Part shown: piece after piece, positions 1 through 64,000 of the stretch
How positions within the stretch are numbered: position 1 is the first letter of the stretch
How the letters are laid out: every line of letters starts with the position of its first letter
Source of the DNA: an uncultured Bacteroidales bacterium
Lineage (GTDB): Bacteria > Bacteroidota > Bacteroidia > Bacteroidales > JAKIYJ01
Length of the DNA: 64,000 bases
Assembly (NCBI GenBank): GCA_964504265.1
Contig: CAZDEU010000001.1
Location: 4,412 to 68,411, forward strand
Direction of reading: 5' to 3'
Notes under the pieces: generated by a model
Seen by the model: the letters and a program-made list of their open reading frames with translations, nothing else
The model's database searches: none
Told to the model about the DNA's origin: nothing
Position numbers and translations under genes: made by a program

Positions 1-2551
1 CTAAACCTTCAGGGTTATTTATATATGCCGAAAGAGTATGAGAACCAGATATATTTTTAACCTGATATAATCCACATTCACCTGCGGCGGCTGAGGTTAT
101 TTTCCATAACTTGCGTCCATCAGGTAAATAAGAATATATTTGAGGAACACCCGCTAAATTAACATAACACCATGCGCTTGAATTAGCTAAATCATCGGAA
201 TATAAAAGTAAATTCGTTCTGCTTTCCTCGACTGCAATACCACTACCGAATAATCCCTCATCACCGTCAAATTGCTTTAAAGTGCAAGAGATATTAGTTG
301 CATTTGCTTTCGTAGTGCTATCATTTACGAAGTTATCAGTCCATTTATTCGCCGCATCTGAACCAATAGGATTAATAGCTCTTGTTTTATCTGCAAGAGT
401 TCCTTTGAAATCAAGAAGTAACGAACATTTAGTTTTATCTGTTACGAACTGTGCTTTGTTGCTTCCTGCGTTTATATTCGGTGAAAGCCTATCAGCTTCC
501 GAAACTGTTTTACCATTATCTAATTCAACAGGTTTGCCTTCAAGTCCTGCGTTATAGATGTTTGCGATTTCGTCTGCGGTTAAGGCATAGTTGAAGATTT
601 CAAAGTTTGAAATTGTGCCTTGGGCTTCATAACCGGGAGTGTGGTAAAGTTGTCCAATGCAGAATCGTGCAAACGCATTATTAACATTGTAATTTAATGC
701 TGAACCAATTAATACCCCATTGACATATAAGTATATATTGGTTGCATCCCATTTGCAAACTATATGGAATGTCTTATCGTTGAATGTTTCAGCAGTATAA
801 GCAGAAGTAGTTATCGAATTAGAATTAGCCGCAGATGTACTTCTAAGCATGAAACAATCAGAAGCGTTTGTGTATTCGCAATAAAGGATGTCGTTATAGC
901 TTCCTGTATCAATTTCAAACAATTCTTCTGATGCCGCTGTTGCTAAATCGAATTTGTAATTAGGTTTATACCACAACGATATTGAGCCTAATTTTGGGTT
1001 TATTAATTTAGGGTCGAATGGTAATTTTCCTGTTGGTCTTGTAACTGCTGTTGAACCTGTTGCGATATATGATGTAGGAAATGAACCGGCTTCGAGTTGA
1101 GGTGAAGTGATATAAAATGTATCACCTGCTGTAGGATTAGCAATATACATTTGAATTACACCTGTTTTGGCGGCTGATGGTGTATTAGTTCCTGTGAATT
1201 TAGTTAGCGCATTTACAGTATCATTCAATTTATTAACAAATAATATTGCACCAATATCAGCATTATAAAAAGACCAAGAATAAGTTTTGTTGGTATATTG
1301 CATAAATGCTTGAAAACTATATGCTTGATTCCCTAACGTAATGGGTTGAGTTATACTTGCATCAGCGGTTGTATTAACCGTTATTTTAAATAATTTTCGA
1401 CCATCGGGTAAAACCCTATCAAGTGTTATGTTACAGTTATTTTTTGTCCATGCAGCATTAGTTAAATCATCTGAATAAAGAAGTAAATTAGTTCTGCTTT
1501 CCTCAACTGCAACACCTGAACCAAACTTACCCTCATCGCCTTCAAACTGTTTTAGTGTTGCTGAAATTGAACCATCAGGATTACTAATGAAGTTATCAGC
1601 TTTATTTTTAGTAGCAGTATTATAACCAATAGGAACTATTGCGTTAGTGCTATCAGCTAAACCGTCTTTGAAGTTAAGCATTAACGAACATTTATCTTTG
1701 CTTGTTTTGAAAGCAGGAGTGCCATTCTGATTAACTCTATCTGCAATCTTCTGAACGGTATTGTCGGTCGTTGCTAATCCTTTGCCATAAGACGTTGAGG
1801 TATTGTCTATCGAAGCAGATGGATGTGCTGAAGTAGCGTTTAAGTTCTGCAAGTCATTGTGATTGCGAGTTGTAATCTGAGTCAGTGAACCTGACTTTAA
1901 TGCAACATCAGAAGTGTCTAAAAGTTGATTAAATTTAGTTAAATGCGGATTGCTATCTGTAATTAAACTATGATTGTAGCCTGTTAAATAATTTGCCTTT
2001 TCAGCACTTGTTGAATGTAAATAATTAGTATCTAAATTTATATCTACTAATTTTGTATGGCTCATATCTTGTGCAATATTGCCGTAAGTTCTGATAATAC
2101 TTACTTCATCAGAACTATATAAAGGCGTTACAAATGTTATTTTTGTTTTACTGTCAACATTTGCTAAACTATACAATGATTTTTTATAATTTAAACCATT
2201 TACAAATACTTGAAATGTGTTGAAATCAAATATTTCGCTTAAATTATAATTGGTATTATCACCAGAATTTATTGCAACTTCGTTTGTTAATTCAATGCTG
2301 GCGGTATTTCCATCACCTGGAACTGTGCCAAATTCATAATAACCTAAAGGATTTGCTTTTAAGAACTTTCCATTATGCCCTGTTGGGTCTATTAAACCAT
2401 GTTTCCAATTACTGTCTACATGATTTTGAATTGTTGTGCCGTCATTGAGAAATATTTTACTTGCTTTTTTAATCGGGAAATTAATAACTTGAGCATTAAC
2501 AGCATTAGCAAATAAAAAAATTGATAAAAATACTACTAAAAACTTTTTCAT
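1..2551 (-). CDS. tail fibre / receptor-binding-like protein, C-terminus cut by window edge
   Basis: ATG at 2551 with AGGAG upstream. Hand translation starts MKKFLVVFLSIFLFANAVNAQVINFP (signal-peptide-like). Frame checked open at 2-61 and 661-781. LamG-like block NDKTFHIVCKWDATNIYLYV ... GTISNFEIFNYALTADEIANIYN (~560-1010). Absent from the ORF track because it has no stop inside the window. Confidence 0.6.
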   Translation of the reverse strand, partial: MKKFLVVFLSIFLFANAVNAQVINFPIKKASKIFLNDGTTIQNHVDSNWKHGLIDPTGHNGKFLKANPLGYYEFGTVPGDGNTASIELTNEVAINSGDNTNYNLSEIFDFNTFQVFVNGLNYKKSLYSLANVDSKTKITFVTPLYSSDEVSIIRTYGNIAQDMSHTKLVDINLDTNYLHSTSAEKANYLTGYNHSLITDSNPHLTKFNQLLDTSDVALKSGSLTQITTRNHNDLQNLNATSAHPSASIDNTSTSYGKGLATTDNTVQKIADRVNQNGTPAFKTSKDKCSLMLNFKDGLADSTNAIVPIGYNTATKNKADNFISNPDGSISATLKQFEGDEGKFGSGVAVEESRTNLLLYSDDLTNAAWTKNNCNITLDRVLPDGRKLFKITVNTTADASITQPITLGNQAYSFQAFMQYTNKTYSWSFYNADIGAILFVNKLNDTVNALTKFTGTNTPSAAKTGVIQMYIANPTAGDTFYITSPQLEAGSFPTSYIATGSTAVTRPTGKLPFDPKLINPKLGSISLWYKPNYKFDLATAASEELFEIDTGSYNDILYCEYTNASDCFMLRSTSAANSNSITTSAYTAETFNDKTFHIVCKWDATNIYLYVNGVLIGSALNYNVNNAFARFCIGQLYHTPGYEAQGTISNFEIFNYALTADEIANIYNAGLEGKPVELDNGKTVSEADRLSPNINAGSNKAQFVTDKTKCSLLLDFKGTLADKTRAINPIGSDAANKWTDNFVNDSTTKANATNISCTLKQFDGDEGLFGSGIAVEESRTNLLLYSDDLANSSAWCYVNLAGVPQIYSYLPDGRKLWKITSAAAGECGLYQVKNISGSHTLSAYINNPEGL

Positions 2552-2575
2552 TATTTCAATATCTCCTTTTAACTA

Positions 2576-2621
2576 TTTTTAAATTATTTTATATAAATTT
2601 TTATATAAAATAATTTAAAAA
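2576..2621. repeat. A/T palindrome P1 (symmetric type C)
   Basis: AAATTATTTTATATAAA TT TTTATATAAAATAATTT with a flanking T/A extension. Confidence 0.9.
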
Positions 2622-2627
2622 ATTTAT

Positions 2628-3053
2628 TTAGTTTTTATATCCTATTGCTTGAACTTCAACTGTATCTGCTGATATTGCATGAATATTAGTTACTTTACTA
2701 TCTCCAGCAATACCTGAACCTGCTTGAATTTTAAAATCATTTATTGTTGAAACTGCATCAAATTTTATATAAATTTCCGCTGTATCAGCCATATTAAGTA
2801 TAACCCATTTACTACATTCAGCGCCAAAAGATAAATTATTTCCACTGTCTGTATTTGGTGTTAATGTAAATCTTTTCATTATTGTTGTGGTATAAGTTGC
2901 AACTTCAATAGTTCCACCAGCTCCAGCTGTTAATAATTTCCCATCAGAATATACTTTATTTAAAATCTGGTCTGATGAATATAAAGTTGCTCCATAACAA
3001 ATTGATGAAAATATTAAAATAGTTACTAATGAAATGATAAAATTTTTTAACAT
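2628..3053 (-). CDS. small secreted/membrane-anchored protein, function unknown
   Basis: ATG 3053 with AGGAG upstream. N-terminus MLKNFIISLVTILIFSSICYGA is signal-peptide-like. No recognisable domain. Confidence 0.5.
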   Translation of the reverse strand: MLKNFIISLVTILIFSSICYGATLYSSDQILNKVYSDGKLLTAGAGGTIEVATYTTTIMKRFTLTPNTDSGNNLSFGAECSKWVILNMADTAEIYIKFDAVSTINDFKIQAGSGIAGDSKVTNIHAISADTVEVQAIGYKN

Positions 3054-3106
3054 TATTAATTGCTCCTTTTATTATTTTTTATTTTTTAAATTAAAATTTT
3101 TACATT

Positions 3107-3142
3107 AATACGATACTTGAAATTAAATTCAAGTATCGTATT
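3107..3142 (-). terminator. hairpin after the tape measure gene
   Basis: AATACGATACTTGA / TCAAGTATCGTATT, a 14-bp stem. The T-run is weak. Confidence 0.5.
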
Positions 3143-3147
3143 TGTAA

Positions 3148-6100
3148 TTACCTTCTACCTGTTTTTCTTAATATTGCATTTGAAACTGATTCTTCTACCT
3201 TTTTATAAAATTCATTAGCATCAGTATCATTATTTATATTTACATTGCCAAAATTTATACTGATACTTCCTGAATTATTTGATTGAGTTAATGCTGATAA
3301 ATCTGGCATTGAAACTGGTATTGACCTACCATCAGGTAAAGGAACAAATGCTTCATTCATTCCTGATTCGGCTGCTAATACTGCTGTTCCGCCGTTATGT
3401 GCTTTTATTATCCCACCGTTTGCTTGTGGTGTCATTGCAGGACCTAATTGAATATTTCCGCCGCCTACAACGGAACCTGTTGTTAATAAATTTCCAATAC
3501 CTTCCGTTACTGTTTTAAGTTCATTATATTTATTAGTTACTGTTGATAAAGCATTTGAAATACTATTAACTATTCCTTCAATTTTACTGAAAGTGCTTTT
3601 TAATCCTTCGTATGCTGTGTTACCTACTGATTTTATATTATCCCATACTGTTTTAAAAGTTGTTTTAATGAACTCCCATGTTTTGGTCCAGTCAACTCCA
3701 AAAGTTTTTAATATTTTACCAATTGATTCTAATCCTGCTAAAATACCTGTATATAAACCAGCAGGGCCACCGGCAAAAAATGCTACAATAGTTTTAACTA
3801 CTCCACCTAAAACTTGAACACAAACCTCGCCCCAAAATCCAAACTTTTCTCTTGCCCATGCAGCTAAAGCATCAATTATTGGATTTAATACTGCTAAAAT
3901 TAAAAGAGTCCAACCACTTAAAATCATTAATAAACCATCAATAACTCTCTGCAATGTTTTACCTAAATCAACTGTAAACATATTAGCAACATTACCTAAA
4001 AATTGACTTACTGCACCTATCCAATCTCCTGAAACTAATTTTGACATAACACCATTAAAAGCATCAAGCAATAAACCACCGAAAGATATAATTGCAGTTA
4101 TTAATGGTGCTGCTGACTTTGTAAAGTGTTCAATTAAATTAGCAAAAAAAGCATTTTTAGCTAATACTGCTTGTAAATTACTCCAATTAAACCACGAACC
4201 AACTAAAAATAAAAACTTTCCTGCCATAAAATCTAAACCTTTTATAATCATTTTCATTGCAGATGTGCCATATAAAACTACTAAATCGCTAAAACCCTGC
4301 CAATAACTTTCAATAACTGATAATATAACTTGAACTGTAAATAGTTTTGCTACTAATTCAAGTAATTTACCTGTTAAACCTAAAAATACTGATGTTATTG
4401 CACCCATTAAAGTATTTTGTTCTTTTCCGCAAGTTGCTGCCGCGCCGTTGAAAAACTTTGAAAACATTGAACCAATAGCGTCTAAAGCACCTATTAAAAA
4501 ACCTCCTATACCTGCTATTAGAGATGCTAATAAAGTTATAAATATTGGCCCAAAAACTTCACCTAAACCATAACCCATAATTGCAAATGCACCTACTAAT
4601 ACTGGAGTTATTCCGACAACTAAATTTGTTATAGTATCTGCAAATGCTGAAAAGGATGTTGTAAAAACACTTATTAAACTTGCAATCCAGCCTGTAATTG
4701 AATTATCAAACTTAAATGATTTCCACCAATCGCTAAATGCAGTATAAAAACTACTAAACATTGTAGGTATTGTTTTAACAAATATATCCCAACATATCTT
4801 TAATATAGCACCTATACCTGTTATCATATTAACAATACCGGTGCGAGTGCTTTCAGGTAACATTAACCATGCATTATTTAATCCTGTTTTTAAACCATCA
4901 CCTACTTGACTTGCAAATGGTAATAAGGCTGCTTTAACTGCTGATATCGCGGTATTAAACCCAGCGACAATTGCAGAAACTAAACCTATAAAAACTGCAG
5001 GCAACGCTTGACCAATAGTTGAAAATATCGAAGGCATTTTTTCGCTTTCAGTTTGTATTCCTGCATTTGTTGTTTGAACTGCTGCTTGTATTTCTTGGCC
5101 TCCTGTCGCTGCCGCTGCCGCTGCCGGTTTCATAACAGTTGTAAATGCATCTGTAAACGCTGAACTCATTGATAATATTGTTTCTGTTATTTGTGGGAAA
5201 TATGTTTTAGGTATTTCTAATAATGCTTGAAATGCTGCTTCAAAATTTCCAGCACCTATATCTGTAAATGATGATTTTATTAAATCTATTGCGGGCTGTA
5301 AATATTGCTGAACTGCACTATATATTGAATTAAATACAGCAATTAAAGTCATAAAAGATGCAACTAAAACAGGTATTAAAGGAATTAGCGTGGTTTGTAT
5401 AACATTACTTATATTTGTAAATTTAGCAGTTAATTCATCAAAAGTTGGTATAAATGGTTGTATTTGAGTAATTAAATTTTGAAAATATATTCCTAAACTA
5501 CTTAAATATCCGCTTAATTTATTTACTAATTCACTTTCTTTTAATGTATCAAACCATTGCATAAAATATTGTTGTGCTTCGCTTATTAATACACATAATT
5601 TACCTATTATATTGTTTTCCTCTATTATCGCCAAACCTAAAGATAAAAATTTAGCAATTAAATTTGTTATCCATTCTATTGTCGATGTAAATACTGCTGT
5701 TAAACCACTTAATATATCTCCTGTGCCAATTATTACAGGAGTTAAACCTAAAAATTGTAATACTAATCTGGCAATATAATCTGCTACCTGTAAAACATAA
5801 GGTGCCAAAGTCCAACAAGCCGCTTGAATCGCTAAAAATATAGTTACAACACTCATTGCTACTGATGGTAATACTGTTATTATAGCAATAAAAGTATCAA
5901 ATGCTAATTTAACAGTATCTATTGCTGCTGATGATGCAAGCCACACTGCTGCCATTCTCGATACATCTGCAATCATATTTGCGAGAGTTGTTGCTAAACT
6001 TAACATTGTTGTTTGAATTGTAGAGCTTGTTGGAACTAATGTCATTAAATTTTTTATAAATATAGTAAACCCTGATGCTAAATTAATAACTGCGCCATAT

Positions 6101-8493
6101 ATAGAAACTATTACCATATTTAAAGCAATAAACCCTGTTTTTACTATATCAATGATTGCTGCCGTTAATGTTGATTGCCCTGTTAAATTTGTTAATACTT
6201 CCGTTATTGTCCATACATTATTTTTAAAAGATACTAAAACATTACTTGTATTTGTGGATACATTACCTAAATTTTGCACTGCTGTTACTGATGCTGGTAA
6301 TGTTTTAAATATTTTTGAAAATGTATTACTTATGCTGCTTGTTGACGCTGATGCTTTGTCCAAAGTTTTTGTTATTGTTGTTACACCATTGATAACTTCT
6401 ATTGTTTCTGTATAAGATTTTTTCATTGTTGAACCTAAAGTTTCAAATGCTTGCGATACTTTTGTTATTGATTCCCACCCTTGCTTGAATTCTTTAGTAG
6501 TTTCAATAAAAGTTATTAATTTTGATACTGCATCAGATATGTTTTTTATATATCCTGCGAACATTGTTGCCGCAGGAGAAATTATATTACTTATAGCTTC
6601 AAATGATTTAGCAACTAATGACATTGTAAATGTTAATACATCACCTGCTGCTTTAAGTAATCCTGTTTTATGTATAAAATCTGTAAATCCATTTACAACT
6701 GATGTAATTATTTCAGTTATTATTTGTAATGGTTTTTGTAAAGGCGTTCCTAGAGTTATTTGTAGTGATTCCACTGACCCCGATAACTGCAAACAAGCAC
6801 CTGCGTAATTATCTAATTGCACTTTTGCCGCATCAAATGCTGCATTAGTACCTGTAACTTCCGACGATAATTTATCTATTTCTGCTATACTGCCGCTTAA
6901 TAAATTTATCATTGATGGCCCTGCCGATTCACCAAACAATCTCATTATTTGTGCTGTGCTTATACCTTTATTTTGTAATTCTGTTAATGTGGCTGTAAAT
7001 GGATTTATTCCTGTTGTTTTAGCCGATTCAACATTTTTTGCCATTAATTCTGTTGATACACCTAACTCTTGTAATACTTTTACAGCATCACCAGCGGGGG
7101 ATATTAAAGTAGATAATGCCCCTTTCAAAGCATTACCTGCCATCTCACCTTGAATACCTTTATTGGATAATTGAGATAAAACGCCTACCGTTTGTTCTAA
7201 TGACATATTCATTGCACCGGCAACAGGCCCTACATATTTCATTGCATCGCCTAAACGCTCTATTGTTAACATAGATACATTGCATCCTTTAGTAAAAACA
7301 TTAGCAACTGTTGTTGCTTTTTCAGAGCCTAATTTGAATTGTGCTAATGTAGCAACTACAATTTCAGTTGAAGCTGCTAAATCAGATTGTGTTGCTTCTG
7401 ATAATTTAGCTACGCCATTTAAAGCATTAATTGCGTCCTCTGTTGCATAACCAGCAGAACCTAATGAATATAACGCTTCCGCTGCTTGAGCTGATGATAA
7501 AGATGTATCTGCACCGACATCTAACGCTGCTTGTCTTAATTTTTGCATTTCTTCAGCTGTCGCACCTGATACTGAAGCGACATTTGAAATTTGTTTATCA
7601 AAATCTTTAGTCATATCTACACAAGCTGACGCAAAATTATAAACTATTTCAACGCCCATCTTTAAAGTGTTTAAAAAGTCCATAAATATTTCTTTAGCAT
7701 TACTATATATATCCAGTAATTCTGATATATTACCTAACATTTCAAATGCTCTACCGAAATTTGATATTATACTAATACCGCCCGACATAACACCTAATAA
7801 TAAATCAATAGGATTTTTTAAAGCATTAAATACCGTTGAACCAATGCTTGAAATTGCATTAAAAGCAACAGTAAACGGCGTTGTTATTATACTTCCTATT
7901 CCTGATAATGTTGAAGAAATTGCTGAACCTATAAGTTTAAATGGTGATAAGATTATTTCTGTAATACCTGAAAAAGCTGATGTTAACGATGAGCCTAAAG
8001 AAGTTACACTATTTACAATTCCTGAAAAGCCGCCTGTAAATACTGAAATCATTGAGGAGCCTAGAGAAGCTAAACCACTTATAAACCCTCCAAAACCTCC
8101 TATCATTTCAAATAATGATTTGCCTAAACTTATAAATGCTTCACCTAATTGTAATGCACCGGCAACTACAACTTTAAAAGGCATTAATGTTAATTGTGCC
8201 GCGACTGAACCAATAGTTTTTATAACTCCTATTGCAGTCCCATCAAAATTAGCTAATGTTTGCGTTATACCATCAAAACTGGTTCCAAATGCTTGAGAAA
8301 TTGATGAAACTGAACCTAATGTTGAAGTTAATGTTTCAACATTTTTATTTGCATTCAATACTTGCTGTGTATTTATCTGTAATTCAATTTGTTTTTTAGA
8401 TAAATCAATTAATTGTTTCATCGCATCCGCTATACCATCTAAACCCTTTGACATATTATCTTGTAAACTTGCTTTTAAACTAATATCTGCCAT
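3148..8493 (-). CDS. tail tape measure protein
   Basis: 1,781-aa ORF immediately after the chaperone pair. Long A/S/G/I/L-rich helical and hydrophobic stretches. Call rests on position and length. Confidence 0.85.
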   Translation of the reverse strand: MADISLKASLQDNMSKGLDGIADAMKQLIDLSKKQIELQINTQQVLNANKNVETLTSTLGSVSSISQAFGTSFDGITQTLANFDGTAIGVIKTIGSVAAQLTLMPFKVVVAGALQLGEAFISLGKSLFEMIGGFGGFISGLASLGSSMISVFTGGFSGIVNSVTSLGSSLTSAFSGITEIILSPFKLIGSAISSTLSGIGSIITTPFTVAFNAISSIGSTVFNALKNPIDLLLGVMSGGISIISNFGRAFEMLGNISELLDIYSNAKEIFMDFLNTLKMGVEIVYNFASACVDMTKDFDKQISNVASVSGATAEEMQKLRQAALDVGADTSLSSAQAAEALYSLGSAGYATEDAINALNGVAKLSEATQSDLAASTEIVVATLAQFKLGSEKATTVANVFTKGCNVSMLTIERLGDAMKYVGPVAGAMNMSLEQTVGVLSQLSNKGIQGEMAGNALKGALSTLISPAGDAVKVLQELGVSTELMAKNVESAKTTGINPFTATLTELQNKGISTAQIMRLFGESAGPSMINLLSGSIAEIDKLSSEVTGTNAAFDAAKVQLDNYAGACLQLSGSVESLQITLGTPLQKPLQIITEIITSVVNGFTDFIHKTGLLKAAGDVLTFTMSLVAKSFEAISNIISPAATMFAGYIKNISDAVSKLITFIETTKEFKQGWESITKVSQAFETLGSTMKKSYTETIEVINGVTTITKTLDKASASTSSISNTFSKIFKTLPASVTAVQNLGNVSTNTSNVLVSFKNNVWTITEVLTNLTGQSTLTAAIIDIVKTGFIALNMVIVSIYGAVINLASGFTIFIKNLMTLVPTSSTIQTTMLSLATTLANMIADVSRMAAVWLASSAAIDTVKLAFDTFIAIITVLPSVAMSVVTIFLAIQAACWTLAPYVLQVADYIARLVLQFLGLTPVIIGTGDILSGLTAVFTSTIEWITNLIAKFLSLGLAIIEENNIIGKLCVLISEAQQYFMQWFDTLKESELVNKLSGYLSSLGIYFQNLITQIQPFIPTFDELTAKFTNISNVIQTTLIPLIPVLVASFMTLIAVFNSIYSAVQQYLQPAIDLIKSSFTDIGAGNFEAAFQALLEIPKTYFPQITETILSMSSAFTDAFTTVMKPAAAAAATGGQEIQAAVQTTNAGIQTESEKMPSIFSTIGQALPAVFIGLVSAIVAGFNTAISAVKAALLPFASQVGDGLKTGLNNAWLMLPESTRTGIVNMITGIGAILKICWDIFVKTIPTMFSSFYTAFSDWWKSFKFDNSITGWIASLISVFTTSFSAFADTITNLVVGITPVLVGAFAIMGYGLGEVFGPIFITLLASLIAGIGGFLIGALDAIGSMFSKFFNGAAATCGKEQNTLMGAITSVFLGLTGKLLELVAKLFTVQVILSVIESYWQGFSDLVVLYGTSAMKMIIKGLDFMAGKFLFLVGSWFNWSNLQAVLAKNAFFANLIEHFTKSAAPLITAIISFGGLLLDAFNGVMSKLVSGDWIGAVSQFLGNVANMFTVDLGKTLQRVIDGLLMILSGWTLLILAVLNPIIDALAAWAREKFGFWGEVCVQVLGGVVKTIVAFFAGGPAGLYTGILAGLESIGKILKTFGVDWTKTWEFIKTTFKTVWDNIKSVGNTAYEGLKSTFSKIEGIVNSISNALSTVTNKYNELKTVTEGIGNLLTTGSVVGGGNIQLGPAMTPQANGGIIKAHNGGTAVLAAESGMNEAFVPLPDGRSIPVSMPDLSALTQSNNSGSISINFGNVNINNDTDANEFYKKVEESVSNAILRKTGRR

Positions 8494-8522
8494 AAATTTT
8501 ATTCTCCTTTCTTTTATAATTT

Positions 8523-8569
8523 AAAAAAGAAAATGATATATGTTTTATACTTATATCATTTTCTTTTTT
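8523..8569 (-). terminator. 18-bp hairpin overlapping the chaperone-T stop, upstream of the tape measure start
   Basis: AAAAAAGAAAATGATATA / TATATCATTTTCTTTTTT with an 11-nt loop. TTTTT follows on the minus strand. Confidence 0.5.
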
Positions 8570-8780
8570 TGTTTTTTAAATTGCTTTTTATTTCTTCTCT
8601 TTTTTTATGTAAATTTTCTTCACTTATATATATTTCTAAGCGAGTTATAAATTCATAATCTAAATTATATATATCGTTTGGGCTGATGTTTAAATACTTT
8701 GCTAAATTTAAAACTCTTAAAAACCATACATTATCAATACTATAATCTTTAAATTCTTTATTAGCAAAAGTGTATTTCAA
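8556..8780 (-). CDS. tail assembly chaperone, T segment (in -1 frame relative to the G ORF)
   Basis: TTG start with AAGGAAGGG upstream. Lies in the -1 frame relative to 8789..9169 and is reachable by a slip at A-AAA-AAC (8792-8798). Confidence 0.6.
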   Translation of the reverse strand: MKYTFANKEFKDYSIDNVWFLRVLNLAKYLNISPNDIYNLDYEFITRLEIYISEENLHKKREEIKSNLKNKKRK

Positions 8781-8788
8781 CCCTTCCT

Positions 8789-9169
8789 TTAGTTTTTTAT
8801 ATCACTTGCTTTCGGTTCATTAAATTCATTTACTTCTTTTTCGATGAATAAAAATAAATCATTTGGGAATATATCGCTTTTAATTATTTCTTCTGTTATT
8901 GGTAAATATACCGGATTTTCAGGAGTGCTTGTTTCGTCTTCAAGATTCCATTTAACTAATGATGCTACAACTTGGCCTAATCTTAACGCTGCTGTATCTG
9001 TTTCTGTATATTGAAGCATATTATTTTTTGTTATTTCAACTCCAGCAGCATTATCTTTAAATTTAATTGCTTTTTTCTGTAAACTCATAATGTCAAATGC
9101 CGATGTTTTTCTGATTATTGCTTTAAAATCTCCTAATACAATTTCTTTTGTAAATTTAACTAATTTCAT
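8789..9169 (-). CDS. tail assembly chaperone, G-like
   Basis: 126-aa acidic ORF between the major tail gene and the tape measure. Ends ...GAT ATA AAA AAC TAA, with a canonical slippery heptamer. Confidence 0.65.
   Translation of the reverse strand: MKLVKFTKEIVLGDFKAIIRKTSAFDIMSLQKKAIKFKDNAAGVEITKNNMLQYTETDTAALRLGQVVASLVKWNLEDETSTPENPVYLPITEEIIKSDIFPNDLFLFIEKEVNEFNEPKASDIKN
8792..8798 (-). promoter_or_regulatory. -1 programmed ribosomal frameshift slippery heptamer A AAA AAC
   Basis: Plus strand gtttttt is the reverse complement of AAAAAAC. Zero-frame codons are ATA AAA AAC TAA. The -1 frame continues CTA AAG GAA GGG TTG AAA TAC, which is the 8556..8780 ORF. Confidence 0.65.
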
Positions 9170-9202
9170 TATAATTCCTCCAGAATATTTTTTATTTTTT
9201 CT

Positions 9203-9237
9203 TTTTTATAATTATTTTTATATAAAATAAATTAAAA
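9203..9237. repeat. A/T palindrome P2 (partial, loop type B)
   Basis: TTTTATAATTATTTTTATATAAAATAAATTAAA. The left arm is degenerate. Confidence 0.7.
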
Positions 9238-9244
9238 ATTTGAA

Positions 9245-9280
9245 ATTGCTATTATAAGAAGTAAATCTTATAATAGCAAT
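9245..9280 (-). terminator. terminator after the major tail gene (TATAAGA/TCTTATA family)
   Basis: ATTGCTATTATAAGA / TCTTATAATAGCAAT, a 15-bp stem. Confidence 0.65.
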
Positions 9281-9286
9281 ATTCAA

Positions 9287-10501
9287 TTAAACTGTTGCTT
9301 CAGAATTTACAACTATTAACTGATAACTGTAATTTAAACCTTTATCTAAATTTGAAAATCCTTCGGAACTTATCATCATTGTATCGGTTGATGTCGGTAA
9401 ATCTGCTGATTCAAATCTGAAATTAGGGACGAATATTTGAAATTGATAATTAACATTTGTTGCACCAATTTCAACACCATTTGTTAAACCGTATATAACT
9501 TCAAGTATGCCTTTTGTAGCATTTCTGAATTTATTATAATAAGTCATATCTGTAAATTCAAGTTCGGTATTCAATGAAAATTCCTGCTTACCAGGTATGA
9601 TTGCTCTTGCTGTATTATCACCACGAATTGAATATCTTGCATCAAGGTTATTTGCAATACCGATTTCAATGTTTTCAAGCATTGTTTCTGCTGTCCAATC
9701 TAATTTTGCAGTTGCTTGTTTAAAAAGAAATGGGTCTAATGCTGATAATTGCAATGTATCATCGTATACATGGCTTGTATCTGTTCCATATTTTTCATCT
9801 TGAGCAATTATATCACAATCGGCTTTCAAGAAATCTTCCGAGTTAACATTAATTGTCATATTATCAATTTTGCAACCTGTATATTCGAATAATTCAATAT
9901 TACCTTTTTTATTCCAATACTGAAATGACGGCTGGTCATAAGCTGTAAATTTATGTGAATAAACTCCTGAAACTTCTTTGCAATATTCAGCCATAACCTC
10001 ATCAGTTGAAATTAATGCTGTGCCAAATGTTACTTCACCTGTCGCAACATTTAATGAAAATTCATTACCGCTTGGCGTTGAACCATAATCTTCAGTCATC
10101 AAAGTCCATTGACCACCTGAAACTTTTTTGTAAAAGGTATAACTTGCTGCTGTAATTGGCGTATTTGCCAATGTAGCGGTTGTGCCTGTAATGCCTGTTA
10201 ATCTTTCCCTTTTAAATTCACCCGCATAAGTTGTAACTTTACCGCAAGCATATTTTAAAAATTTTGTAAAACCATTTTCAGGAGCTGCAACGATAGATAT
10301 TGAGCCTTCAACCGATTTTCTTGTCTGGATATTTTCCGCTTTAACACGGTCGCCTGTTATTGTTTCTGGGTCTGTGTATCCGAAATCTGCGGACATTGAA
10401 TCATCGGATAATTCAACTCTTTTTTTAGTAGCTGCTGGATTATAAATACCGAATGTTGCTTCATCAATAACCAGCATTTTACTCAAAACGCCTAAAGCCA
10501 T
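9287..10501 (-). CDS. major tail (tube) protein, by position
   Basis: 404-aa ORF upstream of the chaperones, followed by strong hairpin terminator 9245-9280. No motif-level support. Confidence 0.45.
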   Translation of the reverse strand: MALGVLSKMLVIDEATFGIYNPAATKKRVELSDDSMSADFGYTDPETITGDRVKAENIQTRKSVEGSISIVAAPENGFTKFLKYACGKVTTYAGEFKRERLTGITGTTATLANTPITAASYTFYKKVSGGQWTLMTEDYGSTPSGNEFSLNVATGEVTFGTALISTDEVMAEYCKEVSGVYSHKFTAYDQPSFQYWNKKGNIELFEYTGCKIDNMTINVNSEDFLKADCDIIAQDEKYGTDTSHVYDDTLQLSALDPFLFKQATAKLDWTAETMLENIEIGIANNLDARYSIRGDNTARAIIPGKQEFSLNTELEFTDMTYYNKFRNATKGILEVIYGLTNGVEIGATNVNYQFQIFVPNFRFESADLPTSTDTMMISSEGFSNLDKGLNYSYQLIVVNSEATV

Positions 10502-10584
10502 ATAAAAACACCTTCCTTAAATTTTTGATTTGTTTTCATTATTTTTAAATTAAAATTATTTAATTATAATGAATTTATATGAAA

Positions 10585-10628
10585 GTTTAAATTATTTTAT
10601 ATAAAAATAATTATAAAATAAATTAAAC
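10585..10628. repeat. A/T palindrome P3 (loop type A)
   Basis: GTTTAAATTATTTTATA TAAAAATAAT TATAAAATAAATTAAAC. Confidence 0.9.
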
Positions 10629-10630
10629 TT

Positions 10631-11077
10631 TTAATTGTAATATACTTTTTTCTGAATATTGAAACTTATTACAGCGGTAAAATTAATATAATTATCTGTT
10701 ACAAATGATTGATATTCTATACCTGAAATTGAACTATCATAATAATTACCGTTTATTTTAGGATTTTTTTGTAATATACTTCTTACATTTTTAACTAACT
10801 TATCTAAATCATCTATCCCTTTAAGGCTTTTAGTTGTTTCTTCAAATTCCTGTGTCATTAAAAGTATATCAATGCTATATGTATTTAAATATCCTGAGCT
10901 AACTGTTTTAATTTGACTGTTTTCACTTTTTCTTATTAATAATAATGCTGGATATAATTCAATTAATGGATTAGCATATTTGTAAAATGTATTTACTTTT
11001 ATATTAACTGATGTGTCAGAATTTAATAAAGGGTCATTAAATAATAAAGTATATAAATCATCGATAACTTGTTTCAT
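10631..11077 (-). CDS. neck/tail-completion protein (position only)
   Basis: 148-aa ORF, ATGA-coupled to the upstream gene, within the head-tail joining block. Confidence 0.3.
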   Translation of the reverse strand: MKQVIDDLYTLLFNDPLLNSDTSVNIKVNTFYKYANPLIELYPALLLIRKSENSQIKTVSSGYLNTYSIDILLMTQEFEETTKSLKGIDDLDKLVKNVRSILQKNPKINGNYYDSSISGIEYQSFVTDNYINFTAVISFNIQKKVYYN

Positions 11078-11586
11078 AATTTTTTTCCTTTACCAAAAAA
11101 TGTAATTTCTAAAATCTCTTTTAAACTATCTATATCATCGCTACTTAAAAACATAAAATCTCTTTTTGGTATTATTCTTTTGCCACCAAAACTATTTGTT
11201 CCACCTTTATTATCTGGTTGTTCGTGATAAACTGCATATGATATTGTAGTTCCTACTTTAGCATAATTTGATTTGACTTCAAATATTGAACCTGGACCAC
11301 CTTGAATTGAGTTTAATAAATCGCCTGTATCTCTTAATATTTGTGTTGAATTACTTTTTTTAGGGCCTTTTTTTCTTAATGCTATTGTTACAGGACTTAA
11401 TGGTTTCCATTGAGCAGTTGAACCTTGATTTTGTCTAAAGTGTTCTATAACTCTTGAACGCATAAAATTTGCAATACTTCTAAATGCCATTTCAGGGTTT
11501 TTTAATTTCTCTATTATATCTTGAATAGCATTTAAAGTTTCTTTTCCGTCAAAATCAAAATTAAAACTTAATCCATTTTTTGCCAT
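11074..11586 (-). CDS. Mu gpG-like virion morphogenesis protein
   Basis: N-terminal pattern ...AFRSIANFMRSRVIEHFRQNQGSTAQWKPLSPVTIALRKK resembles the phage virion morphogenesis (Mu G / tail S) family. Confidence 0.5.
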   Translation of the reverse strand: MAKNGLSFNFDFDGKETLNAIQDIIEKLKNPEMAFRSIANFMRSRVIEHFRQNQGSTAQWKPLSPVTIALRKKGPKKSNSTQILRDTGDLLNSIQGGPGSIFEVKSNYAKVGTTISYAVYHEQPDNKGGTNSFGGKRIIPKRDFMFLSSDDIDSLKEILEITFFGKGKKL

Positions 11587-12341
11587 TTAAACAGCTCCTC
11601 AAATTTTGATAATCCGGCATTCAAATATTTTCTTTCCATTATATGTATTGATTTTAAAGTTGTTTCTAAATAAATTTTATACTCTTTAATTATATCTTCA
11701 CAGTATCCGGAATCTTCTCCGAATCTGTGATTTTTAAATCTGAATTTGAATAATTTATTTGATATTAAATAGCAAGCACCTGACATATTAACTTCATAAA
11801 GATTATTTAATTCATAATTTTTAAAATGTATTGGATTATTATTTATATTCTGGCTCGCATTTATATATCTGTTTTTTAAATTATCATAATCAAATTTATC
11901 TTTTAAATGATTATCATTTAATACTATTGTCGCAATATAATCTTTTTTAAAGTTTAATAAATGGTTTAAAATATCCTGTGAAACTAATATATCGCTATCA
12001 ATACTTAATTGATAATCTACTTTTATTTCAATACATTTTTCAATTAATTTATTTCTTAACCCTGATAAATGTTCATATAATTTATTTCTATCTTTTAATA
12101 TTCTGCTGCTTTCATTATTTGAAAAATAATCGTTTGGTTCTACTATTATTATATCTTCAAATAAATCTCTGCATTGGTTATTAAATCTATTTAATATTGC
12201 TAATGAATTGTCATTGCTATAATCATCTATGAATATTAAAGTTATTTTTGATTTATCATAATCGATTGCCATTATTTTATTTAAAAAATCTGGCAATATC
12301 CATTCTCTATTTTTTATTAGTGATGTTATTGCTATCCTCAT
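11568..12341 (-). CDS. GT-A fold glycosyltransferase
   Basis: IFIDDYSNDNS, the DxD-like SIDSDIL and GEDSGYC motifs are typical of family-2-like glycosyltransferases. Confidence 0.55.
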   Translation of the reverse strand: MRIAITSLIKNREWILPDFLNKIMAIDYDKSKITLIFIDDYSNDNSLAILNRFNNQCRDLFEDIIIVEPNDYFSNNESSRILKDRNKLYEHLSGLRNKLIEKCIEIKVDYQLSIDSDILVSQDILNHLLNFKKDYIATIVLNDNHLKDKFDYDNLKNRYINASQNINNNPIHFKNYELNNLYEVNMSGACYLISNKLFKFRFKNHRFGEDSGYCEDIIKEYKIYLETTLKSIHIMERKYLNAGLSKFEELFKWQKMD

Positions 12342-12356
12342 TTTTAAATATCCTTT

Positions 12357-12399
12357 AAAACATTGTTTCTTTAAGGTTTAAAGTAGCGTTAGTTGACTC
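12357..12399 (-). repeat. 35-nt motif copy e (minus orientation, directly upstream of SD of the 11568..12341 glycosyltransferase)
   Basis: Reverse complement reads GAGTCAACTAACGCTACTTTAAACCTTAAAGAAACAATGTTTT, followed by AAAGGA and ATG. Confidence 0.8.
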
Positions 12400-12405
12400 A
12401 TTACA

Positions 12406-12960
12406 TTATTTATTATCCCTATCATATTGTATATCTTCTTCCTGATTTTCACATACTTTACTATCTGGCCAATCATCAAGATTAAATATCGAATTATAAG
12501 GTGAATTTATTGAGTTCATTGAAGTTGACCATATACCAGATTTTGATGTTGCAGTTGAACTAAATGTTATTTTACCATCTTCGCCTAATGATACACCATC
12601 TCTAAATGCGCATGGTAATAATAACTCGGGTTTATTTGCAACCATTGATTTTAATAATTCAATGTTTTCTTTCCATATTGTTTTTGCTACTGGATTTTCT
12701 TCTGATTGGTTACTGTCATAAAAATATTTTAAGCATTTCGCCGTTACCATATCCGTTGAAATGGTAACTAAAATATCAGGCGTGAAAGGCGTTGAATTAT
12801 CAACTGAGTATAATGGTATTTGATAAAGTTTGTATAATATACCATTGATTAATGCTTCAACTCTTGTAATATAAAAAGTTATCTTATCATCTGGTAATAA
12901 TGCTGATGAACTAAATTTTTTATAGTTATCCCTTACTAATGCTATCGATGTATAACTCAT
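12406..12960 (-). CDS. head-tail connector, DUF1320 / Mu gp36-like
   Basis: N-terminus MSYTSIALVRDNY...RVEALINGILYKLYQIPL matches the DUF1320 pattern as I recall it. Sits directly after the capsid gene. Confidence 0.45.
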   Translation of the reverse strand: MSYTSIALVRDNYKKFSSSALLPDDKITFYITRVEALINGILYKLYQIPLYSVDNSTPFTPDILVTISTDMVTAKCLKYFYDSNQSEENPVAKTIWKENIELLKSMVANKPELLLPCAFRDGVSLGEDGKITFSSTATSKSGIWSTSMNSINSPYNSIFNLDDWPDSKVCENQEEDIQYDRDNK

Positions 12961-12978
12961 TTATTTTCTCCTTTTGAT

Positions 12979-13022
12979 TTTTAAATTATTTTATATAAAA
13001 ATAATTATAAAATAAATTAAAA
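12979..13022. repeat. A/T palindrome P4 (type A)
   Basis: Same core as P3. Ends about 20 nt before ATG 12960. Confidence 0.9.
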
Positions 13023-13032
13023 ATTATAAAAA

Positions 13033-13071
13033 ATAGTGGGCAATGCTAATTAAATTAACACCGCCCACTAT
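13033..13071 (-). terminator. terminator after the major capsid gene
   Basis: ATAGTGGGC / GCCCACTAT stem, followed by TTTTTATAATTTTT on the minus strand. Confidence 0.7.
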
Positions 13072-13096
13072 ATCTGGAGGAACTTATAATGGACAA

Positions 13097-14101
13097 TTAA
13101 AATACTTTAGCATAAACTATTCTATCTGGGAACTGGATAGCTGGCAATCCGTATTGACCTGCTAAAACCTGCGTTGATTTCGGATCTTTTATTTCGATTG
13201 TTTCACCAAATTTTCCAGGGGTCATTGTATATTCATTTGGGCAATCAAAGAATACAGCAGTTGCTTCATTAGGCGATGTTGACGCACCTTTTGTTGCTAT
13301 TGTAATAACATCTCCATCTTCAACTAATCTGTAGTTAGTGCCTGTTGAATCTGTAAACATACCAGAAGCAATTACAAGTTCAACATTGATAGCTGCAAGA
13401 TAAGTTTTAACTTTTGAAATTATATCAACTGTTCCACCGTCAAATTTTAAAACATCCCTTACTTTTGTCGCATTTATCATCTGAATTAAAGTTGTTTTAT
13501 TCATTATAACTTTATCAGCTACTGCGCCGCCATCTTTTTCAATTAAATCTGACCAATTAAAAATATCTGTCAATGGATCAGAATTTACAAGGTCATTCCA
13601 TTTAGCAGTTGAAGTTAAAGTTACTTTATGAGTTGCTTTAAAACCATAATCGATTGAAAATGAAACGCCTGTATCGGTATCAGAGTATGTAAGCGTGCCG
13701 GTTAATGCTTTCATTTTTAACCATTCAACTCTCATATCAACGCCATCATTTACTCTTGATGTATAATCAAGAACCATCTGATTAGCATATTTTTCATTTA
13801 GTGTGCCTGGTTTTCTTAACAAAAGCATATCAGCTGCTTTTATCGGGATTTTATGTTTTATTACTGCGCCTGTTGATTTCATTGTTTTAATATTTTCAGG
13901 CTGGCAAATAGGAGCAACTGAATTCATACCTGTAATTGGAGCCATCGGAAATGACCCATAAATTACATCCCATTGAATATCCATTGTCTGGCTTTCTTTG
14001 CTTGCATATATAGTGTTAGAAAGCATTTCTTTAACTGGGAACTGTTTAATTAGACCGGAAATATACTGTGGATTAAGAACTGAATACAACGAATCTGACA
14101 T
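13097..14101 (-). CDS. major capsid protein (lambda gpE-like size and position)
   Basis: 334 aa, preceded by decoration-like and protease/scaffold genes, followed by GC-containing terminator 13033-13071. Confidence 0.75.
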   Translation of the reverse strand: MSDSLYSVLNPQYISGLIKQFPVKEMLSNTIYASKESQTMDIQWDVIYGSFPMAPITGMNSVAPICQPENIKTMKSTGAVIKHKIPIKAADMLLLRKPGTLNEKYANQMVLDYTSRVNDGVDMRVEWLKMKALTGTLTYSDTDTGVSFSIDYGFKATHKVTLTSTAKWNDLVNSDPLTDIFNWSDLIEKDGGAVADKVIMNKTTLIQMINATKVRDVLKFDGGTVDIISKVKTYLAAINVELVIASGMFTDSTGTNYRLVEDGDVITIATKGASTSPNEATAVFFDCPNEYTMTPGKFGETIEIKDPKSTQVLAGQYGLPAIQFPDRIVYAKVF

Positions 14102-14139
14102 ATATTTACACCTTCCTCATTTATTTTTATATTTTTAAA

Positions 14140-14511
14140 TTAGATAAAAATTATATTTTTCATATCTGTTTTTGCGTCTGCATCTAAACCAACGCAAGCA
14201 CTTTCATACACAACACCGTGAATTGCATAATCGATAACTACATCAATTGGTGTTGAACCGATTGTCGTGCCGTCAACCTGTTCACCTAAAATACCGACTG
14301 CAACATCTGCACCGTCTGAACCACCTGAATTATATTTTACGATTTTACCCGTCGAGGTTTGTTTTGCAACAACCTGACCGGCAACAAATGGGAATGTTTC
14401 AGTTGCAAGAATCTGACCTGACCTTAAAATTGGATGGTCCAATGAATTAAGAAATACTTTTTTAGAATTAAATACTTTATCCTGATGAATGTGAGGAACT
14501 AATATAGACAT
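14140..14511 (-). CDS. head decoration-like protein (DUF2190 / gpD position)
   Basis: 123 aa with AGQVVAKQTSTGKIVKY...VAVGILGEQVD...IHGVV. Located between the scaffold and capsid genes. Confidence 0.45.
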   Translation of the reverse strand: MSILVPHIHQDKVFNSKKVFLNSLDHPILRSGQILATETFPFVAGQVVAKQTSTGKIVKYNSGGSDGADVAVGILGEQVDGTTIGSTPIDVVIDYAIHGVVYESACVGLDADAKTDMKNIIFI

Positions 14512-14536
14512 AAAATTACACCTTCCTTATTTATTT

Positions 14537-15778
14537 TTATTTTTTGAAATATTCTGGAAACTGTTCTTTAACCATATTGATTTTTATTTCTTCTGGTTTG
14601 CTTTCTTCGGTTACTGAAATATCTTTTGAAATTGCCGATGATAAGTTAATCTGATTTGGTAAAGTGTTAATAAATTCTTTAATAGAATCTTTAATATTTA
14701 CCTGTTTTTTATCAGATAACATTATTACCATATTTTCTGTTTTGTTCATACTGAAAAATAATTCTTTCAATTTTTCTGTCTGGGCTGGCAATACTTTACC
14801 TTCTTTAACTAATGCTTCGATATAGTTAGAATCTGAAAGATTTACTTTTTCAATTTCAGCGTCTTTAGCTTTCTGGTTTGCTTTTTCAAGTTCGATTGAC
14901 ATTGTTTTAAGTTTGTTTTCCATATCTGAAAGTTTTGCTGTTACTTCTGGATTTTCAGGCATAACCGTTTCAGCAGGTGCTTCAGATGGAGCTGCATTTT
15001 TCTTTTTCTTTTTCAAACCATCTGCTAATTTCATTACTGATTTTTCTGCTCTTGAAAGCATAATATCATCAGTATCTGTTGAACCCTCAAGAAAATTATA
15101 AAGTAATTCAATTACTTTTTCAAGTTGAGTAACTACCGTATCAACAGTATCAACAACTACTGCGGCTGAAACTGTATTTTCTTCTGGTTTTACTTCCGGT
15201 TCCACCTGTTCAGTTGTAATTGGTGCGGCTGGTAAATTACTATTTGTTTCTTCTGCTTTTGATAAATCTGGCATCTTTGACTCCTCCTTATTTGATAATG
15301 TTATTATTGTTACTTCATTATTATCGCTATAATAAAGTTTTTGAATATCGCTTAAAGTTTTTATCTCAGGCATTTCTTCGCCCAATAAAGCTAATCCGCA
15401 TAAAACTGTTCCGTATCTTTTTTTCTTATTATCATCATTATAATTTGCAATTACTTCGGCTGATTTTCTTGAGTATGCTTTTTTATCCATTAATTCTTTT
15501 ACTTGTTTTGGGACATTACTGAAATCAGCATATAATTTAGTGCCGTCATCTGATAATTTTAAATCTGCAATAAAACCTGCACTTGGATATCCTGTGCGTT
15601 TTAAAATTTCTTGTTCTCCATGACCTAATTTTAAAGTAGGTTTTATTTCTTCTTTCAGTTCATTAAAATTATCATATATTTCTTTTAATTTTTCTACGGT
15701 AAAATCAAACCCTTGATATTTACCAATAGTTAAAATCTCTTCATCTTTTAAATTATAAGTTTCATTATTCTCTTCCAT
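14537..15778 (-). CDS. Mu gpI-like prohead protease / scaffold fusion
   Basis: N-terminal LGHGEQE...GYPSAGFIADLKLSDDGTKLYADF resembles the Mu I protease family. The C-terminal half is charged coiled-coil (scaffold-like). Confidence 0.55.
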   Translation of the reverse strand: MEENNETYNLKDEEILTIGKYQGFDFTVEKLKEIYDNFNELKEEIKPTLKLGHGEQEILKRTGYPSAGFIADLKLSDDGTKLYADFSNVPKQVKELMDKKAYSRKSAEVIANYNDDNKKKRYGTVLCGLALLGEEMPEIKTLSDIQKLYYSDNNEVTIITLSNKEESKMPDLSKAEETNSNLPAAPITTEQVEPEVKPEENTVSAAVVVDTVDTVVTQLEKVIELLYNFLEGSTDTDDIMLSRAEKSVMKLADGLKKKKKNAAPSEAPAETVMPENPEVTAKLSDMENKLKTMSIELEKANQKAKDAEIEKVNLSDSNYIEALVKEGKVLPAQTEKLKELFFSMNKTENMVIMLSDKKQVNIKDSIKEFINTLPNQINLSSAISKDISVTEESKPEEIKINMVKEQFPEYFKK

Positions 15779-15852
15779 TATTTGAAATCTCCTATAATTT
15801 TTTATTTGCTTACAAAATTTTATATTAAAAACTAATATTTTTAAATAAAAAA

Positions 15853-15889
15853 AAATTCTTAAATTATTAAAATAATAATTTAAGAATTT
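15853..15889 (-). terminator. 17-bp A/T hairpin followed by a T9 run
   Basis: AAATTCTTAAATTATTA / TAATAATTTAAGAATTT, then TTTTTTTTT on the minus strand. Confidence 0.6.
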
Positions 15890-15923
15890 ATTATATTGGC
15901 TATTAACTTATTGATTTTATTAA

Positions 15924-15967
15924 GTTTAAATTATTTTATAATTATTTTTATATAAAATAATTTAAAC
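15924..15967. repeat. A/T palindrome P5 (loop type B)
   Basis: GTTTAAATTATTTTATA ATTATTTTTA TATAAAATAATTTAAAC, with perfect arms. Confidence 0.9.
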
Positions 15968-15986
15968 TTTTAAATTATTGATTATT

Positions 15987-16502
15987 TTATTTTAATCTTG
16001 TTATAACTCTTACTTCTAACATATCTATTGTTACATCTTGATTTATTGCTGTACCACCGTTGCTTCTATCTGACATTCCTTGTTTAATTGCGAATGTTAA
16101 TTGACTTTCACCAATTTCTAAACCTTTAAATAACTTTGTTTCTGATTTTACTGCACCTAATTTTTCAATTATATTTGCGGTTGCTGGATGCCCTATATAA
16201 TGTTTTAACCCGTCAAGTTTTGGAACTTCAGCCAATTTATGAATTTCATAAGAGCCATCCAAAGGTAATATTGAAGTGCTTGTAATTGCTACTACATTTA
16301 AGGGTTCGATATTTCTAACTAAAGTTAAATCGCTTTCAAAAAAAGTGCCACATACGCAATTAGTATTTATAGCATCTACGGTTTCAACATATTCCGCAAG
16401 CATATCATTTCCAGCAACTACTTTTTCAATTTCTGAAGCACAATAACCCGATTTTAAAAAGTTAAATGTTTCACCTTTGAGTATTATTTTTAAATTTTTC
16501 AT
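15987..16502 (-). CDS. hypothetical protein, possibly DUF1874 / B116-like
   Basis: YIGHPATANIIEKLGAVKSETKLFKGLEIGES pattern. Weak recollection only. Confidence 0.3.
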   Translation of the reverse strand: MKNLKIILKGETFNFLKSGYCASEIEKVVAGNDMLAEYVETVDAINTNCVCGTFFESDLTLVRNIEPLNVVAITSTSILPLDGSYEIHKLAEVPKLDGLKHYIGHPATANIIEKLGAVKSETKLFKGLEIGESQLTFAIKQGMSDRSNGGTAINQDVTIDMLEVRVITRLK

Positions 16503-16573
16503 TTTAATACCATCCTTTTTATTTTTATTTATACTAATATAATAATGGTTTCAATTTTCTTTTTCTAATTTTT

Positions 16574-16900
16574 TTATTTTATTTCTTTTTCAAGCATTTC
16601 ATACAAGTTAATATCTGTATTTTCATCTCTATATTGCCTTTCTATTGCTTCTTCAATTATTTCATCATAATCTTGCTCTTCAAAATCTTCAGCGTCAATT
16701 TCATTATCTTTTGTATATTTTAAACTTACTGTTAACAATGGTTTTTCAGTATATTATGTGTAGGTCGAATAACTTGATTCATCGCAAGCAATATCACCAT
16801 CCGCAAAAACATTAACATTAAAGTGTGTAAGTGGATAATCATGCCTTACAAGTTTATCAGCTGCGTTTAATTTGTTAATTATTAATTTTCTTAATTTCAT
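16574..16900 (-). pseudogene. small ORF interrupted by a single in-frame TAA (48 codons + TAA + 59 codons)
   Basis: Hand translation: ATG 16900 (SD AAAGGAAAG) MKLRKLIINKLNAADKLVRHDYPLTHFNVNVFADGDIACDESSYSTYT, then TAA at 16754-16756, then YTEKPLLTVSLKYTKDNEIDAEDFEEQDYDEIIEEAIERQYRDENTDINLYEMLEKEIK, stop 16574-16576. Confidence 0.45.
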
Positions 16901-16923
16901 TTTTCATCTTTCCTTTCAAATTT

Positions 16924-16953
16924 CAGGTTTTTAATCAGAACCTGTTAAACTGA
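16924..16953 (-). promoter_or_regulatory. pseudoknot-like leader element, copy 1
   Basis: CAGGTT 16924-29 pairs with AACCTG 16939-44. TCAG 16935-38 pairs with CTGA 16950-53. Confidence 0.6.
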
Positions 16954-16970
16954 ATTTATGATTTTATTAA

Positions 16971-17014
16971 GTTTAATTTATTTTATAATTATTTTTATAT
17001 AAAATAATTTAAAC
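16971..17014. repeat. A/T palindrome P6 (type B)
   Basis: GTTTAATTTATTTTATAATTATTTTTATATAAAATAATTTAAAC. Confidence 0.9.
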
Positions 17015-17042
17015 TTTTATTTTTAAGAATTTAAATATGTTT

Positions 17043-17237
17043 CTAATCATTTTTATATTGCATAATTGTACTTACAGTTTTTTGTATAGATGCAGTCATA
17101 ATAGAATCGACAAATTGAAATGCTAATAATCCAAATAATATACCAATCATTTCTAAACAACAAATATTGAAAGCCGTATGGATTATAAAATATCTATAAA
17201 ATCCGCATAATAAAATAAATAATATATTTACACTCAT
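17043..17237 (-). CDS. small two-TM membrane protein
   Basis: 64 aa and hydrophobic. SD AAGGAGA 5 nt upstream of the ATG. Confidence 0.4.
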   Translation of the reverse strand: MSVNILFILLCGFYRYFIIHTAFNICCLEMIGILFGLLAFQFVDSIMTASIQKTVSTIMQYKND

Positions 17238-17292
17238 ATAATCTCCTTATCTTTTTTATTTTATATTTATATAATAATTTTTTAATTTTTTT

Positions 17293-17661
17293 TTATTTTA
17301 TTTCTAATAAATTTTTTGGTAACATGTTTGATGTTGGCGTGACATATATTCTTATACCACAATCCTGACCGCAGAAATAATTTCTGGTTACTAATATTTC
17401 ATTATCATTTGCTATCCATTTTGGTTGTTTACTTTCCTGTATTGCTGGATGGAAATTATGATAACTTTTTGAATCTCCAATTACAATACCTTCATTATTT
17501 AATACGGTGTAATATGTTTTACTCCCGCCGTCCCAGTAACTCGTCGTTTCAATTTCTTTGTTATTATCTATTATTTCAACGCTTATTTTACGGCCTTTAT
17601 AATCTGGATAAGCCGTATCAATAATTATTTTAGCGTCTTTTCTATTTAATTTTATATTCAT
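17293..17661 (-). CDS. hypothetical protein
   Basis: 122-aa ORF with SD. Preceded by pseudoknot-like leader copy 2. Confidence 0.5.
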   Translation of the reverse strand: MNIKLNRKDAKIIIDTAYPDYKGRKISVEIIDNNKEIETTSYWDGGSKTYYTVLNNEGIVIGDSKSYHNFHPAIQESKQPKWIANDNEILVTRNYFCGQDCGIRIYVTPTSNMLPKNLLEIK

Positions 17662-17682
17662 TTTAATATTCCTTTCTTATTT

Positions 17683-17712
17683 CAGGTTTTTGATTGGAAC
17701 CTGTTAAACCAA
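17683..17712 (-). promoter_or_regulatory. pseudoknot-like leader element, copy 2
   Basis: CAGGTT 17683-88 pairs with AACCTG 17698-703. TTGG 17694-97 pairs with CCAA 17709-12. Confidence 0.6.
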
Positions 17713-17721
17713 ATTTATTTG

Positions 17722-17928
17722 TTAACTAATTTCAAATTTTCGTTTATCAACTCTACCTGATGTGATAATCTCTATATCAGGTATTTGAGGAAAATCTGAT
17801 TTTAAACTTTCCCTTATACTTGATATTTCATCTTCATATTCAGTATTAATTACTAAATATTTTGGCTGTCTATTATTTTTATATTTGAACAATGATAATT
17901 GGGTGTATATTTCTTTATTATTTAACAT
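17722..17928 (-). CDS. hypothetical small acidic protein, first gene of promoter cassette A
   Basis: ATG 17928. SD AAGGGG in leader GGGGAAATTAAAATG. About 48 nt downstream of the predicted -10. Confidence 0.5.
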   Translation of the reverse strand: MLNNKEIYTQLSLFKYKNNRQPKYLVINTEYEDEISSIRESLKSDFPQIPDIEIITSGRVDKRKFEIS

Positions 17929-17982
17929 TTTAATTTCCCCTTTTTCTTTTTTTATTTTTATCCCTTAACCCTTTATATTTTT

Positions 17983-18011
17983 ATTATAACATATTATAAT
18001 AAAAATGTAAA
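17983..18011 (-). promoter_or_regulatory. sigma-70-type promoter, cassette A: TTTACA-17 nt-TATAAT with TGn extended -10
   Basis: -35 is the reverse complement of 18006-18011. -10 is the reverse complement of 17983-17988. TGT lies at 17989-17991. Confidence 0.7.
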
Positions 18012-18048
18012 TAGTTTTTATAAAATAATTTAAAATAAAAATAAAAAA

Positions 18049-18075
18049 GCATTGATAACCTTTTATTATCAATGC
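18049..18075. terminator. bidirectional intrinsic terminator, cassette A
   Basis: GCATTGATAA / TTATCAATGC, a 10-bp stem flanked by an A-run and a T-run. Lies just after the nrdG stop. Confidence 0.75.
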
Positions 18076-18095
18076 TTTTCACGGTAAAAATAATT

Positions 18096-18686
18096 TTAAA
18101 ATAAATCTAGTTCTGCTTGAAATTTAATATCTGGAAAGTTTTTTATTATCCAATTTTTATCCTCTACATTTAAACCTTTCCATAAAGTATTTCTAAATTG
18201 ATAATTTATTCCGGACCTGGAAATTATATCAATGCTCCTATATAGATTATCTATATTATTATAATGGAAATATTTTGAATAATTTTCAAATTTAGATTTT
18301 ATATCCATTGCTACAAAATCAATTAATTTATTATCAATAATATTTTTTAATAATTCTGGATTAGTGCCATTAGTGTCAAGTTTTATTTTTTTATTTGTCC
18401 GCTGTTTTAAATAATGTAATAAATATAATAAATCATTTTCTTGTAATGTTGGCTCACCACCACTTATTACAATTCCATTTGCTAAATTAGTTATAACATC
18501 ATAAACGGTATGAATTATTTGTTCTTTTGTGAATATGCCAAATTCTCGCATTGCTTTGCGGTTATGGCAATATTCACAGGTTAAATTGCAACCATTAAAA
18601 AATATTACTGATGATATATAACCTGGATAATCTATTAATGATGATTTTTGAAATCCAAACAATTTAATATTTTGAAAATTATTCAT
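18096..18686 (-). CDS. nrdG: anaerobic ribonucleotide reductase activating protein (radical SAM)
   Basis: CNLTCEYCHN (CxxxCxxC) near the N-terminus. About 196 aa, directly downstream of nrdD. Confidence 0.85.
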   Translation of the reverse strand: MNNFQNIKLFGFQKSSLIDYPGYISSVIFFNGCNLTCEYCHNRKAMREFGIFTKEQIIHTVYDVITNLANGIVISGGEPTLQENDLLYLLHYLKQRTNKKIKLDTNGTNPELLKNIIDNKLIDFVAMDIKSKFENYSKYFHYNNIDNLYRSIDIISRSGINYQFRNTLWKGLNVEDKNWIIKNFPDIKFQAELDLF

Positions 18687-18706
18687 TTATCAATTAGTCC
18701 TTTCAA

Positions 18707-18750
18707 GTTTAAATTATTTTATATAAATTTTTATATAAAATAATTTAAAC
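18707..18750. repeat. A/T palindrome P7 (type C)
   Basis: GTTTAAATTATTTTATATAAATTTTTATATAAAATAATTTAAAC, between nrdD and nrdG. Confidence 0.9.
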
Positions 18751-18761
18751 TATATAATAAA

Positions 18762-20711
18762 TTATTTCGTATTATCTTTTAACCATTTTAAATAAGAACC
18801 TGCACCTGATAATTTACTTATTATTTCACTTCCTTTAACTTTCATTAAACAAGGCAACTCATCAACATTATAATAACTTGCCAATGCTAAACCTTTATAT
18901 TCGTGAGTATCAAGTATTTTTACATTTTCATTTAGCTTTCCTGATAATTGTTTTTTAACTGTTTCGCATTTTTCGCAATTAGGTTTCTGAAAAAATAAAA
19001 TCTGTTCGCCGTTATTGAATTCAACATTTTCAAATTGCTGCATACTGAAATCAACTTTTGTTCTATCTTTTAATTCTGCTAATTTGGATTTTGTCCAACC
19101 TGAAATTTGACTAAAATACCCTGTTATTCTTGTTGTGTTATATATGTTATTAGAGCCGCATGACGGGCATATGTCATTTAAACCTTTAAATGTGTTATGA
19201 CAATCTTTACATACTGTCATATCAGGACTATCCGCTGTTTGAACTGCATTTGTATTTAATAATGTTGTTTTATATAATTCTTTTAATGCTTTTGGGTCTG
19301 GCTCTGTATCCCCAAACCAATTATGAATTATAGAACCTGCCTTTATCATTGAAGCAAATTTACTTTGTTTTTCTATTCTGGTTAATATATCAACATTTGC
19401 ATTATAAACTAAATGAACCGAATTAGTATAATATACTTCGCCTTTTTCTATATTACCGTTGACATAATGTTTTGCTTCTTTGAATTGTTGTAAATCTAAT
19501 AATGCTGCCCTTAAACTTAATCCTTCTGCTGGTGTTTCTTCGAGCATAACATTTAGATTATATTTATTTGCTAATTCATCCATTTTTAGTTTTATATATG
19601 CTATTATTTCTAATCCAAATTTTAAGGTTTCTTCTGTTTCATGTAAATTAGTTTTTGTATATTGTTTTACCAATTCATTTAATCCGATTATCCCTATTAA
19701 AAACTTTGCTTCATTCCTTCTTAAATAAGGTTTATTATCAAAGCCTTTTGTTAAAAAACCTAAACAACCTTTTTCACCTTTATCTAATAATTTACATATG
19801 TATTCATATTTCGTTTTATGTCCTTGCATACATAAATCAATTAATCTATCTATTTCACTATACATTTCTTTATGCGTTTTACATTTATAACCAATTCTTG
19901 GTAAATTTATTGTTATATTCTGCCATGCTGAAAATCGCATTTCCTCTGGCGTTTTTATTAATCTTTCTGTTTCTTCTTTTGTTAAATTTATTGACAATCT
20001 GCAGCATTGAGATATCTTAACATCTTCACCTCTGTCGTAAAGTATATATATTGAACCTCTTTTAGAATTTACTCTGCAAGCAAAATCTAATAGTTCATCA
20101 TCAAAACTATTTTTATTTATATGTAATAATATTTTTGGAAATGCGAAGTTTGCTTTATTTGCATCGCCTTTTTCGATTACTTCAAATATAGCTTTTAAAA
20201 ATAATCTCATTTCATTTTCATATTCGGAATAATTTAATCCTGTATATTTTCCACCTGCTCCTCTTGCTGGTGTATTTTTATAGTGGTCTGGAACTTTTAA
20301 ATACATATTGAAATCACTGAATACAACTTGGCCGCCTCGATTTCCGGCTAACTGTGCAAAGCTAAAAATCAAATGCTGTGCAACCTGTTTAATTTGATAA
20401 TATTCTAAATCTTTTAGTAGTGGTGCGAAAAACATATTAACACATTCAAACCCAATAGCGCCAGAAAATAAACCTTGTAAATAATTTGCAAAACATTGAA
20501 TATGATTAACTAATGTTTGAGCGTGTTTTGCGGGTTCACTATGACTAACATTTGGTAATTTTAAACCATATCTTTTTATATATTCAATAGAATTACCAGA
20601 ACAATTATGCGTATGTATATTATTGACTAATAAAGTATGTGATGATGTTGTAATATCATATACCTTATTAACTGTTTTAATTTTTTTTATTGATATTATT
20701 TTATTTAACAT
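18762..20711 (-). CDS. nrdD: NrdD C-terminal fragment: 36-aa intein C-piece + C-extein + C-terminal redoxin-like domain
   Basis: Starts MLNKIISIKKIKTVNKVYDITTSSHTLLVNNIHTHN|CSGNSIEY (intein block G HN|C). Glycyl-radical motif TRITGYF (Gly codon ~19119-19121). Zn ribbon CKDC...CPSCG. Terminal CEKC thioredoxin-fold-like segment. Confidence 0.85.
   Translation of the reverse strand: MLNKIISIKKIKTVNKVYDITTSSHTLLVNNIHTHNCSGNSIEYIKRYGLKLPNVSHSEPAKHAQTLVNHIQCFANYLQGLFSGAIGFECVNMFFAPLLKDLEYYQIKQVAQHLIFSFAQLAGNRGGQVVFSDFNMYLKVPDHYKNTPARGAGGKYTGLNYSEYENEMRLFLKAIFEVIEKGDANKANFAFPKILLHINKNSFDDELLDFACRVNSKRGSIYILYDRGEDVKISQCCRLSINLTKEETERLIKTPEEMRFSAWQNITINLPRIGYKCKTHKEMYSEIDRLIDLCMQGHKTKYEYICKLLDKGEKGCLGFLTKGFDNKPYLRRNEAKFLIGIIGLNELVKQYTKTNLHETEETLKFGLEIIAYIKLKMDELANKYNLNVMLEETPAEGLSLRAALLDLQQFKEAKHYVNGNIEKGEVYYTNSVHLVYNANVDILTRIEKQSKFASMIKAGSIIHNWFGDTEPDPKALKELYKTTLLNTNAVQTADSPDMTVCKDCHNTFKGLNDICPSCGSNNIYNTTRITGYFSQISGWTKSKLAELKDRTKVDFSMQQFENVEFNNGEQILFFQKPNCEKCETVKKQLSGKLNENVKILDTHEYKGLALASYYNVDELPCLMKVKGSEIISKLSGAGSYLKWLKDNTK
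18765..19040 (-). other. thioredoxin/glutaredoxin-like domain fused to the NrdD C-terminus
   Basis: EQILFFQKPNCEKCETVKKQL, with CxxC codons at 18966-18977. Lies downstream of the glycyl-radical motif. Confidence 0.5.
20604..20711 (-). other. split-intein C fragment (36 aa)
   Basis: VYDITT...LLVNNIHTHN followed by Cys+1. The length is typical of natural split-intein C pieces. Confidence 0.7.
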
Positions 20712-21591
20712 TTTTTATCCACTCCTGTATTTTATTTTTTAAATCAATATCAGATAAATTAAAATCTAAATCTGTTAAAAATAAATAATTAATAGATTTT
20801 TCTTTATATGCTTGTGCTAATTGCATATTCTCCTCAGCATTATGAAATCGACCACCTAAAATTTCAATTACAGCATGTTTATCTGAATATTTTGTTATTA
20901 TAAAATCAGGGTTTTTATGATATAATTTATTTTTAAAATTTATTGTAATCCAAAATTTAAAATCACCTGTAAATTTTACATTATCAATATTTAAGTCTAT
21001 TACACGCTGTTCCCAACTGTTTATTTTATATTTTATATGAGGATGTTGCCTATAATATTCATATTGGCATTCTGTTGAACAAAATTTTCTATCTTTATTT
21101 TTACCTAAAAACATTGGTAGGACGAACATTTCTTTTTTACATAATTTACATTTAAAAATTACAGCATTATTTTCAAAATATTTTTCAGTTTTTTCTTTTA
21201 TCGCTTTTCTAATTTTTATTAAGTTATTTTCATCTTTATATTTTTCTTTTTTTGTTTTTGACATGCTTAGTTTTGAGTCTTCTGTATGTTTTTTATCCTG
21301 CATTGGATTTTTATTTGTTTTGTAATATTCTTTTTTTATATCACTTAACTTTAATTTTCTATTTTTTGCTGTTTCTTCTGACATATTTTTTATTGGGTTA
21401 TTATTTTTCATTCTTTCTTTTCTTTTTATTACTTCTTCTGGACTATAAATTTCCTCCCATTTTTTACCTTTATTTGTTTTTCTATTTTTAAATGATTCCA
21501 TTATTTGTTTTCTTTTTATTTCAGCATATTCTTTTCCATAGATTTCTTCCCAAGTTTTACCTTTTGTTGATTTCGGCATAAAATAAATCAC
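20701..21591 (-). mobile_element. free-standing homing endonuclease gene inserted between the two intein halves
   Basis: NUMOD3-like repeats (KGKTWEEIYGKEYAEIKRK, KGKKWEEIYSPEEVIKRK, KKHTEDSKLSMSKTKK), zinc-finger CKLCKK...CSTEC, and C-terminal NPDFIITKYSDKHAVIEILGGRFH (Vsr/DUF559-like PD-(D/E)xK pattern). Overlaps both flanking ORFs. Confidence 0.55.
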
Positions 21592-22399
21592 CTACTTTTA
21601 AATCTTTTGTTTGTAATTCTATATAGTTATTTTCATCATTATATTTTAAACAAGGATGGTCTTCTGTAACAAATAACTTTTCGCCAGTTTCCAATTCGAT
21701 TTCATATATATCTTTTTTGTTATTTAGTTCAACTAAATTAATTAATTCAACATATCCTGTTTTATCTAATATTTGATATTCTTTAATATTTGTTGTTTTT
21801 AATCTTTCATATAATTCTTTAATTGTTATTATTTCTGTTTTATCATTTCTTTTTATTGTTATTAATGATAAATCACCATCAAAGGCGTAGGGTCGATTTG
21901 GGAAGTCCAAATCGTGTAAATGTATATCACCTTTTAAATGGGCTTCAGATATTTGTTTACTAAATATTTCTTTTAAAGCATATTGTTTTTGAATTTGTCC
22001 TGCTATTGCAAGGTTAATACTTTCAGGGCTAAAAGATGTATTTGAATTTTCTGAATTGTGTTCTTCTAATAGTTTTTTAACATCATAAGTTGGTAATGAT
22101 AATGAATTATATTTCAAATGGTCGTCGATTTTTTCTTGAGATAAAAAATAATTTATAATATTACGAATAAAACTTGTATTAATATTTAACAATTCATTTT
22201 TAAGTAAGAACTGCTCTGCTTTAACTGCTATTTTTTCGGCAATTACTTTATCTAACTCTATTTCTTTAACTAATGAGTTAACTATAAAATCTTTATTAAA
22301 AGATTCAAAACATTCTTCGCTATCTGACTGAACCATCATTTGAATATTAGTGCTGTTACCTGTTTTCTTATTTAATTTTTTAACTTTAATAGGTGTCAT
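21557..22399 (-). CDS. nrdD: NrdD N-terminal fragment: N-extein + 109-aa intein N-piece
   Basis: Likely start ATG 22399 (SD GGGGATG); the track start at 22453 is an over-extension. GDIHLHDLDFPNRPY then AFDGDLSLITIK...VTEDHP (intein blocks A/B) up to the stop. Confidence 0.8.
   Translation of the reverse strand: MTPIKVKKLNKKTGNSTNIQMMVQSDSEECFESFNKDFIVNSLVKEIELDKVIAEKIAVKAEQFLLKNELLNINTSFIRNIINYFLSQEKIDDHLKYNSLSLPTYDVKKLLEEHNSENSNTSFSPESINLAIAGQIQKQYALKEIFSKQISEAHLKGDIHLHDLDFPNRPYAFDGDLSLITIKRNDKTEIITIKELYERLKTTNIKEYQILDKTGYVELINLVELNNKKDIYEIELETGEKLFVTEDHPCLKYNDENNYIELQTKDLKVGDLFYAEINKR
21560..21886 (-). other. split-intein N fragment (109 aa) with Ala at position 1
   Basis: Codon GCC at 21884-21886 follows CGA CCC TAC (RPY). 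Block B TxxH appears as TEDH. Confidence 0.65.
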
Positions 22400-22495
22400 T
22401 ATAAAAAACATCCCCTTTAATAAAAAATAAAAAATTGGTATGGTTACCAGCATACCAATTTTAAAAGTTTAAATATATAATTAAAATATTTCTAA

Positions 22496-22678
22496 TTATC
22501 TAAATTGATGCTCGGAAATTAAAATACCAATAATAAATCCTGTAATAAATAAGATTAATGCTGAAAAATATTGAACATTTAAATAACCTAATTTGTATAA
22601 AAATAAAGTGAATAATCCACCGAATGCTACTGATAAAATTACTAATAAAACTGATTGAAAAGTATTATCTAATTCCAT
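22496..22678 (-). CDS. small two-TM membrane protein (holin-like topology, unproven)
   Basis: 60 aa with two hydrophobic helices. Confidence 0.35.
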   Translation of the reverse strand: MELDNTFQSVLLVILSVAFGGLFTLFLYKLGYLNVQYFSALILFITGFIIGILISEHQFR

Positions 22679-22701
22679 CTTTTAAAGTTCTCCTATCTTA
22701 T

Positions 22702-22745
22702 TTTTAAATTATTTTATAATTATTTTAGTATAAAATAAATTAAAC
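22702..22745. repeat. A/T palindrome P8 (type B variant)
   Basis: Loop reads ATTATTTTAG. Confidence 0.85.
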
Positions 22746-22747
22746 TT

Positions 22748-23716
22748 TTATATTTGAATTGTGAATTTATTTATGTAATAATATAAAAAGTTTTTATTAT
22801 CGATTACTTTATCGTAAACCGCATTGCCCAAACATATAACTTTTTTATCATAACATAATGCTTCAATACCAACACTTGAATTTATTGTTATAACTTCATT
22901 ACAGTTATCTAATAGATTATGCAATTTATAAGTATCTGCAAATCTATAATCTTTAAAGTATTTTTGTATTTCTGATTTATTTTCTGTTAATGGATGATTT
23001 CTGATTAAATATTTTTTGTGTGGATTATCTTTTAAGTATTTTAGAATGGTTGAATTGTTTATTATTTTATCTTGATAATAAAGTATATTAGCATCATTTT
23101 GAACTTGTAAAATTACCAGGCTATAATTATTTATATTTATGGTATCATTACATTTGTCATCTGCTATGCGTGTTATTTGATTTTGTTTATAATTATCAAT
23201 AAATGTATTGATATTGTCTAATTCTTGGTTATTTAACTGTTTAAACCTATAATGATTAGTATAGTCTTTATAGAAATCTGAATATACTGAAACATCATTT
23301 TTATCTCTTATTAAATGATTTTTAAATGCTGAATAATCAAGTATTTCGGTTTCAATGTTTCTTTCTTTTGCCATTAAATATGGAATTTTTCTAAATGATA
23401 AAACATTATTCCAGCTTATTACTTTATCTATTTTATTATTGTTAAATATATTTTCAAAATAATCAATATATGATATAGCGGCATTTTTATAATTATTCAT
23501 TGATAAATTTAACTCTGCTAATTTTTCATATCTGCATAATATGTCTAAAATATAACCTTTATATATATTATCTGTTATGTTATGCTCTATTATTTCTATA
23601 TCTTTTGATTTAACAAATAAAATATTATCATATAAAATATCTGCTATATTTTCTAATGTTTTATCCCATTCAAAGAGCGGTATTAAATTCATTTTAAATT
23701 TCCTCGATATTTTCAA
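22748..23716 (-). CDS. capsule-polysaccharide-biosynthesis-like (KpsC/KpsS family-like) glycosyltransferase
   Basis: C-terminal pattern LIRNHPLTENK...VITINSSVGIEALCYDKKVICLGNAVYD resembles the Capsule_synth family as I recall it. Confidence 0.4.
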   Translation of the reverse strand: MKISRKFKMNLIPLFEWDKTLENIADILYDNILFVKSKDIEIIEHNITDNIYKGYILDILCRYEKLAELNLSMNNYKNAAISYIDYFENIFNNNKIDKVISWNNVLSFRKIPYLMAKERNIETEILDYSAFKNHLIRDKNDVSVYSDFYKDYTNHYRFKQLNNQELDNINTFIDNYKQNQITRIADDKCNDTININNYSLVILQVQNDANILYYQDKIINNSTILKYLKDNPHKKYLIRNHPLTENKSEIQKYFKDYRFADTYKLHNLLDNCNEVITINSSVGIEALCYDKKVICLGNAVYDKVIDNKNFLYYYINKFTIQI

Positions 23717-23900
23717 TAAATATAGAAGCTAATCCAACATTATCAATAGTGATTACTGAATAATCGCCATCAATTCTTGTTAATAATCCTTCGTAGATTG
23801 ATTTGCCTTCAACTAATTTATTTAAAGTTACTTTATATTTATTGTTTAATTTTAAATTTATATTATTCATTTTATAACTTACTATTCTTTCTAAATACAT
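23694..23900 (-). CDS. hypothetical protein
   Basis: 68-aa ORF with SD AAAGGA. Confidence 0.4.
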   Translation of the reverse strand: MYLERIVSYKMNNINLKLNNKYKVTLNKLVEGKSIYEGLLTRIDGDYSVITIDNVGLASIFIENIEEI

Positions 23901-23912
23901 TTTAAAATCCTT

Positions 23913-24086
23913 TCATTTTAATTGGTTGAAATTTCTTTCATAATCAAATTTCATATTACTGAAAATGTTATCTAATTCCGCTAATGGTAATATAATATAT
24001 GAACCATCTTTTTTATATAGCATTAGCGGAATTTCAGGCGTTAATAAATCTAAATCTTTTACAGGTATTGGAAATATTACTTGCAT
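23913..24086 (-). CDS. unannotated 57-aa ORF
   Basis: Hand translation MQVIFPIPVKDLDLLTPEIPLMLYKKDGSYIILPLAELDNIFSNMKFDYERNFNQLK. Below the track length cutoff. Tightly coupled to the neighbouring ORFs. Confidence 0.35.
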   Translation of the reverse strand: MQVIFPIPVKDLDLLTPEIPLMLYKKDGSYIILPLAELDNIFSNMKFDYERNFNQLK

Positions 24087-24088
24087 AT

Positions 24089-24139
24089 TTATTTCTTCTT
24101 TGTCGTGGATTTTTTAGGTTTACTCGTTTTACATGGCAT
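24089..24139 (-). CDS. possible 16-aa basic micro-ORF (MPCKTSKPKKSTTKKK)
   Basis: ATG 24139 with strong SD GAGGGGTG. The stop is 2 nt before the next ATG. Confidence 0.2.
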   Translation of the reverse strand: MPCKTSKPKKSTTKKK

Positions 24140-24187
24140 ATCAAACACCCCTCATTTCAGATAATTTTTCATTTCGTGAAATATCCT

Positions 24188-24231
24188 TTTTAATTTATTT
24201 TATAATTATTTTTATATAAAATAATTTAAAA
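24188..24231. repeat. A/T palindrome P9 (type B)
   Basis: TTTAATTTATTTTATAATTATTTTTATATAAAATAATTTAAA. Confidence 0.9.
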
Positions 24232-24348
24232 TTCTTGTAAAATTTCTTTACTTGCTTCTTTAAAAACATCTATAAATATTATTAAGCATAATAATGCTGA
24301 AGCTGTAAATATTATTGGTGATAATCCGATTAGTATTAAATATCTCAT
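24226..24348 (-). CDS. unannotated 40-aa hydrophobic peptide
   Basis: MRYLILIGLSPIIFTASALLCLIIFIDVFKEASKEILQEF. ATG lies 1 nt after the dut stop. Confidence 0.3.
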   Translation of the reverse strand: MRYLILIGLSPIIFTASALLCLIIFIDVFKEASKEILQEF

Positions 24349-24349
24349 T

Positions 24350-24955
24350 TTATTTCACCATATCAGTTGAACCAAAACCATTGTGATTTTCATGGTCTTC
24401 AACTTTACCTTGTTTTATATTTATATTTTCTTTTTTAACGATTTCTAATTGAGCAATTAAAGTTCCCGCTGGGATTATAACATCTTTATTAGTTAAATTT
24501 ATAACCGGAAATTTATGCTCTTTAACGAAATCGCTATCAATTAAACCTTCTGAATTAGTTTGAATTAAACCATATTTTTTAAATGTTGAACTTCTTGGTA
24601 ATAATTTTGCGCCATAACCTTCAGGGTATTGTATTTTAATATTCATCGGAATTAAAACTTGATGATAAATATTGTATTGATTATTCAAATTATTAATTGT
24701 TTTTTCTACATTTTCAAATTCCGATGCTTCGTGCTTTTTCATTTTTCCTTCATATATATCTTTCAGTAATTCAAATAAATATTTTACTGTATTTTGTGTC
24801 TGTTTGAAATAATTATTACAAGGTATTATTATTTCTTCTCGATTATAAATATCGATACCTAAACTACCATTGGTTGCATATTTAATCATTTCCATTGAAT
24901 TATCAATTAATTCAACTATAATTTCAGGTTCAGATAATAACTTTAACTTTTTCAT
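24350..24955 (-). CDS. dut: dUTP pyrophosphatase with internal insertion
   Basis: GSLGIDIY and C-terminal GFGSTD motifs. Start moved to ATG 24955 (SD AGGAGA 9 nt upstream); the track start at 25006 would swallow the upstream A/T box. Confidence 0.75.
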   Translation of the reverse strand: MKKLKLLSEPEIIVELIDNSMEMIKYATNGSLGIDIYNREEIIIPCNNYFKQTQNTVKYLFELLKDIYEGKMKKHEASEFENVEKTINNLNNQYNIYHQVLIPMNIKIQYPEGYGAKLLPRSSTFKKYGLIQTNSEGLIDSDFVKEHKFPVINLTNKDVIIPAGTLIAQLEIVKKENINIKQGKVEDHENHNGFGSTDMVK

Positions 24956-25065
24956 TTTGTAGTTTCTCCTTATTTGATTTTTATTTATATAATTAAAATA
25001 AGTCATAAATTTTAACCTATAACGCTGTTTTAAATTGTTAATATAAAAATACTTATTAAAATGAT

Positions 25066-25098
25066 TAACCCTATCTTAAACCTTAAAGAAACTATGTT
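25066..25098 (+). repeat. 35-nt motif copy a (plus orientation)
   Basis: TTAACCCTATCTTAAACCTTAAAGAAACTATGTT. Similarity to copy b extends upstream to ~25039. Confidence 0.8.
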
Positions 25099-25498
25099 AT
25101 CGTTTATGTATAAACAAAAATAGCATAAAGCGTTTTTAATGTTTTATGCTATAAATTTAATTTGAAAGGATGATTGTAAAATAGGTTATTAAACATATTA
25201 AAATCTCTAAAAAAGATTAAAAATTTTAATAAATTATTAATTAGTCAACGCTTAAAAAGCGTTTACTCTAAATGGGTGAAACCCTACACCCTCTATCCTG
25301 TCAGTAAATACTTTCAGGAATACTTTTTAATATTGATTTACAGTTAAAAGACCTTTGTTATTAATAAATAATAACTATTAGTTATCTTAAAACTTCAATA
25401 TTGGAGTTATTGTATAATATTTTATTATATTTGTCAATATATTTTATTTATATTTTTAATATTATTATAAGATTTTAACAATATCTTTAATCATATAA

Positions 25499-27058
25499 TT
25501 AAATTATTGATTTTTTATTATCTGTTATTGATAATTCTTTTATTAAATCTTCTACTTTTAGATTATTCTTTTTGCAATAATCTTCTATTGTTACCATCGA
25601 ATATCTTATCCCATTAATTATTTTAAATTCATCAGTTACTTTATACGGCGATACAGGCATTAATACCATTTCGCTTTCATAATCTGTAATAAATGTTGGA
25701 TTATATAATATTATTTGCTCACCATTAAATCTTGTATTTATATTTTTTTCGTAAAAGTTAATTGTTATTGTTTCCTGAAAGTCTTTTAATGTCTTAAAAT
25801 ATGACATATCAAATGTTGAAATGAACTCTTGATTATAACCTTTTATGTTATTTATCAAAACCAATTTATCATTTATATATAATTTATTATTTTCAACTTT
25901 AAATTCAACATATTCTGTCGGCTTCAATCCTTTATGATTTTTATTTTTTATCTGTGTATTTGATAATGCTTCTAAAAGTCTATTTTTATTTACTGTTATT
26001 TTATATGCTAATTTATTTTCTTCAGGCGTAACATTTTTTAATTGCTGTTTGTTTATTGGATTTTTCATTTCTACTGTTATTAATTTTTGATTGTATTTGC
26101 TATTGAAATCATCAGCAGAATAAAAACCGTCCGATAACTCGGATTTTATTTTATATGCTACTGCACCATTTGTAATATAAGCGAATTTATCTTCAACATT
26201 GAAGCCTTTATAATTCGGTGCTATTGGTTGTAATTTTAAACTATTATAAATATCTATTGCATTATTTTTTATTTTGCTTGTCGCTTTAATTTCATAAGCA
26301 TTATCTAATCTATTATAAAATGCTTCGTCATTATCTAAAAATAACATTGATTTTGCAAATGTTATGTCATTAGCTTCATATGCTCTTCCATTACGATAAA
26401 CTTTTGCATTTTTGCCATTATTGGCGCACATTGCAATTATTTTAAATTTATTATCTGATAATAGTATTGGTGATTTTGTAGCTTCTAAAGATAGTGTTAT
26501 ATCAGTTAAATATTTTATTGCAGTTTTTAAAATATTCACATTGAAAAATGTTACAAAGTAATCAACGCTTGAATCTTTAACTATTACTTTAGCATTTTTT
26601 ACAGGTATTTCATTTATATATAAAACATTTTCAACTACTTCAATTTTTATATATTCAATAGGTTTAATAGATTTTACAAATTGTTTTATTGTTTGTGGTC
26701 CTAACGATTTTATTACTTCTTCGCTTTCAAAAAATCCTTTTATGTTTTCAGTTTTAACTTTTTCCTGTGTTTGATTTAATATACTAGTTAAATCTTTTTT
26801 GTTAGTTTTAATTTCATAACATATATTTTCTGGAGTGGCGTGTTTAAATAATGATGCTGGAATATAATTATAACCATCTGCTATTTTATTTAAATTGTTA
26901 TCATATAATCCATCGAGCATTTCAGTTTTAACTGATAAACATATATGACCGTTACCAATATATGCAATATTATTTTCAACATTTGCACCGTCAAATGATT
27001 TGCCGCTTATACCATATTTTTCTGCATATTCTGTCAATGTTTTAATTATATTTTTCAT
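25499..27058 (-). CDS. hypothetical protein made of two homologous halves
   Basis: Internal duplication: KSFDGANVENNIAYIGNGHICLSVKTEMLDGLYD...PIEYIKIEVVENVLYINEIPV versus YKGFNVEDKFAYITNGAVAYKIKSELSDGFYS...PTEYVEFKVENNKLYINDKLV. Confidence 0.6.
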   Translation of the reverse strand: MKNIIKTLTEYAEKYGISGKSFDGANVENNIAYIGNGHICLSVKTEMLDGLYDNNLNKIADGYNYIPASLFKHATPENICYEIKTNKKDLTSILNQTQEKVKTENIKGFFESEEVIKSLGPQTIKQFVKSIKPIEYIKIEVVENVLYINEIPVKNAKVIVKDSSVDYFVTFFNVNILKTAIKYLTDITLSLEATKSPILLSDNKFKIIAMCANNGKNAKVYRNGRAYEANDITFAKSMLFLDNDEAFYNRLDNAYEIKATSKIKNNAIDIYNSLKLQPIAPNYKGFNVEDKFAYITNGAVAYKIKSELSDGFYSADDFNSKYNQKLITVEMKNPINKQQLKNVTPEENKLAYKITVNKNRLLEALSNTQIKNKNHKGLKPTEYVEFKVENNKLYINDKLVLINNIKGYNQEFISTFDMSYFKTLKDFQETITINFYEKNINTRFNGEQIILYNPTFITDYESEMVLMPVSPYKVTDEFKIINGIRYSMVTIEDYCKKNNLKVEDLIKELSITDNKKSII

Positions 27059-27083
27059 TTTAAAGTTCTCCTTATTTGATTTT

Positions 27084-27115
27084 CAGGTTTTTATTCAGAA
27101 CCTGTTAAACTGAAT
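27084..27115 (-). promoter_or_regulatory. pseudoknot-like leader element, copy 3
   Basis: CAGGTT 27084-89 pairs with AACCTG 27099-104. ATTCAG 27093-98 pairs with CTGAAT 27110-15. Confidence 0.6.
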
Positions 27116-27120
27116 TTATA

Positions 27121-27711
27121 TTATTTTACTTCTTTTACTAATACTCTGAAGTGTGCTTTATATATGTCACCTGCAGCTAATATTGTAGTTACTTTTACTC
27201 TTTTGTTTTCACATTGAACTGTGCCGTTTAAATTTCCGTCTTCTGCTAAATGTAAATTATTGACTGATATTATTTTACCACCTACTTTTTCTATTCTATT
27301 TATGAAGTCTAATCTTCTTTTATTTAATTCTTTATCTATCCAGCAATGTATCTCGCTTGCTGTAAATGCTTTACTTATTGAATTTAATACAAATTGTTTA
27401 TATTTCATATCTCTGAAAGAAAATATGAAATTATTGAAGTTAATTTTAAGAGGTTTATAAATATTAAATAACTCTGTGGCTTTAATTATGCGAGCATCAA
27501 ATATATTTATCGTATTTTTACTTCTATCTCTGATGATTCCTGATTCTACAAAGAATATTTCATCGTTATTCAAATTCTTTTCTTGTATATAATCGGCATA
27601 AGCAATTCTACTAGCATCCATTGATTCGTCTAATTCTTTAGCCCTTAACTGATTTTTATTTAATGTTGCTATTACCATTTCTTTTATATTTTCAAAAAAT
27701 TTAGTAAACAT
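27121..27711 (-). CDS. hypothetical protein, first gene of promoter cassette B
   Basis: Start moved to ATG 27711 (leader GGGGAAATTAAAATG is identical to cassette A). The track start at 27729 is a TTG. Confidence 0.5.
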   Translation of the reverse strand: MFTKFFENIKEMVIATLNKNQLRAKELDESMDASRIAYADYIQEKNLNNDEIFFVESGIIRDRSKNTINIFDARIIKATELFNIYKPLKINFNNFIFSFRDMKYKQFVLNSISKAFTASEIHCWIDKELNKRRLDFINRIEKVGGKIISVNNLHLAEDGNLNGTVQCENKRVKVTTILAAGDIYKAHFRVLVKEVK

Positions 27712-27766
27712 TTTAATTTCCCCTTTCAAATTTTTTATTTTTATTTATTTAACCCTTTATATTTTT

Positions 27767-27795
27767 ATTATAACATATTATAATAAAAATGTAAA
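27767..27795 (-). promoter_or_regulatory. sigma-70-type promoter, cassette B (identical core)
   Basis: -35 at 27790-27795, -10 at 27767-27772, 17-nt spacer. Confidence 0.7.
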
Positions 27796-27832
27796 TAGTT
27801 TTTATAAAATAATTTAAAATAAAAACAAAAAA

Positions 27833-27859
27833 GCATTGATAATGTAATATTATCAATGC
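27833..27859. terminator. bidirectional intrinsic terminator, cassette B
   Basis: GCATTGATAAT / ATTATCAATGC, an 11-bp stem flanked by A- and T-runs. Confidence 0.75.
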
Positions 27860-27881
27860 TTTTGACGATAAAAATAATTTA

Positions 27882-28064
27882 TTAAATAATTCTTGATTTT
27901 TTATTTTTGAAGGCTAAAAACATATTACCGTCAGTTTTATTTATATAAATTCTATTATTTATTCGTTTACTTCTTAATATCCCTTTTAATGTTAACTGAT
28001 ATAATTTGCTATAAATCAAACGATTTTCTCTAACAAAATCAATTAGTTTTATATAATCTTCCAT
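27882..28064 (-). CDS. small DNA-binding (excisionase/MerR-like HTH) protein, tentative
   Basis: 60 aa, basic. Pattern IKLIDFVRENRLIYSKLYQLTLKGIL. Confidence 0.3.
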   Translation of the reverse strand: MEDYIKLIDFVRENRLIYSKLYQLTLKGILRSKRINNRIYINKTDGNMFLAFKNKKSRII

Positions 28065-28067
28065 AAT

Positions 28068-28616
28068 TTATAATTCCTTTATTGCTTCTTTAAATGTCAT
28101 TCCGTTATTATCTTTATCTGATATTAAAGGTTCTACTATAATGTCATTATCTGTTAATATAGGCCATATAATATGTAAATCACTGTCATCAAATTTAATA
28201 CACCTTTCAGCTTCTTTATTATAATACTCATCGCATTTGTATAATATTTCCGCTGTTTGCGATAATGTTATAAATCCGTGTGCGAATCCTTTTGGTATAT
28301 ATAATTGTTGTTTATTATCTGATGATAAATAAAAACTTACATACTTGCCAAATGTATTTGACGATTTTCTTAAATCAACTATAACATCAAAAATTGCACC
28401 TGATAAAACTCTTATTAATTTTGTTTGTGCAAATGGTTCAACCTGATAATGCAGACCACGCAAAACACCAAAACTTGACTTTGATTGATTATCCTGGACA
28501 AAGTTATTTTCAATTACTTTTTTATTATACGCTTCAAAAAAGTAACCTCTATCATCTTTAATTATTTTTGGTGTATATAATAAAACATCATTTAAAGCTG
28601 TCTTTTCAAATCCCAT
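28068..28616 (-). CDS. rmlC: dTDP-4-dehydrorhamnose 3,5-epimerase
   Basis: DDRGYFFE, LRGLHYQ, QTKLIRVLSGAIFDVIVDLR and PKGFAHGF are the cupin RmlC signature. Confidence 0.85.
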   Translation of the reverse strand: MGFEKTALNDVLLYTPKIIKDDRGYFFEAYNKKVIENNFVQDNQSKSSFGVLRGLHYQVEPFAQTKLIRVLSGAIFDVIVDLRKSSNTFGKYVSFYLSSDNKQQLYIPKGFAHGFITLSQTAEILYKCDEYYNKEAERCIKFDDSDLHIIWPILTDNDIIVEPLISDKDNNGMTFKEAIKEL

Positions 28617-28632
28617 TTTAATATCCTTTCAC

Positions 28633-28905
28633 TTATAAATAATAATTATCATCAATAAAAATTTTATGCTTATTTAATTCACTTAATAAAATATTTGCTA
28701 TGCTTATGTTAGGATTTAAAAAATCCTCATTAGCAACTTTTATTGATAATGTTTTTAGTTTTTTAGTTCCGTCTTCTAATACATCAAAATTATCTAATAA
28801 TACTTTGAATCTAATTTCAGGTAAACTCTTACAATAAATATCTTGTTTCATTCCTGCTAATTGAGTTAAAATATTCATAAAAGTTTTTAATGTTATGTAA
28901 TTCAT
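28633..28905 (-). CDS. hypothetical protein
   Basis: 90-aa ORF in operon context. Confidence 0.4.
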   Translation of the reverse strand: MNYITLKTFMNILTQLAGMKQDIYCKSLPEIRFKVLLDNFDVLEDGTKKLKTLSIKVANEDFLNPNISIANILLSELNKHKIFIDDNYYL

Positions 28906-28919
28906 TTTAATTTCCTTCC

Positions 28920-29144
28920 TTAATAGATTTCAAATTCTTCAACATCAACCCTATTTGATAATAAGATTGACAAGCCTGTTAAATATGGGTAAACATTTGT
29001 TGTGTTATTTAATATGACTGCCGTTTCTAATTTATGCTGAAAATTAACAATTATAAATTTTGGATAATGGTTATATTTATCTTTAAAGTTTGAAATTTTT
29101 ATATATAATTTCTGGTAAAAATCATTACTCACTAAAATCACCAA
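28920..29144 (-). CDS. hypothetical protein
   Basis: 74-aa ORF overlapping the upstream glycosyltransferase stop. Confidence 0.4.
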   Translation of the reverse strand: MVILVSNDFYQKLYIKISNFKDKYNHYPKFIIVNFQHKLETAVILNNTTNVYPYLTGLSILLSNRVDVEEFEIY

Positions 29145-29889
29145 CTTTGATATTTGTATATTTCCACTTATCGATAAATTTACTTTCCGATGCTCTTATA
29201 TATTCCATTCTTTTTTCCATATTTATTTCTGAACCTTGAAATTTATGCTTAACTATGTAATCATCGATGTTTACGATTCTACAATTCTGCTTATAAAAGT
29301 TATGCAGTTTTAAGCATAAATCAAAGTCCTCGTAATATAAAAAATACCTATCATCAAAACCTACTAATAATTGGAAATCTAATCTTTTAATTGCTAAAAA
29401 ACCACCTGAAACATATAAACAATTATTATCAGTTAAATTTTTACATAAATGCCTATCTATATGTGTTATTGGATTGCCTATAACGCCTTGAGTTCTTATT
29501 CTGTTATTATAATCTTGATGTGTTACGCCTAACGCTCTTACTTCATTTCTTATTGTTTTCCTTATTAAATCAAATATATTATTTTCATTATCAACTAATT
29601 CTAAATCTGGATTCATAAAAATCAGGTAGTTACTAAATGTATTTAATCCATAAAAATTACAAGCCTTACCAAAACCGATATTAGTTATATTTTTAAATGT
29701 TGATAATTTTTTAATATTTTTAGGTTTAAATTTTTGAATTATCTGATAAGTATTATCAGTTGAAGCATTATCAAATATTTTTACATTAACATTTTTAGCA
29801 TATTTATCTATTGATTTCAAGCAGTTATTTATTGTATTTTCGTTATTATAAGTTACTATTATTATATCAATCATTTTTAAAAGAACCAT
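29125..29889 (-). CDS. family-2 glycosyltransferase (rhamnosyltransferase-like)
   Basis: IDIIIVTYNNENTINNCLKSI, FDNASTDNT and YYEDFDLCLK motifs. The start may instead be M6 (29874). Confidence 0.7.
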   Translation of the reverse strand: MVLLKMIDIIIVTYNNENTINNCLKSIDKYAKNVNVKIFDNASTDNTYQIIQKFKPKNIKKLSTFKNITNIGFGKACNFYGLNTFSNYLIFMNPDLELVDNENNIFDLIRKTIRNEVRALGVTHQDYNNRIRTQGVIGNPITHIDRHLCKNLTDNNCLYVSGGFLAIKRLDFQLLVGFDDRYFLYYEDFDLCLKLHNFYKQNCRIVNIDDYIVKHKFQGSEINMEKRMEYIRASESKFIDKWKYTNIKVGDFSE

Positions 29890-29899
29890 TCCTTTATAA

Positions 29900-30070
29900 T
29901 TATTTTGCCCTTCTTTTATAGAAATATCTGCTTAATTTATTTTGTGGAATTGAAATATTAACTTTGTATTCTTTTATTTCGGCTTCTTTCATTTTAGTAA
30001 ATACTCTTAAAACTATAAAAATAAATAACATATCAAATATCCCTAACAATAAATAATTCATTTTCATCAT
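29900..30070 (-). CDS. unannotated ~53-56-aa membrane peptide
   Basis: (MMK)MNYLLLGIFDMLFIFIVLRVFTKMKEAEIKEYKVNISIPQNKLSRYFYKRRAK. Below the track cutoff. Confidence 0.3.
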   Translation of the reverse strand: MMKMNYLLLGIFDMLFIFIVLRVFTKMKEAEIKEYKVNISIPQNKLSRYFYKRRAK

Positions 30071-30071
30071 C

Positions 30072-30308
30072 TCACTTTTTTGTAAATATTATATCTTGAT
30101 ATAATATCTCTTTTATTAGCTGCTTATTTTTAATTTGATTCAAATAAAACATTGCCTGGTCAATATTATTAATAAACCTAAAATAATCATATAAGTCAAT
30201 AAGTTTATTATCTTTACTATTATATTTTAAATAATCTTCTTTACTGATGCCTGAAGTTGCTCTATATAATATCTCTTTATCATCTGTAAAATCAAATATT
30301 GTTTTCAT
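30072..30308 (-). CDS. hypothetical protein
   Basis: 78-aa ORF. Confidence 0.4.
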   Translation of the reverse strand: MKTIFDFTDDKEILYRATSGISKEDYLKYNSKDNKLIDLYDYFRFINNIDQAMFYLNQIKNKQLIKEILYQDIIFTKK

Positions 30309-30324
30309 ATTTTATCCTCTCACT

Positions 30325-30368
30325 TTTTAAATTATTTTATATAAAAATAATTATAAAATAAATTAAAC
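30325..30368. repeat. A/T palindrome P10 (type A)
   Basis: The right arm contains the stop codon of 30363..30884. Confidence 0.9.
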
Positions 30369-30884
30369 TTTTATTTTAGGTATTCTGTAACATTGAGGTA
30401 AACTTACAAATGTAAATGTATTATCATTTTCAATTAATCTTTCTTTTGTATATTTTAATATTAATTTAATTTTCCAATTATCAAATGCTTCTCCGATAGG
30501 TAATTCTTTCGTTAAGATATAATAAATATATGCAGTTTCATCTAAATTTTTATTTCTTTCCTTATCATCATATACAGCAATACCTAATAATAGCTTATAT
30601 TTATCAGCATCATCAATAGTTGAGTTATAAATATCATACATAAAATTATTTCTGGCATTAATGTAATATTGAAATTCTTCTGCTAATTGTATTGAAATTA
30701 ATATAGGCTCAGTTGACGGTTCTGGTGTTATTATTGGAACTAGTTTTAAATATCTATTATAAAAATCAAATAAATCTGAATAATACATATTATTTTTACT
30801 GAACTCCGGAGTGTCAAATATTCTTTGGTTGAGTGTATATATAGTATTAAATTTTTCTTGTTCTGTCATTATTAAAACTCCCAT
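30363..30884 (-). CDS. hypothetical protein, paralog of 30872..31336
   Basis: Shares ...YYSDLFDFYNRYLKLVP / ...YLSDLFDYYLRYLNFFP and a similar downstream layout with its neighbour. Confidence 0.5.
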   Translation of the reverse strand: MGVLIMTEQEKFNTIYTLNQRIFDTPEFSKNNMYYSDLFDFYNRYLKLVPIITPEPSTEPILISIQLAEEFQYYINARNNFMYDIYNSTIDDADKYKLLLGIAVYDDKERNKNLDETAYIYYILTKELPIGEAFDNWKIKLILKYTKERLIENDNTFTFVSLPQCYRIPKIKV

Positions 30885-31336
30885 ACATCTTTAATTTTTA
30901 TATTACCAGTAATATCATCTTGATTAAATTGAGGTTCGAAATATGTTGATTTGAAATCATAAAATAAACTATAATCAATATATGTATTTTTTAATATTTT
31001 ATATTCTGCGTTCATAAATGCTTCATCTCTATCATCAGCATTCAAACCAGCCTTTATAAATTCTTCATAATAAGGCGCTGAATTAGTTAGTGATATTTTA
31101 TTTTTCACTAAATTATCTCTTTTTTGTATAAAGGTTTTAAAACTATTTTCTAACTCTGGTGCTATTTTAATATCATTTTCATTATAGTTAAGATTATTAA
31201 TATCAGGGAAAAAATTCAAATACCTCAAATAATAATCAAATAAATCACTAAGATATTTATTTGACATTGTGTTATTAATTAATTCATTTTTATATTTAGT
31301 GTAAATATGAGTGCATTTATCATATTCTCTTATCAT
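30872..31336 (-). CDS. hypothetical protein, paralog of 30363..30884
   Basis: See the paralog entry. First gene after the giant MuF ORF. Confidence 0.5.
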   Translation of the reverse strand: MIREYDKCTHIYTKYKNELINNTMSNKYLSDLFDYYLRYLNFFPDINNLNYNENDIKIAPELENSFKTFIQKRDNLVKNKISLTNSAPYYEEFIKAGLNADDRDEAFMNAEYKILKNTYIDYSLFYDFKSTYFEPQFNQDDITGNIKIKDVWEF

Positions 31337-31362
31337 ATTACTTCCTCCTTTTATTTATATAA

Positions 31363-34300
31363 TTATTTCGGCATATATTTTAAAAGATATTTATATATTT
31401 TTACTGATTCAACATCTGTAGCTGTTGATAAATCCTGTAATAGTTGAGTTGATTTTGCTCCTTTACTTATGAGAATTTTTACTAACGCGAGGTCTTTAAG
31501 ATTTTGAGCTACTAGTTTTAAATTTTCTTCATCTGCAGGCGCATTTTTAACTAATAATTTTACTACTTCTAAATTATTTGCAGATATATAATATTCAAAT
31601 AAATGTTGAGTATAATAACCTTCATTGATTATATATTTTATAATATCAATTTGTGCGTTAGCAGCAAGCATTTTAAAAGTATCTTGAACTATATATTCAT
31701 TTATCTCTTTTTCATATTCTGGTTTGAAATAATTCTTTTTATGGAGTAATTTTTTAACTAAATCGAATTTACCTTCTTTTGCTAATGTATGTAAATCTTT
31801 ACTAGCGAATATATCCTTACTAATTAAATAATCAGCAATATCATCTTGATTATATTTTATTGCAGTTTCTACTAATTCTTCTTTAAGACTATCTGCTATA
31901 TTACCTTTACCTATTATTTTCTTTACTGCTTTTATATCGCCATTCTGAATTCCTGTAAGTAGACTTTTATCATCGACGGGTGTATATTTTAATATTATAC
32001 TCATCATATTTTTATTATTCTTTACATTAGATATGTGAGATACTAAATCAGCATCATAATAACCTTTAGATAAAACATAATCCAAAAATAAACCATTATT
32101 ATTGTATATTATATTTAAACACGCTTCATATTTAATTTTTTCAGGATATTTATCACTAAAATAATTTTCTTTTTCTATTACTCTTTTAAATAGTTCAAAA
32201 TTTTTACTATTTATTAATGACGTCAATACTTCTTCATTGAATATATGATTATCAATTAAATATTCAGCTATTCTATTATCAGATGAACTTAATGCTCTTG
32301 CTAATAAAGAATAATCTGATGGGTCTGCTACTTTATTATCAACTAAAAATTTAACTAAATCAAAATTATCTAAATTTACTGCTTGAACTAATGCAACATT
32401 ATTTTTAATACCTTTATTAACTAATAATTTTACCATATCTGGGTATTCGTATAAATCTTTTTCATTAAAAATTTCTTTATCAACTAAACCTTTATCAATT
32501 AATAATTCCACACCTTTTACACTATTTTTACCAACCGCTGCATATATTGTGCTATCATCTGCCATACCTCTATTTATCATATCTATTGCTATATCAGGTA
32601 AATCATGCCAAAAAGCATATTTTGCACCGTTAACTGTATGAAAACCTTTATCTATTAATTTTTGTGTCATATATGCGTTGCTTTCTTTTAGTGCTTTAGT
32701 TAATATAAAACTGTTTGTTATATCTATATTCTTTTGCATAATAATATCAAAAAATGTCTGATTACGTGTAGTTATTATATTCATTAATGTGTCAGTCAAA
32801 TCAACGATATTTTTATCAATTATAAAATTGAATAAATCAATATTGTTTTGTTTTATTACATTTTCACTTATATCATTAGAAGTGAATCCTTTATTAATTA
32901 ACTCCTTAACTAAATCTGGATGTTCATATATATCTTCTTCGTCTAATATATCAGACGGTATTATGTTTTTATTAAGTAATATTTGTAATATAGTATCATT
33001 ATTTTTATGTAAAGCCATTGTAAATGCTGATTCATTAACCATACCTTTATCAATTAGCTTGATGATAATTTTATTATCTAAGTCATATTTCATAGCTTCC
33101 ATTGCTGCATCTAAATCTTCCGCGCCAAGGTCAAGTAATTTATTTACTAAATATTCATTTTTATTCATAATCGCCCGTTCTAATGCGATAGTAACAGCCG
33201 GAAGTTTTGCATTATGTTGTAATAAATAATCAAATATATCATTATTATTATATATTACTGCCTCAATTAGTGCATTACTTAAAGTTGCAGTATCAGTTTT
33301 AAACGCTTCATCTATTATAAATTTTGTTATATCAAAATTACTATGACTAATTGCATCAATTAAAGTATCTGATGTTAGTTGAGTTTTATCTTGATATATT
33401 AATTTTAGCATATCAAAATTATTATTTTTAACAGCTTCCTTTACTGCATCAGCACTCCTTGAAATATGCTTATCAATATTATCAATAATCATTTTAGCGA
33501 TTTCTAAATTATTATTTTTAACAGCTGGTAATAAAACATCTACATCTGCGCGACCTTGGTTTTCTATTATCATCTTAACAAGATTAGTAGCATTTATTTC
33601 TACTGCATAACTCAATGCTTCAGAACTTTCAAAACCATGCTCAATCATATAAGTAAATAATATATTATTTTTATTTTTTATTACTTTATTTAATACTGGT
33701 GTTGATGTAACTCCGGAATCTATTAATATTTTTACAGCATCGTCATTACCTGCAGTTACTGCTACATCTAATAATTTTTTCTTATCTATTTTAGTTTTAT
33801 TTTTAACTATAATTTTAAATATATCATTTTTAAACTCTTTTATAGCTTTTATATCATCATCAGGGTTTATATCAAAAGAATACTCCGAAGTCAATAAATC
33901 ATATATCTCAGTGTTATTAGAATTAAAAGCTGCCTCAATTAATTCTAATGGATTATTAAGTATATCTGGTTTTTTATCTATCAATAATTTTACAATATCA
34001 TTATATTGAAGGTTTATAGCTAAACGAACATCATCTATATCATATTTATAACTATCATTTTCAAGTGCTGTTTTTATTAAATCAAGGTCTGGTATATTTT
34101 TTATTAAACTTGTTATTACATTTGGACTTTGTATTTTTTTACTTATTAAATATTTAACAATTTCTATATTACCATGAATAATATTTTGGGATAATAATGA
34201 TGTATCAGGTGTATATTTTTTATTTTCAATAACATACTTAATTATATCTAATCTAGTGTAACATACAGGAGAATAAAAATAAATAGCTGATAAACCTGCA

Positions 34301-37300
34301 GGCATATTAACAGTTAGTTTCTCTATATCTTGTATTGTTATATTTTCAATATTTATTAAATATTGAAAACTGTCTTGTGTATTTATTTTCATACCTTTAT
34401 TCCCACATTCACTTATTATTGATAGATCTCTAGTCTGCATTATCTTATCTAAATAATTATTTACAATATTTGATGGTATTGTATATTTATCTAATAAATA
34501 TCTAATAATCTCTGCTTCATTTTTACGTATCATATCAAAAGCATAATCAATATCATCACTATATCTTATTGTTTCAGGTGCTAGTGCTTTTATTTTTTCT
34601 ATATCTCCAGTTCTAATGGCTATATAAAAATCATCGTGTTCTATTTTTGCGCCTGATTTGATAAGTAATTTTAATAAATCAATATTACCATATTGTATAG
34701 TTGATGATGCTAGTGTTATATTTAATCCTGGATAATTATTAACTATGAATTCTATAACCGGCATATTATTATTACTTATAGCTTTATTCAATATTTTTTG
34801 AGGGTCTATAATTTTATTATATTGTTTTAATATAGTAAGCATATCAATACTTTTAGTAAATTTAATAGTGCCTTGTGTAATTATATTTGCTGAATAATTA
34901 TCATCATAATCTGGATAACCTTGTTTTAATAATTCTTCTAATAAATCAACTCTTTCTGTGTTTACTGCAAAATAAATAGTAGTGTAATAAGCATCTTTTC
35001 CTATTCCCATCATTTTTGTAAAATATAATATATTTTCTAAAGTTCCTTCTCTGTATATCTCTGTCATAATTTTATTTTTATCTGATGCGCTCATATGTGA
35101 TATATTTGCTTCTTTAATAAAATATTCAGTCATATTATAGTTACCGACTTTCGCAAATGCTGTTGCTAAATTTACAAATATAATATTACCACTATTAGCA
35201 GTAAATCTTGCAAGTTCAGTTGCATTAAAGTTATCTTTAATAAAATCTTCAGTATAATTATTTACTAATACATCAGTATTAGCTACTATCATATCACTAT
35301 CTTGAATTCCGCCTGACATATCGTCTAATGCGTCGCTTAATTCTTTAGGATTACTTTGATTAACACGATATTTATATATTTCAAAAGGCCGTAAATATAA
35401 TAATAATGTATTAATATCTGCTAAGTTATTATTTAATATTAAATGTTTAAATATCGACATATATAATTCGTCTAAAGATTTTGTAGATTTATATTTGTAA
35501 TTTTTTAAAATTTCAGTTTTAATATTTTTATCAACTTGTTCTATATTTATTTTTGAAATCATACTTAATATTACATTTTGTGGTTCTCCATGTATGATAG
35601 ATTTATTGATAATAGTTTTTGCAAGTTCAATTTCTTCAGGAGATTTGAATGTTGGAATATTATTTATCATTCTAAAAATAGTACTATTTTTTACTAAATT
35701 TTCATTAACTAATTTAGTATATATTGTAGCTGCATAAGAAACATCTGCCTTATCAATTGAAAATAAATTATTAATAGCTCTTGAAACTAATTCTCTATCT
35801 AACCCTGAATTTAATAATGAATCAATATTATTAACATCATTAGATTTGAATATCTTAATTAATATATCTGGCGTAAGTAAAAATTTAGCATCAACTTTAA
35901 TAATATCTTTTATTAATTTTGAAATATGAGTGGTTTTAAAATCGATAGTTGGAAATAAAAGTTCAAAAGACTCTTTACTTTTATTATCAAAAAGTATTGA
36001 ACTTAATACCATCATTCTATCAACATCTTTAGGTGATTTACATAACGACATTAAATTATAAACATATAGTAAAGTGTTTGACCTTGATATTTTATCATCA
36101 CCACTATCAGCTAGTTCAAAGTGTGCTTTATCTTTAGAAATTATATACCCTATAACTAAATTACTATATTCATTATTTTTTGAAGTAACCGCGATTGATT
36201 TAAAATTATTGTTTAATGGTGCTACTTTATAAATTAATTCTGTCATTAATTTATCTTCATAATATTTTATATCTTCTACATTACTCATTACTAACATTTC
36301 ATTCTGGGCTGATAGTTTATTTATATCATCTAACTTATAAGCCTCTTCTGATGCTTGATATGTTGCAAAAAGTCTATCTTTAGGTATTGTATCAAAAATA
36401 CATATATGGCCTTTTTCACTAGTAATTTCTGCTCTAAAAGTCATAGCTTCTTTATAATCATCTGTAAATGATTCTATCGCAAATATATTATAATCTATTT
36501 CGCCATTTTTATCTGTAACGCTATTTAAAATATCATTATATTGTTTTCTTGGTATTTGACATGACCTAAAAACATCATAAGTATTATCAATTAGAAATTC
36601 CTGATTCTGCTTATAAACTAATTTAATATTATCATCGCTAAATAATAAATTTTTATTTATAGGCCTACCAAAATGGTCTTTACCATTATCAAAATTATCA
36701 ACAACTTGTTTAGGTGTTAAATTTTTTAAATAATCTCTAGAACCTATAACTATTAATAATGCTTTTTCAACTTTTGATTTAGTTAATCCCATTTTAACCA
36801 TATCTAATCTTAATTTTATTATTTGTGCTGAAGTTGTTTGACCTTTCCAATTCTTTAAAAAATATTCATACTTACTTGAGTCAAATGGTACATCTTCCTG
36901 TAATATATTTTCTCTTACAAGTTGAACTTCTGATTTAGGTTGAACTGGAATTGTAATATTATCTATTGCTTCAATATTTATTTTTAATTTCCCGTTATCA
37001 TATATGATATACTTATCTATAATGGTTTTCATAATAGATTTATCTATTGAATTATATATTTCATTAAATTCTTTTATATTATTTTTTAATTTTTCTTCTT
37101 CAATATATTTATCTATTTTAGCAAGTTCTTCAATTGAATTTACTTTATCAGCATATTTATTTATTATGTTATACATAATATCTGATTTAGTATTGAATAT
37201 ATTTTGAAATTCTTTTGCTTGCTCGTCAAAGTCAATTTCTACAGGCTCTTCTATATAAGGAATTGATTCAAATATATCTTCCGATGGTGTGTCTTTTACT

Positions 37301-40300
37301 TCAAATAATTCGTAATTGTCTTCCCAAAAATGATATCTTAAATTAGTATCATCAAAAGATTCTCCTTCCAAAGGCTCTTCTGACGCTAAATCATCATACA
37401 TTTCTTGCGTTAAATATATCTTATCTATATTATCTATAAATGTTTTGGAGCCTATTCTTAATTCATCATAACCATAATCCTTACCAGCATCAGCATCATA
37501 ATGCGCATATAAACCCTCCGTTTCTGGTATCTTACTTTTAACTACAATATTTCTATTAATGGTTCCTTTATTATAAGGAGTTGAAACTGATATATTTCCT
37601 TGAGCCCCTGATAAAAATAATTCTTGTAATTCCTCGATACTTCTAACGCCATGAGCTACTTCGCCTTCCGCTTTAACTTTATATAAACCTTTACTAAAAC
37701 CTTCCATTGGTTTGGGTTGCTCTAATGGTGTTATTTTCATTAAAGGTAAAGAAGATATTTCTATTGAATGTAATTCGCTTGTATTTTTTGATGTATACTT
37801 AGGAATATATTTTAGTAAGTAATTATAAATATCGTTACGTTCTAATTCAAGGGCTATTTTTAAAAATTCTGAACCATTAACTCCTTCTTGTAATAATCTC
37901 TTTATTGTAACCAAATCACCTTGTTTTATAGCCTTTACTATTGTAATTTTTAATAACTTATCTATATTACTTTTTACTTCTGTAATAGGAGGTTTTATTA
38001 TACCTGTACTCGATATTAATGTTGTATCTTTCTGCTCTTTTAGCTTTGATTTTAATAATTCAAATTTATCAATTATACTTTTAGCTTGATTTAGTAAAGT
38101 GATTTTATCTTTTCTATAAACAACTATTTCGTAACTTTTATATATTTCAATAGCGTGTGTTGAATCTTCAATTGCTTTAGCTCTTAAATAATTTTCTGAA
38201 GATATTTGTATAATTCCTGTAGATATTTGTATGGAATCATTATTTAATTTATAATGTGATAAGTCGTTATCAATCATAAAACGCTGTATTAATCTTAAAT
38301 TATCTCCAGCATCATTATAAATTATTTTAGGTTTTTCAACATCTTTTTTGATAAATTCTTTTATATCTTTATAATTATATTTCACTAACATATCTTGTAT
38401 AACTTTATCTTTAATTAGTATATCAAAATTCATCTCAGTTTTATTAATAAGCTGCAATATAATATTGATATCTTCAATATCAATATTAGTGAATTGTTTT
38501 AAATAATTCGCAAATTTATTTGGTATAAGTTTATTATAACCATGATTGATTATATTATGTATTTCATCAATTCTTTCAAATACATTTACACCAAATAATT
38601 GACATATATTTTTTATAAAAGTTCTATATGCTGGGTAACCATAAAAGGTTCCTTTTGCAACATCTATTTTTATATTTATATCAACTCCTAATAATTTACT
38701 AAATCTATTTACTGTTGTAATTGCTTTTAAATCATTTATACCTTCTAATATACGTTTAATATGTGTATCATTTGTTACATCTTCATCACTAGATATATGA
38801 TCACATTGTTTATGTAAATATTCATGATACAGTAAACAAAGGAAATCAATATCTAATTTTGTTACTTTATTCTCTTTTGCAATATTTAAAAGACCCTTGA
38901 GGAATGAATCAGCTATATGCTTTGAGTTATCTACTAACATTATATTACTATCATTTTTTACATAAACAAATGCTACTGCTTCATGTTTCTTTTTATATAA
39001 CTCAATCTCATAATCAAATACAGCTCCTGGGTGTAATTCAATTGGTAACTCTGGAATAATTGAAGTATTCAAAAATTTTAAAAATTCATCGGCAGTTGTT
39101 ATATTTTTAATTTTCTCTTTATTATCTGCTATTTTTTTATTTAAAGTTTCGTTTGATTTTTTAACTAATAATTCTATTTCTTTTTTATAATCAGGTTTTT
39201 CAATCTCTGCTGCTTGTGCTGATGGCGGTATTAAAAAGTTATTTACTAAATATGTTAATGCTGTGGTTGCTGCGGTTTTAAATAAATTTTTAAAATCTTT
39301 ATATTGGTCTTTATTTGCTTCTTTAACTTTTGCTGCTTCTTGTAATACTGCCGTCCTATAATCATCTAAAGTAACTAAAACATCTCTATTGATGTCCCAG
39401 TCAATTTTATCTTTATCAACTTGTAAAAAAGTATTGGTTAATAATGCTGTTTCTGGCTCTGATAATTTTTGAGCTTCTTTAACAAAATCAATTGCTTCTT
39501 TGACATATTTTTCAGTTATTATTTTCTTATTAAATTCTGTCATTAAATCTGGGGGTAAGTTTGCGGTAGTATATAAACCATCAAAACCGTCATAACCTAT
39601 TTCATTATAAACCTTATTAGTTAATGTAAACATAACTTTTTCAACATTAGTTTCATAATTAGGTGATACAGGTTTTGTTAATAAATCTTTTATAAATTCA
39701 GTTGCTTTTATATAATAGTCTAAAATTTTATCTTTATACAATTCATCAAGCATATATGTTTCTTCAACTGGTGCAATTATTTTTTCTAATTCTGATTTAT
39801 ATTGTTGAAGTTTTAAATAATCATCAAATAAATCATCATTATATAAAGTCTTATCTTTTAAATTACCTTTCAAATAGTCATTTAAAATTATGTCTAAAGT
39901 AAGTAATTGCTGTTGTTTATTTTTATCGTATAATGCTTTTAAAGTTTCAGCATATATTTCTGCTGGTATTGTATTTAGATGACTGGCATAAATATTATTC
40001 AAATGTTTTTCAACTATTAATTCATCTATTCCTGAAGCAATTTCTTTTATTGTTTGTCTTGGTTTTAAGTTTGCCGCTATATCCATTATATTTGCTTTAC
40101 TTTTATTTAATGCTTCTGCTAATACTCTTCTCGTTTCATATGTCGGCATTGAATCTTTTGTGATTTGCATTATATCATTTTTAGTTTGTATTGCGCTTTT
40201 AGTTAATATATCTGCTGCAATTGTTATGACTTTTTTCATACCTGCTGCAATTAAATAAGGTAAAGCATCAGTAGTTTTTTCTGTTGATTTTATTTCTCTC

Positions 40301-41379
40301 TTGGCAATTTTATTTGCTTCTAATACTGATTGAGCTGCTAAATCTCCATAAGCGTCTTTAACTATATATACTAATTTTTTTCTGGTATCTGCTGCTGGTG
40401 CAATCCTTGTTGCAATTATTCCTATTTTACCTCTATCTAAACTTGTCCCTGCTCTTATGCCAAAACTTCTTGATAACTGTAATAAGAAGTCAACATAATC
40501 AAAATATTTCTTTTCATCTGGCGGTAGTTTTCCTTCTGACGCTGTATATAGAAATTTCATTACTTTATCATTCGCTTTGGCTAAAAATAAACCGGTCTTT
40601 AATATTGGAGCCATTTGTGGAAATGCAAAAAATAAACCCTGATTAACTAATTGCCCAAAAGCATATCTTGGGTCTTTCCATTTGGTTACTTCATCTTTAA
40701 TATGGTCTATTGCTAAATCAAGAACTTTATCATATCCTTCAATAAATATTGAACCTAATTTTTCAGTTGTTTTCTTATAAGTTTCTATATAACCCTCAGG
40801 TTTTTGTTCTGCTTTTGTTTTTTGCAAATCTTCGTTATGATAAGCATTGAATTTCTTATTATAAGAAGGTTCAACTTTATCTTTGTATTTTTGTGTTTTT
40901 CTGAAATTGGTTATTAAATCTTCATTATCTATTTTTTCAATAATATAAACTGGTTGCAAGGTTGAACGGCAATTGAAATGTAATGGTGGTAAATAATTTA
41001 ATACCTCATCTTTTGGTATAATTTTATTCGCTAATGCTTCGCATATATCGGTAGTTCTGGAATCTACAATGGATACAAATCTATATGCTATTATAGCAGG
41101 GTCGTCCATAGTATCTGCTAATACTCCGTGATTATAAGCACCGTGTAATGCTGTCCTTGCAACTGCGTTCGCTGATGCTTTAGATTTTATATCTGTAAAA
41201 TTTGATTGAAGTGTGCTTGCTATCTGTTTTGATGATTTTCCCTCTTTTATTCCGGCATCTATTTCTTTCTTAAATTTATTGAGTAAAGATGTTACAACTG
41301 AAGAAGTTGAATCGTCTGTTATTTTACTTAAATAATCTAAAGTACTTGCTGGAACAAATTCAGTATCTAATTTTGCCAT
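31363..41379 (-). CDS. giant MuF (SPP1 gp7 / Mu gpF)-domain minor head protein with HExxH, ART-like block and ankyrin-like repeat array
   Basis: Uninterrupted ~10-kb ORF. Start moved to ATG 41379 (SD GAGGGTG 6 nt upstream); the track start at 41394 is a TTG. Motifs are listed as sub-features. Confidence 0.85.
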   Translation of the reverse strand: MAKLDTEFVPASTLDYLSKITDDSTSSVVTSLLNKFKKEIDAGIKEGKSSKQIASTLQSNFTDIKSKASANAVARTALHGAYNHGVLADTMDDPAIIAYRFVSIVDSRTTDICEALANKIIPKDEVLNYLPPLHFNCRSTLQPVYIIEKIDNEDLITNFRKTQKYKDKVEPSYNKKFNAYHNEDLQKTKAEQKPEGYIETYKKTTEKLGSIFIEGYDKVLDLAIDHIKDEVTKWKDPRYAFGQLVNQGLFFAFPQMAPILKTGLFLAKANDKVMKFLYTASEGKLPPDEKKYFDYVDFLLQLSRSFGIRAGTSLDRGKIGIIATRIAPAADTRKKLVYIVKDAYGDLAAQSVLEANKIAKREIKSTEKTTDALPYLIAAGMKKVITIAADILTKSAIQTKNDIMQITKDSMPTYETRRVLAEALNKSKANIMDIAANLKPRQTIKEIASGIDELIVEKHLNNIYASHLNTIPAEIYAETLKALYDKNKQQQLLTLDIILNDYLKGNLKDKTLYNDDLFDDYLKLQQYKSELEKIIAPVEETYMLDELYKDKILDYYIKATEFIKDLLTKPVSPNYETNVEKVMFTLTNKVYNEIGYDGFDGLYTTANLPPDLMTEFNKKIITEKYVKEAIDFVKEAQKLSEPETALLTNTFLQVDKDKIDWDINRDVLVTLDDYRTAVLQEAAKVKEANKDQYKDFKNLFKTAATTALTYLVNNFLIPPSAQAAEIEKPDYKKEIELLVKKSNETLNKKIADNKEKIKNITTADEFLKFLNTSIIPELPIELHPGAVFDYEIELYKKKHEAVAFVYVKNDSNIMLVDNSKHIADSFLKGLLNIAKENKVTKLDIDFLCLLYHEYLHKQCDHISSDEDVTNDTHIKRILEGINDLKAITTVNRFSKLLGVDINIKIDVAKGTFYGYPAYRTFIKNICQLFGVNVFERIDEIHNIINHGYNKLIPNKFANYLKQFTNIDIEDINIILQLINKTEMNFDILIKDKVIQDMLVKYNYKDIKEFIKKDVEKPKIIYNDAGDNLRLIQRFMIDNDLSHYKLNNDSIQISTGIIQISSENYLRAKAIEDSTHAIEIYKSYEIVVYRKDKITLLNQAKSIIDKFELLKSKLKEQKDTTLISSTGIIKPPITEVKSNIDKLLKITIVKAIKQGDLVTIKRLLQEGVNGSEFLKIALELERNDIYNYLLKYIPKYTSKNTSELHSIEISSLPLMKITPLEQPKPMEGFSKGLYKVKAEGEVAHGVRSIEELQELFLSGAQGNISVSTPYNKGTINRNIVVKSKIPETEGLYAHYDADAGKDYGYDELRIGSKTFIDNIDKIYLTQEMYDDLASEEPLEGESFDDTNLRYHFWEDNYELFEVKDTPSEDIFESIPYIEEPVEIDFDEQAKEFQNIFNTKSDIMYNIINKYADKVNSIEELAKIDKYIEEEKLKNNIKEFNEIYNSIDKSIMKTIIDKYIIYDNGKLKINIEAIDNITIPVQPKSEVQLVRENILQEDVPFDSSKYEYFLKNWKGQTTSAQIIKLRLDMVKMGLTKSKVEKALLIVIGSRDYLKNLTPKQVVDNFDNGKDHFGRPINKNLLFSDDNIKLVYKQNQEFLIDNTYDVFRSCQIPRKQYNDILNSVTDKNGEIDYNIFAIESFTDDYKEAMTFRAEITSEKGHICIFDTIPKDRLFATYQASEEAYKLDDINKLSAQNEMLVMSNVEDIKYYEDKLMTELIYKVAPLNNNFKSIAVTSKNNEYSNLVIGYIISKDKAHFELADSGDDKISRSNTLLYVYNLMSLCKSPKDVDRMMVLSSILFDNKSKESFELLFPTIDFKTTHISKLIKDIIKVDAKFLLTPDILIKIFKSNDVNNIDSLLNSGLDRELVSRAINNLFSIDKADVSYAATIYTKLVNENLVKNSTIFRMINNIPTFKSPEEIELAKTIINKSIIHGEPQNVILSMISKINIEQVDKNIKTEILKNYKYKSTKSLDELYMSIFKHLILNNNLADINTLLLYLRPFEIYKYRVNQSNPKELSDALDDMSGGIQDSDMIVANTDVLVNNYTEDFIKDNFNATELARFTANSGNIIFVNLATAFAKVGNYNMTEYFIKEANISHMSASDKNKIMTEIYREGTLENILYFTKMMGIGKDAYYTTIYFAVNTERVDLLEELLKQGYPDYDDNYSANIITQGTIKFTKSIDMLTILKQYNKIIDPQKILNKAISNNNMPVIEFIVNNYPGLNITLASSTIQYGNIDLLKLLIKSGAKIEHDDFYIAIRTGDIEKIKALAPETIRYSDDIDYAFDMIRKNEAEIIRYLLDKYTIPSNIVNNYLDKIMQTRDLSIISECGNKGMKINTQDSFQYLINIENITIQDIEKLTVNMPAGLSAIYFYSPVCYTRLDIIKYVIENKKYTPDTSLLSQNIIHGNIEIVKYLISKKIQSPNVITSLIKNIPDLDLIKTALENDSYKYDIDDVRLAINLQYNDIVKLLIDKKPDILNNPLELIEAAFNSNNTEIYDLLTSEYSFDINPDDDIKAIKEFKNDIFKIIVKNKTKIDKKKLLDVAVTAGNDDAVKILIDSGVTSTPVLNKVIKNKNNILFTYMIEHGFESSEALSYAVEINATNLVKMIIENQGRADVDVLLPAVKNNNLEIAKMIIDNIDKHISRSADAVKEAVKNNNFDMLKLIYQDKTQLTSDTLIDAISHSNFDITKFIIDEAFKTDTATLSNALIEAVIYNNNDIFDYLLQHNAKLPAVTIALERAIMNKNEYLVNKLLDLGAEDLDAAMEAMKYDLDNKIIIKLIDKGMVNESAFTMALHKNNDTILQILLNKNIIPSDILDEEDIYEHPDLVKELINKGFTSNDISENVIKQNNIDLFNFIIDKNIVDLTDTLMNIITTRNQTFFDIIMQKNIDITNSFILTKALKESNAYMTQKLIDKGFHTVNGAKYAFWHDLPDIAIDMINRGMADDSTIYAAVGKNSVKGVELLIDKGLVDKEIFNEKDLYEYPDMVKLLVNKGIKNNVALVQAVNLDNFDLVKFLVDNKVADPSDYSLLARALSSSDNRIAEYLIDNHIFNEEVLTSLINSKNFELFKRVIEKENYFSDKYPEKIKYEACLNIIYNNNGLFLDYVLSKGYYDADLVSHISNVKNNKNMMSIILKYTPVDDKSLLTGIQNGDIKAVKKIIGKGNIADSLKEELVETAIKYNQDDIADYLISKDIFASKDLHTLAKEGKFDLVKKLLHKKNYFKPEYEKEINEYIVQDTFKMLAANAQIDIIKYIINEGYYTQHLFEYYISANNLEVVKLLVKNAPADEENLKLVAQNLKDLALVKILISKGAKSTQLLQDLSTATDVESVKIYKYLLKYMPK
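31366..35050 (-). repeat. ankyrin-like repeat array (dozens of degenerate ~30-33-aa units, with ~150-aa higher-order duplications)
   Basis: Recurrent A(L/V)xxA(V/I)xxxNxx(I/L)(V/A)KxLIxxG(A/V) units, e.g. LLDVAVTAGNDDAVKILIDSGV and ALSYAVEINATNLVKMIIENQG. The C-terminal pair DNHIFNEEVLTSLINSKNFELFKRVIEKENYF / SKDIFASKDLHTLAKEGKFDLVKKLLHKKNYF shows a higher-order duplication. Confidence 0.7.
36280..36620 (-). other. ADP-ribosyltransferase-like R-S-E block
   Basis: VFRS (Arg codon 36565-36567) ... IESFTDD ... AQNEMLV (Glu codon 36298-36300). The R-to-E spacing is 89 aa. Confidence 0.4.
38812..38826 (-). other. HExxH zincin-like motif (HEYLH)
   Basis: Plus strand atgtaaatattcatg is the reverse complement of CAT GAA TAT TTA CAT. 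This is a motif only. Confidence 0.3.
40945..41190 (-). other. Phage_Mu_F-like head morphogenesis domain
   Basis: ANAVARTALHGAYNHG...RFVSIVDSRTTDICEALANKIIPKDEVLNYLPPLHFNCRSTLQPV (D-x-R-T-x-x-x-C ... PP-x-H-x-x-C-R-S). Confidence 0.8.
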
Positions 41380-41395
41380 TATAATCACCCTCAAA

Positions 41396-41438
41396 GTTTA
41401 ATTTATTTTATAATTATTTTTATATAAAATAATTTAAA
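41396..41438. repeat. A/T palindrome P11 (type B)
   Basis: Ends about 3 nt upstream of the SD of the giant gene. Confidence 0.9.
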
Positions 41439-41550
41439 AAAGTTTAATTTAAAATTCAAAATTTTAAATTAAAATAATTTTATTATGTTGTCTACAATCA
41501 TTTATAGCATAGTTTGTAATGTCAAATATAAAAATACTTAGTAAACTGAT

Positions 41551-41595
41551 TAACCTACCTTTAAACCTTATCTAATAAGTTTTTAAGCTATGTTT
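41551..41595 (+). repeat. 35-nt motif copy b (plus orientation, with insertion)
   Basis: TAACCTACCTTTAAACCTTATCTAATAAGTTTTTAAGCTATGTTT. Confidence 0.75.
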
Positions 41596-41644
41596 AAATT
41601 AGTTATCTGATAAAGATATTTATCTTAATTATTTATAAATAAAA

Positions 41645-41681
41645 GAATACCAATATAAGATTATTTCTTATATTGGTATTC
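41645..41681. terminator. bidirectional hairpin (TATAAGA/TCTTATA family)
   Basis: GAATACCAATATAAGA / TCTTATATTGGTATTC, with T-rich flanks on both strands. Confidence 0.6.
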
Positions 41682-42052
41682 TTTTATTTGTATTGAATAT
41701 TTATTTTTATTCTTTTTAAATTATTTTATATTTGTTATTGTCTTCAGATATATATTTTATTCTATATATTTTTCTTTATATTTATATATAATATAAAATA
41801 TTTAACACTGGCGTGTTAAATATTTTATCATTTATTCGTTTAAATTTAATAATTTAATCTCATAAATTAAAATTAAAAAATCAAATTATAAATTTATATT
41901 TATCAAAAAAGATGATTCAATGAAATCAATACTTTTGAAATACCATAAAAAACTATTTTTAAAATTATTTTTGACTTAAAACATTTATCAATAAACTGTT
42001 TTAAAGGTATTCAAAAATTTATTTTTGAACCTGATTTTACCTAAAAATAGAA

Positions 42053-42096
42053 GTTTAAATTATTTTATATAAAAATAATTATAAAATAAATTAAAC
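42053..42096. repeat. A/T palindrome P12 (type A)
   Basis: Lies inside the 0.95-kb non-coding gap. Confidence 0.9.
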
Positions 42097-42158
42097 TTTA
42101 AAATACAAGCATGTAACAATGACAATTAACACAAACTATAAATTATAACATCATATTG

Positions 42159-42194
42159 TCAACCCTACCTTAAACTTAAAATAAACTATGTTTT
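42159..42194 (+). repeat. 35-nt motif copy c (plus orientation)
   Basis: TCAACCCTACCTTAAACTTAAAATAAACTATGTTTT. Confidence 0.8.
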
Positions 42195-42234
42195 AACTGA
42201 TATATTATAATGAAAATTAAACTGATAATAACAA

Positions 42235-42271
42235 GAATACCATTATAAGAAATAATCTTATAATGGTATTC
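42235..42271. terminator. hairpin after the portal gene (same family)
   Basis: GAATACCATTATAAGA / TCTTATAATGGTATTC. Confidence 0.55.
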
Positions 42272-42295
42272 TGTTACTTGTTATCTTTAAACAAA

Positions 42296-42340
42296 GTTTA
42301 AATTCTTTTATATAAAAATAAGTATAAAAGAATTTAAAAC
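42296..42340. repeat. A/T palindrome P13 (type A, with a compensatory C:G pair)
   Basis: AAATTCTTTT ... AAAAGAATTT. c42305 pairs with g42330 where other copies have A:T. Confidence 0.9.
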
Positions 42341-42342
42341 CC

Positions 42343-43869
42343 TTAAATCGATTCTTTACCGATATTGAATCTTGCTTCCATTACATCATTGATTGCGGTT
42401 TTTAAACTTTCCTCATTTGTTTTCTTTATTATCTCTTCCATTTTTTCAAAGTCTCTATCTTTAAAAGCATCAATCATTTTCTCATATTCTTCTATTGATA
42501 CATTTTTTATAGATTCTTCAATTTGTTTCTGCAATTCTTTTTCCGCAGTAACGAAATCATTTAACTTTGCTATGTCGTATTTCTTATCATAATTTTTAGC
42601 GGTTTCAAATAGTTTATTTATATTAGTATCTGTCAAATGTAATATTTCGTTACTGTCATTTTTTGGTAAATTATATTTGTCCCTTACAAAGTTTAAATCT
42701 TTTTCGTTTTGTGGTGTCATATATCCCGATGTAGTAAGGGTTGCATATACATTTGATAATTTATCTAACTCGTCAACTTGAAGGCTGCTTGCTTTAAGTT
42801 TCGGGTATTTATCGACATTAGGGAAATTAATATCAACTAATCTTTTTATAACCTGGATATTAATATCTTCTAATAAATTATCTAAAAATCTTTTGAGGAT
42901 AACATAAAACAAATTAAACTGTTCCATACCTAAAGCATAAGAACCTACATTGGTATTTGTAAATCCTAAATTATCTGGCATCAGTAATCCTCTTGACATC
43001 ATTTTATCGCAGCGGTCTAATGCTTCACTATAACCTGCTGGTGCTGGAAATGTTATATTGTCTATTCTTACTTTACCATCAGGTAATTTAAAACCTGTTC
43101 CTTTAAGTAAATATTTCAATATTGCTTTTAAATCTTTTTCTTCATCTGCTGTTAATTGCCCTGTATAATATGCAATTAATAGCGGTGTGCCATATCTTTC
43201 AAGGTGCATAGCATAAAATTTCAAGGTAACATCTTTAATCCACCATGGCCTATATATCGCCCTTAAATCTGCATTACCATATAGATTGTCAAACTGTTTA
43301 TCAAATGTATGTATAGCAAATTTACTTGGTGGTAAATCTAAAGAATACATACCTTGACCTTGATATTGTTTTAAGTATGCTAAATTACCACAAGCATCGG
43401 TTTTAAAATCAAATCCGTGTGGTGGTCTTGTTTTTAAATCATCAACACCTATTAAACCTTTAAAATCTTTATGGTTATTTATATAAGCATACATTATTTC
43501 TGATACAGAATAACCATAATCTAAAGCTGAAAGCATTGACTCTAATCGTCTATTAAATGGAGTTTTAAGTCTATCAAATAAATTGTAAGTAATGAAATCT
43601 GCTATTTTAATATCAATTGGACTTTGTGAAGATGGCTCAACTAATATATTGTTAGATAGCATAATTGTCTTTTTTACAAGTAATGCTATTTTAACAACCT
43701 CATCATCTTTCATTTTATCATAAGTATATAAACCTTTTTTGACAATTAAATCATCTGGGTTATAAGGATTGATTGTTAATTGTGTAGGTAATATTGTATA
43801 TGACATTTCATTTAAAACATCACTGGCTTCAAGTTTTATTTTTTCAGGTTTAATATAATTTTTTGGCAT
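42343..43869 (-). CDS. portal protein (DUF935 / Mu gp29-like)
   Basis: 508 aa with ALDYGYSVSEIMY and HLERYGTPLLIAYYTG patterns. Sits upstream of the MuF gene, as in Mu-like head modules. Confidence 0.75.
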   Translation of the reverse strand: MPKNYIKPEKIKLEASDVLNEMSYTILPTQLTINPYNPDDLIVKKGLYTYDKMKDDEVVKIALLVKKTIMLSNNILVEPSSQSPIDIKIADFITYNLFDRLKTPFNRRLESMLSALDYGYSVSEIMYAYINNHKDFKGLIGVDDLKTRPPHGFDFKTDACGNLAYLKQYQGQGMYSLDLPPSKFAIHTFDKQFDNLYGNADLRAIYRPWWIKDVTLKFYAMHLERYGTPLLIAYYTGQLTADEEKDLKAILKYLLKGTGFKLPDGKVRIDNITFPAPAGYSEALDRCDKMMSRGLLMPDNLGFTNTNVGSYALGMEQFNLFYVILKRFLDNLLEDINIQVIKRLVDINFPNVDKYPKLKASSLQVDELDKLSNVYATLTTSGYMTPQNEKDLNFVRDKYNLPKNDSNEILHLTDTNINKLFETAKNYDKKYDIAKLNDFVTAEKELQKQIEESIKNVSIEEYEKMIDAFKDRDFEKMEEIIKKTNEESLKTAINDVMEARFNIGKESI

Positions 43870-43996
43870 AATTGTTTATCTCCTTTATGTTAAAGTTTTA
43901 ATTTAAAATTACAAAATTTTAAATTAAAAAAATCTAATTTTCAATCATTGAAAGATATATAAAAGGTAAAAAACATAAACATATTAAACAATAAAA

Positions 43997-44033
43997 AATA
44001 CTATTATAAGACAATAAATCTTATAATGGTATT
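43997..44033. terminator. hairpin (same family)
   Basis: AATACTATTATAAGA / TCTTATAATGGTATT followed by TTTT. Confidence 0.55.
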
Positions 44034-44077
44034 TTTAAATTATTTTATATAAAAATAATTATAAAATAATTTAAATC
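44033..44077. repeat. A/T palindrome P14 (type A)
   Basis: Overlaps the stop codon of 44071..44448. Confidence 0.85.
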
Positions 44078-44448
44078 ATTGCTGGAATTATGTTACTATT
44101 ATTATCTACAGTAAAAAATAACGGTAATTGAAATTGTATTCTCCAATGTGTTGTATTTTTAAAATCATTATTTAAGTAATCCGTTAATAATGGCCTTATT
44201 AAATCGTATTTTTTAAAATTTTCAATTACTATATTATGTAAAATATTTGCTCGTTTCATATCATTATTATTTATTGCTTTTATAATTTCGTCCATTAAAT
44301 ATTTTTGTAAATCAATTATCTTTTCTAAATAATCAAATATTTCAGTTACTTGTTGTCTGTTAAAAAATATTTGCTGTAATCGTTTAATAAACCAATATGC
44401 GGTAATAATAAAAAATATTAATAATATCGTGGCAATTATATCAGCCAT
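44071..44448 (-). CDS. hypothetical N-terminally membrane-anchored protein
   Basis: MADIIATILLIFFIITAYWFI is a TM helix. 125 aa. Confidence 0.4.
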   Translation of the reverse strand: MADIIATILLIFFIITAYWFIKRLQQIFFNRQQVTEIFDYLEKIIDLQKYLMDEIIKAINNNDMKRANILHNIVIENFKKYDLIRPLLTDYLNNDFKNTTHWRIQFQLPLFFTVDNNSNIIPAMI

Positions 44449-44470
44449 TTTAAATTTCCTTCCTTTAATT

Positions 44471-44539
44471 TAATTTTTTATATATAATAAAAAATAAATT
44501 TTTTTAATTAAAACTTATTGAAGTTTTAATTTAAAAAAC
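44471..44539. repeat. 69-nt direct repeat DR1
   Basis: TAATTTTTTATATATAATAAAAAATAAATTTTTTTAATTAAAACTTATTGAAGTTTTAATTTAAAAAAC. Confidence 0.85.
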
Positions 44540-44656
44540 GATAATTGCTATATTAGGAGTAATCCTATTGTAGCAATTTTTTATTATAAGGTATTTCAAT
44601 AAACCTAAAAATTTTATTTTTTAATTAAGATTATTAAATCTTAATTAAAAAACAAT

Positions 44657-44687
44657 AACAGGTTACGACAATAAATCGTAACCTGTT
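44657..44687. terminator. 12-bp GC-containing hairpin with flanking A- and T-runs
   Basis: AACAGGTTACGA / TCGTAACCTGTT. Confidence 0.6.
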
Positions 44688-44755
44688 AATTTTTTATATA
44701 TAGGTAAAAATAAATTTTTTTAATTAAAACTTATTGAAGTTTTAATTTAAAAAAC
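44687..44755. repeat. 69-nt direct repeat DR2
   Basis: Same as DR1 except ATAGGTAAAAAT in place of ATAATAAAAAAT. Confidence 0.85.
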
Positions 44756-44832
44756 ATAAACATATTAAACAATAAAAAAATACCACTATAAGATTATTTC
44801 TTATAATGGTATTTTTTAAATTTCATATTAGA

Positions 44833-44878
44833 GTTTTTAAATTATTTTATATAAAAATTTATATAAAATAAATTAAAC
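44833..44878. repeat. A/T palindrome P15 (type C-like)
   Basis: AAATTATTTTATATAAAAATTTATATAAAATAAATT. Confidence 0.85.
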
Positions 44879-44880
44879 TT

Positions 44881-45429
44881 TTATTTAATATTTGGTTTCT
44901 TAAACTTCTTAATTTCTTTTGGTTCGACATTTGCGATTTTGTTATCTGGTGGAATTGTTTTCTTTATTTTACCTGTATGTTCGATATGCTCGGTTGGAAT
45001 ATCAAACATCGGATTATCCGATAATTTGATTTTTCCATCTGATATTGTTGTGGTTGACATTTCATTTATTCTTAATTTCTGGTCTAACTCTTTTGCTTTA
45101 ACTTTTTTAAGTTTATGTAAACAGTCGGAGCATAAACCTGCAAGTGTGTCTGTGTAAACCTGGTCGACGATTTTACCGCATTTAGTGCAAGTATATTTAT
45201 TCTCGTTAAACCGTTGGAGATTATTATTCTTAATAAATTCCATTATATAATGTTTTGGTTTACCTGTTAATTCTGATATTAATGTAACATTGAAATTGTT
45301 ATCAAATATCTGTTTAATAAAATGTCGTCTAACTTCCTTATTTTCTTTATCTTTTTCCATTGAACATTGAACGCATAAACCATTGCTTGTTAAATTGTCT
45401 AAATCTCTTTTACATCTTCCACATAACAT
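44881..45429 (-). CDS. double zinc-ribbon / HTH protein
   Basis: CGRC...CVQC, then the HTH-like VTLISELTGKPKHYIMEFIKN, then CTKCG...CSDC. Confidence 0.45.
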   Translation of the reverse strand: MLCGRCKRDLDNLTSNGLCVQCSMEKDKENKEVRRHFIKQIFDNNFNVTLISELTGKPKHYIMEFIKNNNLQRFNENKYTCTKCGKIVDQVYTDTLAGLCSDCLHKLKKVKAKELDQKLRINEMSTTTISDGKIKLSDNPMFDIPTEHIEHTGKIKKTIPPDNKIANVEPKEIKKFKKPNIK

Positions 45430-45464
45430 TTTTTAATTCCTCCGTTTAATTTTTATTTTAATAC

Positions 45465-45500
45465 TTTAAATTATTTTATATAATTTAAAATATTAAAACG
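45465..45500. repeat. A/T palindrome P16 (degenerate)
   Basis: Left arm TTTAAATTATTTTATATA is intact. The right arm is diverged. Confidence 0.5.
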
Positions 45501-45514
45501 GATTTTACATATTT

Positions 45515-46204
45515 TTATATACCGTTTGGTATATGTGATTTATTTATTTCATTTTTATTATTTTTATAGTCATTAACTCTATCTATGTTATCAATATAAT
45601 ATTTTACATTAGCACAGTCAAAAATTGTGTCACCTTTATTATCTCTTAAGTATATATTTATTTCATCTTTATATTCAAGTAATTTATATACAACATCTTT
45701 TGAATTGGCATATATTGCATACATTAATGCAGTCCTATGACTATTATCTGTTACATTAATATCAATACCTGCTGATATGTAATTTATAATTGTGTCAATG
45801 TCATTTTCAACAGCAGCAAAGAACCAATCAATATAATCATTTACTTTTATTCTTTCTGATATTTCGTTTATTTGTTTTGAGTGTTTATTTGGTATTTCTT
45901 TTTCATTATTTTCTTCTTTATATTCTTTTTTAATAGTATCAAGAATTGCATATATTATTTCAGGTTTATCAATCAAAATATTTATATCTACTTTATTGAT
46001 TAGAGTTTTTAATTCATTTTTTAGTATGATAATATTTTCTTGGGTCTTTTCTTCTTTAAATAAATTTTGTATTGCTCCTTCCATTGTGTATCCATAACCT
46101 ATTACTTCTGTTGAGTTTAAATCATAAGCCTTATATCTATATAATGGTCCCGAATCTGTTGATTCTACTTTTATTGTTTTAGTTAAATTTTGTTCATTAT
46201 TCAT
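45515..46204 (-). CDS. ankyrin-repeat protein
   Basis: GIDINVTDNSHRTALMYAIYANSKDVVYKLLEY...RDNKGDTIFDCA is a canonical ANK pattern. Confidence 0.65.
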   Translation of the reverse strand: MNNEQNLTKTIKVESTDSGPLYRYKAYDLNSTEVIGYGYTMEGAIQNLFKEEKTQENIIILKNELKTLINKVDINILIDKPEIIYAILDTIKKEYKEENNEKEIPNKHSKQINEISERIKVNDYIDWFFAAVENDIDTIINYISAGIDINVTDNSHRTALMYAIYANSKDVVYKLLEYKDEINIYLRDNKGDTIFDCANVKYYIDNIDRVNDYKNNKNEINKSHIPNGI

Positions 46205-46248
46205 TTTTATTTCTCCTTTTATTTCAATATATAATAATTTGTTATTAT

Positions 46249-46280
46249 GTTTAAATTATTTTATATAAAATAATTTAAAC
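46249..46280. repeat. A/T palindrome P17 (32-nt perfect palindrome, no loop)
   Basis: GTTTAAATTATTTTATATAAAATAATTTAAAC equals its own reverse complement. Confidence 0.9.
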
Positions 46281-46439
46281 TTTCAGTTGAGTATTCAATA
46301 ACATTTTTAATATTTTTTATATTATCATAATCTAAATTGTGTAAACTAATTAAAACATTTAGTCCATCATATCCTATTTTTATATATCTATTATGTATTT
46401 TTTATTATTGTAATTTTGGATTATTACATCGATATTCAT
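46261..46439 (-). pseudogene. small ORF needing a -1 shift at an A6 run
   Basis: ATG 46439 (SD AAAGGAAAG) gives MNIDVIIQNYNNKKYIIDI with a stop at 46380-46382. The -1 frame, open from the A-run (46398-46403), reads KIHNRYIKIGYDGLNVLISLHNLDYDNIKNIKNVIEYSTESLNYFI, stop 46261-46263. Confidence 0.3.
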
Positions 46440-46462
46440 TTTACATCTTTCCTTTCATTATT

Positions 46463-46879
46463 TTATTTGCTCAATATCTTGATTGCTTTGGCAACAAATT
46501 CCTTTTGTTCTGATCTATGACAAGTGTAATCACCTTCCCAATCGTGTGTCTGCATAAATTTAAGCATTTCTTTTGTTGATAACCATTTAATTTCATTATA
46601 TAATTCTTTTTGTAATTCAATACATTCTTCCCAAGAATTACAACCTTGTAGCGCATCACAACCAGAACAAGAACCCCAGCCAAAAAGTAAATAACCTATA
46701 TTATTTTTCTTATCTTTAAATAATACTCGAGTATCACCTTGACACTCATCGTCATCTATTTGTAATAATATATCAAAACCAAAAGATTCTAACATATCTG
46801 TATAAGATACACAAAGATCAGAATAATCTTCAGAGAATGATTTTGTGTTAGATTTACAATAATTTTTGATGTTTTTCAT
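46463..46879 (-). CDS. hypothetical protein (Cys-rich core GWGSCSGCDALQGC)
   Basis: 138-aa ORF with SD AAAGGAAAG. Confidence 0.5.
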   Translation of the reverse strand: MKNIKNYCKSNTKSFSEDYSDLCVSYTDMLESFGFDILLQIDDDECQGDTRVLFKDKKNNIGYLLFGWGSCSGCDALQGCNSWEECIELQKELYNEIKWLSTKEMLKFMQTHDWEGDYTCHRSEQKEFVAKAIKILSK

Positions 46880-46897
46880 TTTACATCTTTCCTTTCA

Positions 46898-47143
46898 TTA
46901 TTTTAAAAATTCTCTTTCTTCTTCGCTGCCTGGTCTAAAGAAATTATATGAAGGTTTTGCTGTTTGTTTTAGTTTATCAAAATTTTCTTTATTAATCTCG
47001 TCCTCAGATATTTCAAAGCCATTGCCATCTATTTCAGTTATATAATATTTATTGATTTTCTTGCCCATATAATTCTGATATTGAAATCTGTATATAAATT
47101 TACCTGACTCAACATAATTAATGTTATCTATACCTCTTTCCAT
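46898..47143 (-). CDS. hypothetical protein
   Basis: 81 aa with SD AAGGAGGAG. Preceded by pseudoknot-like leader copy 4. Confidence 0.45.
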   Translation of the reverse strand: MERGIDNINYVESGKFIYRFQYQNYMGKKINKYYITEIDGNGFEISEDEINKENFDKLKQTAKPSYNFFRPGSEEEREFLK

Positions 47144-47162
47144 TTTAACTCCTCCTTAAAAT

Positions 47163-47193
47163 CAGGTTTTTGATTGGAACCTGTTAAACCAAT
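47163..47193 (-). promoter_or_regulatory. pseudoknot-like leader element, copy 4
   Basis: CAGGTT 47163-68 pairs with AACCTG 47178-83. ATTGG 47173-77 pairs with CCAAT 47189-93. Confidence 0.6.
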
Positions 47194-47199
47194 TTGGAA

Positions 47200-47478
47200 T
47201 TACATTAAATACATTCGCCTTGTTGTATTGAGGTTCTTTAAAGCGTAGTTAATAATAACTTGTTCCATTGAAACTGCGGTTTCCAGGTAGCAAGCCCAGA
47301 AGTCCAACATTTTTTCTTCTGAGTTGTTTAACATTGTGTCCTTAACCTCCTCGATTTCGTTTAATAAATCTTCAGGGGCAATGTGTGCGTTGGTTGCAAG
47401 ACTTTTGATATTGGTTTTACAGAAATTGACTGCTGTGTGTATTGATTGTTTGTAGTATTCGTAATTGAAATTGCTCAT
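47200..47478 (-). CDS. hypothetical acidic protein, first gene of promoter cassette C
   Basis: 92 aa. Leader AAAAGGAGAAATTAAAATG. Confidence 0.45.
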   Translation of the reverse strand: MSNFNYEYYKQSIHTAVNFCKTNIKSLATNAHIAPEDLLNEIEEVKDTMLNNSEEKMLDFWACYLETAVSMEQVIINYALKNLNTTRRMYLM

Positions 47479-47535
47479 TTTAATTTCTCCTTTTCTTTTT
47501 TGTTTTTATTTTATTTCCTAACTTTTTATATTTTT

Positions 47536-47564
47536 ATTATAACATATTATAATAAAAATGTAAA
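47536..47564 (-). promoter_or_regulatory. sigma-70-type promoter, cassette C (identical core)
   Basis: -35 at 47559-47564, -10 at 47536-47541, 17-nt spacer. Confidence 0.7.
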
Positions 47565-47601
47565 TAGTTTTTATAAAATAATTTAAAATAAAAATAAAAA
47601 A

Positions 47602-47628
47602 GCATTGATAACCTTTTATTATCAATGC
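47602..47628. terminator. bidirectional intrinsic terminator, cassette C
   Basis: GCATTGATAA / TTATCAATGC flanked by A- and T-runs. Confidence 0.75.
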
Positions 47629-47660
47629 TTTTGATACTAAAAATATTTTTAAAATAATTA

Positions 47661-48191
47661 TTATTTCCCGTCATCTATTGTATTATTTTCATTTGCTTCT
47701 TTCATTTGTTTATATTGTAATGCAAACATTTTTAACCTTTCTTTAACTTCGTCTGGTATTGCTATTTCTCCTTTAACATTATTTTGGGTTAAATTGTTTG
47801 TAAAATTGAAATTAATTACATCGTTTTTATTTGTTAAACCGTCTAATATTGAAGCGAATGATTCCATTAATTTTATCGTCTTATCCATTAAATCATTACT
47901 ATTAATATTAAATGTATTTAATCGGCTGTCATTCATTAATTCATCTAAACATCTATTTAATAACTTATATACTTTTTCAAGTAAACTCATCTTCTGCTTT
48001 AATGCTACTAATAATAAAGTATTTAGTTTTACATTTTCTTGATTTAACATTGTGTTAATTGTATTTTTTGCTCGTTGGAATATATCCGCTATTTCCATAC
48101 TGTCATTATCCATTGAGGCTATATCATTTACTAATCTTTGAGCATCTTTCTTTGCTTCTTTTGGTGTTTTAAATTTAGTTATTACTGGCAT
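47661..48191 (-). CDS. hypothetical protein
   Basis: 176-aa helical ORF with SD GAAAGGA. Confidence 0.45.
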   Translation of the reverse strand: MPVITKFKTPKEAKKDAQRLVNDIASMDNDSMEIADIFQRAKNTINTMLNQENVKLNTLLLVALKQKMSLLEKVYKLLNRCLDELMNDSRLNTFNINSNDLMDKTIKLMESFASILDGLTNKNDVINFNFTNNLTQNNVKGEIAIPDEVKERLKMFALQYKQMKEANENNTIDDGK

Positions 48192-48210
48192 TTATATTTA
48201 TCCTTTCTAT

Positions 48211-48254
48211 TTTTAATTTATTTTATAATTATTTTTATATAAAATAATTTAATC
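48211..48254. repeat. A/T palindrome P18 (type B)
   Basis: Overlaps the stop codon of the Mor-like gene. Confidence 0.85.
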
Positions 48255-48596
48255 TATTTTTGCTTTTTGCTCTTCTAATCTTTTGTAATAATCTCTTATA
48301 TTATTATAAATCTTATATATAATAGTTTCAGAACAATGAAATACTTTTGATGCTTCATTATAAATATCTTTTAAACTTTTTGCTCCTCTTTTCGTTCTCT
48401 GGATTTCAACATAATTATAAATCCTATAATCACGATTACAATTTTTTATATCTGCTATACTCGGAATTGCGATTGTCGTGCCTCCGAATATTAGTATAAA
48501 TTGTTTTAATTGTTCTGGACTTAATATCTCTATCAAATCTACAAAACTTGAATCCGCTAAATACATATAAAGTATGTCTGATGTTTCTAATTGCAT
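48249..48596 (-). CDS. Mor-like transcriptional activator
   Basis: FGGTTIAIPSIADIKNCNRDYRIYNYV...IYNEASKVFHCSETIIYKIYNNI resembles the Mor family (GG..iyIP...R...I...y.lS...iy.I). Confidence 0.5.
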   Translation of the reverse strand: MQLETSDILYMYLADSSFVDLIEILSPEQLKQFILIFGGTTIAIPSIADIKNCNRDYRIYNYVEIQRTKRGAKSLKDIYNEASKVFHCSETIIYKIYNNIRDYYKRLEEQKAKID

Positions 48597-48599
48597 ATA

Positions 48600-49355
48600 T
48601 TACTCTCCTGATTTTAATAAGTAATCATATAAACCTTCACTATAAAAAAACATTTTTATCTTGATTAGGAAAAAATTGCAAGCTGTATCAAACCATTTCG
48701 GAAAATTGCAATTTTTAGTGCTTATTGGTGGTAATTTAACTCTCGAATGCCATCTTTTATATTCTGCATATAAATAAGTCCTTTTTGATTCTTCACATAG
48801 ATACATATTATTTGCTAAAACATCAATTATATGTGGTAAAGTATAAACTGTAAACTTTGAATATGTTAAAAACTTTTGCTTTAAAAATGCTATTACATTT
48901 AATATTTTAGGTTTATTCCAGTATCTATAAATAGGTAAATTATGTTTTATATAGTTAAATAATTTATCCATATGATATTTACACATAACTGTTTTTTCGC
49001 AAGGTTTATATTGGTCATATTGTCTTGTGGAATTTGAATAATCTGAGGAATCAGACCTTACAAGTGATTGTTCGAATTTAACTTTATTAATGTTTTTAGG
49101 GAATTTTGTATCAAGTATCTGAATTATTGACCTTGTAATTAAATATCTTTGGTCGATTAGTTTATAGTTATATGGATAATAAAAGACTATACAGGTTCTT
49201 ATATAAACATCGTGGCATAAATCTAAATAATCCATATGAACTGGCATATATCGCCAATAATGCTTTGTTAAACCACATATTAAAGTAAAATATTTTTCAT
49301 AAATATAAGCGTTACATCTTATCTTATCCTCTTGACTTATCATTTCTGCTGCCAT
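48600..49355 (-). CDS. hypothetical protein
   Basis: 251-aa aromatic-rich ORF, coupled to the Mor-like gene. Confidence 0.5.
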   Translation of the reverse strand: MAAEMISQEDKIRCNAYIYEKYFTLICGLTKHYWRYMPVHMDYLDLCHDVYIRTCIVFYYPYNYKLIDQRYLITRSIIQILDTKFPKNINKVKFEQSLVRSDSSDYSNSTRQYDQYKPCEKTVMCKYHMDKLFNYIKHNLPIYRYWNKPKILNVIAFLKQKFLTYSKFTVYTLPHIIDVLANNMYLCEESKRTYLYAEYKRWHSRVKLPPISTKNCNFPKWFDTACNFFLIKIKMFFYSEGLYDYLLKSGE

Positions 49356-49356
49356 A

Positions 49357-49653
49357 TTATACCAACCCCCGTTTAATAGGTTTGTCAGTTATTTTATTTT
49401 TAGCATTTAATTGTATTTGTTGAATTTTATTTGGTAACTCTATGTTATTGAAATCAAATTCAATATGGTTTTCTGAATTTCTAAAGTTTAAAAAATTACC
49501 TGAAATATCGATTATAATATTTTCAGGTATAAATAATTTATCATTTTTCTTTGGTATTATTATCTTGTTATCGATAAGAAATTTAATAAACTTTTGTCCA
49601 TTTAATTTTGTTTGACCTGATATAAAAGTGTCATTACCTATTTTTAAAATCAT
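49357..49653 (-). CDS. hypothetical protein
   Basis: Start moved to ATG 49653 (MILKIGNDTF), which overlaps the upstream stop by 4 nt. Confidence 0.4.
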   Translation of the reverse strand: MILKIGNDTFISGQTKLNGQKFIKFLIDNKIIIPKKNDKLFIPENIIIDISGNFLNFRNSENHIEFDFNNIELPNKIQQIQLNAKNKITDKPIKRGLV

Positions 49654-50366
49654 ATTTCCACTTTCCTTATTAAATATAAACCGCCTAATAAAGCATCGCA
49701 ATAATCATTATCGGTGTAACAAAAATCTAATTTCAATTCTTTATTGATAAAATTTACTACTACTATCTTTTTTGCATAGTCAAATTCATTTAATTTGCTG
49801 CCTGTAACTTTTGTTTTTCCGTTTTTAAATTTCCTTATTAATTTCTTTTTATCTTTCCTGATGTCGTATAAAACATTATCTTTTATATAATAGTTGTTGC
49901 ATACTGTAAAATCCGTATCTTTAAATTTATTCCTATAATTATTTGGTGAGTTTAAATATTCTGAATATGATTTTTTATTCTTTTGCTTTTTAGTTTTTTT
50001 GATATATTCTTGTTCTGTCATTATTCGGTTACCGATATTTAAATCAAATTGTTTTCTTATCTCTGATGCGTTTATTAACATTGGAATGCATTTATTATAA
50101 TTATAGCATACCTTTTCAAATATACCTTGTAATTTTGATAAAATTTTGTATCCTGTTACTGATTGACTGAATATATCTTCAGCACCTATTATGTCCGCCT
50201 TACTGCGATATATAATATCTGCTGTCCATATTTCAAACTCTTTTAACATTTGTCCATCACATTCAAAATCTTTAAATGATTTTCCATTGAAATCTATTAA
50301 TCTTTCATTTTCAAATAATGCAAATGCCGATAGTGAGGTTGATAAATCAAAAAATAAATATTTCAT
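49650..50366 (-). CDS. RuvC-like Holliday junction resolvase with insertion
   Basis: MKYLFFDLSTS (Asp), IGAEDIF (Glu) and DYCDALLGG (Asp) fit the RuvC-fold catalytic pattern. Confidence 0.5.
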   Translation of the reverse strand: MKYLFFDLSTSLSAFALFENERLIDFNGKSFKDFECDGQMLKEFEIWTADIIYRSKADIIGAEDIFSQSVTGYKILSKLQGIFEKVCYNYNKCIPMLINASEIRKQFDLNIGNRIMTEQEYIKKTKKQKNKKSYSEYLNSPNNYRNKFKDTDFTVCNNYYIKDNVLYDIRKDKKKLIRKFKNGKTKVTGSKLNEFDYAKKIVVVNFINKELKLDFCYTDNDYCDALLGGLYLIRKVEI

Positions 50367-50406
50367 TTTAAGTATTCCTTTATAAATTTTTATTTATATA
50401 ATAAAA

Positions 50407-50444
50407 TACCGCCTAAAAGTTTAATATATAGCTTTTAAGCGGTA
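50407..50444 (-). terminator. terminator after 50476..50871
   Basis: TACCGCCTAAAAG / CTTTTAAGCGGTA (one mismatch), followed by TTTTATTAT. Confidence 0.6.
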
Positions 50445-50475
50445 GTTGTTTTAGTTTATGATATTTTATATATTA

Positions 50476-50871
50476 TTAATCTATTACTTTGTATTTGAGC
50501 TTTATCTGTTCTGATTTTGACTTAAATTCTTGCCCTGAAATATAGCCTGAATTTAAAGCATTGATTAAACTTTCAATTTCAAATTTATAAGTTTCATCAA
50601 TTGCTTTATTTGTTAAGCATACGAGTAATAAATCTTTTAATAATTTTTCTGTTAATGTAAAATTGAATTGCATATTTAAATTATCAAAATTATTATCACC
50701 ATTGATATTTAAACTAAATGAATTTAATGAACTGCCATTTGCTTTTGAATGTAAACCTATTTCAAGTTTTGTTGTATGCTGTTTTCTAATTTCATTCATT
50801 AATACATTTACTTTGTTTTCGATTGAATTATCCTGTTTAATTTCCGGCTTTACATAAGTATTCTTTTTCAT
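50476..50871 (-). CDS. hypothetical protein
   Basis: 131-aa ORF followed by terminator 50407-50444. Confidence 0.45.
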   Translation of the reverse strand: MKKNTYVKPEIKQDNSIENKVNVLMNEIRKQHTTKLEIGLHSKANGSSLNSFSLNINGDNNFDNLNMQFNFTLTEKLLKDLLLVCLTNKAIDETYKFEIESLINALNSGYISGQEFKSKSEQIKLKYKVID

Positions 50872-50915
50872 TTTTAAATTCTCCTTTATAATTTTTTATT
50901 TATATAATAAAAACT

Positions 50916-51338
50916 TTATAAATTTAAAATTTGCACTGTTGCAACTTTTGGCAATTTACTTGCAATCTTTTTATCCCATATTGCAATATCAATCTTTTTA
51001 CCTTTTATTTTACTTCCTACATCGCAAGCATAAAATAATTTACCTGGAATTTCTTTTATTCTGAAATATGTTTTTAAAGGTATTATCTTTATATCAACTG
51101 CTGCTGTTACATATTTATAATTGCATTGTAATGTTTTAATCGGTTTACTAAATTTATCTTTTTTGCTGCCTTCAAGTTTTCTTTCTTTTGCTGTCGCTGT
51201 ATAAGGCCAATAATAACTCGCCTTAATATTTTTTATTTCCTTTTTAATTGGATTAAATCTTTTATATGGTATTCTAGTATCTGTTACTGTAAATGCTGGA
51301 AATAATAAAATACAACATAATGTTACTGTTTTAATCAA
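50916..51338 (-). CDS. secreted 3D-domain (MltA-like) cell-wall hydrolase candidate
   Basis: Signal-like MIKTVTLCCILLFPAFTV. VTAAVDIKIIPLKTYFRI...ACDVGSKIKGKKIDIAIWD matches the 3D-domain pattern. Confidence 0.55.
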   Translation of the reverse strand: MIKTVTLCCILLFPAFTVTDTRIPYKRFNPIKKEIKNIKASYYWPYTATAKERKLEGSKKDKFSKPIKTLQCNYKYVTAAVDIKIIPLKTYFRIKEIPGKLFYACDVGSKIKGKKIDIAIWDKKIASKLPKVATVQILNL

Positions 51339-51429
51339 ATAATCACTTCCTTTTTAATCTCTTTTTATATTATAACTTGGGAATATTAAAATTAAACTGA
51401 TTGCAAGTATAAATATCATCGTTAACCAC

Positions 51430-52071
51430 CTACCATTTAATATACTCATAATTATTTATTATATCACTTATAATGCTTGATAATATATTACTAAAACATT
51501 CTTTTGAGCTATTATTAGATATTACATAATCAAAATCATAATTAAATTGATTAATATCTCTTTCACTTCTGTTTTTTCTTAATTCTAAATGGTCTAAATA
51601 ACCATCTTTTAACCTTTGTTTCCATACTTTTTCGCTGCAAATTATATGTAAAGTATCTATTGAACCTATTTTATCATATTTATTTGTATTTTTAAAGTAA
51701 TTAATTTCATTGAAATATCTATTATCTGCTATTAATATTATTGGCGTTTTATTTAATGCTTCACATTCTTCAATGAAAATATTGAAATCATTTATCATCA
51801 TTTCACACCAAATATACGGGTTATTATCTCTTTCAATATCACCTACACTTATCATTTCTCTACGGTAATTTACTTTCAATATATCATCAAATAAATGTTC
51901 TAACGGAATGTTATATTTTTCTGCGGTTTTAATCTTTACATACTTTGCAAAATTAAACTTTTTTGCTTTATAATTACTATATTTATTTACGCTTTCAATT
52001 ATTAAATCTGCTGCGGTATCTTTTCCGCATCTGGCGTATCCTGATATTTGTAGCATTATTGCTTTTTCCAT
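51430..52071 (-). CDS. deoxynucleoside monophosphate kinase (T4 gp1-like)
   Basis: P-loop context ISGYARCGKDTAADLI resembles the T4 gp1 pattern SG..RSGKDT.AD.I. Confidence 0.6.
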   Translation of the reverse strand: MEKAIMLQISGYARCGKDTAADLIIESVNKYSNYKAKKFNFAKYVKIKTAEKYNIPLEHLFDDILKVNYRREMISVGDIERDNNPYIWCEMMINDFNIFIEECEALNKTPIILIADNRYFNEINYFKNTNKYDKIGSIDTLHIICSEKVWKQRLKDGYLDHLELRKNRSERDINQFNYDFDYVISNNSSKECFSNILSSIISDIINNYEYIKW

Positions 52072-52094
52072 TTTTACTTTCTCCTTTTTATATT

Positions 52095-52138
52095 TTTTAA
52101 ATTATTTTATATAAAAATAATTATAAAATAAATTAAAC
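52095..52138. repeat. A/T palindrome P19 (type A)
   Basis: Ends 1 nt before the polA stop codon. Confidence 0.9.
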
Positions 52139-52139
52139 T

Positions 52140-54161
52140 TTACTCTTCGATAAAAACTAATTTATCATCTTTTAATTCAACTGGATACATCGAACCCCAT
52201 TCAGTTCCCAATTTGAAATCAATACTCATTGTTATACCTTTTGTGTCGATAAAATCCTTTGGTATATTTTCAAATATATAAGTTGTTGTATCTATATATT
52301 CTTTAACTAATTTTTTTGGCATTTGTGCCAAAATTGAATCGTGAACTGTTCCGACTAATTGAATGTCTAAATTATTTTTATCTATCCAATTTTGTATCCT
52401 ATTTATATTAAAGTTTGCCATATTACCTAATGAACCCTGAATAGGTGCGTTTCCTGCTTGTCTTGATATTTTACCATAATAACCTTTTATGCCATTTTCA
52501 TAAAAAGTTATCATCTGCTCAAAGTGTCTGCGTTGACCGGCTAATGTTTCGCAATATCCATTAGCTAAAGTATCTTTTAAGTTTTTATCTAAATATGCTT
52601 TTACGCCTGAAAATACTTTAAAATATTCATTCATAAATTCTTGACATATATCAACGCTTAAATCAAATTCATCATTCTCGTCCATAACCTTTTTATATAA
52701 ATCAGGTATCTGCATTAAAGTTTCAAATAAGGCATTTGCAGACATTCCATATATTAAACCAAAATTTAAGGTCTTGGCTATTTGCCTTTGCCATTTTTGA
52801 ACATCTTTTATATCTATTTTAAATACCAATGCTGCGGTTTTTTTATGTAAATCTATACCTTGGTTGAATGCTTCTATCATTGCCTTGTCGCCAGATTTAA
52901 TTGCCATAATTTTTAATTCTCCGGTCTTAACATCAAGCTCTATAAATACTTTACCTTTATCGGCAATGAATAAATTTTTAACTATGCTATCTCTTGGTAT
53001 ATTTTGTAAATTTGGATTGCTGCTTGATAATCTTCCTGTTTTTGTTCCTGTAATATTATAACTGCAATGTATTTTACCGTCATCACTTATTGATTCATAT
53101 AAGCCTTTAAGATATGTTGAATATATTTTATATTCTTCTCTAAATTGTAATAATGGTTTTATATATTTATCAATTTTATTTTGATGTTCTGCTTTATCTT
53201 TTATATGTTTTGGTATTTTAGTTAAATCGTCTAAACTATCAAAATCCAATGTTAATTCTTTTATTGTCGGTATAAATTTTTTGCCTGTTTCTTTTGCAAA
53301 AGTTTGTTTTTCTTTACCACCTTTAGTTAAATGAGTTAACTCAAAACCTAATTTTATAAATGCTTCTTTTAGTTGCTCGGTTTCCGTTAATTTTAAATTT
53401 AATAATCTTTTATCGCCTGTTGCTTTTATTATGTCTAATTTATAATTTTCTTGTAATAAGTGTAATCTTTTACTATATTCTTTTTTATATTTTTCAATGT
53501 TTTCAATGTCAATATTCATACCATTATTTTCTAACATCGATAAAGAATATACAAGTTTTATTTTTTCTTTTGTATATACTTTATATAATTTACTATCATT
53601 TTCAATTATTGGATAAAGATGTTGAAATAATAAATCAGTTTTATATACATCTAACATATTATACTGTAATACAGTTGATAATTTTGTTATTTCAAGTTTT
53701 GTATTATCAACCATTGATTTATGCTTTGGTATTTTTAAATAATATTCTGCTTGATAATCTAAATTTAAAGGTATGTTTTCATCATTCAAATGTGTTAGTA
53801 TTATTGTGTCGTGGCTATTTTTAAATATTGATTTGTTGAAATTATAAACTACATACATAAAATTTAAATCAAATTTTACATTATGTCCTACTTTTGTTAT
53901 ATCTATATTTTCTAATATATCTTTTGTTAAATTTATTGTATCCTCTGGTGTATATTCAATTCCTACATCATCATTTTTATTGTAGGCTTTAAACCCATAT
54001 ATACATTCAGGCGTTGAAAATGCTATTGTTATTAGTTTAGCTTCTTTTGAAAATCTATCTAATGTATTCGTTTCAATGTCAAATGCTGTATATTTTTGAT
54101 TTATAATTTTATCATAAGCGTCTTTAAATTCTTGTTTTGTTTTTATAATTTTATATGCCAT
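52140..54161 (-). CDS. polA: family-A DNA polymerase with 3'-5' exonuclease domain
   Basis: Exo motifs FDIETNTL, HNVKFDLNF and YNMLDVYKT. Pol motifs ELDVKTGELKIMA, RQIAKTLNFGLIYGMS and VGTVHDSIL. Start moved to ATG 54161 (SD AAAGGA). Confidence 0.9.
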   Translation of the reverse strand: MAYKIIKTKQEFKDAYDKIINQKYTAFDIETNTLDRFSKEAKLITIAFSTPECIYGFKAYNKNDDVGIEYTPEDTINLTKDILENIDITKVGHNVKFDLNFMYVVYNFNKSIFKNSHDTIILTHLNDENIPLNLDYQAEYYLKIPKHKSMVDNTKLEITKLSTVLQYNMLDVYKTDLLFQHLYPIIENDSKLYKVYTKEKIKLVYSLSMLENNGMNIDIENIEKYKKEYSKRLHLLQENYKLDIIKATGDKRLLNLKLTETEQLKEAFIKLGFELTHLTKGGKEKQTFAKETGKKFIPTIKELTLDFDSLDDLTKIPKHIKDKAEHQNKIDKYIKPLLQFREEYKIYSTYLKGLYESISDDGKIHCSYNITGTKTGRLSSSNPNLQNIPRDSIVKNLFIADKGKVFIELDVKTGELKIMAIKSGDKAMIEAFNQGIDLHKKTAALVFKIDIKDVQKWQRQIAKTLNFGLIYGMSANALFETLMQIPDLYKKVMDENDEFDLSVDICQEFMNEYFKVFSGVKAYLDKNLKDTLANGYCETLAGQRRHFEQMITFYENGIKGYYGKISRQAGNAPIQGSLGNMANFNINRIQNWIDKNNLDIQLVGTVHDSILAQMPKKLVKEYIDTTTYIFENIPKDFIDTKGITMSIDFKLGTEWGSMYPVELKDDKLVFIEE

Positions 54162-54396
54162 TTCTACTATCCTTTCTAATATATTTACTACATATTTTAT
54201 GTTTATAAGTTCTGTGATATAATGAATTATTATTTTCACAATTATATTTACTTTCGCTACAAACAGATGCTTTTAATATTTTATCTATTTTTCGATATTT
54301 GCAGTTGAAGCAATTATAATTATTTTTAGTATTTTTATAACCTCTTAAAATTTCCCATATATACTTAATATATATTATTTTTTGTTCTTCAAACAT
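54151..54396 (-). CDS. small Cys-rich protein
   Basis: 81 aa with SD AAGAGGTG. Contains CFNCKY...CSESKYNC. Confidence 0.4.
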   Translation of the reverse strand: MFEEQKIIYIKYIWEILRGYKNTKNNYNCFNCKYRKIDKILKASVCSESKYNCENNNSLYHRTYKHKICSKYIRKDSRNGI

Positions 54397-54430
54397 ATAT
54401 CACCTCTTGAAATATCGAATATATAATAAA

Positions 54431-54465
54431 ATAGCAGTATAAGATTTGTTTTCTTATACTGCTAT
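54431..54465 (-). terminator. terminator after the ParB-like gene (TATAAGA/TCTTATA family)
   Basis: ATAGCAGTATAAGA / TCTTATACTGCTAT followed by TTTTATT. Confidence 0.6.
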
Positions 54466-54495
54466 TTTATTTGACTTCATATAGTTATTATTAAA

Positions 54496-55158
54496 TTATG
54501 CATTATTAGTAGTTTGTTTCTCTAATTCTTTTCGCAACATGATATCAAACATTTTATGTAATTTGGGTTCAGATTTACTTTTCAACTTCTTACATAAATC
54601 AATGAAATCATAAAACAAATCTTCATCTATTGGAATTGCTAAATCTTCTAATAATATTTCAAACTTCTTATCATCATTTTTTGTCTGCTCATCATATTTA
54701 TTATCAAAACTAGACCAGGTAAAATTAGTTAATTTTACTAAATCTTCAATATCACTTTTACCATGAAAACAGGTCAATGCTAAATCATCAACTGTATATT
54801 TATCTGATAATTCTTTATAAATTTCAGCCAATTTTAATGTATTTGTTTCAAACCTACTTTCATTTAATTCAATACATTTTCTCTTGGCTTCTGATTCTTC
54901 AAGTTTACCGTGATTATAACATAAAACTTTTTTAATATCTGTAATTTGTTTTATTGCTTTTAATCTGTGGTTACCATCAATTACTTCAAATTTATCTTTT
55001 GATATTTCCCGAACATTTAAGTTAACAATTAAACCATTTCTTTTAATGTTATTTACTAATTTATCTATCTGTTTATTAGTTCCATCTTCTTTATAATTCC
55101 ATTCAGCATAAACTAATTTTGATACATCAATTAATTGAAAATTACTATCCATTAACAA
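54496..55158 (-). CDS. ParB/Srx-fold (ParB N-terminal domain-like) protein
   Basis: EVIDGNHRLKAI is the ParB-NTD DGxHR motif. Confidence 0.6.
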   Translation of the reverse strand: MLMDSNFQLIDVSKLVYAEWNYKEDGTNKQIDKLVNNIKRNGLIVNLNVREISKDKFEVIDGNHRLKAIKQITDIKKVLCYNHGKLEESEAKRKCIELNESRFETNTLKLAEIYKELSDKYTVDDLALTCFHGKSDIEDLVKLTNFTWSSFDNKYDEQTKNDDKKFEILLEDLAIPIDEDLFYDFIDLCKKLKSKSEPKLHKMFDIMLRKELEKQTTNNA

Positions 55159-55823
55159 TTACCTCCAAAAATTTTAATTATTTCATTGTTTCTTGAAATA
55201 TCATATTTATTACTTCTTGCCCTATCAAGATAATTTAATTTCAATGTTTCATTTATTTCAAAATCAGGTTCAATATTATTCATTTTAAGGGCTATATATT
55301 TTCTAACACAACTACCGCAATTACCGCATGGTTTATCTAATTTATGATAACATGAAACTGATTCAAATAATAAATTTTTATCATATCCAGAATCTATAAA
55401 CCATTTTATTATATCAGTTTTACTCATCTGCCAAAATGGTGAATCAATTTTAATTCTCGTTCTTGAAAATTTATTTAATATTTCGGTCATATCAGTAAAT
55501 GCTTCTGGATTCTTATCTTCTACCATATCACCTTTTATCCCCGCTATAAATATCTCATCACCATACCAAGAACCAATTAATGCAAGTAACAAATTTCTAT
55601 TTGGAACGAAAGCATTAACATCACTATTATAAAATAAATTTAGATTAGTTATTTCATGAATAGTTAAGTCCATAGATAATTTAGTAGCTATATTTTTTAT
55701 TGATTTAATTTCTTTCTCAGAATATTCTGTATGTAAATCAATATAAATACATTTAGGTTTATCCAAATAAAACCAGGCAATTAATGAATCAATTCCTCCT
55801 GAAAATAAAAGTATTTTTGACAT
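55152..55823 (-). CDS. queC: 7-cyano-7-deazaguanine (preQ0) synthase-like PP-loop ATPase
   Basis: LLFSGGIDS PP-loop, VPNRN, SCY...CGNCGSCVRK zinc cluster. Confidence 0.8.
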   Translation of the reverse strand: MSKILLFSGGIDSLIAWFYLDKPKCIYIDLHTEYSEKEIKSIKNIATKLSMDLTIHEITNLNLFYNSDVNAFVPNRNLLLALIGSWYGDEIFIAGIKGDMVEDKNPEAFTDMTEILNKFSRTRIKIDSPFWQMSKTDIIKWFIDSGYDKNLLFESVSCYHKLDKPCGNCGSCVRKYIALKMNNIEPDFEINETLKLNYLDRARSNKYDISRNNEIIKIFGGNC

Positions 55824-56141
55824 TTAATTATCTCCTTTCATTATTATATCTGACCATGTATCGTTTATATTTATTGCTTTATCATCTATATAATAATCTG
55901 CTAATAACTTATTAAAAATTATTTCATGATACTTTATATTATTATCTGATAACCATGTTATAGTTAAATCTTTATCTTCTATATATCTTGAAGTATAAAT
56001 AATTATTCTAAACCCATTAGTATACAAAGTATTTAATTTATTTATATTATTTATATTTGGTGTACATTTAGAAAATTCTGAATAATGAATTTTAGGTTCA
56101 TTTGTTAAACAACCGTCTAAATCAAAAGCAATAATTTTCAT
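55824..56141 (-). CDS. small HAD-superfamily hydrolase-like protein
   Basis: MKIIAFDLDGCLT is HAD motif I. 105 aa. Confidence 0.5.
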   Translation of the reverse strand: MKIIAFDLDGCLTNEPKIHYSEFSKCTPNINNINKLNTLYTNGFRIIIYTSRYIEDKDLTITWLSDNNIKYHEIIFNKLLADYYIDDKAININDTWSDIIMKGDN

Positions 56142-56144
56142 TAA

Positions 56145-57260
56145 CTACTCCTTTAAAGTATTATCAACATTAATTAACTCATCTATAATATTTATTTGTT
56201 GCGGGCACATTTTCAAACATCTTCCACACTTTTTACAACTTGATGCTTTATCTTGTTTTTCCATTAAACAATTATAACTGAATTTTGAATTATTTACCTC
56301 GTTATATATATTATAATTGTTATATAATGTAAAATTATAAGGAATATTTACACCGCATTTCAATGTTAAACAATACCCGCAATCAGTGCATCTAACTTTC
56401 TTCATTTTTTCAAATTCTTTTTTTATATTATTACATAATTTATAATCATTATCATTAAATGTATATTTATTATTTATAATATCTAAATTATACTTCAATT
56501 GTTGTATATTAGTTAAACCACTTAATAATAATGATACTTCATTAATATTCCAAATATAGTTGAAAGCTAATCTTATTGGGTTATTATTATTTATATTGAA
56601 CATGTTGGTAATATTTTCTGGTAAATTATTAACCAAATAACCACCATGTAATGGTTCCATTATAGCTATATCCATATTTTTAGTTTTTGCATATTTTATA
56701 CCTTCTATTCCGGCCTGAAAATTTATATCCATATAATTATGTTGCACCAAACAAAAATCAAATTTATATGTATCTATGATATGTTTGAATACTTCATTTC
56801 TATCATGAAATGAAAAACCTATATTACTTATCTTTCCTTGTGCTTTTGCTTCTAACATATATTGATATAGATTATTATTTATAACATCATTGAAAGTATA
56901 TTTATTTAGAGCGTGAAATAAATAATAATCTATATGATCTGTATTAAAATTTTTTAATTGTGTTTCTAATATATTAAAAAAATCATTACGGCTATTACAT
57001 AACCACACGGGCAATTTAGTTGAAATAAACATCTTATCGCGTATACTTTTATTTATTGCGCTACCTATAATTTTTTCACTATCATTATTACCATATATAT
57101 AGGCAGTATCAAAATAATTTATACCATTATCTACTGCAAAATTAATGAATTCTGATAATTTATTTTTTGTATCTGGTTGAGTATAATCCCAACGCATTAG
57201 TCCTGCACCGAATATTGAAATATCATTACCGCTAAATTTTTTATAATACATTAAAATCAT
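56145..57260 (-). CDS. aldo/keto reductase fused to a 2x[4Fe-4S] ferredoxin-like C-terminus
   Basis: GINYFDTAYIYGNNDSEKIIG and ISTK are AKR motifs. CTDCGYC and CKKCGRCLKMCP are Fe-S motifs. The start could be M4 (57251). Confidence 0.75.
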   Translation of the reverse strand: MILMYYKKFSGNDISIFGAGLMRWDYTQPDTKNKLSEFINFAVDNGINYFDTAYIYGNNDSEKIIGSAINKSIRDKMFISTKLPVWLCNSRNDFFNILETQLKNFNTDHIDYYLFHALNKYTFNDVINNNLYQYMLEAKAQGKISNIGFSFHDRNEVFKHIIDTYKFDFCLVQHNYMDINFQAGIEGIKYAKTKNMDIAIMEPLHGGYLVNNLPENITNMFNINNNNPIRLAFNYIWNINEVSLLLSGLTNIQQLKYNLDIINNKYTFNDNDYKLCNNIKKEFEKMKKVRCTDCGYCLTLKCGVNIPYNFTLYNNYNIYNEVNNSKFSYNCLMEKQDKASSCKKCGRCLKMCPQQINIIDELINVDNTLKE

Positions 57261-57264
57261 CCCT

Positions 57265-58077
57265 TTAGAATATTATATTTTCTCTTAAACCTTTACAATC
57301 ACTACATTTATTTGGTATTATTATTGGAGAATTATCTATCTCTTCAGTTATATTACCAAGTAAAAAATCATTATTATAACTCTTTCTACAACAAGAATAT
57401 ATATCACCATTATAATTGATAACGCCTAAATAATCTTTAACATAACATAAATCATTATTTGATTTATTATCTTTCCAAAAATTATACAAATCTATATTTT
57501 TATATTGAGGTATATTTTCGGCATACTCTGAACCAAAAAGTGGAATTGTTACAATATCATTACTTATTTCTGAAAAATCATTTATTAATTTCCTTGTTAT
57601 ATTCTCAGAATTATTATTTATTAAAGGTACTTTAATTCTTATATTATTATATCTCTTAATATTTGTTCTTATTATATTTTTCAGATGATTCAAAGCTTTA
57701 TCAATATATATATTTGTTAATTCTGTACTACTTACTGGGTGATATGTTATATTTATAAATTCTGCATTATCTAATAACCACAATATATCTGCTTGACTAT
57801 ATTTTAATATTTGTGTTAAATTAGTGCTTAATCCAAATTTTATGTTATTATTTATTATTTCTTTAAAAAATTCAAAACAATTTGAATTCAATAATGGTTC
57901 TCCACCACCTGATATCGATATATATGGTATGTTATTTTTCTTAATAAATTCTATCGCTCTGACAAATGTAGTCTGAGTCATCATATCTGATTTATTATCT
58001 CGATATTTACGAGTAAAACAATAATAACAATGTAAATTACATACATTACTGAAATGTAGTTCAATTGATTTTATCAA
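57265..58077 (-). CDS. radical SAM protein with Cys-rich (SPASM/twitch-like) C-terminus
   Basis: CNLHCYYC (CxxxCxxC), SGGGEPLL, and C-terminal CC...CSDCKG. Confidence 0.75.
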   Translation of the reverse strand: MIKSIELHFSNVCNLHCYYCFTRKYRDNKSDMMTQTTFVRAIEFIKKNNIPYISISGGGEPLLNSNCFEFFKEIINNNIKFGLSTNLTQILKYSQADILWLLDNAEFINITYHPVSSTELTNIYIDKALNHLKNIIRTNIKRYNNIRIKVPLINNNSENITRKLINDFSEISNDIVTIPLFGSEYAENIPQYKNIDLYNFWKDNKSNNDLCYVKDYLGVINYNGDIYSCCRKSYNNDFLLGNITEEIDNSPIIIPNKCSDCKGLRENIIF

Positions 58078-58874
58078 TGTTTTATACCTCTACTTTCCCA
58101 TAATTTAGTTATTTGTTCAATTCTACTGATATTGAGTTTTGTATCTTTATTATAAACATATATCTGATGTTCAGTATTTCGTCTATCTAAACTACTAATT
58201 GAATCAAATCTTGAAACTCCATATCTAAATATTGACCCAACAGAAGATGAATCACAAGAATAAAAAGGAAAATACTCAAGTACACTATAAGTAGTTTCTC
58301 CAAAACCATGTATCTTCTTATTTATTATCTTCTTATATCGGCCATCACTTAAACAACTCTTGTAAAAATCTTTTCTTGCACTTTTATGATAACTTTTTTC
58401 ACTTGAAGTTCCAATATAATCATAATTATCTAAATAATATTCTAGAAAATCCATTGACTCACCTTGATGAAATACTGGTAAAAACTTTAATTTTGTTATC
58501 TTTTCTAATTCCTTTATATTATCTAATGATTTTTGTGCTGATAATTCTTTATTTCTTGCATTCAAATAATCTAAGTTTGTATACACTATACTTTCACAAT
58601 TTTTTACAAAATTTGTTTTCTGTAACGATAATACAAATTCTGCATATTCATCTAATGATATTGATAAATTTTGAGTATATGCTGAATATGCCCCTGAATC
58701 TACGATTATCGATGGTTTATCTACTTTACTAAAAAATTCCTCAAGATAATCTAATTTATTTTTATAATAAAAATATGAAAATAAATAATTCTTCTGACCA
58801 CTAGTTAGGCCTAATTCATTTATATCTTGACCGCCTTTACATTTAATTATTGTCATTACAGTAAAATACTTCAA
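58074..58874 (-). CDS. dpdA: DpdA-like DNA guanine transglycosylase (TGT superfamily)
   Basis: IIVDSGAYSAY, LPVFHQGES..LEYY, YIGTSS, HGFGET and SCDSSS resemble phage DpdA as I recall it. Start placed at TTG 58874 (SD GGAGG 8 nt upstream). Confidence 0.6.
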   Translation of the reverse strand: MKYFTVMTIIKCKGGQDINELGLTSGQKNYLFSYFYYKNKLDYLEEFFSKVDKPSIIVDSGAYSAYTQNLSISLDEYAEFVLSLQKTNFVKNCESIVYTNLDYLNARNKELSAQKSLDNIKELEKITKLKFLPVFHQGESMDFLEYYLDNYDYIGTSSEKSYHKSARKDFYKSCLSDGRYKKIINKKIHGFGETTYSVLEYFPFYSCDSSSVGSIFRYGVSRFDSISSLDRRNTEHQIYVYNKDTKLNISRIEQITKLWESRGIKH

Positions 58875-58894
58875 AACAAATACCTCCAAATAGA

Positions 58895-59449
58895 TTACAT
58901 TATTTTATGTATCAAATCCAAAAATTCATTCTTGACCTGACTTTCTGAAAATACTCCTCGTATAGCACTAGTTATCATTTTAGTATTATTCTTCTTAACA
59001 CCTCTTGCCGACATGCAATTATGATGCGCCTCAATAACAACCATACAACCTTTCGGTGCTAAATATTTCATTATTGAATCGGCAATATCAGAAGTCATTC
59101 TTTCTTGTATTTGAAGTCTTTTAGCAAAGCAATCTACTAATCTTGCTAATTTACTTACACCAATAACTTTCTTATTTGGTATATAACCAATATGACATAT
59201 TCCATTAAATATCTGTATATGGTGTTCACAATTTGAATTAAAATCAATATCTTTCAATATTATCATTTCATTGTAATTACCATAACTTTCAAATGTTTTT
59301 GATAATATATCTTCTGGTTTCTGTTTATAACCTTCTGTTAATTCTTCCATTGCTTTTATAAATCTCTTAGGCGTTTCTAATAAACCTTCCCTATTAACAT
59401 CTTCACCAAGATATGTTAATATTTCTTTGAATTTATTTTCTACTTCCAT
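58895..59449 (-). CDS. folE: GTP cyclohydrolase I
   Basis: LGEDVNREGLLETPKRF and CEHH motifs. ATG 59449 aligns with typical FolE N-termini. An alternative ATG at 59515 has the better SD (AAAGGAAG) but overlaps queE by 76 nt. Confidence 0.85.
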   Translation of the reverse strand: MEVENKFKEILTYLGEDVNREGLLETPKRFIKAMEELTEGYKQKPEDILSKTFESYGNYNEMIILKDIDFNSNCEHHIQIFNGICHIGYIPNKKVIGVSKLARLVDCFAKRLQIQERMTSDIADSIMKYLAPKGCMVVIEAHHNCMSARGVKKNNTKMITSAIRGVFSESQVKNEFLDLIHKIM

Positions 59450-60027
59450 TCTGCTAATTTGTGAACTTGTGGAATTACTCTCGAGTTTGGTAATATTTTT
59501 TGAATTTCTTGACATTTTAAAAAACTTCCTTTCAGATTTGATTCTGGTTGTAATATTAGAGTAACATTTGATGGTACTTTAAATTTTAATACATCATTAA
59601 CATTATTTTTTTCATTTATAACTATTTTTACTTCTTTTGCAAATTTTAAATTATTAATCACATTTTTATTATAGTTTTTAGGGCTTATTGTTAACCAATC
59701 AATTTCATTATATATACTTTCTGTTCCTGACCCATTAGATTCCATTGAAACTGTATAACCTTTATCTTTTAAATTATTAATTAACTCAATTAAATTATCT
59801 TGTATTACAGGTTCACCGCCTGTTAATATAATATTTTTAGATTCAAATTTATTTTGTATAATATAATTTAAAATTTCTACTGATGTCATTTCTTGATAAT
59901 CTTGATGGTTTGTATCACAAAAAGAACATTTTAAATTACATCCTGAAAATCTTATAAATATACTTAAAATACCTAATTTAAGTCCTTCACCTTGAATTGA
60001 TTGGAATATTTCATTTACTTTAAACAT
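59440..60027 (-). CDS. queE: 7-carboxy-7-deazaguanine synthase (radical SAM)
   Basis: FQSIQGEG, FIRFSGCNLKCSFCDT, and C-terminal IPQVHKL. Confidence 0.85.
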   Translation of the reverse strand: MFKVNEIFQSIQGEGLKLGILSIFIRFSGCNLKCSFCDTNHQDYQEMTSVEILNYIIQNKFESKNIILTGGEPVIQDNLIELINNLKDKGYTVSMESNGSGTESIYNEIDWLTISPKNYNKNVINNLKFAKEVKIVINEKNNVNDVLKFKVPSNVTLILQPESNLKGSFLKCQEIQKILPNSRVIPQVHKLAEWK

Positions 60028-60039
60028 TAACTTTCTCCT

Positions 60040-60402
60040 TTATATATTAATAAAAATGCAAGAACATTCAGGCGATTCAAATAATTCAATATAATTTAAT
60101 TTCAAATCTTTATTTATATCATGTAACTCTTTTGACATTAATTCGTATAAATGCTTAGATAAATTTTCAGCTGTCGGATTAAAATCAACTTTTTCATTTA
60201 AATATTGATGGTCGGGTAATATATTATCAATTATTTTTTTAGCTTCTTTGAAATCTAATAACATACCACAATTATCTAATTTTGTCCCACCTATTGCAAA
60301 AATTACTTCCCATCTATGACCATGTAATCTTGAACAAGCACCTACATAATCATTTAATTTATGGGCTGCGTCAAAATGACTTTTGATTTTTAATTGATAC
60401 AT
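60040..60402 (-). CDS. queD: 6-carboxy-5,6,7,8-tetrahydropterin synthase
   Basis: HFDAAHKL...CSRLHGHRWEV pattern. 120 aa. Confidence 0.85.
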   Translation of the reverse strand: MYQLKIKSHFDAAHKLNDYVGACSRLHGHRWEVIFAIGGTKLDNCGMLLDFKEAKKIIDNILPDHQYLNEKVDFNPTAENLSKHLYELMSKELHDINKDLKLNYIELFESPECSCIFINI

Positions 60403-60414
60403 TTTTAACTCCTT

Positions 60415-60777
60415 TTACTGTATATTTTTTTTATTTCCAGTTATTTTATATTTTTCTGATAAACTAAAACATTCTTTTATAATATCATCATAATATTTCA
60501 TACCTGAAATAAATTGAGCGTCTATAACGCTTAATTTTTTATCATTTATTTGTTTAATTAAATCAGATTTAATTACTTTTGCTATTGTATATTTTTCATC
60601 AATAAAAGATTCCATATTTTCTAAAACATCTCGTTTAAATGATTCTTTTTTAGGTTTCAAATCATATTTTTCTATCAGGTCTTTCAAATCTTTAATATCA
60701 ATACCTAATTCCGCAGATGTCTTATTCAAATCATATTTATATTTAACTAATATATCTTTTAATTCTTGTGGTTTCAT
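60415..60777 (-). CDS. hypothetical protein
   Basis: 120-aa ORF. Confidence 0.4.
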   Translation of the reverse strand: MKPQELKDILVKYKYDLNKTSAELGIDIKDLKDLIEKYDLKPKKESFKRDVLENMESFIDEKYTIAKVIKSDLIKQINDKKLSVIDAQFISGMKYYDDIIKECFSLSEKYKITGNKKNIQ

Positions 60778-60780
60778 ATA

Positions 60781-61638
60781 TTATTCTCCTTTCAATTGCA
60801 TAAAGCAATCTAATAATTGTAATGTTTTAACTGTTTGAATGCTCGTTCTATAATCAGCTGCTGCTAAAATATTGATTTGTTTTGTATTATTTTTTTGTTT
60901 TAATAATTCTTCAAATAGTTTTGAAATTATTACCTTATTATCATATTTATATAATATTTTATCTTCAAATTCTTTTATATCTAATGATAATATTTTGTAA
61001 TTATTTATATTTTCTGCTATTTCAACACCGCTTATTGTTGATTGCAATAAATTAATCGCCTGTCGCATATCGCCGTTTGCATTCTGCGTTATTGCGGATA
61101 TATCTTTTTCTGATAATTCAGTATTTTCTTGTTCAATAATGTATTGTAATCTTTCTTTTACTACATCATCATTTAATTTATCAAATCTATAAATAACACA
61201 CCTTGATTTTATAGGGTCTATAATATTTTCTGAATTTGCACATAATATAAATCTTGCTGTTGATGAAAATGCTTCCATTGGTTTTTTTAAAGCATCTTGA
61301 GCATTTGCTGTAATGCGGTCGCACTCGTCGAGCATTATTATTCTTGGAAAGTTAGAATTTATTGATTTTTTACTTGCGAAATCTTTAACTTTTGTTCTGA
61401 TTATTTCTATACCGTTTTCATCACTTGAATTTATTTCTAAAAAATTTGACTTGTAATCTTCTTTAAATAAATATTTTATAAATAATTGTGCTAATGTTGT
61501 TTTACCACAACCAGCAGGGCCAATAAATAGTAAATTAGGTATATTTTTTGATTTTTTAAAATTAATTAATGATTCTATTATATTATCTCTACCTATAACC
61601 TCTGCTAATGTTTTTGGCCTATATTTTTCACTTAACAT
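60781..61638 (-). CDS. RFC small-subunit-like AAA+ clamp loader
   Basis: KYRPKTLAEVIG, GPAGCGKTT (Walker A), MLDECD (Walker B), KSRC (SRC motif). Confidence 0.85.
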   Translation of the reverse strand: MLSEKYRPKTLAEVIGRDNIIESLINFKKSKNIPNLLFIGPAGCGKTTLAQLFIKYLFKEDYKSNFLEINSSDENGIEIIRTKVKDFASKKSINSNFPRIIMLDECDRITANAQDALKKPMEAFSSTARFILCANSENIIDPIKSRCVIYRFDKLNDDVVKERLQYIIEQENTELSEKDISAITQNANGDMRQAINLLQSTISGVEIAENINNYKILSLDIKEFEDKILYKYDNKVIISKLFEELLKQKNNTKQINILAAADYRTSIQTVKTLQLLDCFMQLKGE

Positions 61639-61664
61639 ATTTTAAATATATCCTTTCAATTTAT

Positions 61665-61708
61665 TTTTAAATTATTTTATAATTATTTTTATATAAAATA
61701 AATTAAAC
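61665..61708. repeat. A/T palindrome P20 (type B)
   Basis: The right arm contains the stop codon of 61703..62272. Confidence 0.9.
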
Positions 61709-62272
61709 TTCTTTTTTAAATCGATATTTACCTAAAAATTGCCATATATTATAAGGCTTTTTTTCTGGTTTCATATTTGATAATAAAACATTTAGATATT
61801 TACTATTACATTTATAAAGCATATTATCAATATTATTTATTATTTCTAAATTTTCATCACAAAATTTATTATAACAACCGTAAAACCATTTTAAAATGCT
61901 TTCATATGCAATATTCTCATTATTTAATATATTTAATACTTTTGCCCTATCTTTTTCAAATAATATCATTTCAATGATTTTCATATAATCGATATTATTT
62001 GATTTGTCGATTAACTCAATTTTATCTTTGAAATCTTTGTAGTATTCTGGTAATTTGTCAAATACCAATATTATTGGATTATTTGCATTTAATATTATCT
62101 GCTTTATATCGTTTGCCCGTAAACCTAATTCTTTAACATTAACTACATATGTTTTGCCTTCAATATTTTTGTTTATCATTGAATTTATATCTTTTGTATC
62201 TAATACAATATAGTCCTTATAATCAATTTTTAAATCTCCAATATAAAAGCATATTATTTTTTCTTTTGCCAT
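61703..62272 (-). CDS. hypothetical protein (possible clamp-loader accessory subunit, position only)
   Basis: 189 aa between the clamp and the clamp loader. Confidence 0.3.
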   Translation of the reverse strand: MAKEKIICFYIGDLKIDYKDYIVLDTKDINSMINKNIEGKTYVVNVKELGLRANDIKQIILNANNPIILVFDKLPEYYKDFKDKIELIDKSNNIDYMKIIEMILFEKDRAKVLNILNNENIAYESILKWFYGCYNKFCDENLEIINNIDNMLYKCNSKYLNVLLSNMKPEKKPYNIWQFLGKYRFKKEV

Positions 62273-62285
62273 TTATTATCCCACC

Positions 62286-62323
62286 TTAAAACATAGTTTA
62301 TTTTAAGTTTAAGATAGGATAAT
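62286..62323 (-). repeat. 35-nt motif copy d (minus orientation, directly upstream of SD of 61703..62272)
   Basis: Reverse complement reads ATTATCCTATCTTAAACTTAAAATAAACTATGTTTTAA, followed by GGTGGG and ATG. Confidence 0.8.
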
Positions 62324-62367
62324 AATACTTAATGATATTTATATCATTTTATTATTACCCTATCTTT
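62311..62367 (-). terminator. long compound hairpin after the clamp gene
   Basis: AAGATAGGATAATAATA / TATTATTACCCTATCTT (one mismatch) with an inner ATGATAT / ATATCAT stem. Confidence 0.5.
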
Positions 62368-62389
62368 AAAAGCCGTTTAAATATATAAT

Positions 62390-63169
62390 TTAGAAATCAT
62401 TTGAATCGTTTGAATTTGTCATAAAGTAATAACAATTATCAGCATAAATTAGTAATCCTGTATCATTAGTTCCATCAACAAAAAATATAACTTCTTCAGT
62501 TGATTTTAAAATCGTTTCTGTGATTTTTCTAAAATCATCACCAAACTTAACTTTAAATGGATTACTCATATTTGATAAATCTGTATCAATAAAAGATTTA
62601 ATGCTATCACCTGCATTGGAAATATCAACATTAATTTTGTTTTCCGCAGGCATAAATTCAAATTCAACTTTATTAACACCTAAATCTTTTGCATCAACAT
62701 TTATTGCATTAATATCTTTATCCATAATTGTAAACATTTTGTCTAATTTATATTCACCAGTTGAGCATTTATATACTTTTTCTTTACGATTAAATGTAAT
62801 TGTTGATATTGTATTGCTATTGATATTTTCAGGCGTTGAGGCTACTAATTCAATTTTCTTTTTATCCGTTTTAAATTTTATCATATCACCGTCAAATGAT
62901 AATTCAACTGTATCACCATTTATTTTATCTAATGTATTGTTAAAAAGATTGATATTGTTAATAACTAATTGGTTAATATCATTTTCAATCATTTCATTTT
63001 TTGATGTATGGATAATGTCAACATAAAATGTTTTAGCCTTATTTAATCCTTTAAATTTAAACTTATCCTCTGTAACTTCAATTACTGCGTCCTCGATATT
63101 ATTACCTACTGTTACTTTTTTAAGAAATTTCTGAAATTCCTGTTTGTTTGCTTTGAATTTTAAACTCAT
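62390..63169 (-). CDS. sliding clamp (PCNA/gp45-like), by size and context
   Basis: 259 aa. Located between the helicase and clamp-loader genes. No diagnostic motif. Confidence 0.4.
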   Translation of the reverse strand: MSLKFKANKQEFQKFLKKVTVGNNIEDAVIEVTEDKFKFKGLNKAKTFYVDIIHTSKNEMIENDINQLVINNINLFNNTLDKINGDTVELSFDGDMIKFKTDKKKIELVASTPENINSNTISTITFNRKEKVYKCSTGEYKLDKMFTIMDKDINAINVDAKDLGVNKVEFEFMPAENKINVDISNAGDSIKSFIDTDLSNMSNPFKVKFGDDFRKITETILKSTEEVIFFVDGTNDTGLLIYADNCYYFMTNSNDSNDF

Positions 63170-63210
63170 TATTTTTACCTTCCTTTTTATTTTTTATTTA
63201 TATAATAAAT

Positions 63211-63576
63211 TTATTTTAGATTTTTTATATCTAATAAATTTATATTTATTTCCGCTATGTTTAGTAATCCCGTTATAAAATCGTCTTTTGTCATTGTGCC
63301 TAAATGCAATAATTCTACATTTTCATTTATGTATTCTATAACTTTATAATCGTGTAAATGTTCAACACCAGCCCATTCGAGTATCTCGTCTTCATCGGAA
63401 TTATCAATAAAATCGTCTATAACTTCTATCATTTTTTCACTATCAACCGTAATATCAATATCATTTATTTCTTTACAATGTTTACATTCAAGCTCTTCTT
63501 CATAATTGATTATGGGTATTTCTCGCTGTCTGCCCCTAAAATCAAATTTAACTTTTTTCATATTTATTCCTTTCAT
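63211..63576 (-). CDS. hypothetical acidic protein
   Basis: 121-aa ORF containing CKHC. Confidence 0.4.
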   Translation of the reverse strand: MKGINMKKVKFDFRGRQREIPIINYEEELECKHCKEINDIDITVDSEKMIEVIDDFIDNSDEDEILEWAGVEHLHDYKVIEYINENVELLHLGTMTKDDFITGLLNIAEININLLDIKNLK

Positions 63577-64000
63577 TTTTGTTTAAATATATTTGATTTT
63601 GCTTTTTCAATTTTTCCGTCCTTATTTTTACCTTCTTTTATATCATTATTTGATTTGAACTCTGACATTATTCTTTTGTAATCATCTTTATTAATTGATT
63701 TTATTCTCATTCTTTCCGCTTGTCTTTCAGCATATAATTTAACACCATCTTTACCATTTCTACTTCCCATTATATGGATATTACATAATCCTGCTAATTT
63801 TTGGTTATTTGTTGCTGACATACCTAAAATAATATCGCAACCTCTTGCAGGCTCTAATGATTCTGAAAAATGTTCCATTCCTATATCCTCATTATTTATA
63901 CCTTCTCTTGAACTTTGATGTGCTGTCCAAATTGGAACATTTAATTCACCGGCTAAACCTATAATATCTAAAAATATATCCTCAACCTCCAATCTTTTAT
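63573..64000 (-). CDS. DnaB-like replicative helicase, C-terminal part (N-terminus beyond window)
   Basis: LAGELNVPIWTAHQSSREG...ARGCDIILGMS resembles RecA-fold helicase motifs H4/H5. The ORF is open to the window edge. Confidence 0.55.
   Translation of the reverse strand, partial: KRLEVEDIFLDIIGLAGELNVPIWTAHQSSREGINNEDIGMEHFSESLEPARGCDIILGMSATNNQKLAGLCNIHIMGSRNGKDGVKLYAERQAERMRIKSINKDDYKRIMSEFKSNNDIKEGKNKDGKIEKAKSNIFKQK

What the first reader, a model, noticed from the sequence alone, without database searches (positions are those of the whole stretch)
17971..47632. Three near-identical ~110-nt cassettes pairing a terminator with a consensus promoter, defining putative immediate-early units
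**Seen.** Regions 17971-18080, 27755-27863 and 47522-47632 are almost identical. Read on the minus strand, each contains in order:
- a 10-11-bp GC-containing hairpin (GCATTGATAA/TTATCAATGC) followed by a T-run;
- one arm of the A/T palindrome;
- TTTACA, a 17-nt spacer, then TGT-TATAAT (near-consensus -35, extended -10);
- a ~48-nt leader ending GG(G/A)GAAATTAAAATG.

The first genes (68, 196 and 92 aa; 17722..17928, 27121..27711, 47200..47478) are unrelated to one another. Each is followed by a pseudoknot-like element and a second gene.

**Established.** Promoters matching host sigma-70/SigA consensus typically drive phage early genes.

**Inference.** These are three insulated host-RNAP-dependent entry points. 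Their first genes are candidates for host-takeover or anti-defence proteins. The repeated cassettes could also mediate recombination or module shuffling.
Basis: partly seen in the sequence, partly recalled or inferred. Interest (0 to 1): 0.55.

Follow-up and report, generated by a model that had tools for sequence, protein, structure and literature searches.

The report
Repeated terminator–promoter cassettes in a phage
Three nearly identical intergenic cassettes in this AT-rich phage each combine a transcription terminator with a very strong host-type promoter driving a block of orphan genes; this resembles the "PeSL" cassettes already described in T4-like phages, so it is a good example of a known design, not a new one.

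Summary
Three roughly 160-nt minus-strand intergenic repeats (17943-18104, 27727-27888, 47496-47657) share a 70-nt run identical in all three copies.

Each cassette contains, in order:
- a 14-16-bp intrinsic terminator;
- a UP-element-like A/T block, which is the "palindrome arm";
- TTTACA-17-TGtTATAAT, and these are the three best sigma-70/SigA matches in the window;
- a standard leader and Shine-Dalgarno sequence.

Homologous cassettes occur in two other uncultured phage lineages. There the hairpin is kept by compensatory changes, the promoter block is about 90% conserved while proteins are 40-75% identical, and cassettes sit at synteny breakpoints with different orphan payloads. The first genes are true ORFans.

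The best reading is composite terminator/early-promoter modules that insulate and restart host-RNA-polymerase transcription and serve as recombination linkers. They work like PeSL cassettes of T4-type phages, here in a low-GC siphovirus-like phage. Early timing and gene function remain untested.

The "pseudoknot-like element" is a real H-type pseudoknot, which I had not expected. It shows covariation in both stems, has 4 copies here and 9 more in other phage contigs, and has no Rfam match. It is probably the most novel item. The 42-nt palindromes and a Mor-family activator gene hint at the middle/late control layer.

The parts
17943..18104 (-). Cassette 1, whole repeated intergenic unit (from the stop codon of nrdG-like gene 18096-18686 to the ATG of the 68-aa gene)
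   Evidence: (family D5)
18043..18081 (-). Cassette 1 intrinsic terminator: A-tract, 14-16-bp stem, 5-7-nt loop, T-run
18016..18034 (-). Cassette 1 A/T block. It equals one 16-nt arm of the 42-nt palindrome family (18034-18019) and a UP-element-like 17-mer (18032-18016)
17983..18011 (-). Cassette 1 promoter TTTACA-17-TGtTATAAT. Predicted start is near 17976. The 28-nt inverted repeat TTTTTATTATAA-TATG-TTATAATAAAAA (18005-17978) overlaps the spacer and the -10
17722..17928 (-). First gene of unit 1, 68 aa, ORFan
17677..17716 (-). H-type pseudoknot between the first and second gene of unit 1
17293..17661 (-). Second gene of unit 1, 122 aa. Homologues in L002 and L008 also follow a cassette or a pseudoknot
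16918..16957 (-). Fourth pseudoknot copy, inside unit 1 just after palindrome 17013-16972
15856..15886 (-). AT-rich intrinsic terminator (14-bp stem, T8) that closes unit 1 before the prohead protease gene
27727..27888 (-). Cassette 2, whole repeated unit
27828..27864 (-). Cassette 2 terminator hairpin
27767..27818 (-). Cassette 2 UP-like arm (27818-27803) and promoter TTTACA-17-TGtTATAAT (27795-27767)
27121..27711 (-). First gene of unit 2, 196 aa, ORFan (only a self hit in 5.8 billion proteins)
27078..27117 (-). Pseudoknot between the first and second gene of unit 2
25499..27058 (-). Second gene of unit 2, 519 aa, no family match
47496..47657 (-). Cassette 3, whole repeated unit
47597..47633 (-). 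Cassette 3 terminator hairpin
47536..47587 (-). Cassette 3 UP-like arm (47587-47572) and promoter TTTACA-17-TGtTATAAT (47564-47536)
47200..47478 (-). First gene of unit 3, 92 aa. It has one true relative in 1.84 billion representatives
47157..47196 (-). Pseudoknot between the first and second gene of unit 3
46898..47143 (-). Second gene of unit 3, 81 aa, no family match
44781..44811 (-). Terminator closing unit 3. A second terminator lies at 44688-44656

Best explanation
Each cassette is a composite intergenic regulatory module, and I read its action in five steps.

1. The A-tract/hairpin/T-tract terminator stops any transcript coming from the gene upstream. Because it is symmetric, it would also stop antisense transcription.
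2. Immediately downstream lies a full-strength promoter for the host's primary-sigma RNA polymerase: a UP-like A/T block, TTTACA, a 17-bp spacer and an extended -10 TGtTATAAT. It restarts transcription without needing a phage factor, so it should fire as soon as the DNA enters the cell.
3. A standardised ~50-nt leader with a GGGG/GGAG Shine-Dalgarno sequence delivers the first ORF.
4. The three units so defined are bounded downstream by further terminators. They carry lineage-specific orphan genes, and unit 2 also carries nucleotide-metabolism genes.
5. The ~160-nt cassettes are kept nearly identical within a genome. They therefore also serve as patches of homology where gene blocks are swapped, inserted or deleted. 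This is why related phages have the same cassettes at different backbone positions with different payloads.

Shown here: the sequence architecture, its conservation, the compensatory changes, the synteny breaks and the ORFan status. Inferred: promoter and terminator activity, early timing, and recombination as the mechanism of shuffling.
For: **Architecture.**
- Architecture and identity.
- Terminator: strong hairpins followed by T-runs. All 14 stem pairs are kept in the three window copies and in the L034 homologue, with two double compensatory changes (G-C to U-A, A-U to C-G), while the loop varies.
- Promoter: the top three sigma-70 scores in 64 kb on either strand, against 0.17 expected by shuffling.
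- UP-like match of 13/14 at the canonical distance; only 10 such sites occur on the whole minus strand (consensus from PMC2412878).

**Conservation.**
- Homologous cassettes are found in L002, L004 (two copies) and L005, and a third lineage in L034.
- The ~64-nt UP-to--10 block is about 90% identical, while shared proteins are only 37-77% identical.

**Shuffling.**
- Cassettes flank the nrdD-nrdG block in both the window and L004, but with different payload genes.
- The 122-aa payload gene follows a cassette at a different backbone slot in L002.
- The 92-aa gene is first in its unit here but second in L034.

**Payload and closure.**
- Payload ORFans.
- Units are closed by terminators.
- Independent assemblies break at the repeat.

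**Precedent.** PeSL cassettes have experimentally shown promoter and terminator activity and recombination (PMC2839356; PMC4122927).
Against: - There are no expression data, so timing is inferred from promoter type only.
- The host is unknown. No relative was found in GenBank phages or in GTDB genomes, so its promoter consensus is assumed, not known.
- In a 24% G+C genome, sigma-70-like and UP-like matches are common at lower stringency: 129 promoter-like hits against 130 expected in 14 kb, and 138 UP matches of 12/14 per strand. Only the top scores, the repetition and the cross-phage conservation carry weight.
- The promoter spacer is conserved far more than a plain promoter needs. It contains a 28-nt inverted repeat, and the UP-like block is identical to the arm of a genome-wide palindrome. 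A phage regulator may therefore also act here, and the promoters may not be simply constitutive.
- In the L002/L004/L005 lineage the cassette hairpin has decayed, and a separate terminator lies upstream.
Confidence: 0.75

Rival explanations
1. The cassette promoters are regulated by a phage protein and are not free-running early promoters. A phage DNA-binding protein would recognise the 16-nt arm upstream of the -35, and/or the 28-nt inverted repeat over the -10, and switch the promoters on (middle class) or off (early shut-off). Candidates are the Mor-family activator at 48249-48596 and the small HTH-like protein at 27882-28064.
For: - The arm in the cassette is identical to the arms of 17 full 42-nt palindromes spread through the genome.
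- In the related lineage, the block at the same position of the cassette (TTTAAAATATTTTT) matches the core of that phage's own, different palindrome. The 12-mer TTAAAATATTTT occurs 5-7 times per related contig and once in the window. Cassette element and palindrome therefore change together.
- A Mor-family gene is present: Pfam Mor scores 24.7 bits against a cut-off of 24.9, and phrog_836 'late transcriptional activator' scores 1e-5. It is conserved in L002.
- Mor/C activators bind dyad elements just upstream of or over the -35 (PMC4390567, PMC2582627).
- The spacer is conserved across three lineages, 14-16 of 17 positions.
Against: - A promoter with near-consensus -35, extended -10, 17-bp spacer and UP-like element should not need an activator. 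Mor/C-dependent promoters typically lack a -35.
- The arm is centred near -50.5, not -43.5.
- The A/T block is by itself a good UP element, which may fully explain it.
- The Mor match is just below Pfam's threshold.
- The inverted repeat over the -10 is only 10/12 symmetric in the related lineage, with no compensatory change.
Confidence: 0.15
2. The repeats are primarily selfish or recombinational DNA: linker sequences or miniature mobile elements that spread gene cassettes. Their resemblance to promoter and terminator would then be incidental to AT-rich sequence.
For: - Near-perfect identity within a genome and lower identity between genomes points to concerted evolution.
- The repeats sit at synteny breakpoints.
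- Promoter-like sequences are frequent in this composition.
Against: - The repeat always fills exactly one intergenic space, in one orientation, co-directional with the genes.
- The hairpin is kept by compensatory changes and followed by a T-run.
- The -35, the -10 and the 17-bp spacing are kept in three lineages, while L034 changes TTTACA to TTGACT, that is, towards consensus.
- No terminal inverted repeats or target duplications are seen.
Confidence: 0.06
3. The repeats are a replication origin, a packaging site or an assembly artefact.
For: Repeats and AT-rich palindromes are typical of origins, and repeats can arise from mis-assembly.
Against: - The three dispersed copies each have unique flanks.
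- The same cassette-gene junction is recovered in an independent Logan contig, which stops at the repeat as a de Bruijn assembler should.
- Homologous cassettes with the same internal order occur in other phages.
- No iteron-like arrays lie within the cassette.
Confidence: 0.03

Closest known systems
PeSL (promoter-early stem-loop) regulatory cassettes of T4-type myoviruses (Arbiol et al. 2010, PMC2839356; Comeau et al. 2014, PMC4122927)
   Same: [quoted passage not shown]
- It comprises an AT-rich upstream region, a sigma-70-consensus early promoter, a terminator stem-loop and a Shine-Dalgarno sequence.
- It is associated with ORFans and variable regions, including nrdD.
- It is located at insertion, deletion and replacement breakpoints between related phages.
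   Different: - The host phage is a low-GC siphovirus-like phage (tape-measure protein, HK97-type capsid), probably of an anaerobic bacterium that uses Shine-Dalgarno sequences, not a T4-like myovirus.
- There is no sequence homology to PeSLs.
- The stem-loop is an AT-rich canonical terminator placed upstream of the promoter, not a G4...C4 stem within or around it.
- Only three copies lie in 64 kb, and they are nearly identical to one another.
- The A/T block doubles as the arm of a separate genome-wide palindrome.
- Units continue with a conserved pseudoknot.
- Promoter, terminator and mini-circle activities were measured for PeSLs and are untested here.
Phage 'morons' (a gene with its own promoter and terminator inserted between phage genes; my recollection of Juhala/Hendrix, and discussed in PMC2839356)
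   Same: Autonomous transcription units, bounded by promoter and terminator, are inserted into otherwise conserved gene order. Here they sit even between the MuF/portal block and the protease/capsid block.
   Different: Morons do not share conserved flanking sequences with each other. Here the flanks are a repeated cassette, and the units hold several genes.
Clusters of strong host-polymerase early promoters in lytic phages (for example T7 A1-A3 and T5 early promoters; from my own knowledge)
   Same: These are near-consensus promoters with A/T-rich upstream regions that the unmodified host polymerase uses at the start of infection.
   Different: Those promoters are clustered at the genome end that enters first, and they are not paired with a repeated terminator. 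Here they are dispersed at about 10- and 20-kb spacing, each with its own terminator.
Small H-type pseudoknot cis-regulatory RNAs (preQ1-I, SAM-II type riboswitches; the T4 gene 32 operator). This applies to the pseudoknot that follows each first gene.
   Same: About 35 nt long, with two short stems and short conserved U-rich and A-rich loops, placed 8-25 nt upstream of a Shine-Dalgarno sequence.
   Different: - No Rfam family matches, even at E up to 10.
- The Shine-Dalgarno sequence is not part of the fold.
- Some copies lie before a terminator or a promoter, not before a gene.
- No ligand or protein partner is known.

Membership tests
PeSL-type composite promoter/terminator cassette | Contains a promoter matching the host primary-sigma consensus | tested here: met
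   TTTACA-17-TGtTATAAT scores 11/12 plus TG. These are the three best scores in the window, against 0.17 expected.
PeSL-type composite promoter/terminator cassette | Contains a stable stem-loop able to terminate or attenuate upstream transcription | tested here: met
   The 14-16-bp stems have dG of -16 to -18 kcal/mol and are followed by T-runs. Two compensatory changes occur in L034. Activity was not measured.
PeSL-type composite promoter/terminator cassette | [quoted passage not shown] | tested here: met
   A UP-like match of 13/14 lies 4 nt upstream of the -35. The repeat boundaries coincide with the stop codon and the ATG.
PeSL-type composite promoter/terminator cassette | Repeated in the genome with ~100-bp conservation | tested here: met
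   There are three copies, 134-148/162 identical, with a 70-nt run identical in all. At least four copies occur in the related lineage.
PeSL-type composite promoter/terminator cassette | Associated with ORFans and variable regions, and with indel or replacement breakpoints between related phages | tested here: met
   ORFan payloads. Cassettes sit at different backbone slots or carry different payloads in L002, L004 and L034.
PeSL-type composite promoter/terminator cassette | Occurs in T4-type myoviruses, with sequence relatedness to described PeSLs | tested here: not met
   The phage has a tape-measure protein, a PHROG-29 capsid, a MuF-type protein and a portal like those of Bacillus and Staphylococcus siphoviruses. 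The stem lacks the G4/C4 motif. This is therefore an analogue, not a homologue.
PeSL-type composite promoter/terminator cassette | Measured promoter and terminator activity; recombination between copies giving mini-circles | not testable with these tools
   Needs reporter assays and inverse PCR on infected cells.
Intrinsic (Rho-independent) terminator | G+C-containing hairpin directly followed by a U-tract on the transcribed strand | tested here: met
   There are three G-C pairs in the stem, and the T6 run starts at the stem end.
UP element (alpha-CTD binding site) | Match to AAAWWTWTTTTNNNAAA located about -57 to -41 | tested here: inconclusive
   The match is 13/14 at a gap of 4 nt from the -35, in the window and in the related lineage. 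However, the genome is 75% A+T, with 138 matches of 12/14 per strand, and alpha binding is untested.
preQ1-I or other Rfam pseudoknot riboswitch (for the pseudoknot element) | Match to the family covariance model | tested here: not met
   There are no hits at gathering score in the window. None overlaps the two copies in 16850-18150 at E up to 10.
H-type RNA pseudoknot (for the pseudoknot element) | Two stems in 5'S1-S2-3'S1-3'S2 order, supported by covariation | tested here: met
   In 11 copies, 94% of cells are paired against 75% in shuffles. The covariation score is 0.59 against 0.18 (0/500). Slid registers pair at most 59%. Five pairs show 2-4 pair types. Two further copies were found independently in L034 at 52 and 37 bits.
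Mor/C family transcription activator (for ORF 48249-48596) | Match to Pfam PF08765 at or above its gathering score | tested here: inconclusive
   The score is 24.7 bits against a cut-off of 24.9. phrog_836 'late transcriptional activator' scores 1.1e-5. No PDB sequence match was found.

The most novel reading that the evidence does not exclude
The cassettes may be only the front end of a previously undescribed modular early-gene system: [terminator-UP-promoter] - ORFan - pseudoknot - ORFan - pseudoknot, and so on.

In this reading, the ~35-nt H-type pseudoknot ([NNNG]-UUUAR-[NNGGUU]-[CNNN]-N(1-3)-AAA-[AACCNN]) is a new class of structured RNA. It is found in several unrelated phage lineages of 22-45% G+C. 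It would act in cis as the boundary or control element between genes, for example as an exonuclease block, a protein- or ligand-controlled translational switch, or a 3'-end stabiliser.

In addition, the UP-like arm of the cassette would be an operator shared with the 42-nt palindromes, through which a Mor-family activator couples early shut-off to middle/late activation.
Probability: 0.3. Interest if true: 0.65.

Novelty: new member of a known kind. Interest (0 to 1): 0.4.

Why it matters
**For annotation.** The cassettes give three confident transcription-unit starts and boundaries in an otherwise unannotatable uncultured phage. They also mark about a dozen orphan genes as the ones most likely to act first on the host. 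Those genes are the practical shortlist for takeover or anti-defence screens.

**For phage evolution.** This extends the PeSL idea, in which repeated promoter/terminator linkers both insulate and shuffle accessory genes. It carries the idea from T4-like myoviruses of Gram-negative hosts to a very different low-GC, siphovirus-like lineage. That suggests the design arises convergently.

**Chance of something new.** This lies in the attached pseudoknot motif and in the co-varying palindrome/cassette element, not in the cassettes themselves.

Tried and rejected
**Hypotheses dropped.**
- N4-like hairpin promoters read by a giant virion RNA polymerase. I suspected this because of the 3343-aa ORF. 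Pfam shows Mu-F plus ankyrin repeats and no polymerase, and the hairpin is followed by a T-run like a terminator.
- A phage sigma factor in the related contig L005 (184 aa). No Pfam support.
- A preQ1 riboswitch as the identity of the pseudoknot. This was tempting because the phage encodes FolE/QueD/QueE/QueC. It was rejected because Rfam gives no hit and the topology differs: the loop pairs with upstream sequence, not downstream.
- Frameshift or read-through stimulation by the pseudoknot. The distance from the stop codon varies from 6 to 16 nt, and one copy has no nearby upstream ORF.

**Searches that found nothing.**
- GenBank phages by DNA. Protein searches gave only distant hits of at most 34% identity.
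- IMG/VR exact scans for the window cassette and for the palindrome.
- GTDB genomes, by portal protein and by promoter pattern.
- The host therefore remains unknown.

**Attempts that failed.**
- I tried to read the 105-kb source contig beyond the window. Look-ups returned only short Logan contigs or nothing. The total number of cassettes in the genome is therefore unknown.

**A correction to my own analysis.**
- My first terminator scan required at least 3 G-C pairs. It wrongly suggested that unit 1 reads into the head genes. A relaxed scan found the AT-rich terminator at 15886-15856.

Full report
**What the window is.**
The window is 21-36% G+C (about 24% over most of it), and essentially all long ORFs lie on the minus strand. 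Profile searches identify these genes:
- a tape-measure protein (3148-8493);
- a minor tail protein, a major head protein (13097-14101) and a prohead protease (14537-15778);
- an NrdD-like anaerobic ribonucleotide reductase (18762-20711), with a radical-SAM NrdG-like activase (18096-18686) downstream;
- a dUTPase-like protein (24350-25006);
- a 3343-aa Mu-F plus ankyrin-repeat protein (31363-41394);
- a portal protein (42343-43869);
- a family-A DNA polymerase (52140-54239);
- a 7-deazaguanine (FolE/QueD/QueE/QueC plus transglycosylase-like) gene set.

It is therefore a siphovirus-like phage of an anaerobic, low-GC host that uses Shine-Dalgarno sequences. It has no close relative in GenBank phages or in GTDB genomes. 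The exact proteins are on record in a 105-kb NCBI contig and in short Logan contigs from runs SRR11845627-29.

**The observation.**
Read on the minus strand, the three regions are as described.
- The repeat is about 162 nt (17943-18104, 27727-27888, 47496-47657). Pairwise identity is 134-148/162, and one 70-nt run is identical in all three.
- It starts at the stop codon of the upstream gene and ends at the ATG of the downstream gene.
- Independent Logan assemblies end exactly at the edge of the repeat (L033) or within the 42-nt palindromes (L001, L030, L031). This is what de Bruijn assemblers do at true repeats.

**Anatomy of the cassette.**
1. Terminator.
   - AAAAGCATTGATAA(T), a 5-7-nt loop, (A)TTATCAATGCTTTT, then TT(A/G)TTTTTATTTT.
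   - The stem is 14-16 bp, and dG is -16 to -18 kcal/mol.
   - Folds of the cassettes are 5.8-6.9 SD more stable than shuffles.
   - The A-tract/T-tract symmetry makes it potentially bidirectional.
2. A/T block.
   - TTTAAATTATTTTATA is identical to one arm of a 42-nt palindrome family.
   - Read with the following A-run, it matches the UP-element consensus AAAWWTWTTTTNNNAAA (quoted in PMC2412878) at 13 of 14 specified positions, 4 nt upstream of the -35.
   - Only 10 positions on the whole minus strand reach that score.
3. Promoter.
   - TTTACA, a 17-nt spacer and TGtTATAAT give the three best sigma-70-type scores on either strand. Shuffles give 0.17 such sites.
   - At lower stringency, promoter-like matches are no more frequent than chance in this composition (129 against 130). 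Only the top scores and their repetition count.
4. Inverted repeat. The spacer and -10 form a perfect 28-nt inverted repeat, TTTTTATTATAA-TATG-TTATAATAAAAA (direct reading).
5. Leader. It is about 48-51 nt and ends AAAGG(G/A)GAAATTAAAATG.

**Transcription units.**
- Unit 3 (promoter 47564-47536) runs through five ORFs of 92, 81, 138, 229 (ankyrin) and 182 aa. It ends at terminators 44811-44781 and 44688-44656, ahead of the portal region.
- Unit 2 (promoter 27795-27767) contains the following, and ends at the cassette-1 terminator:
  - the 196-aa and 519-aa ORFs;
  - a separate promoter/terminator pair around a structured non-coding stretch;
  - the dUTPase-like gene and several small ORFs;
  - a terminator at 22463-22430;
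  - the nrdD/nrdG block.
- Unit 1 (promoter 18011-17983) runs through ORFs of 68, 122, 64, 48/54 and 171 aa. It ends at an AT-rich terminator at 15886-15856, just before the prohead protease.

The roughly 12 kb between 27864 and 15856 therefore forms two self-contained units. They lie between the portal/Mu-F block (plus an accessory sugar-metabolism cluster) on one side and the protease/capsid/tail block on the other.

**Payload.**
- The three first genes have no similarity to each other and no PHROG or Pfam family.
- The 196-aa and 68-aa proteins hit only themselves among 5.8 billion proteins.
- The 92-aa protein has one true relative among 1.84 billion representatives.

**Comparative evidence.**
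A degenerate promoter pattern recovered contigs of a related phage from one metagenome: L002/L003, L004 with two copies, L005, L006 and L007. The relative of the 92-aa protein led to a third lineage, L034.

1. Conservation.
   - The block from the UP-like element to just past the -10 is about 90% identical between the window and the L002/L004/L005 lineage. Shared proteins are only 37-77% identical.
   - In L034 the -35 is TTGACT, the 17-nt spacing is kept, and 14 of 17 spacer positions are conserved.
2. The hairpin.
   - In L034 it differs at four positions that form two compensatory pairs (G-C to U-A, A-U to C-G). All 14 pairs hold in all four sequences, and the loops differ.
   - In the L002 lineage the hairpin has decayed to the motif CAAAAGTATTGAT. 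A separate terminator lies upstream in three of four copies. The fourth abuts a divergent gene.
3. Copies within a genome are more alike than copies between genomes, which indicates concerted evolution.
4. Position and payload.
   - In both the window and L004, cassettes flank the nrdD-nrdG block, but the genes behind them differ. The dUTPase-like gene is upstream of the cassette in L004 and downstream of it here.
   - In L002 a cassette sits between the homologues of 50916-51338 and 49650-50366, where the window has none. There it is followed by the homologue of the window's 122-aa unit-1 gene, which lies 30 kb away in the window.
   - Conversely, the window's cassette 3 sits after the homologue of L002 4034-4597, where L002 has an unrelated 592-aa gene.
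   - In L034 the 92-aa gene is second in its unit, behind an unrelated 118-aa gene.

Cassettes thus mark the places where gene content differs, and payload genes travel with them.

**Mechanism.**
The terminator insulates the unit from upstream transcription. The UP/-35/extended -10 promoter recruits unmodified host polymerase. The repeats double as homology patches for modular exchange.

Activity, timing and recombination are inferred. The architecture, conservation, compensatory changes and synteny breaks are shown.

The main open point is whether a phage regulator also acts on the cassette.
- The cassette's A/T block is identical to the palindrome arm.
- In the related lineage, the corresponding block (TTTAAAATATTTTT) matches the core of that phage's own, different palindrome (TTTTATTAAAATATTTTAATAAAA). 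The two elements therefore co-vary.
- A small ORF (48249-48596), conserved in L002, matches the Mor activator family. The match is just under Pfam's threshold, and it also matches a PHROG of late transcriptional activators.
- Mor and C bind dyad elements at or upstream of the -35 of promoters that lack a -35 (PMC4390567, PMC2582627).
- I rate a regulated-promoter reading at about 0.15, because these promoters look self-sufficient.

**Comparison with what is known.**
The closest described system is the PeSL of T4-type phages.
- PeSLs are repeated ~100-bp intergenic motifs with an AT-rich region, a sigma-70 early promoter and a terminator stem-loop.
- They are enriched next to ORFans, and also next to nrdD.
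- Promoter and terminator activity have been shown, and recombination between copies shuffles genes and produces mini-circles (PMC2839356; PMC4122927).

All structural and distributional criteria are met here. Taxonomic scope and sequence relatedness are not, so this is an analogue in a different phage group. I file it as a new member of a known kind.

**The pseudoknot.**
The element after each first gene occurs four times in the window, against 0 expected. The fourth copy (16957-16918) follows a palindrome inside unit 1.
- The two sequence variants already show two compensatory pairs in stem 1 (UCAG/CUGA against UUGG/CCAA).
- L008 carries a 75%-identical homologue of the 122-aa gene. It has two more copies with compensatory changes in stem 2.
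- A pattern scan of IMG/VR gave 19 hits. The five distinct hits whose stem 1 is complementary are all intergenic and just 3' of a stop codon. Of the hits with non-complementary stem 1, the three whose context I examined (L013, L014, L022) all lie inside ORFs.
- On 11 copies, 94% of cells pair against 75% in shuffles. The covariation score is 0.59 against 0.18 (0/500), and shifted registers pair at most 59%. The two outer stem-2 pairs, which played no part in selection, are 100% paired with three pair types each.
- Caveat: I selected the five IMG/VR members for stem-1 complementarity.
- A covariance model scores the members at 45-56 bits and the chance hits at 31 bits or less. It then found two new copies in L034, at 52 and 37 bits, a contig reached through a protein and not through the motif.
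- Rfam 15 has no match.
- Contexts vary: 8-25 nt before a Shine-Dalgarno sequence (window, L008, L024, L027, L034); after a capsid gene (L024) or a tail-fibre-like gene (L018); before a terminator (L019, L020); or before a consensus promoter (L034).
- Its function is unknown. A structural role at cistron boundaries (exonuclease block or 3' stabiliser) or a protein- or ligand-dependent switch are the candidates.
- Large catalogues of unnamed phage RNA candidates exist (PMC10690425). I could not check whether this motif is among them.

**Verdict.**
The finding is real and well read. It is an instance of a known regulatory design in a new phage group, and I score its interest at 0.4. The attached pseudoknot family, and the co-variation of the cassette element with the palindromes, are the parts that could turn out to be new.

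Noticed in passing
window, 17 full copies: 2578-2619, 10586-10627, 12980-13021, 15925-15966, 16972-17013, 18708-18749, 22703-22744, 24189-24230, 30326-30367, 41397-41438, 42054-42095, 42297-42338, 44034-44075, 44836-44877, 48212-48253, 52096-52137, 61666-61707; partial copies near 9195-9236, 41715-41730, 45465-45480, 46250-46279: This is a 42-nt all-A/T palindrome family (16-nt arms TTTAAWTTATTTTATA, 10-nt centre).
- All copies are intergenic, and in about 10 cases the palindrome ends 17-27 nt before an ATG.
- The asymmetric centre occurs in both orientations about equally (7 against 7).
- Several copies follow strong terminators, for example after the capsid gene, and so may carry activator-dependent promoters.
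- Related phages have palindromes at the same positions with a different sequence (TTTTATTAAAATATTTTAATAAAA in L002/L004/L005; GGTTTAAATAATTTTATAAT... in L008).
- Function is undetermined. It could be an operator or promoter for the Mor-like activator, or an RNA hairpin.
   Followed up: partly
window 16918-16957, 17677-17716, 27078-27117, 47157-47196 (minus); L008 270-309 and 557-596; L034 719-758 and 1056-1096; L018, L019/L028, L020, L024, L027: This is a conserved ~35-nt H-type pseudoknot with covariation in both stems and no Rfam match. It is present in several unrelated phage contigs of 22-45% G+C, always intergenic and just 3' of a stop codon. It is probably an undescribed phage RNA motif.
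   Followed up: yes
window 48249-48596 (minus): This 115-aa ORF matches the Mor transcription-activator family (24.7 bits against a cut-off of 24.9) and PHROG 836 'late transcriptional activator'. It is conserved in L002 (58% identity). It lies two genes upstream of cassette 3 and is a candidate regulator of the palindromes.
   Followed up: partly
window 25115-25437 (minus): The 490-nt gap between the 519-aa gene and the dUTPase-like gene holds its own TTGACA-17-TACAAT promoter (25437-25409). It also holds a comparatively G+C-rich ~290-nt stretch that folds 5.2 SD better than shuffles, and a terminator (25152-25120). Rfam gives no hit at E up to 1. This is a candidate phage non-coding RNA.
   Followed up: partly
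window 54496-60402 (minus): This is a gene set for 7-deazaguanine synthesis and insertion.
- QueC-like (55152-55823).
- Transglycosylase-like (58074-58889, PHROG 'queuine tRNA-ribosyltransferase').
- GTP cyclohydrolase I (58895-59515).
- Radical-SAM QueE-like (59440-60027).
- PTPS/QueD (60040-60402).
- Also an aldo-keto reductase/ferredoxin fusion and a second radical-SAM/SPASM protein.

The phage DNA is probably modified.
   Followed up: no
window 18762-22453 (minus); L004 1932-4718: The NrdD homologue is split. Its N-terminal part is at 21557-22453 and its C-terminal part at 18762-20711, with an unassigned 296-aa ORF (20701-21591) between them. In the related contig L004 it is one 928-aa ORF with an insert that looks like an intein. 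An intervening mobile element (intron, intein or homing endonuclease) is likely.
   Followed up: no
window 31363-41394 (minus); also 45515-46204: The giant 3343-aa protein has an N-terminal Mu-F head-morphogenesis domain and multiple ankyrin repeats. A second, small ankyrin-repeat protein lies in unit 3. Ankyrin repeats are unusual in phages, so this may be an ejected effector.
   Followed up: no
window 41395-42345, 43870-44090, 44440-44900 (minus): These are long non-coding stretches around the portal gene, packed with repeats.
- A family of terminator hairpins, (A)ATACCATTATAAGA...TCTTATAATGGTAT(T), at 44811-44781, 44031-43999, 42271-42235 and 41681-41645. Three of the four lie directly after a 42-nt palindrome (44811, 44031, 42271).
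- A 29-30-nt palindrome, TTAATTTAAAATTTTG(T)AATTTTAAATTAA, just upstream of both the portal gene (43927-43898) and the Mu-F gene (41472-41444).
- A 70-nt direct repeat (44470-44539 and 44686-44755).
- A cassette-like remnant, CAAAAGTATTGAT (41937-41925).

The promoter-then-terminator order suggests that late genes may be controlled by antitermination.
   Followed up: no
window 27882-28064 (minus); L004 7753-7956: This 60-aa ORF lies immediately upstream of cassette 2 and is 74% identical to its L004 counterpart. By eye it resembles excisionase/HTH_17-type DNA-binding proteins. No significant Pfam hit was found.
   Followed up: no
L034 1120-1160: In the third lineage, the second pseudoknot is followed not by a gene but by a perfect TTGACA-17-TATAAT promoter without the cassette hairpin. 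The pseudoknot can therefore occupy the place that the terminator has in the cassettes.
   Followed up: no
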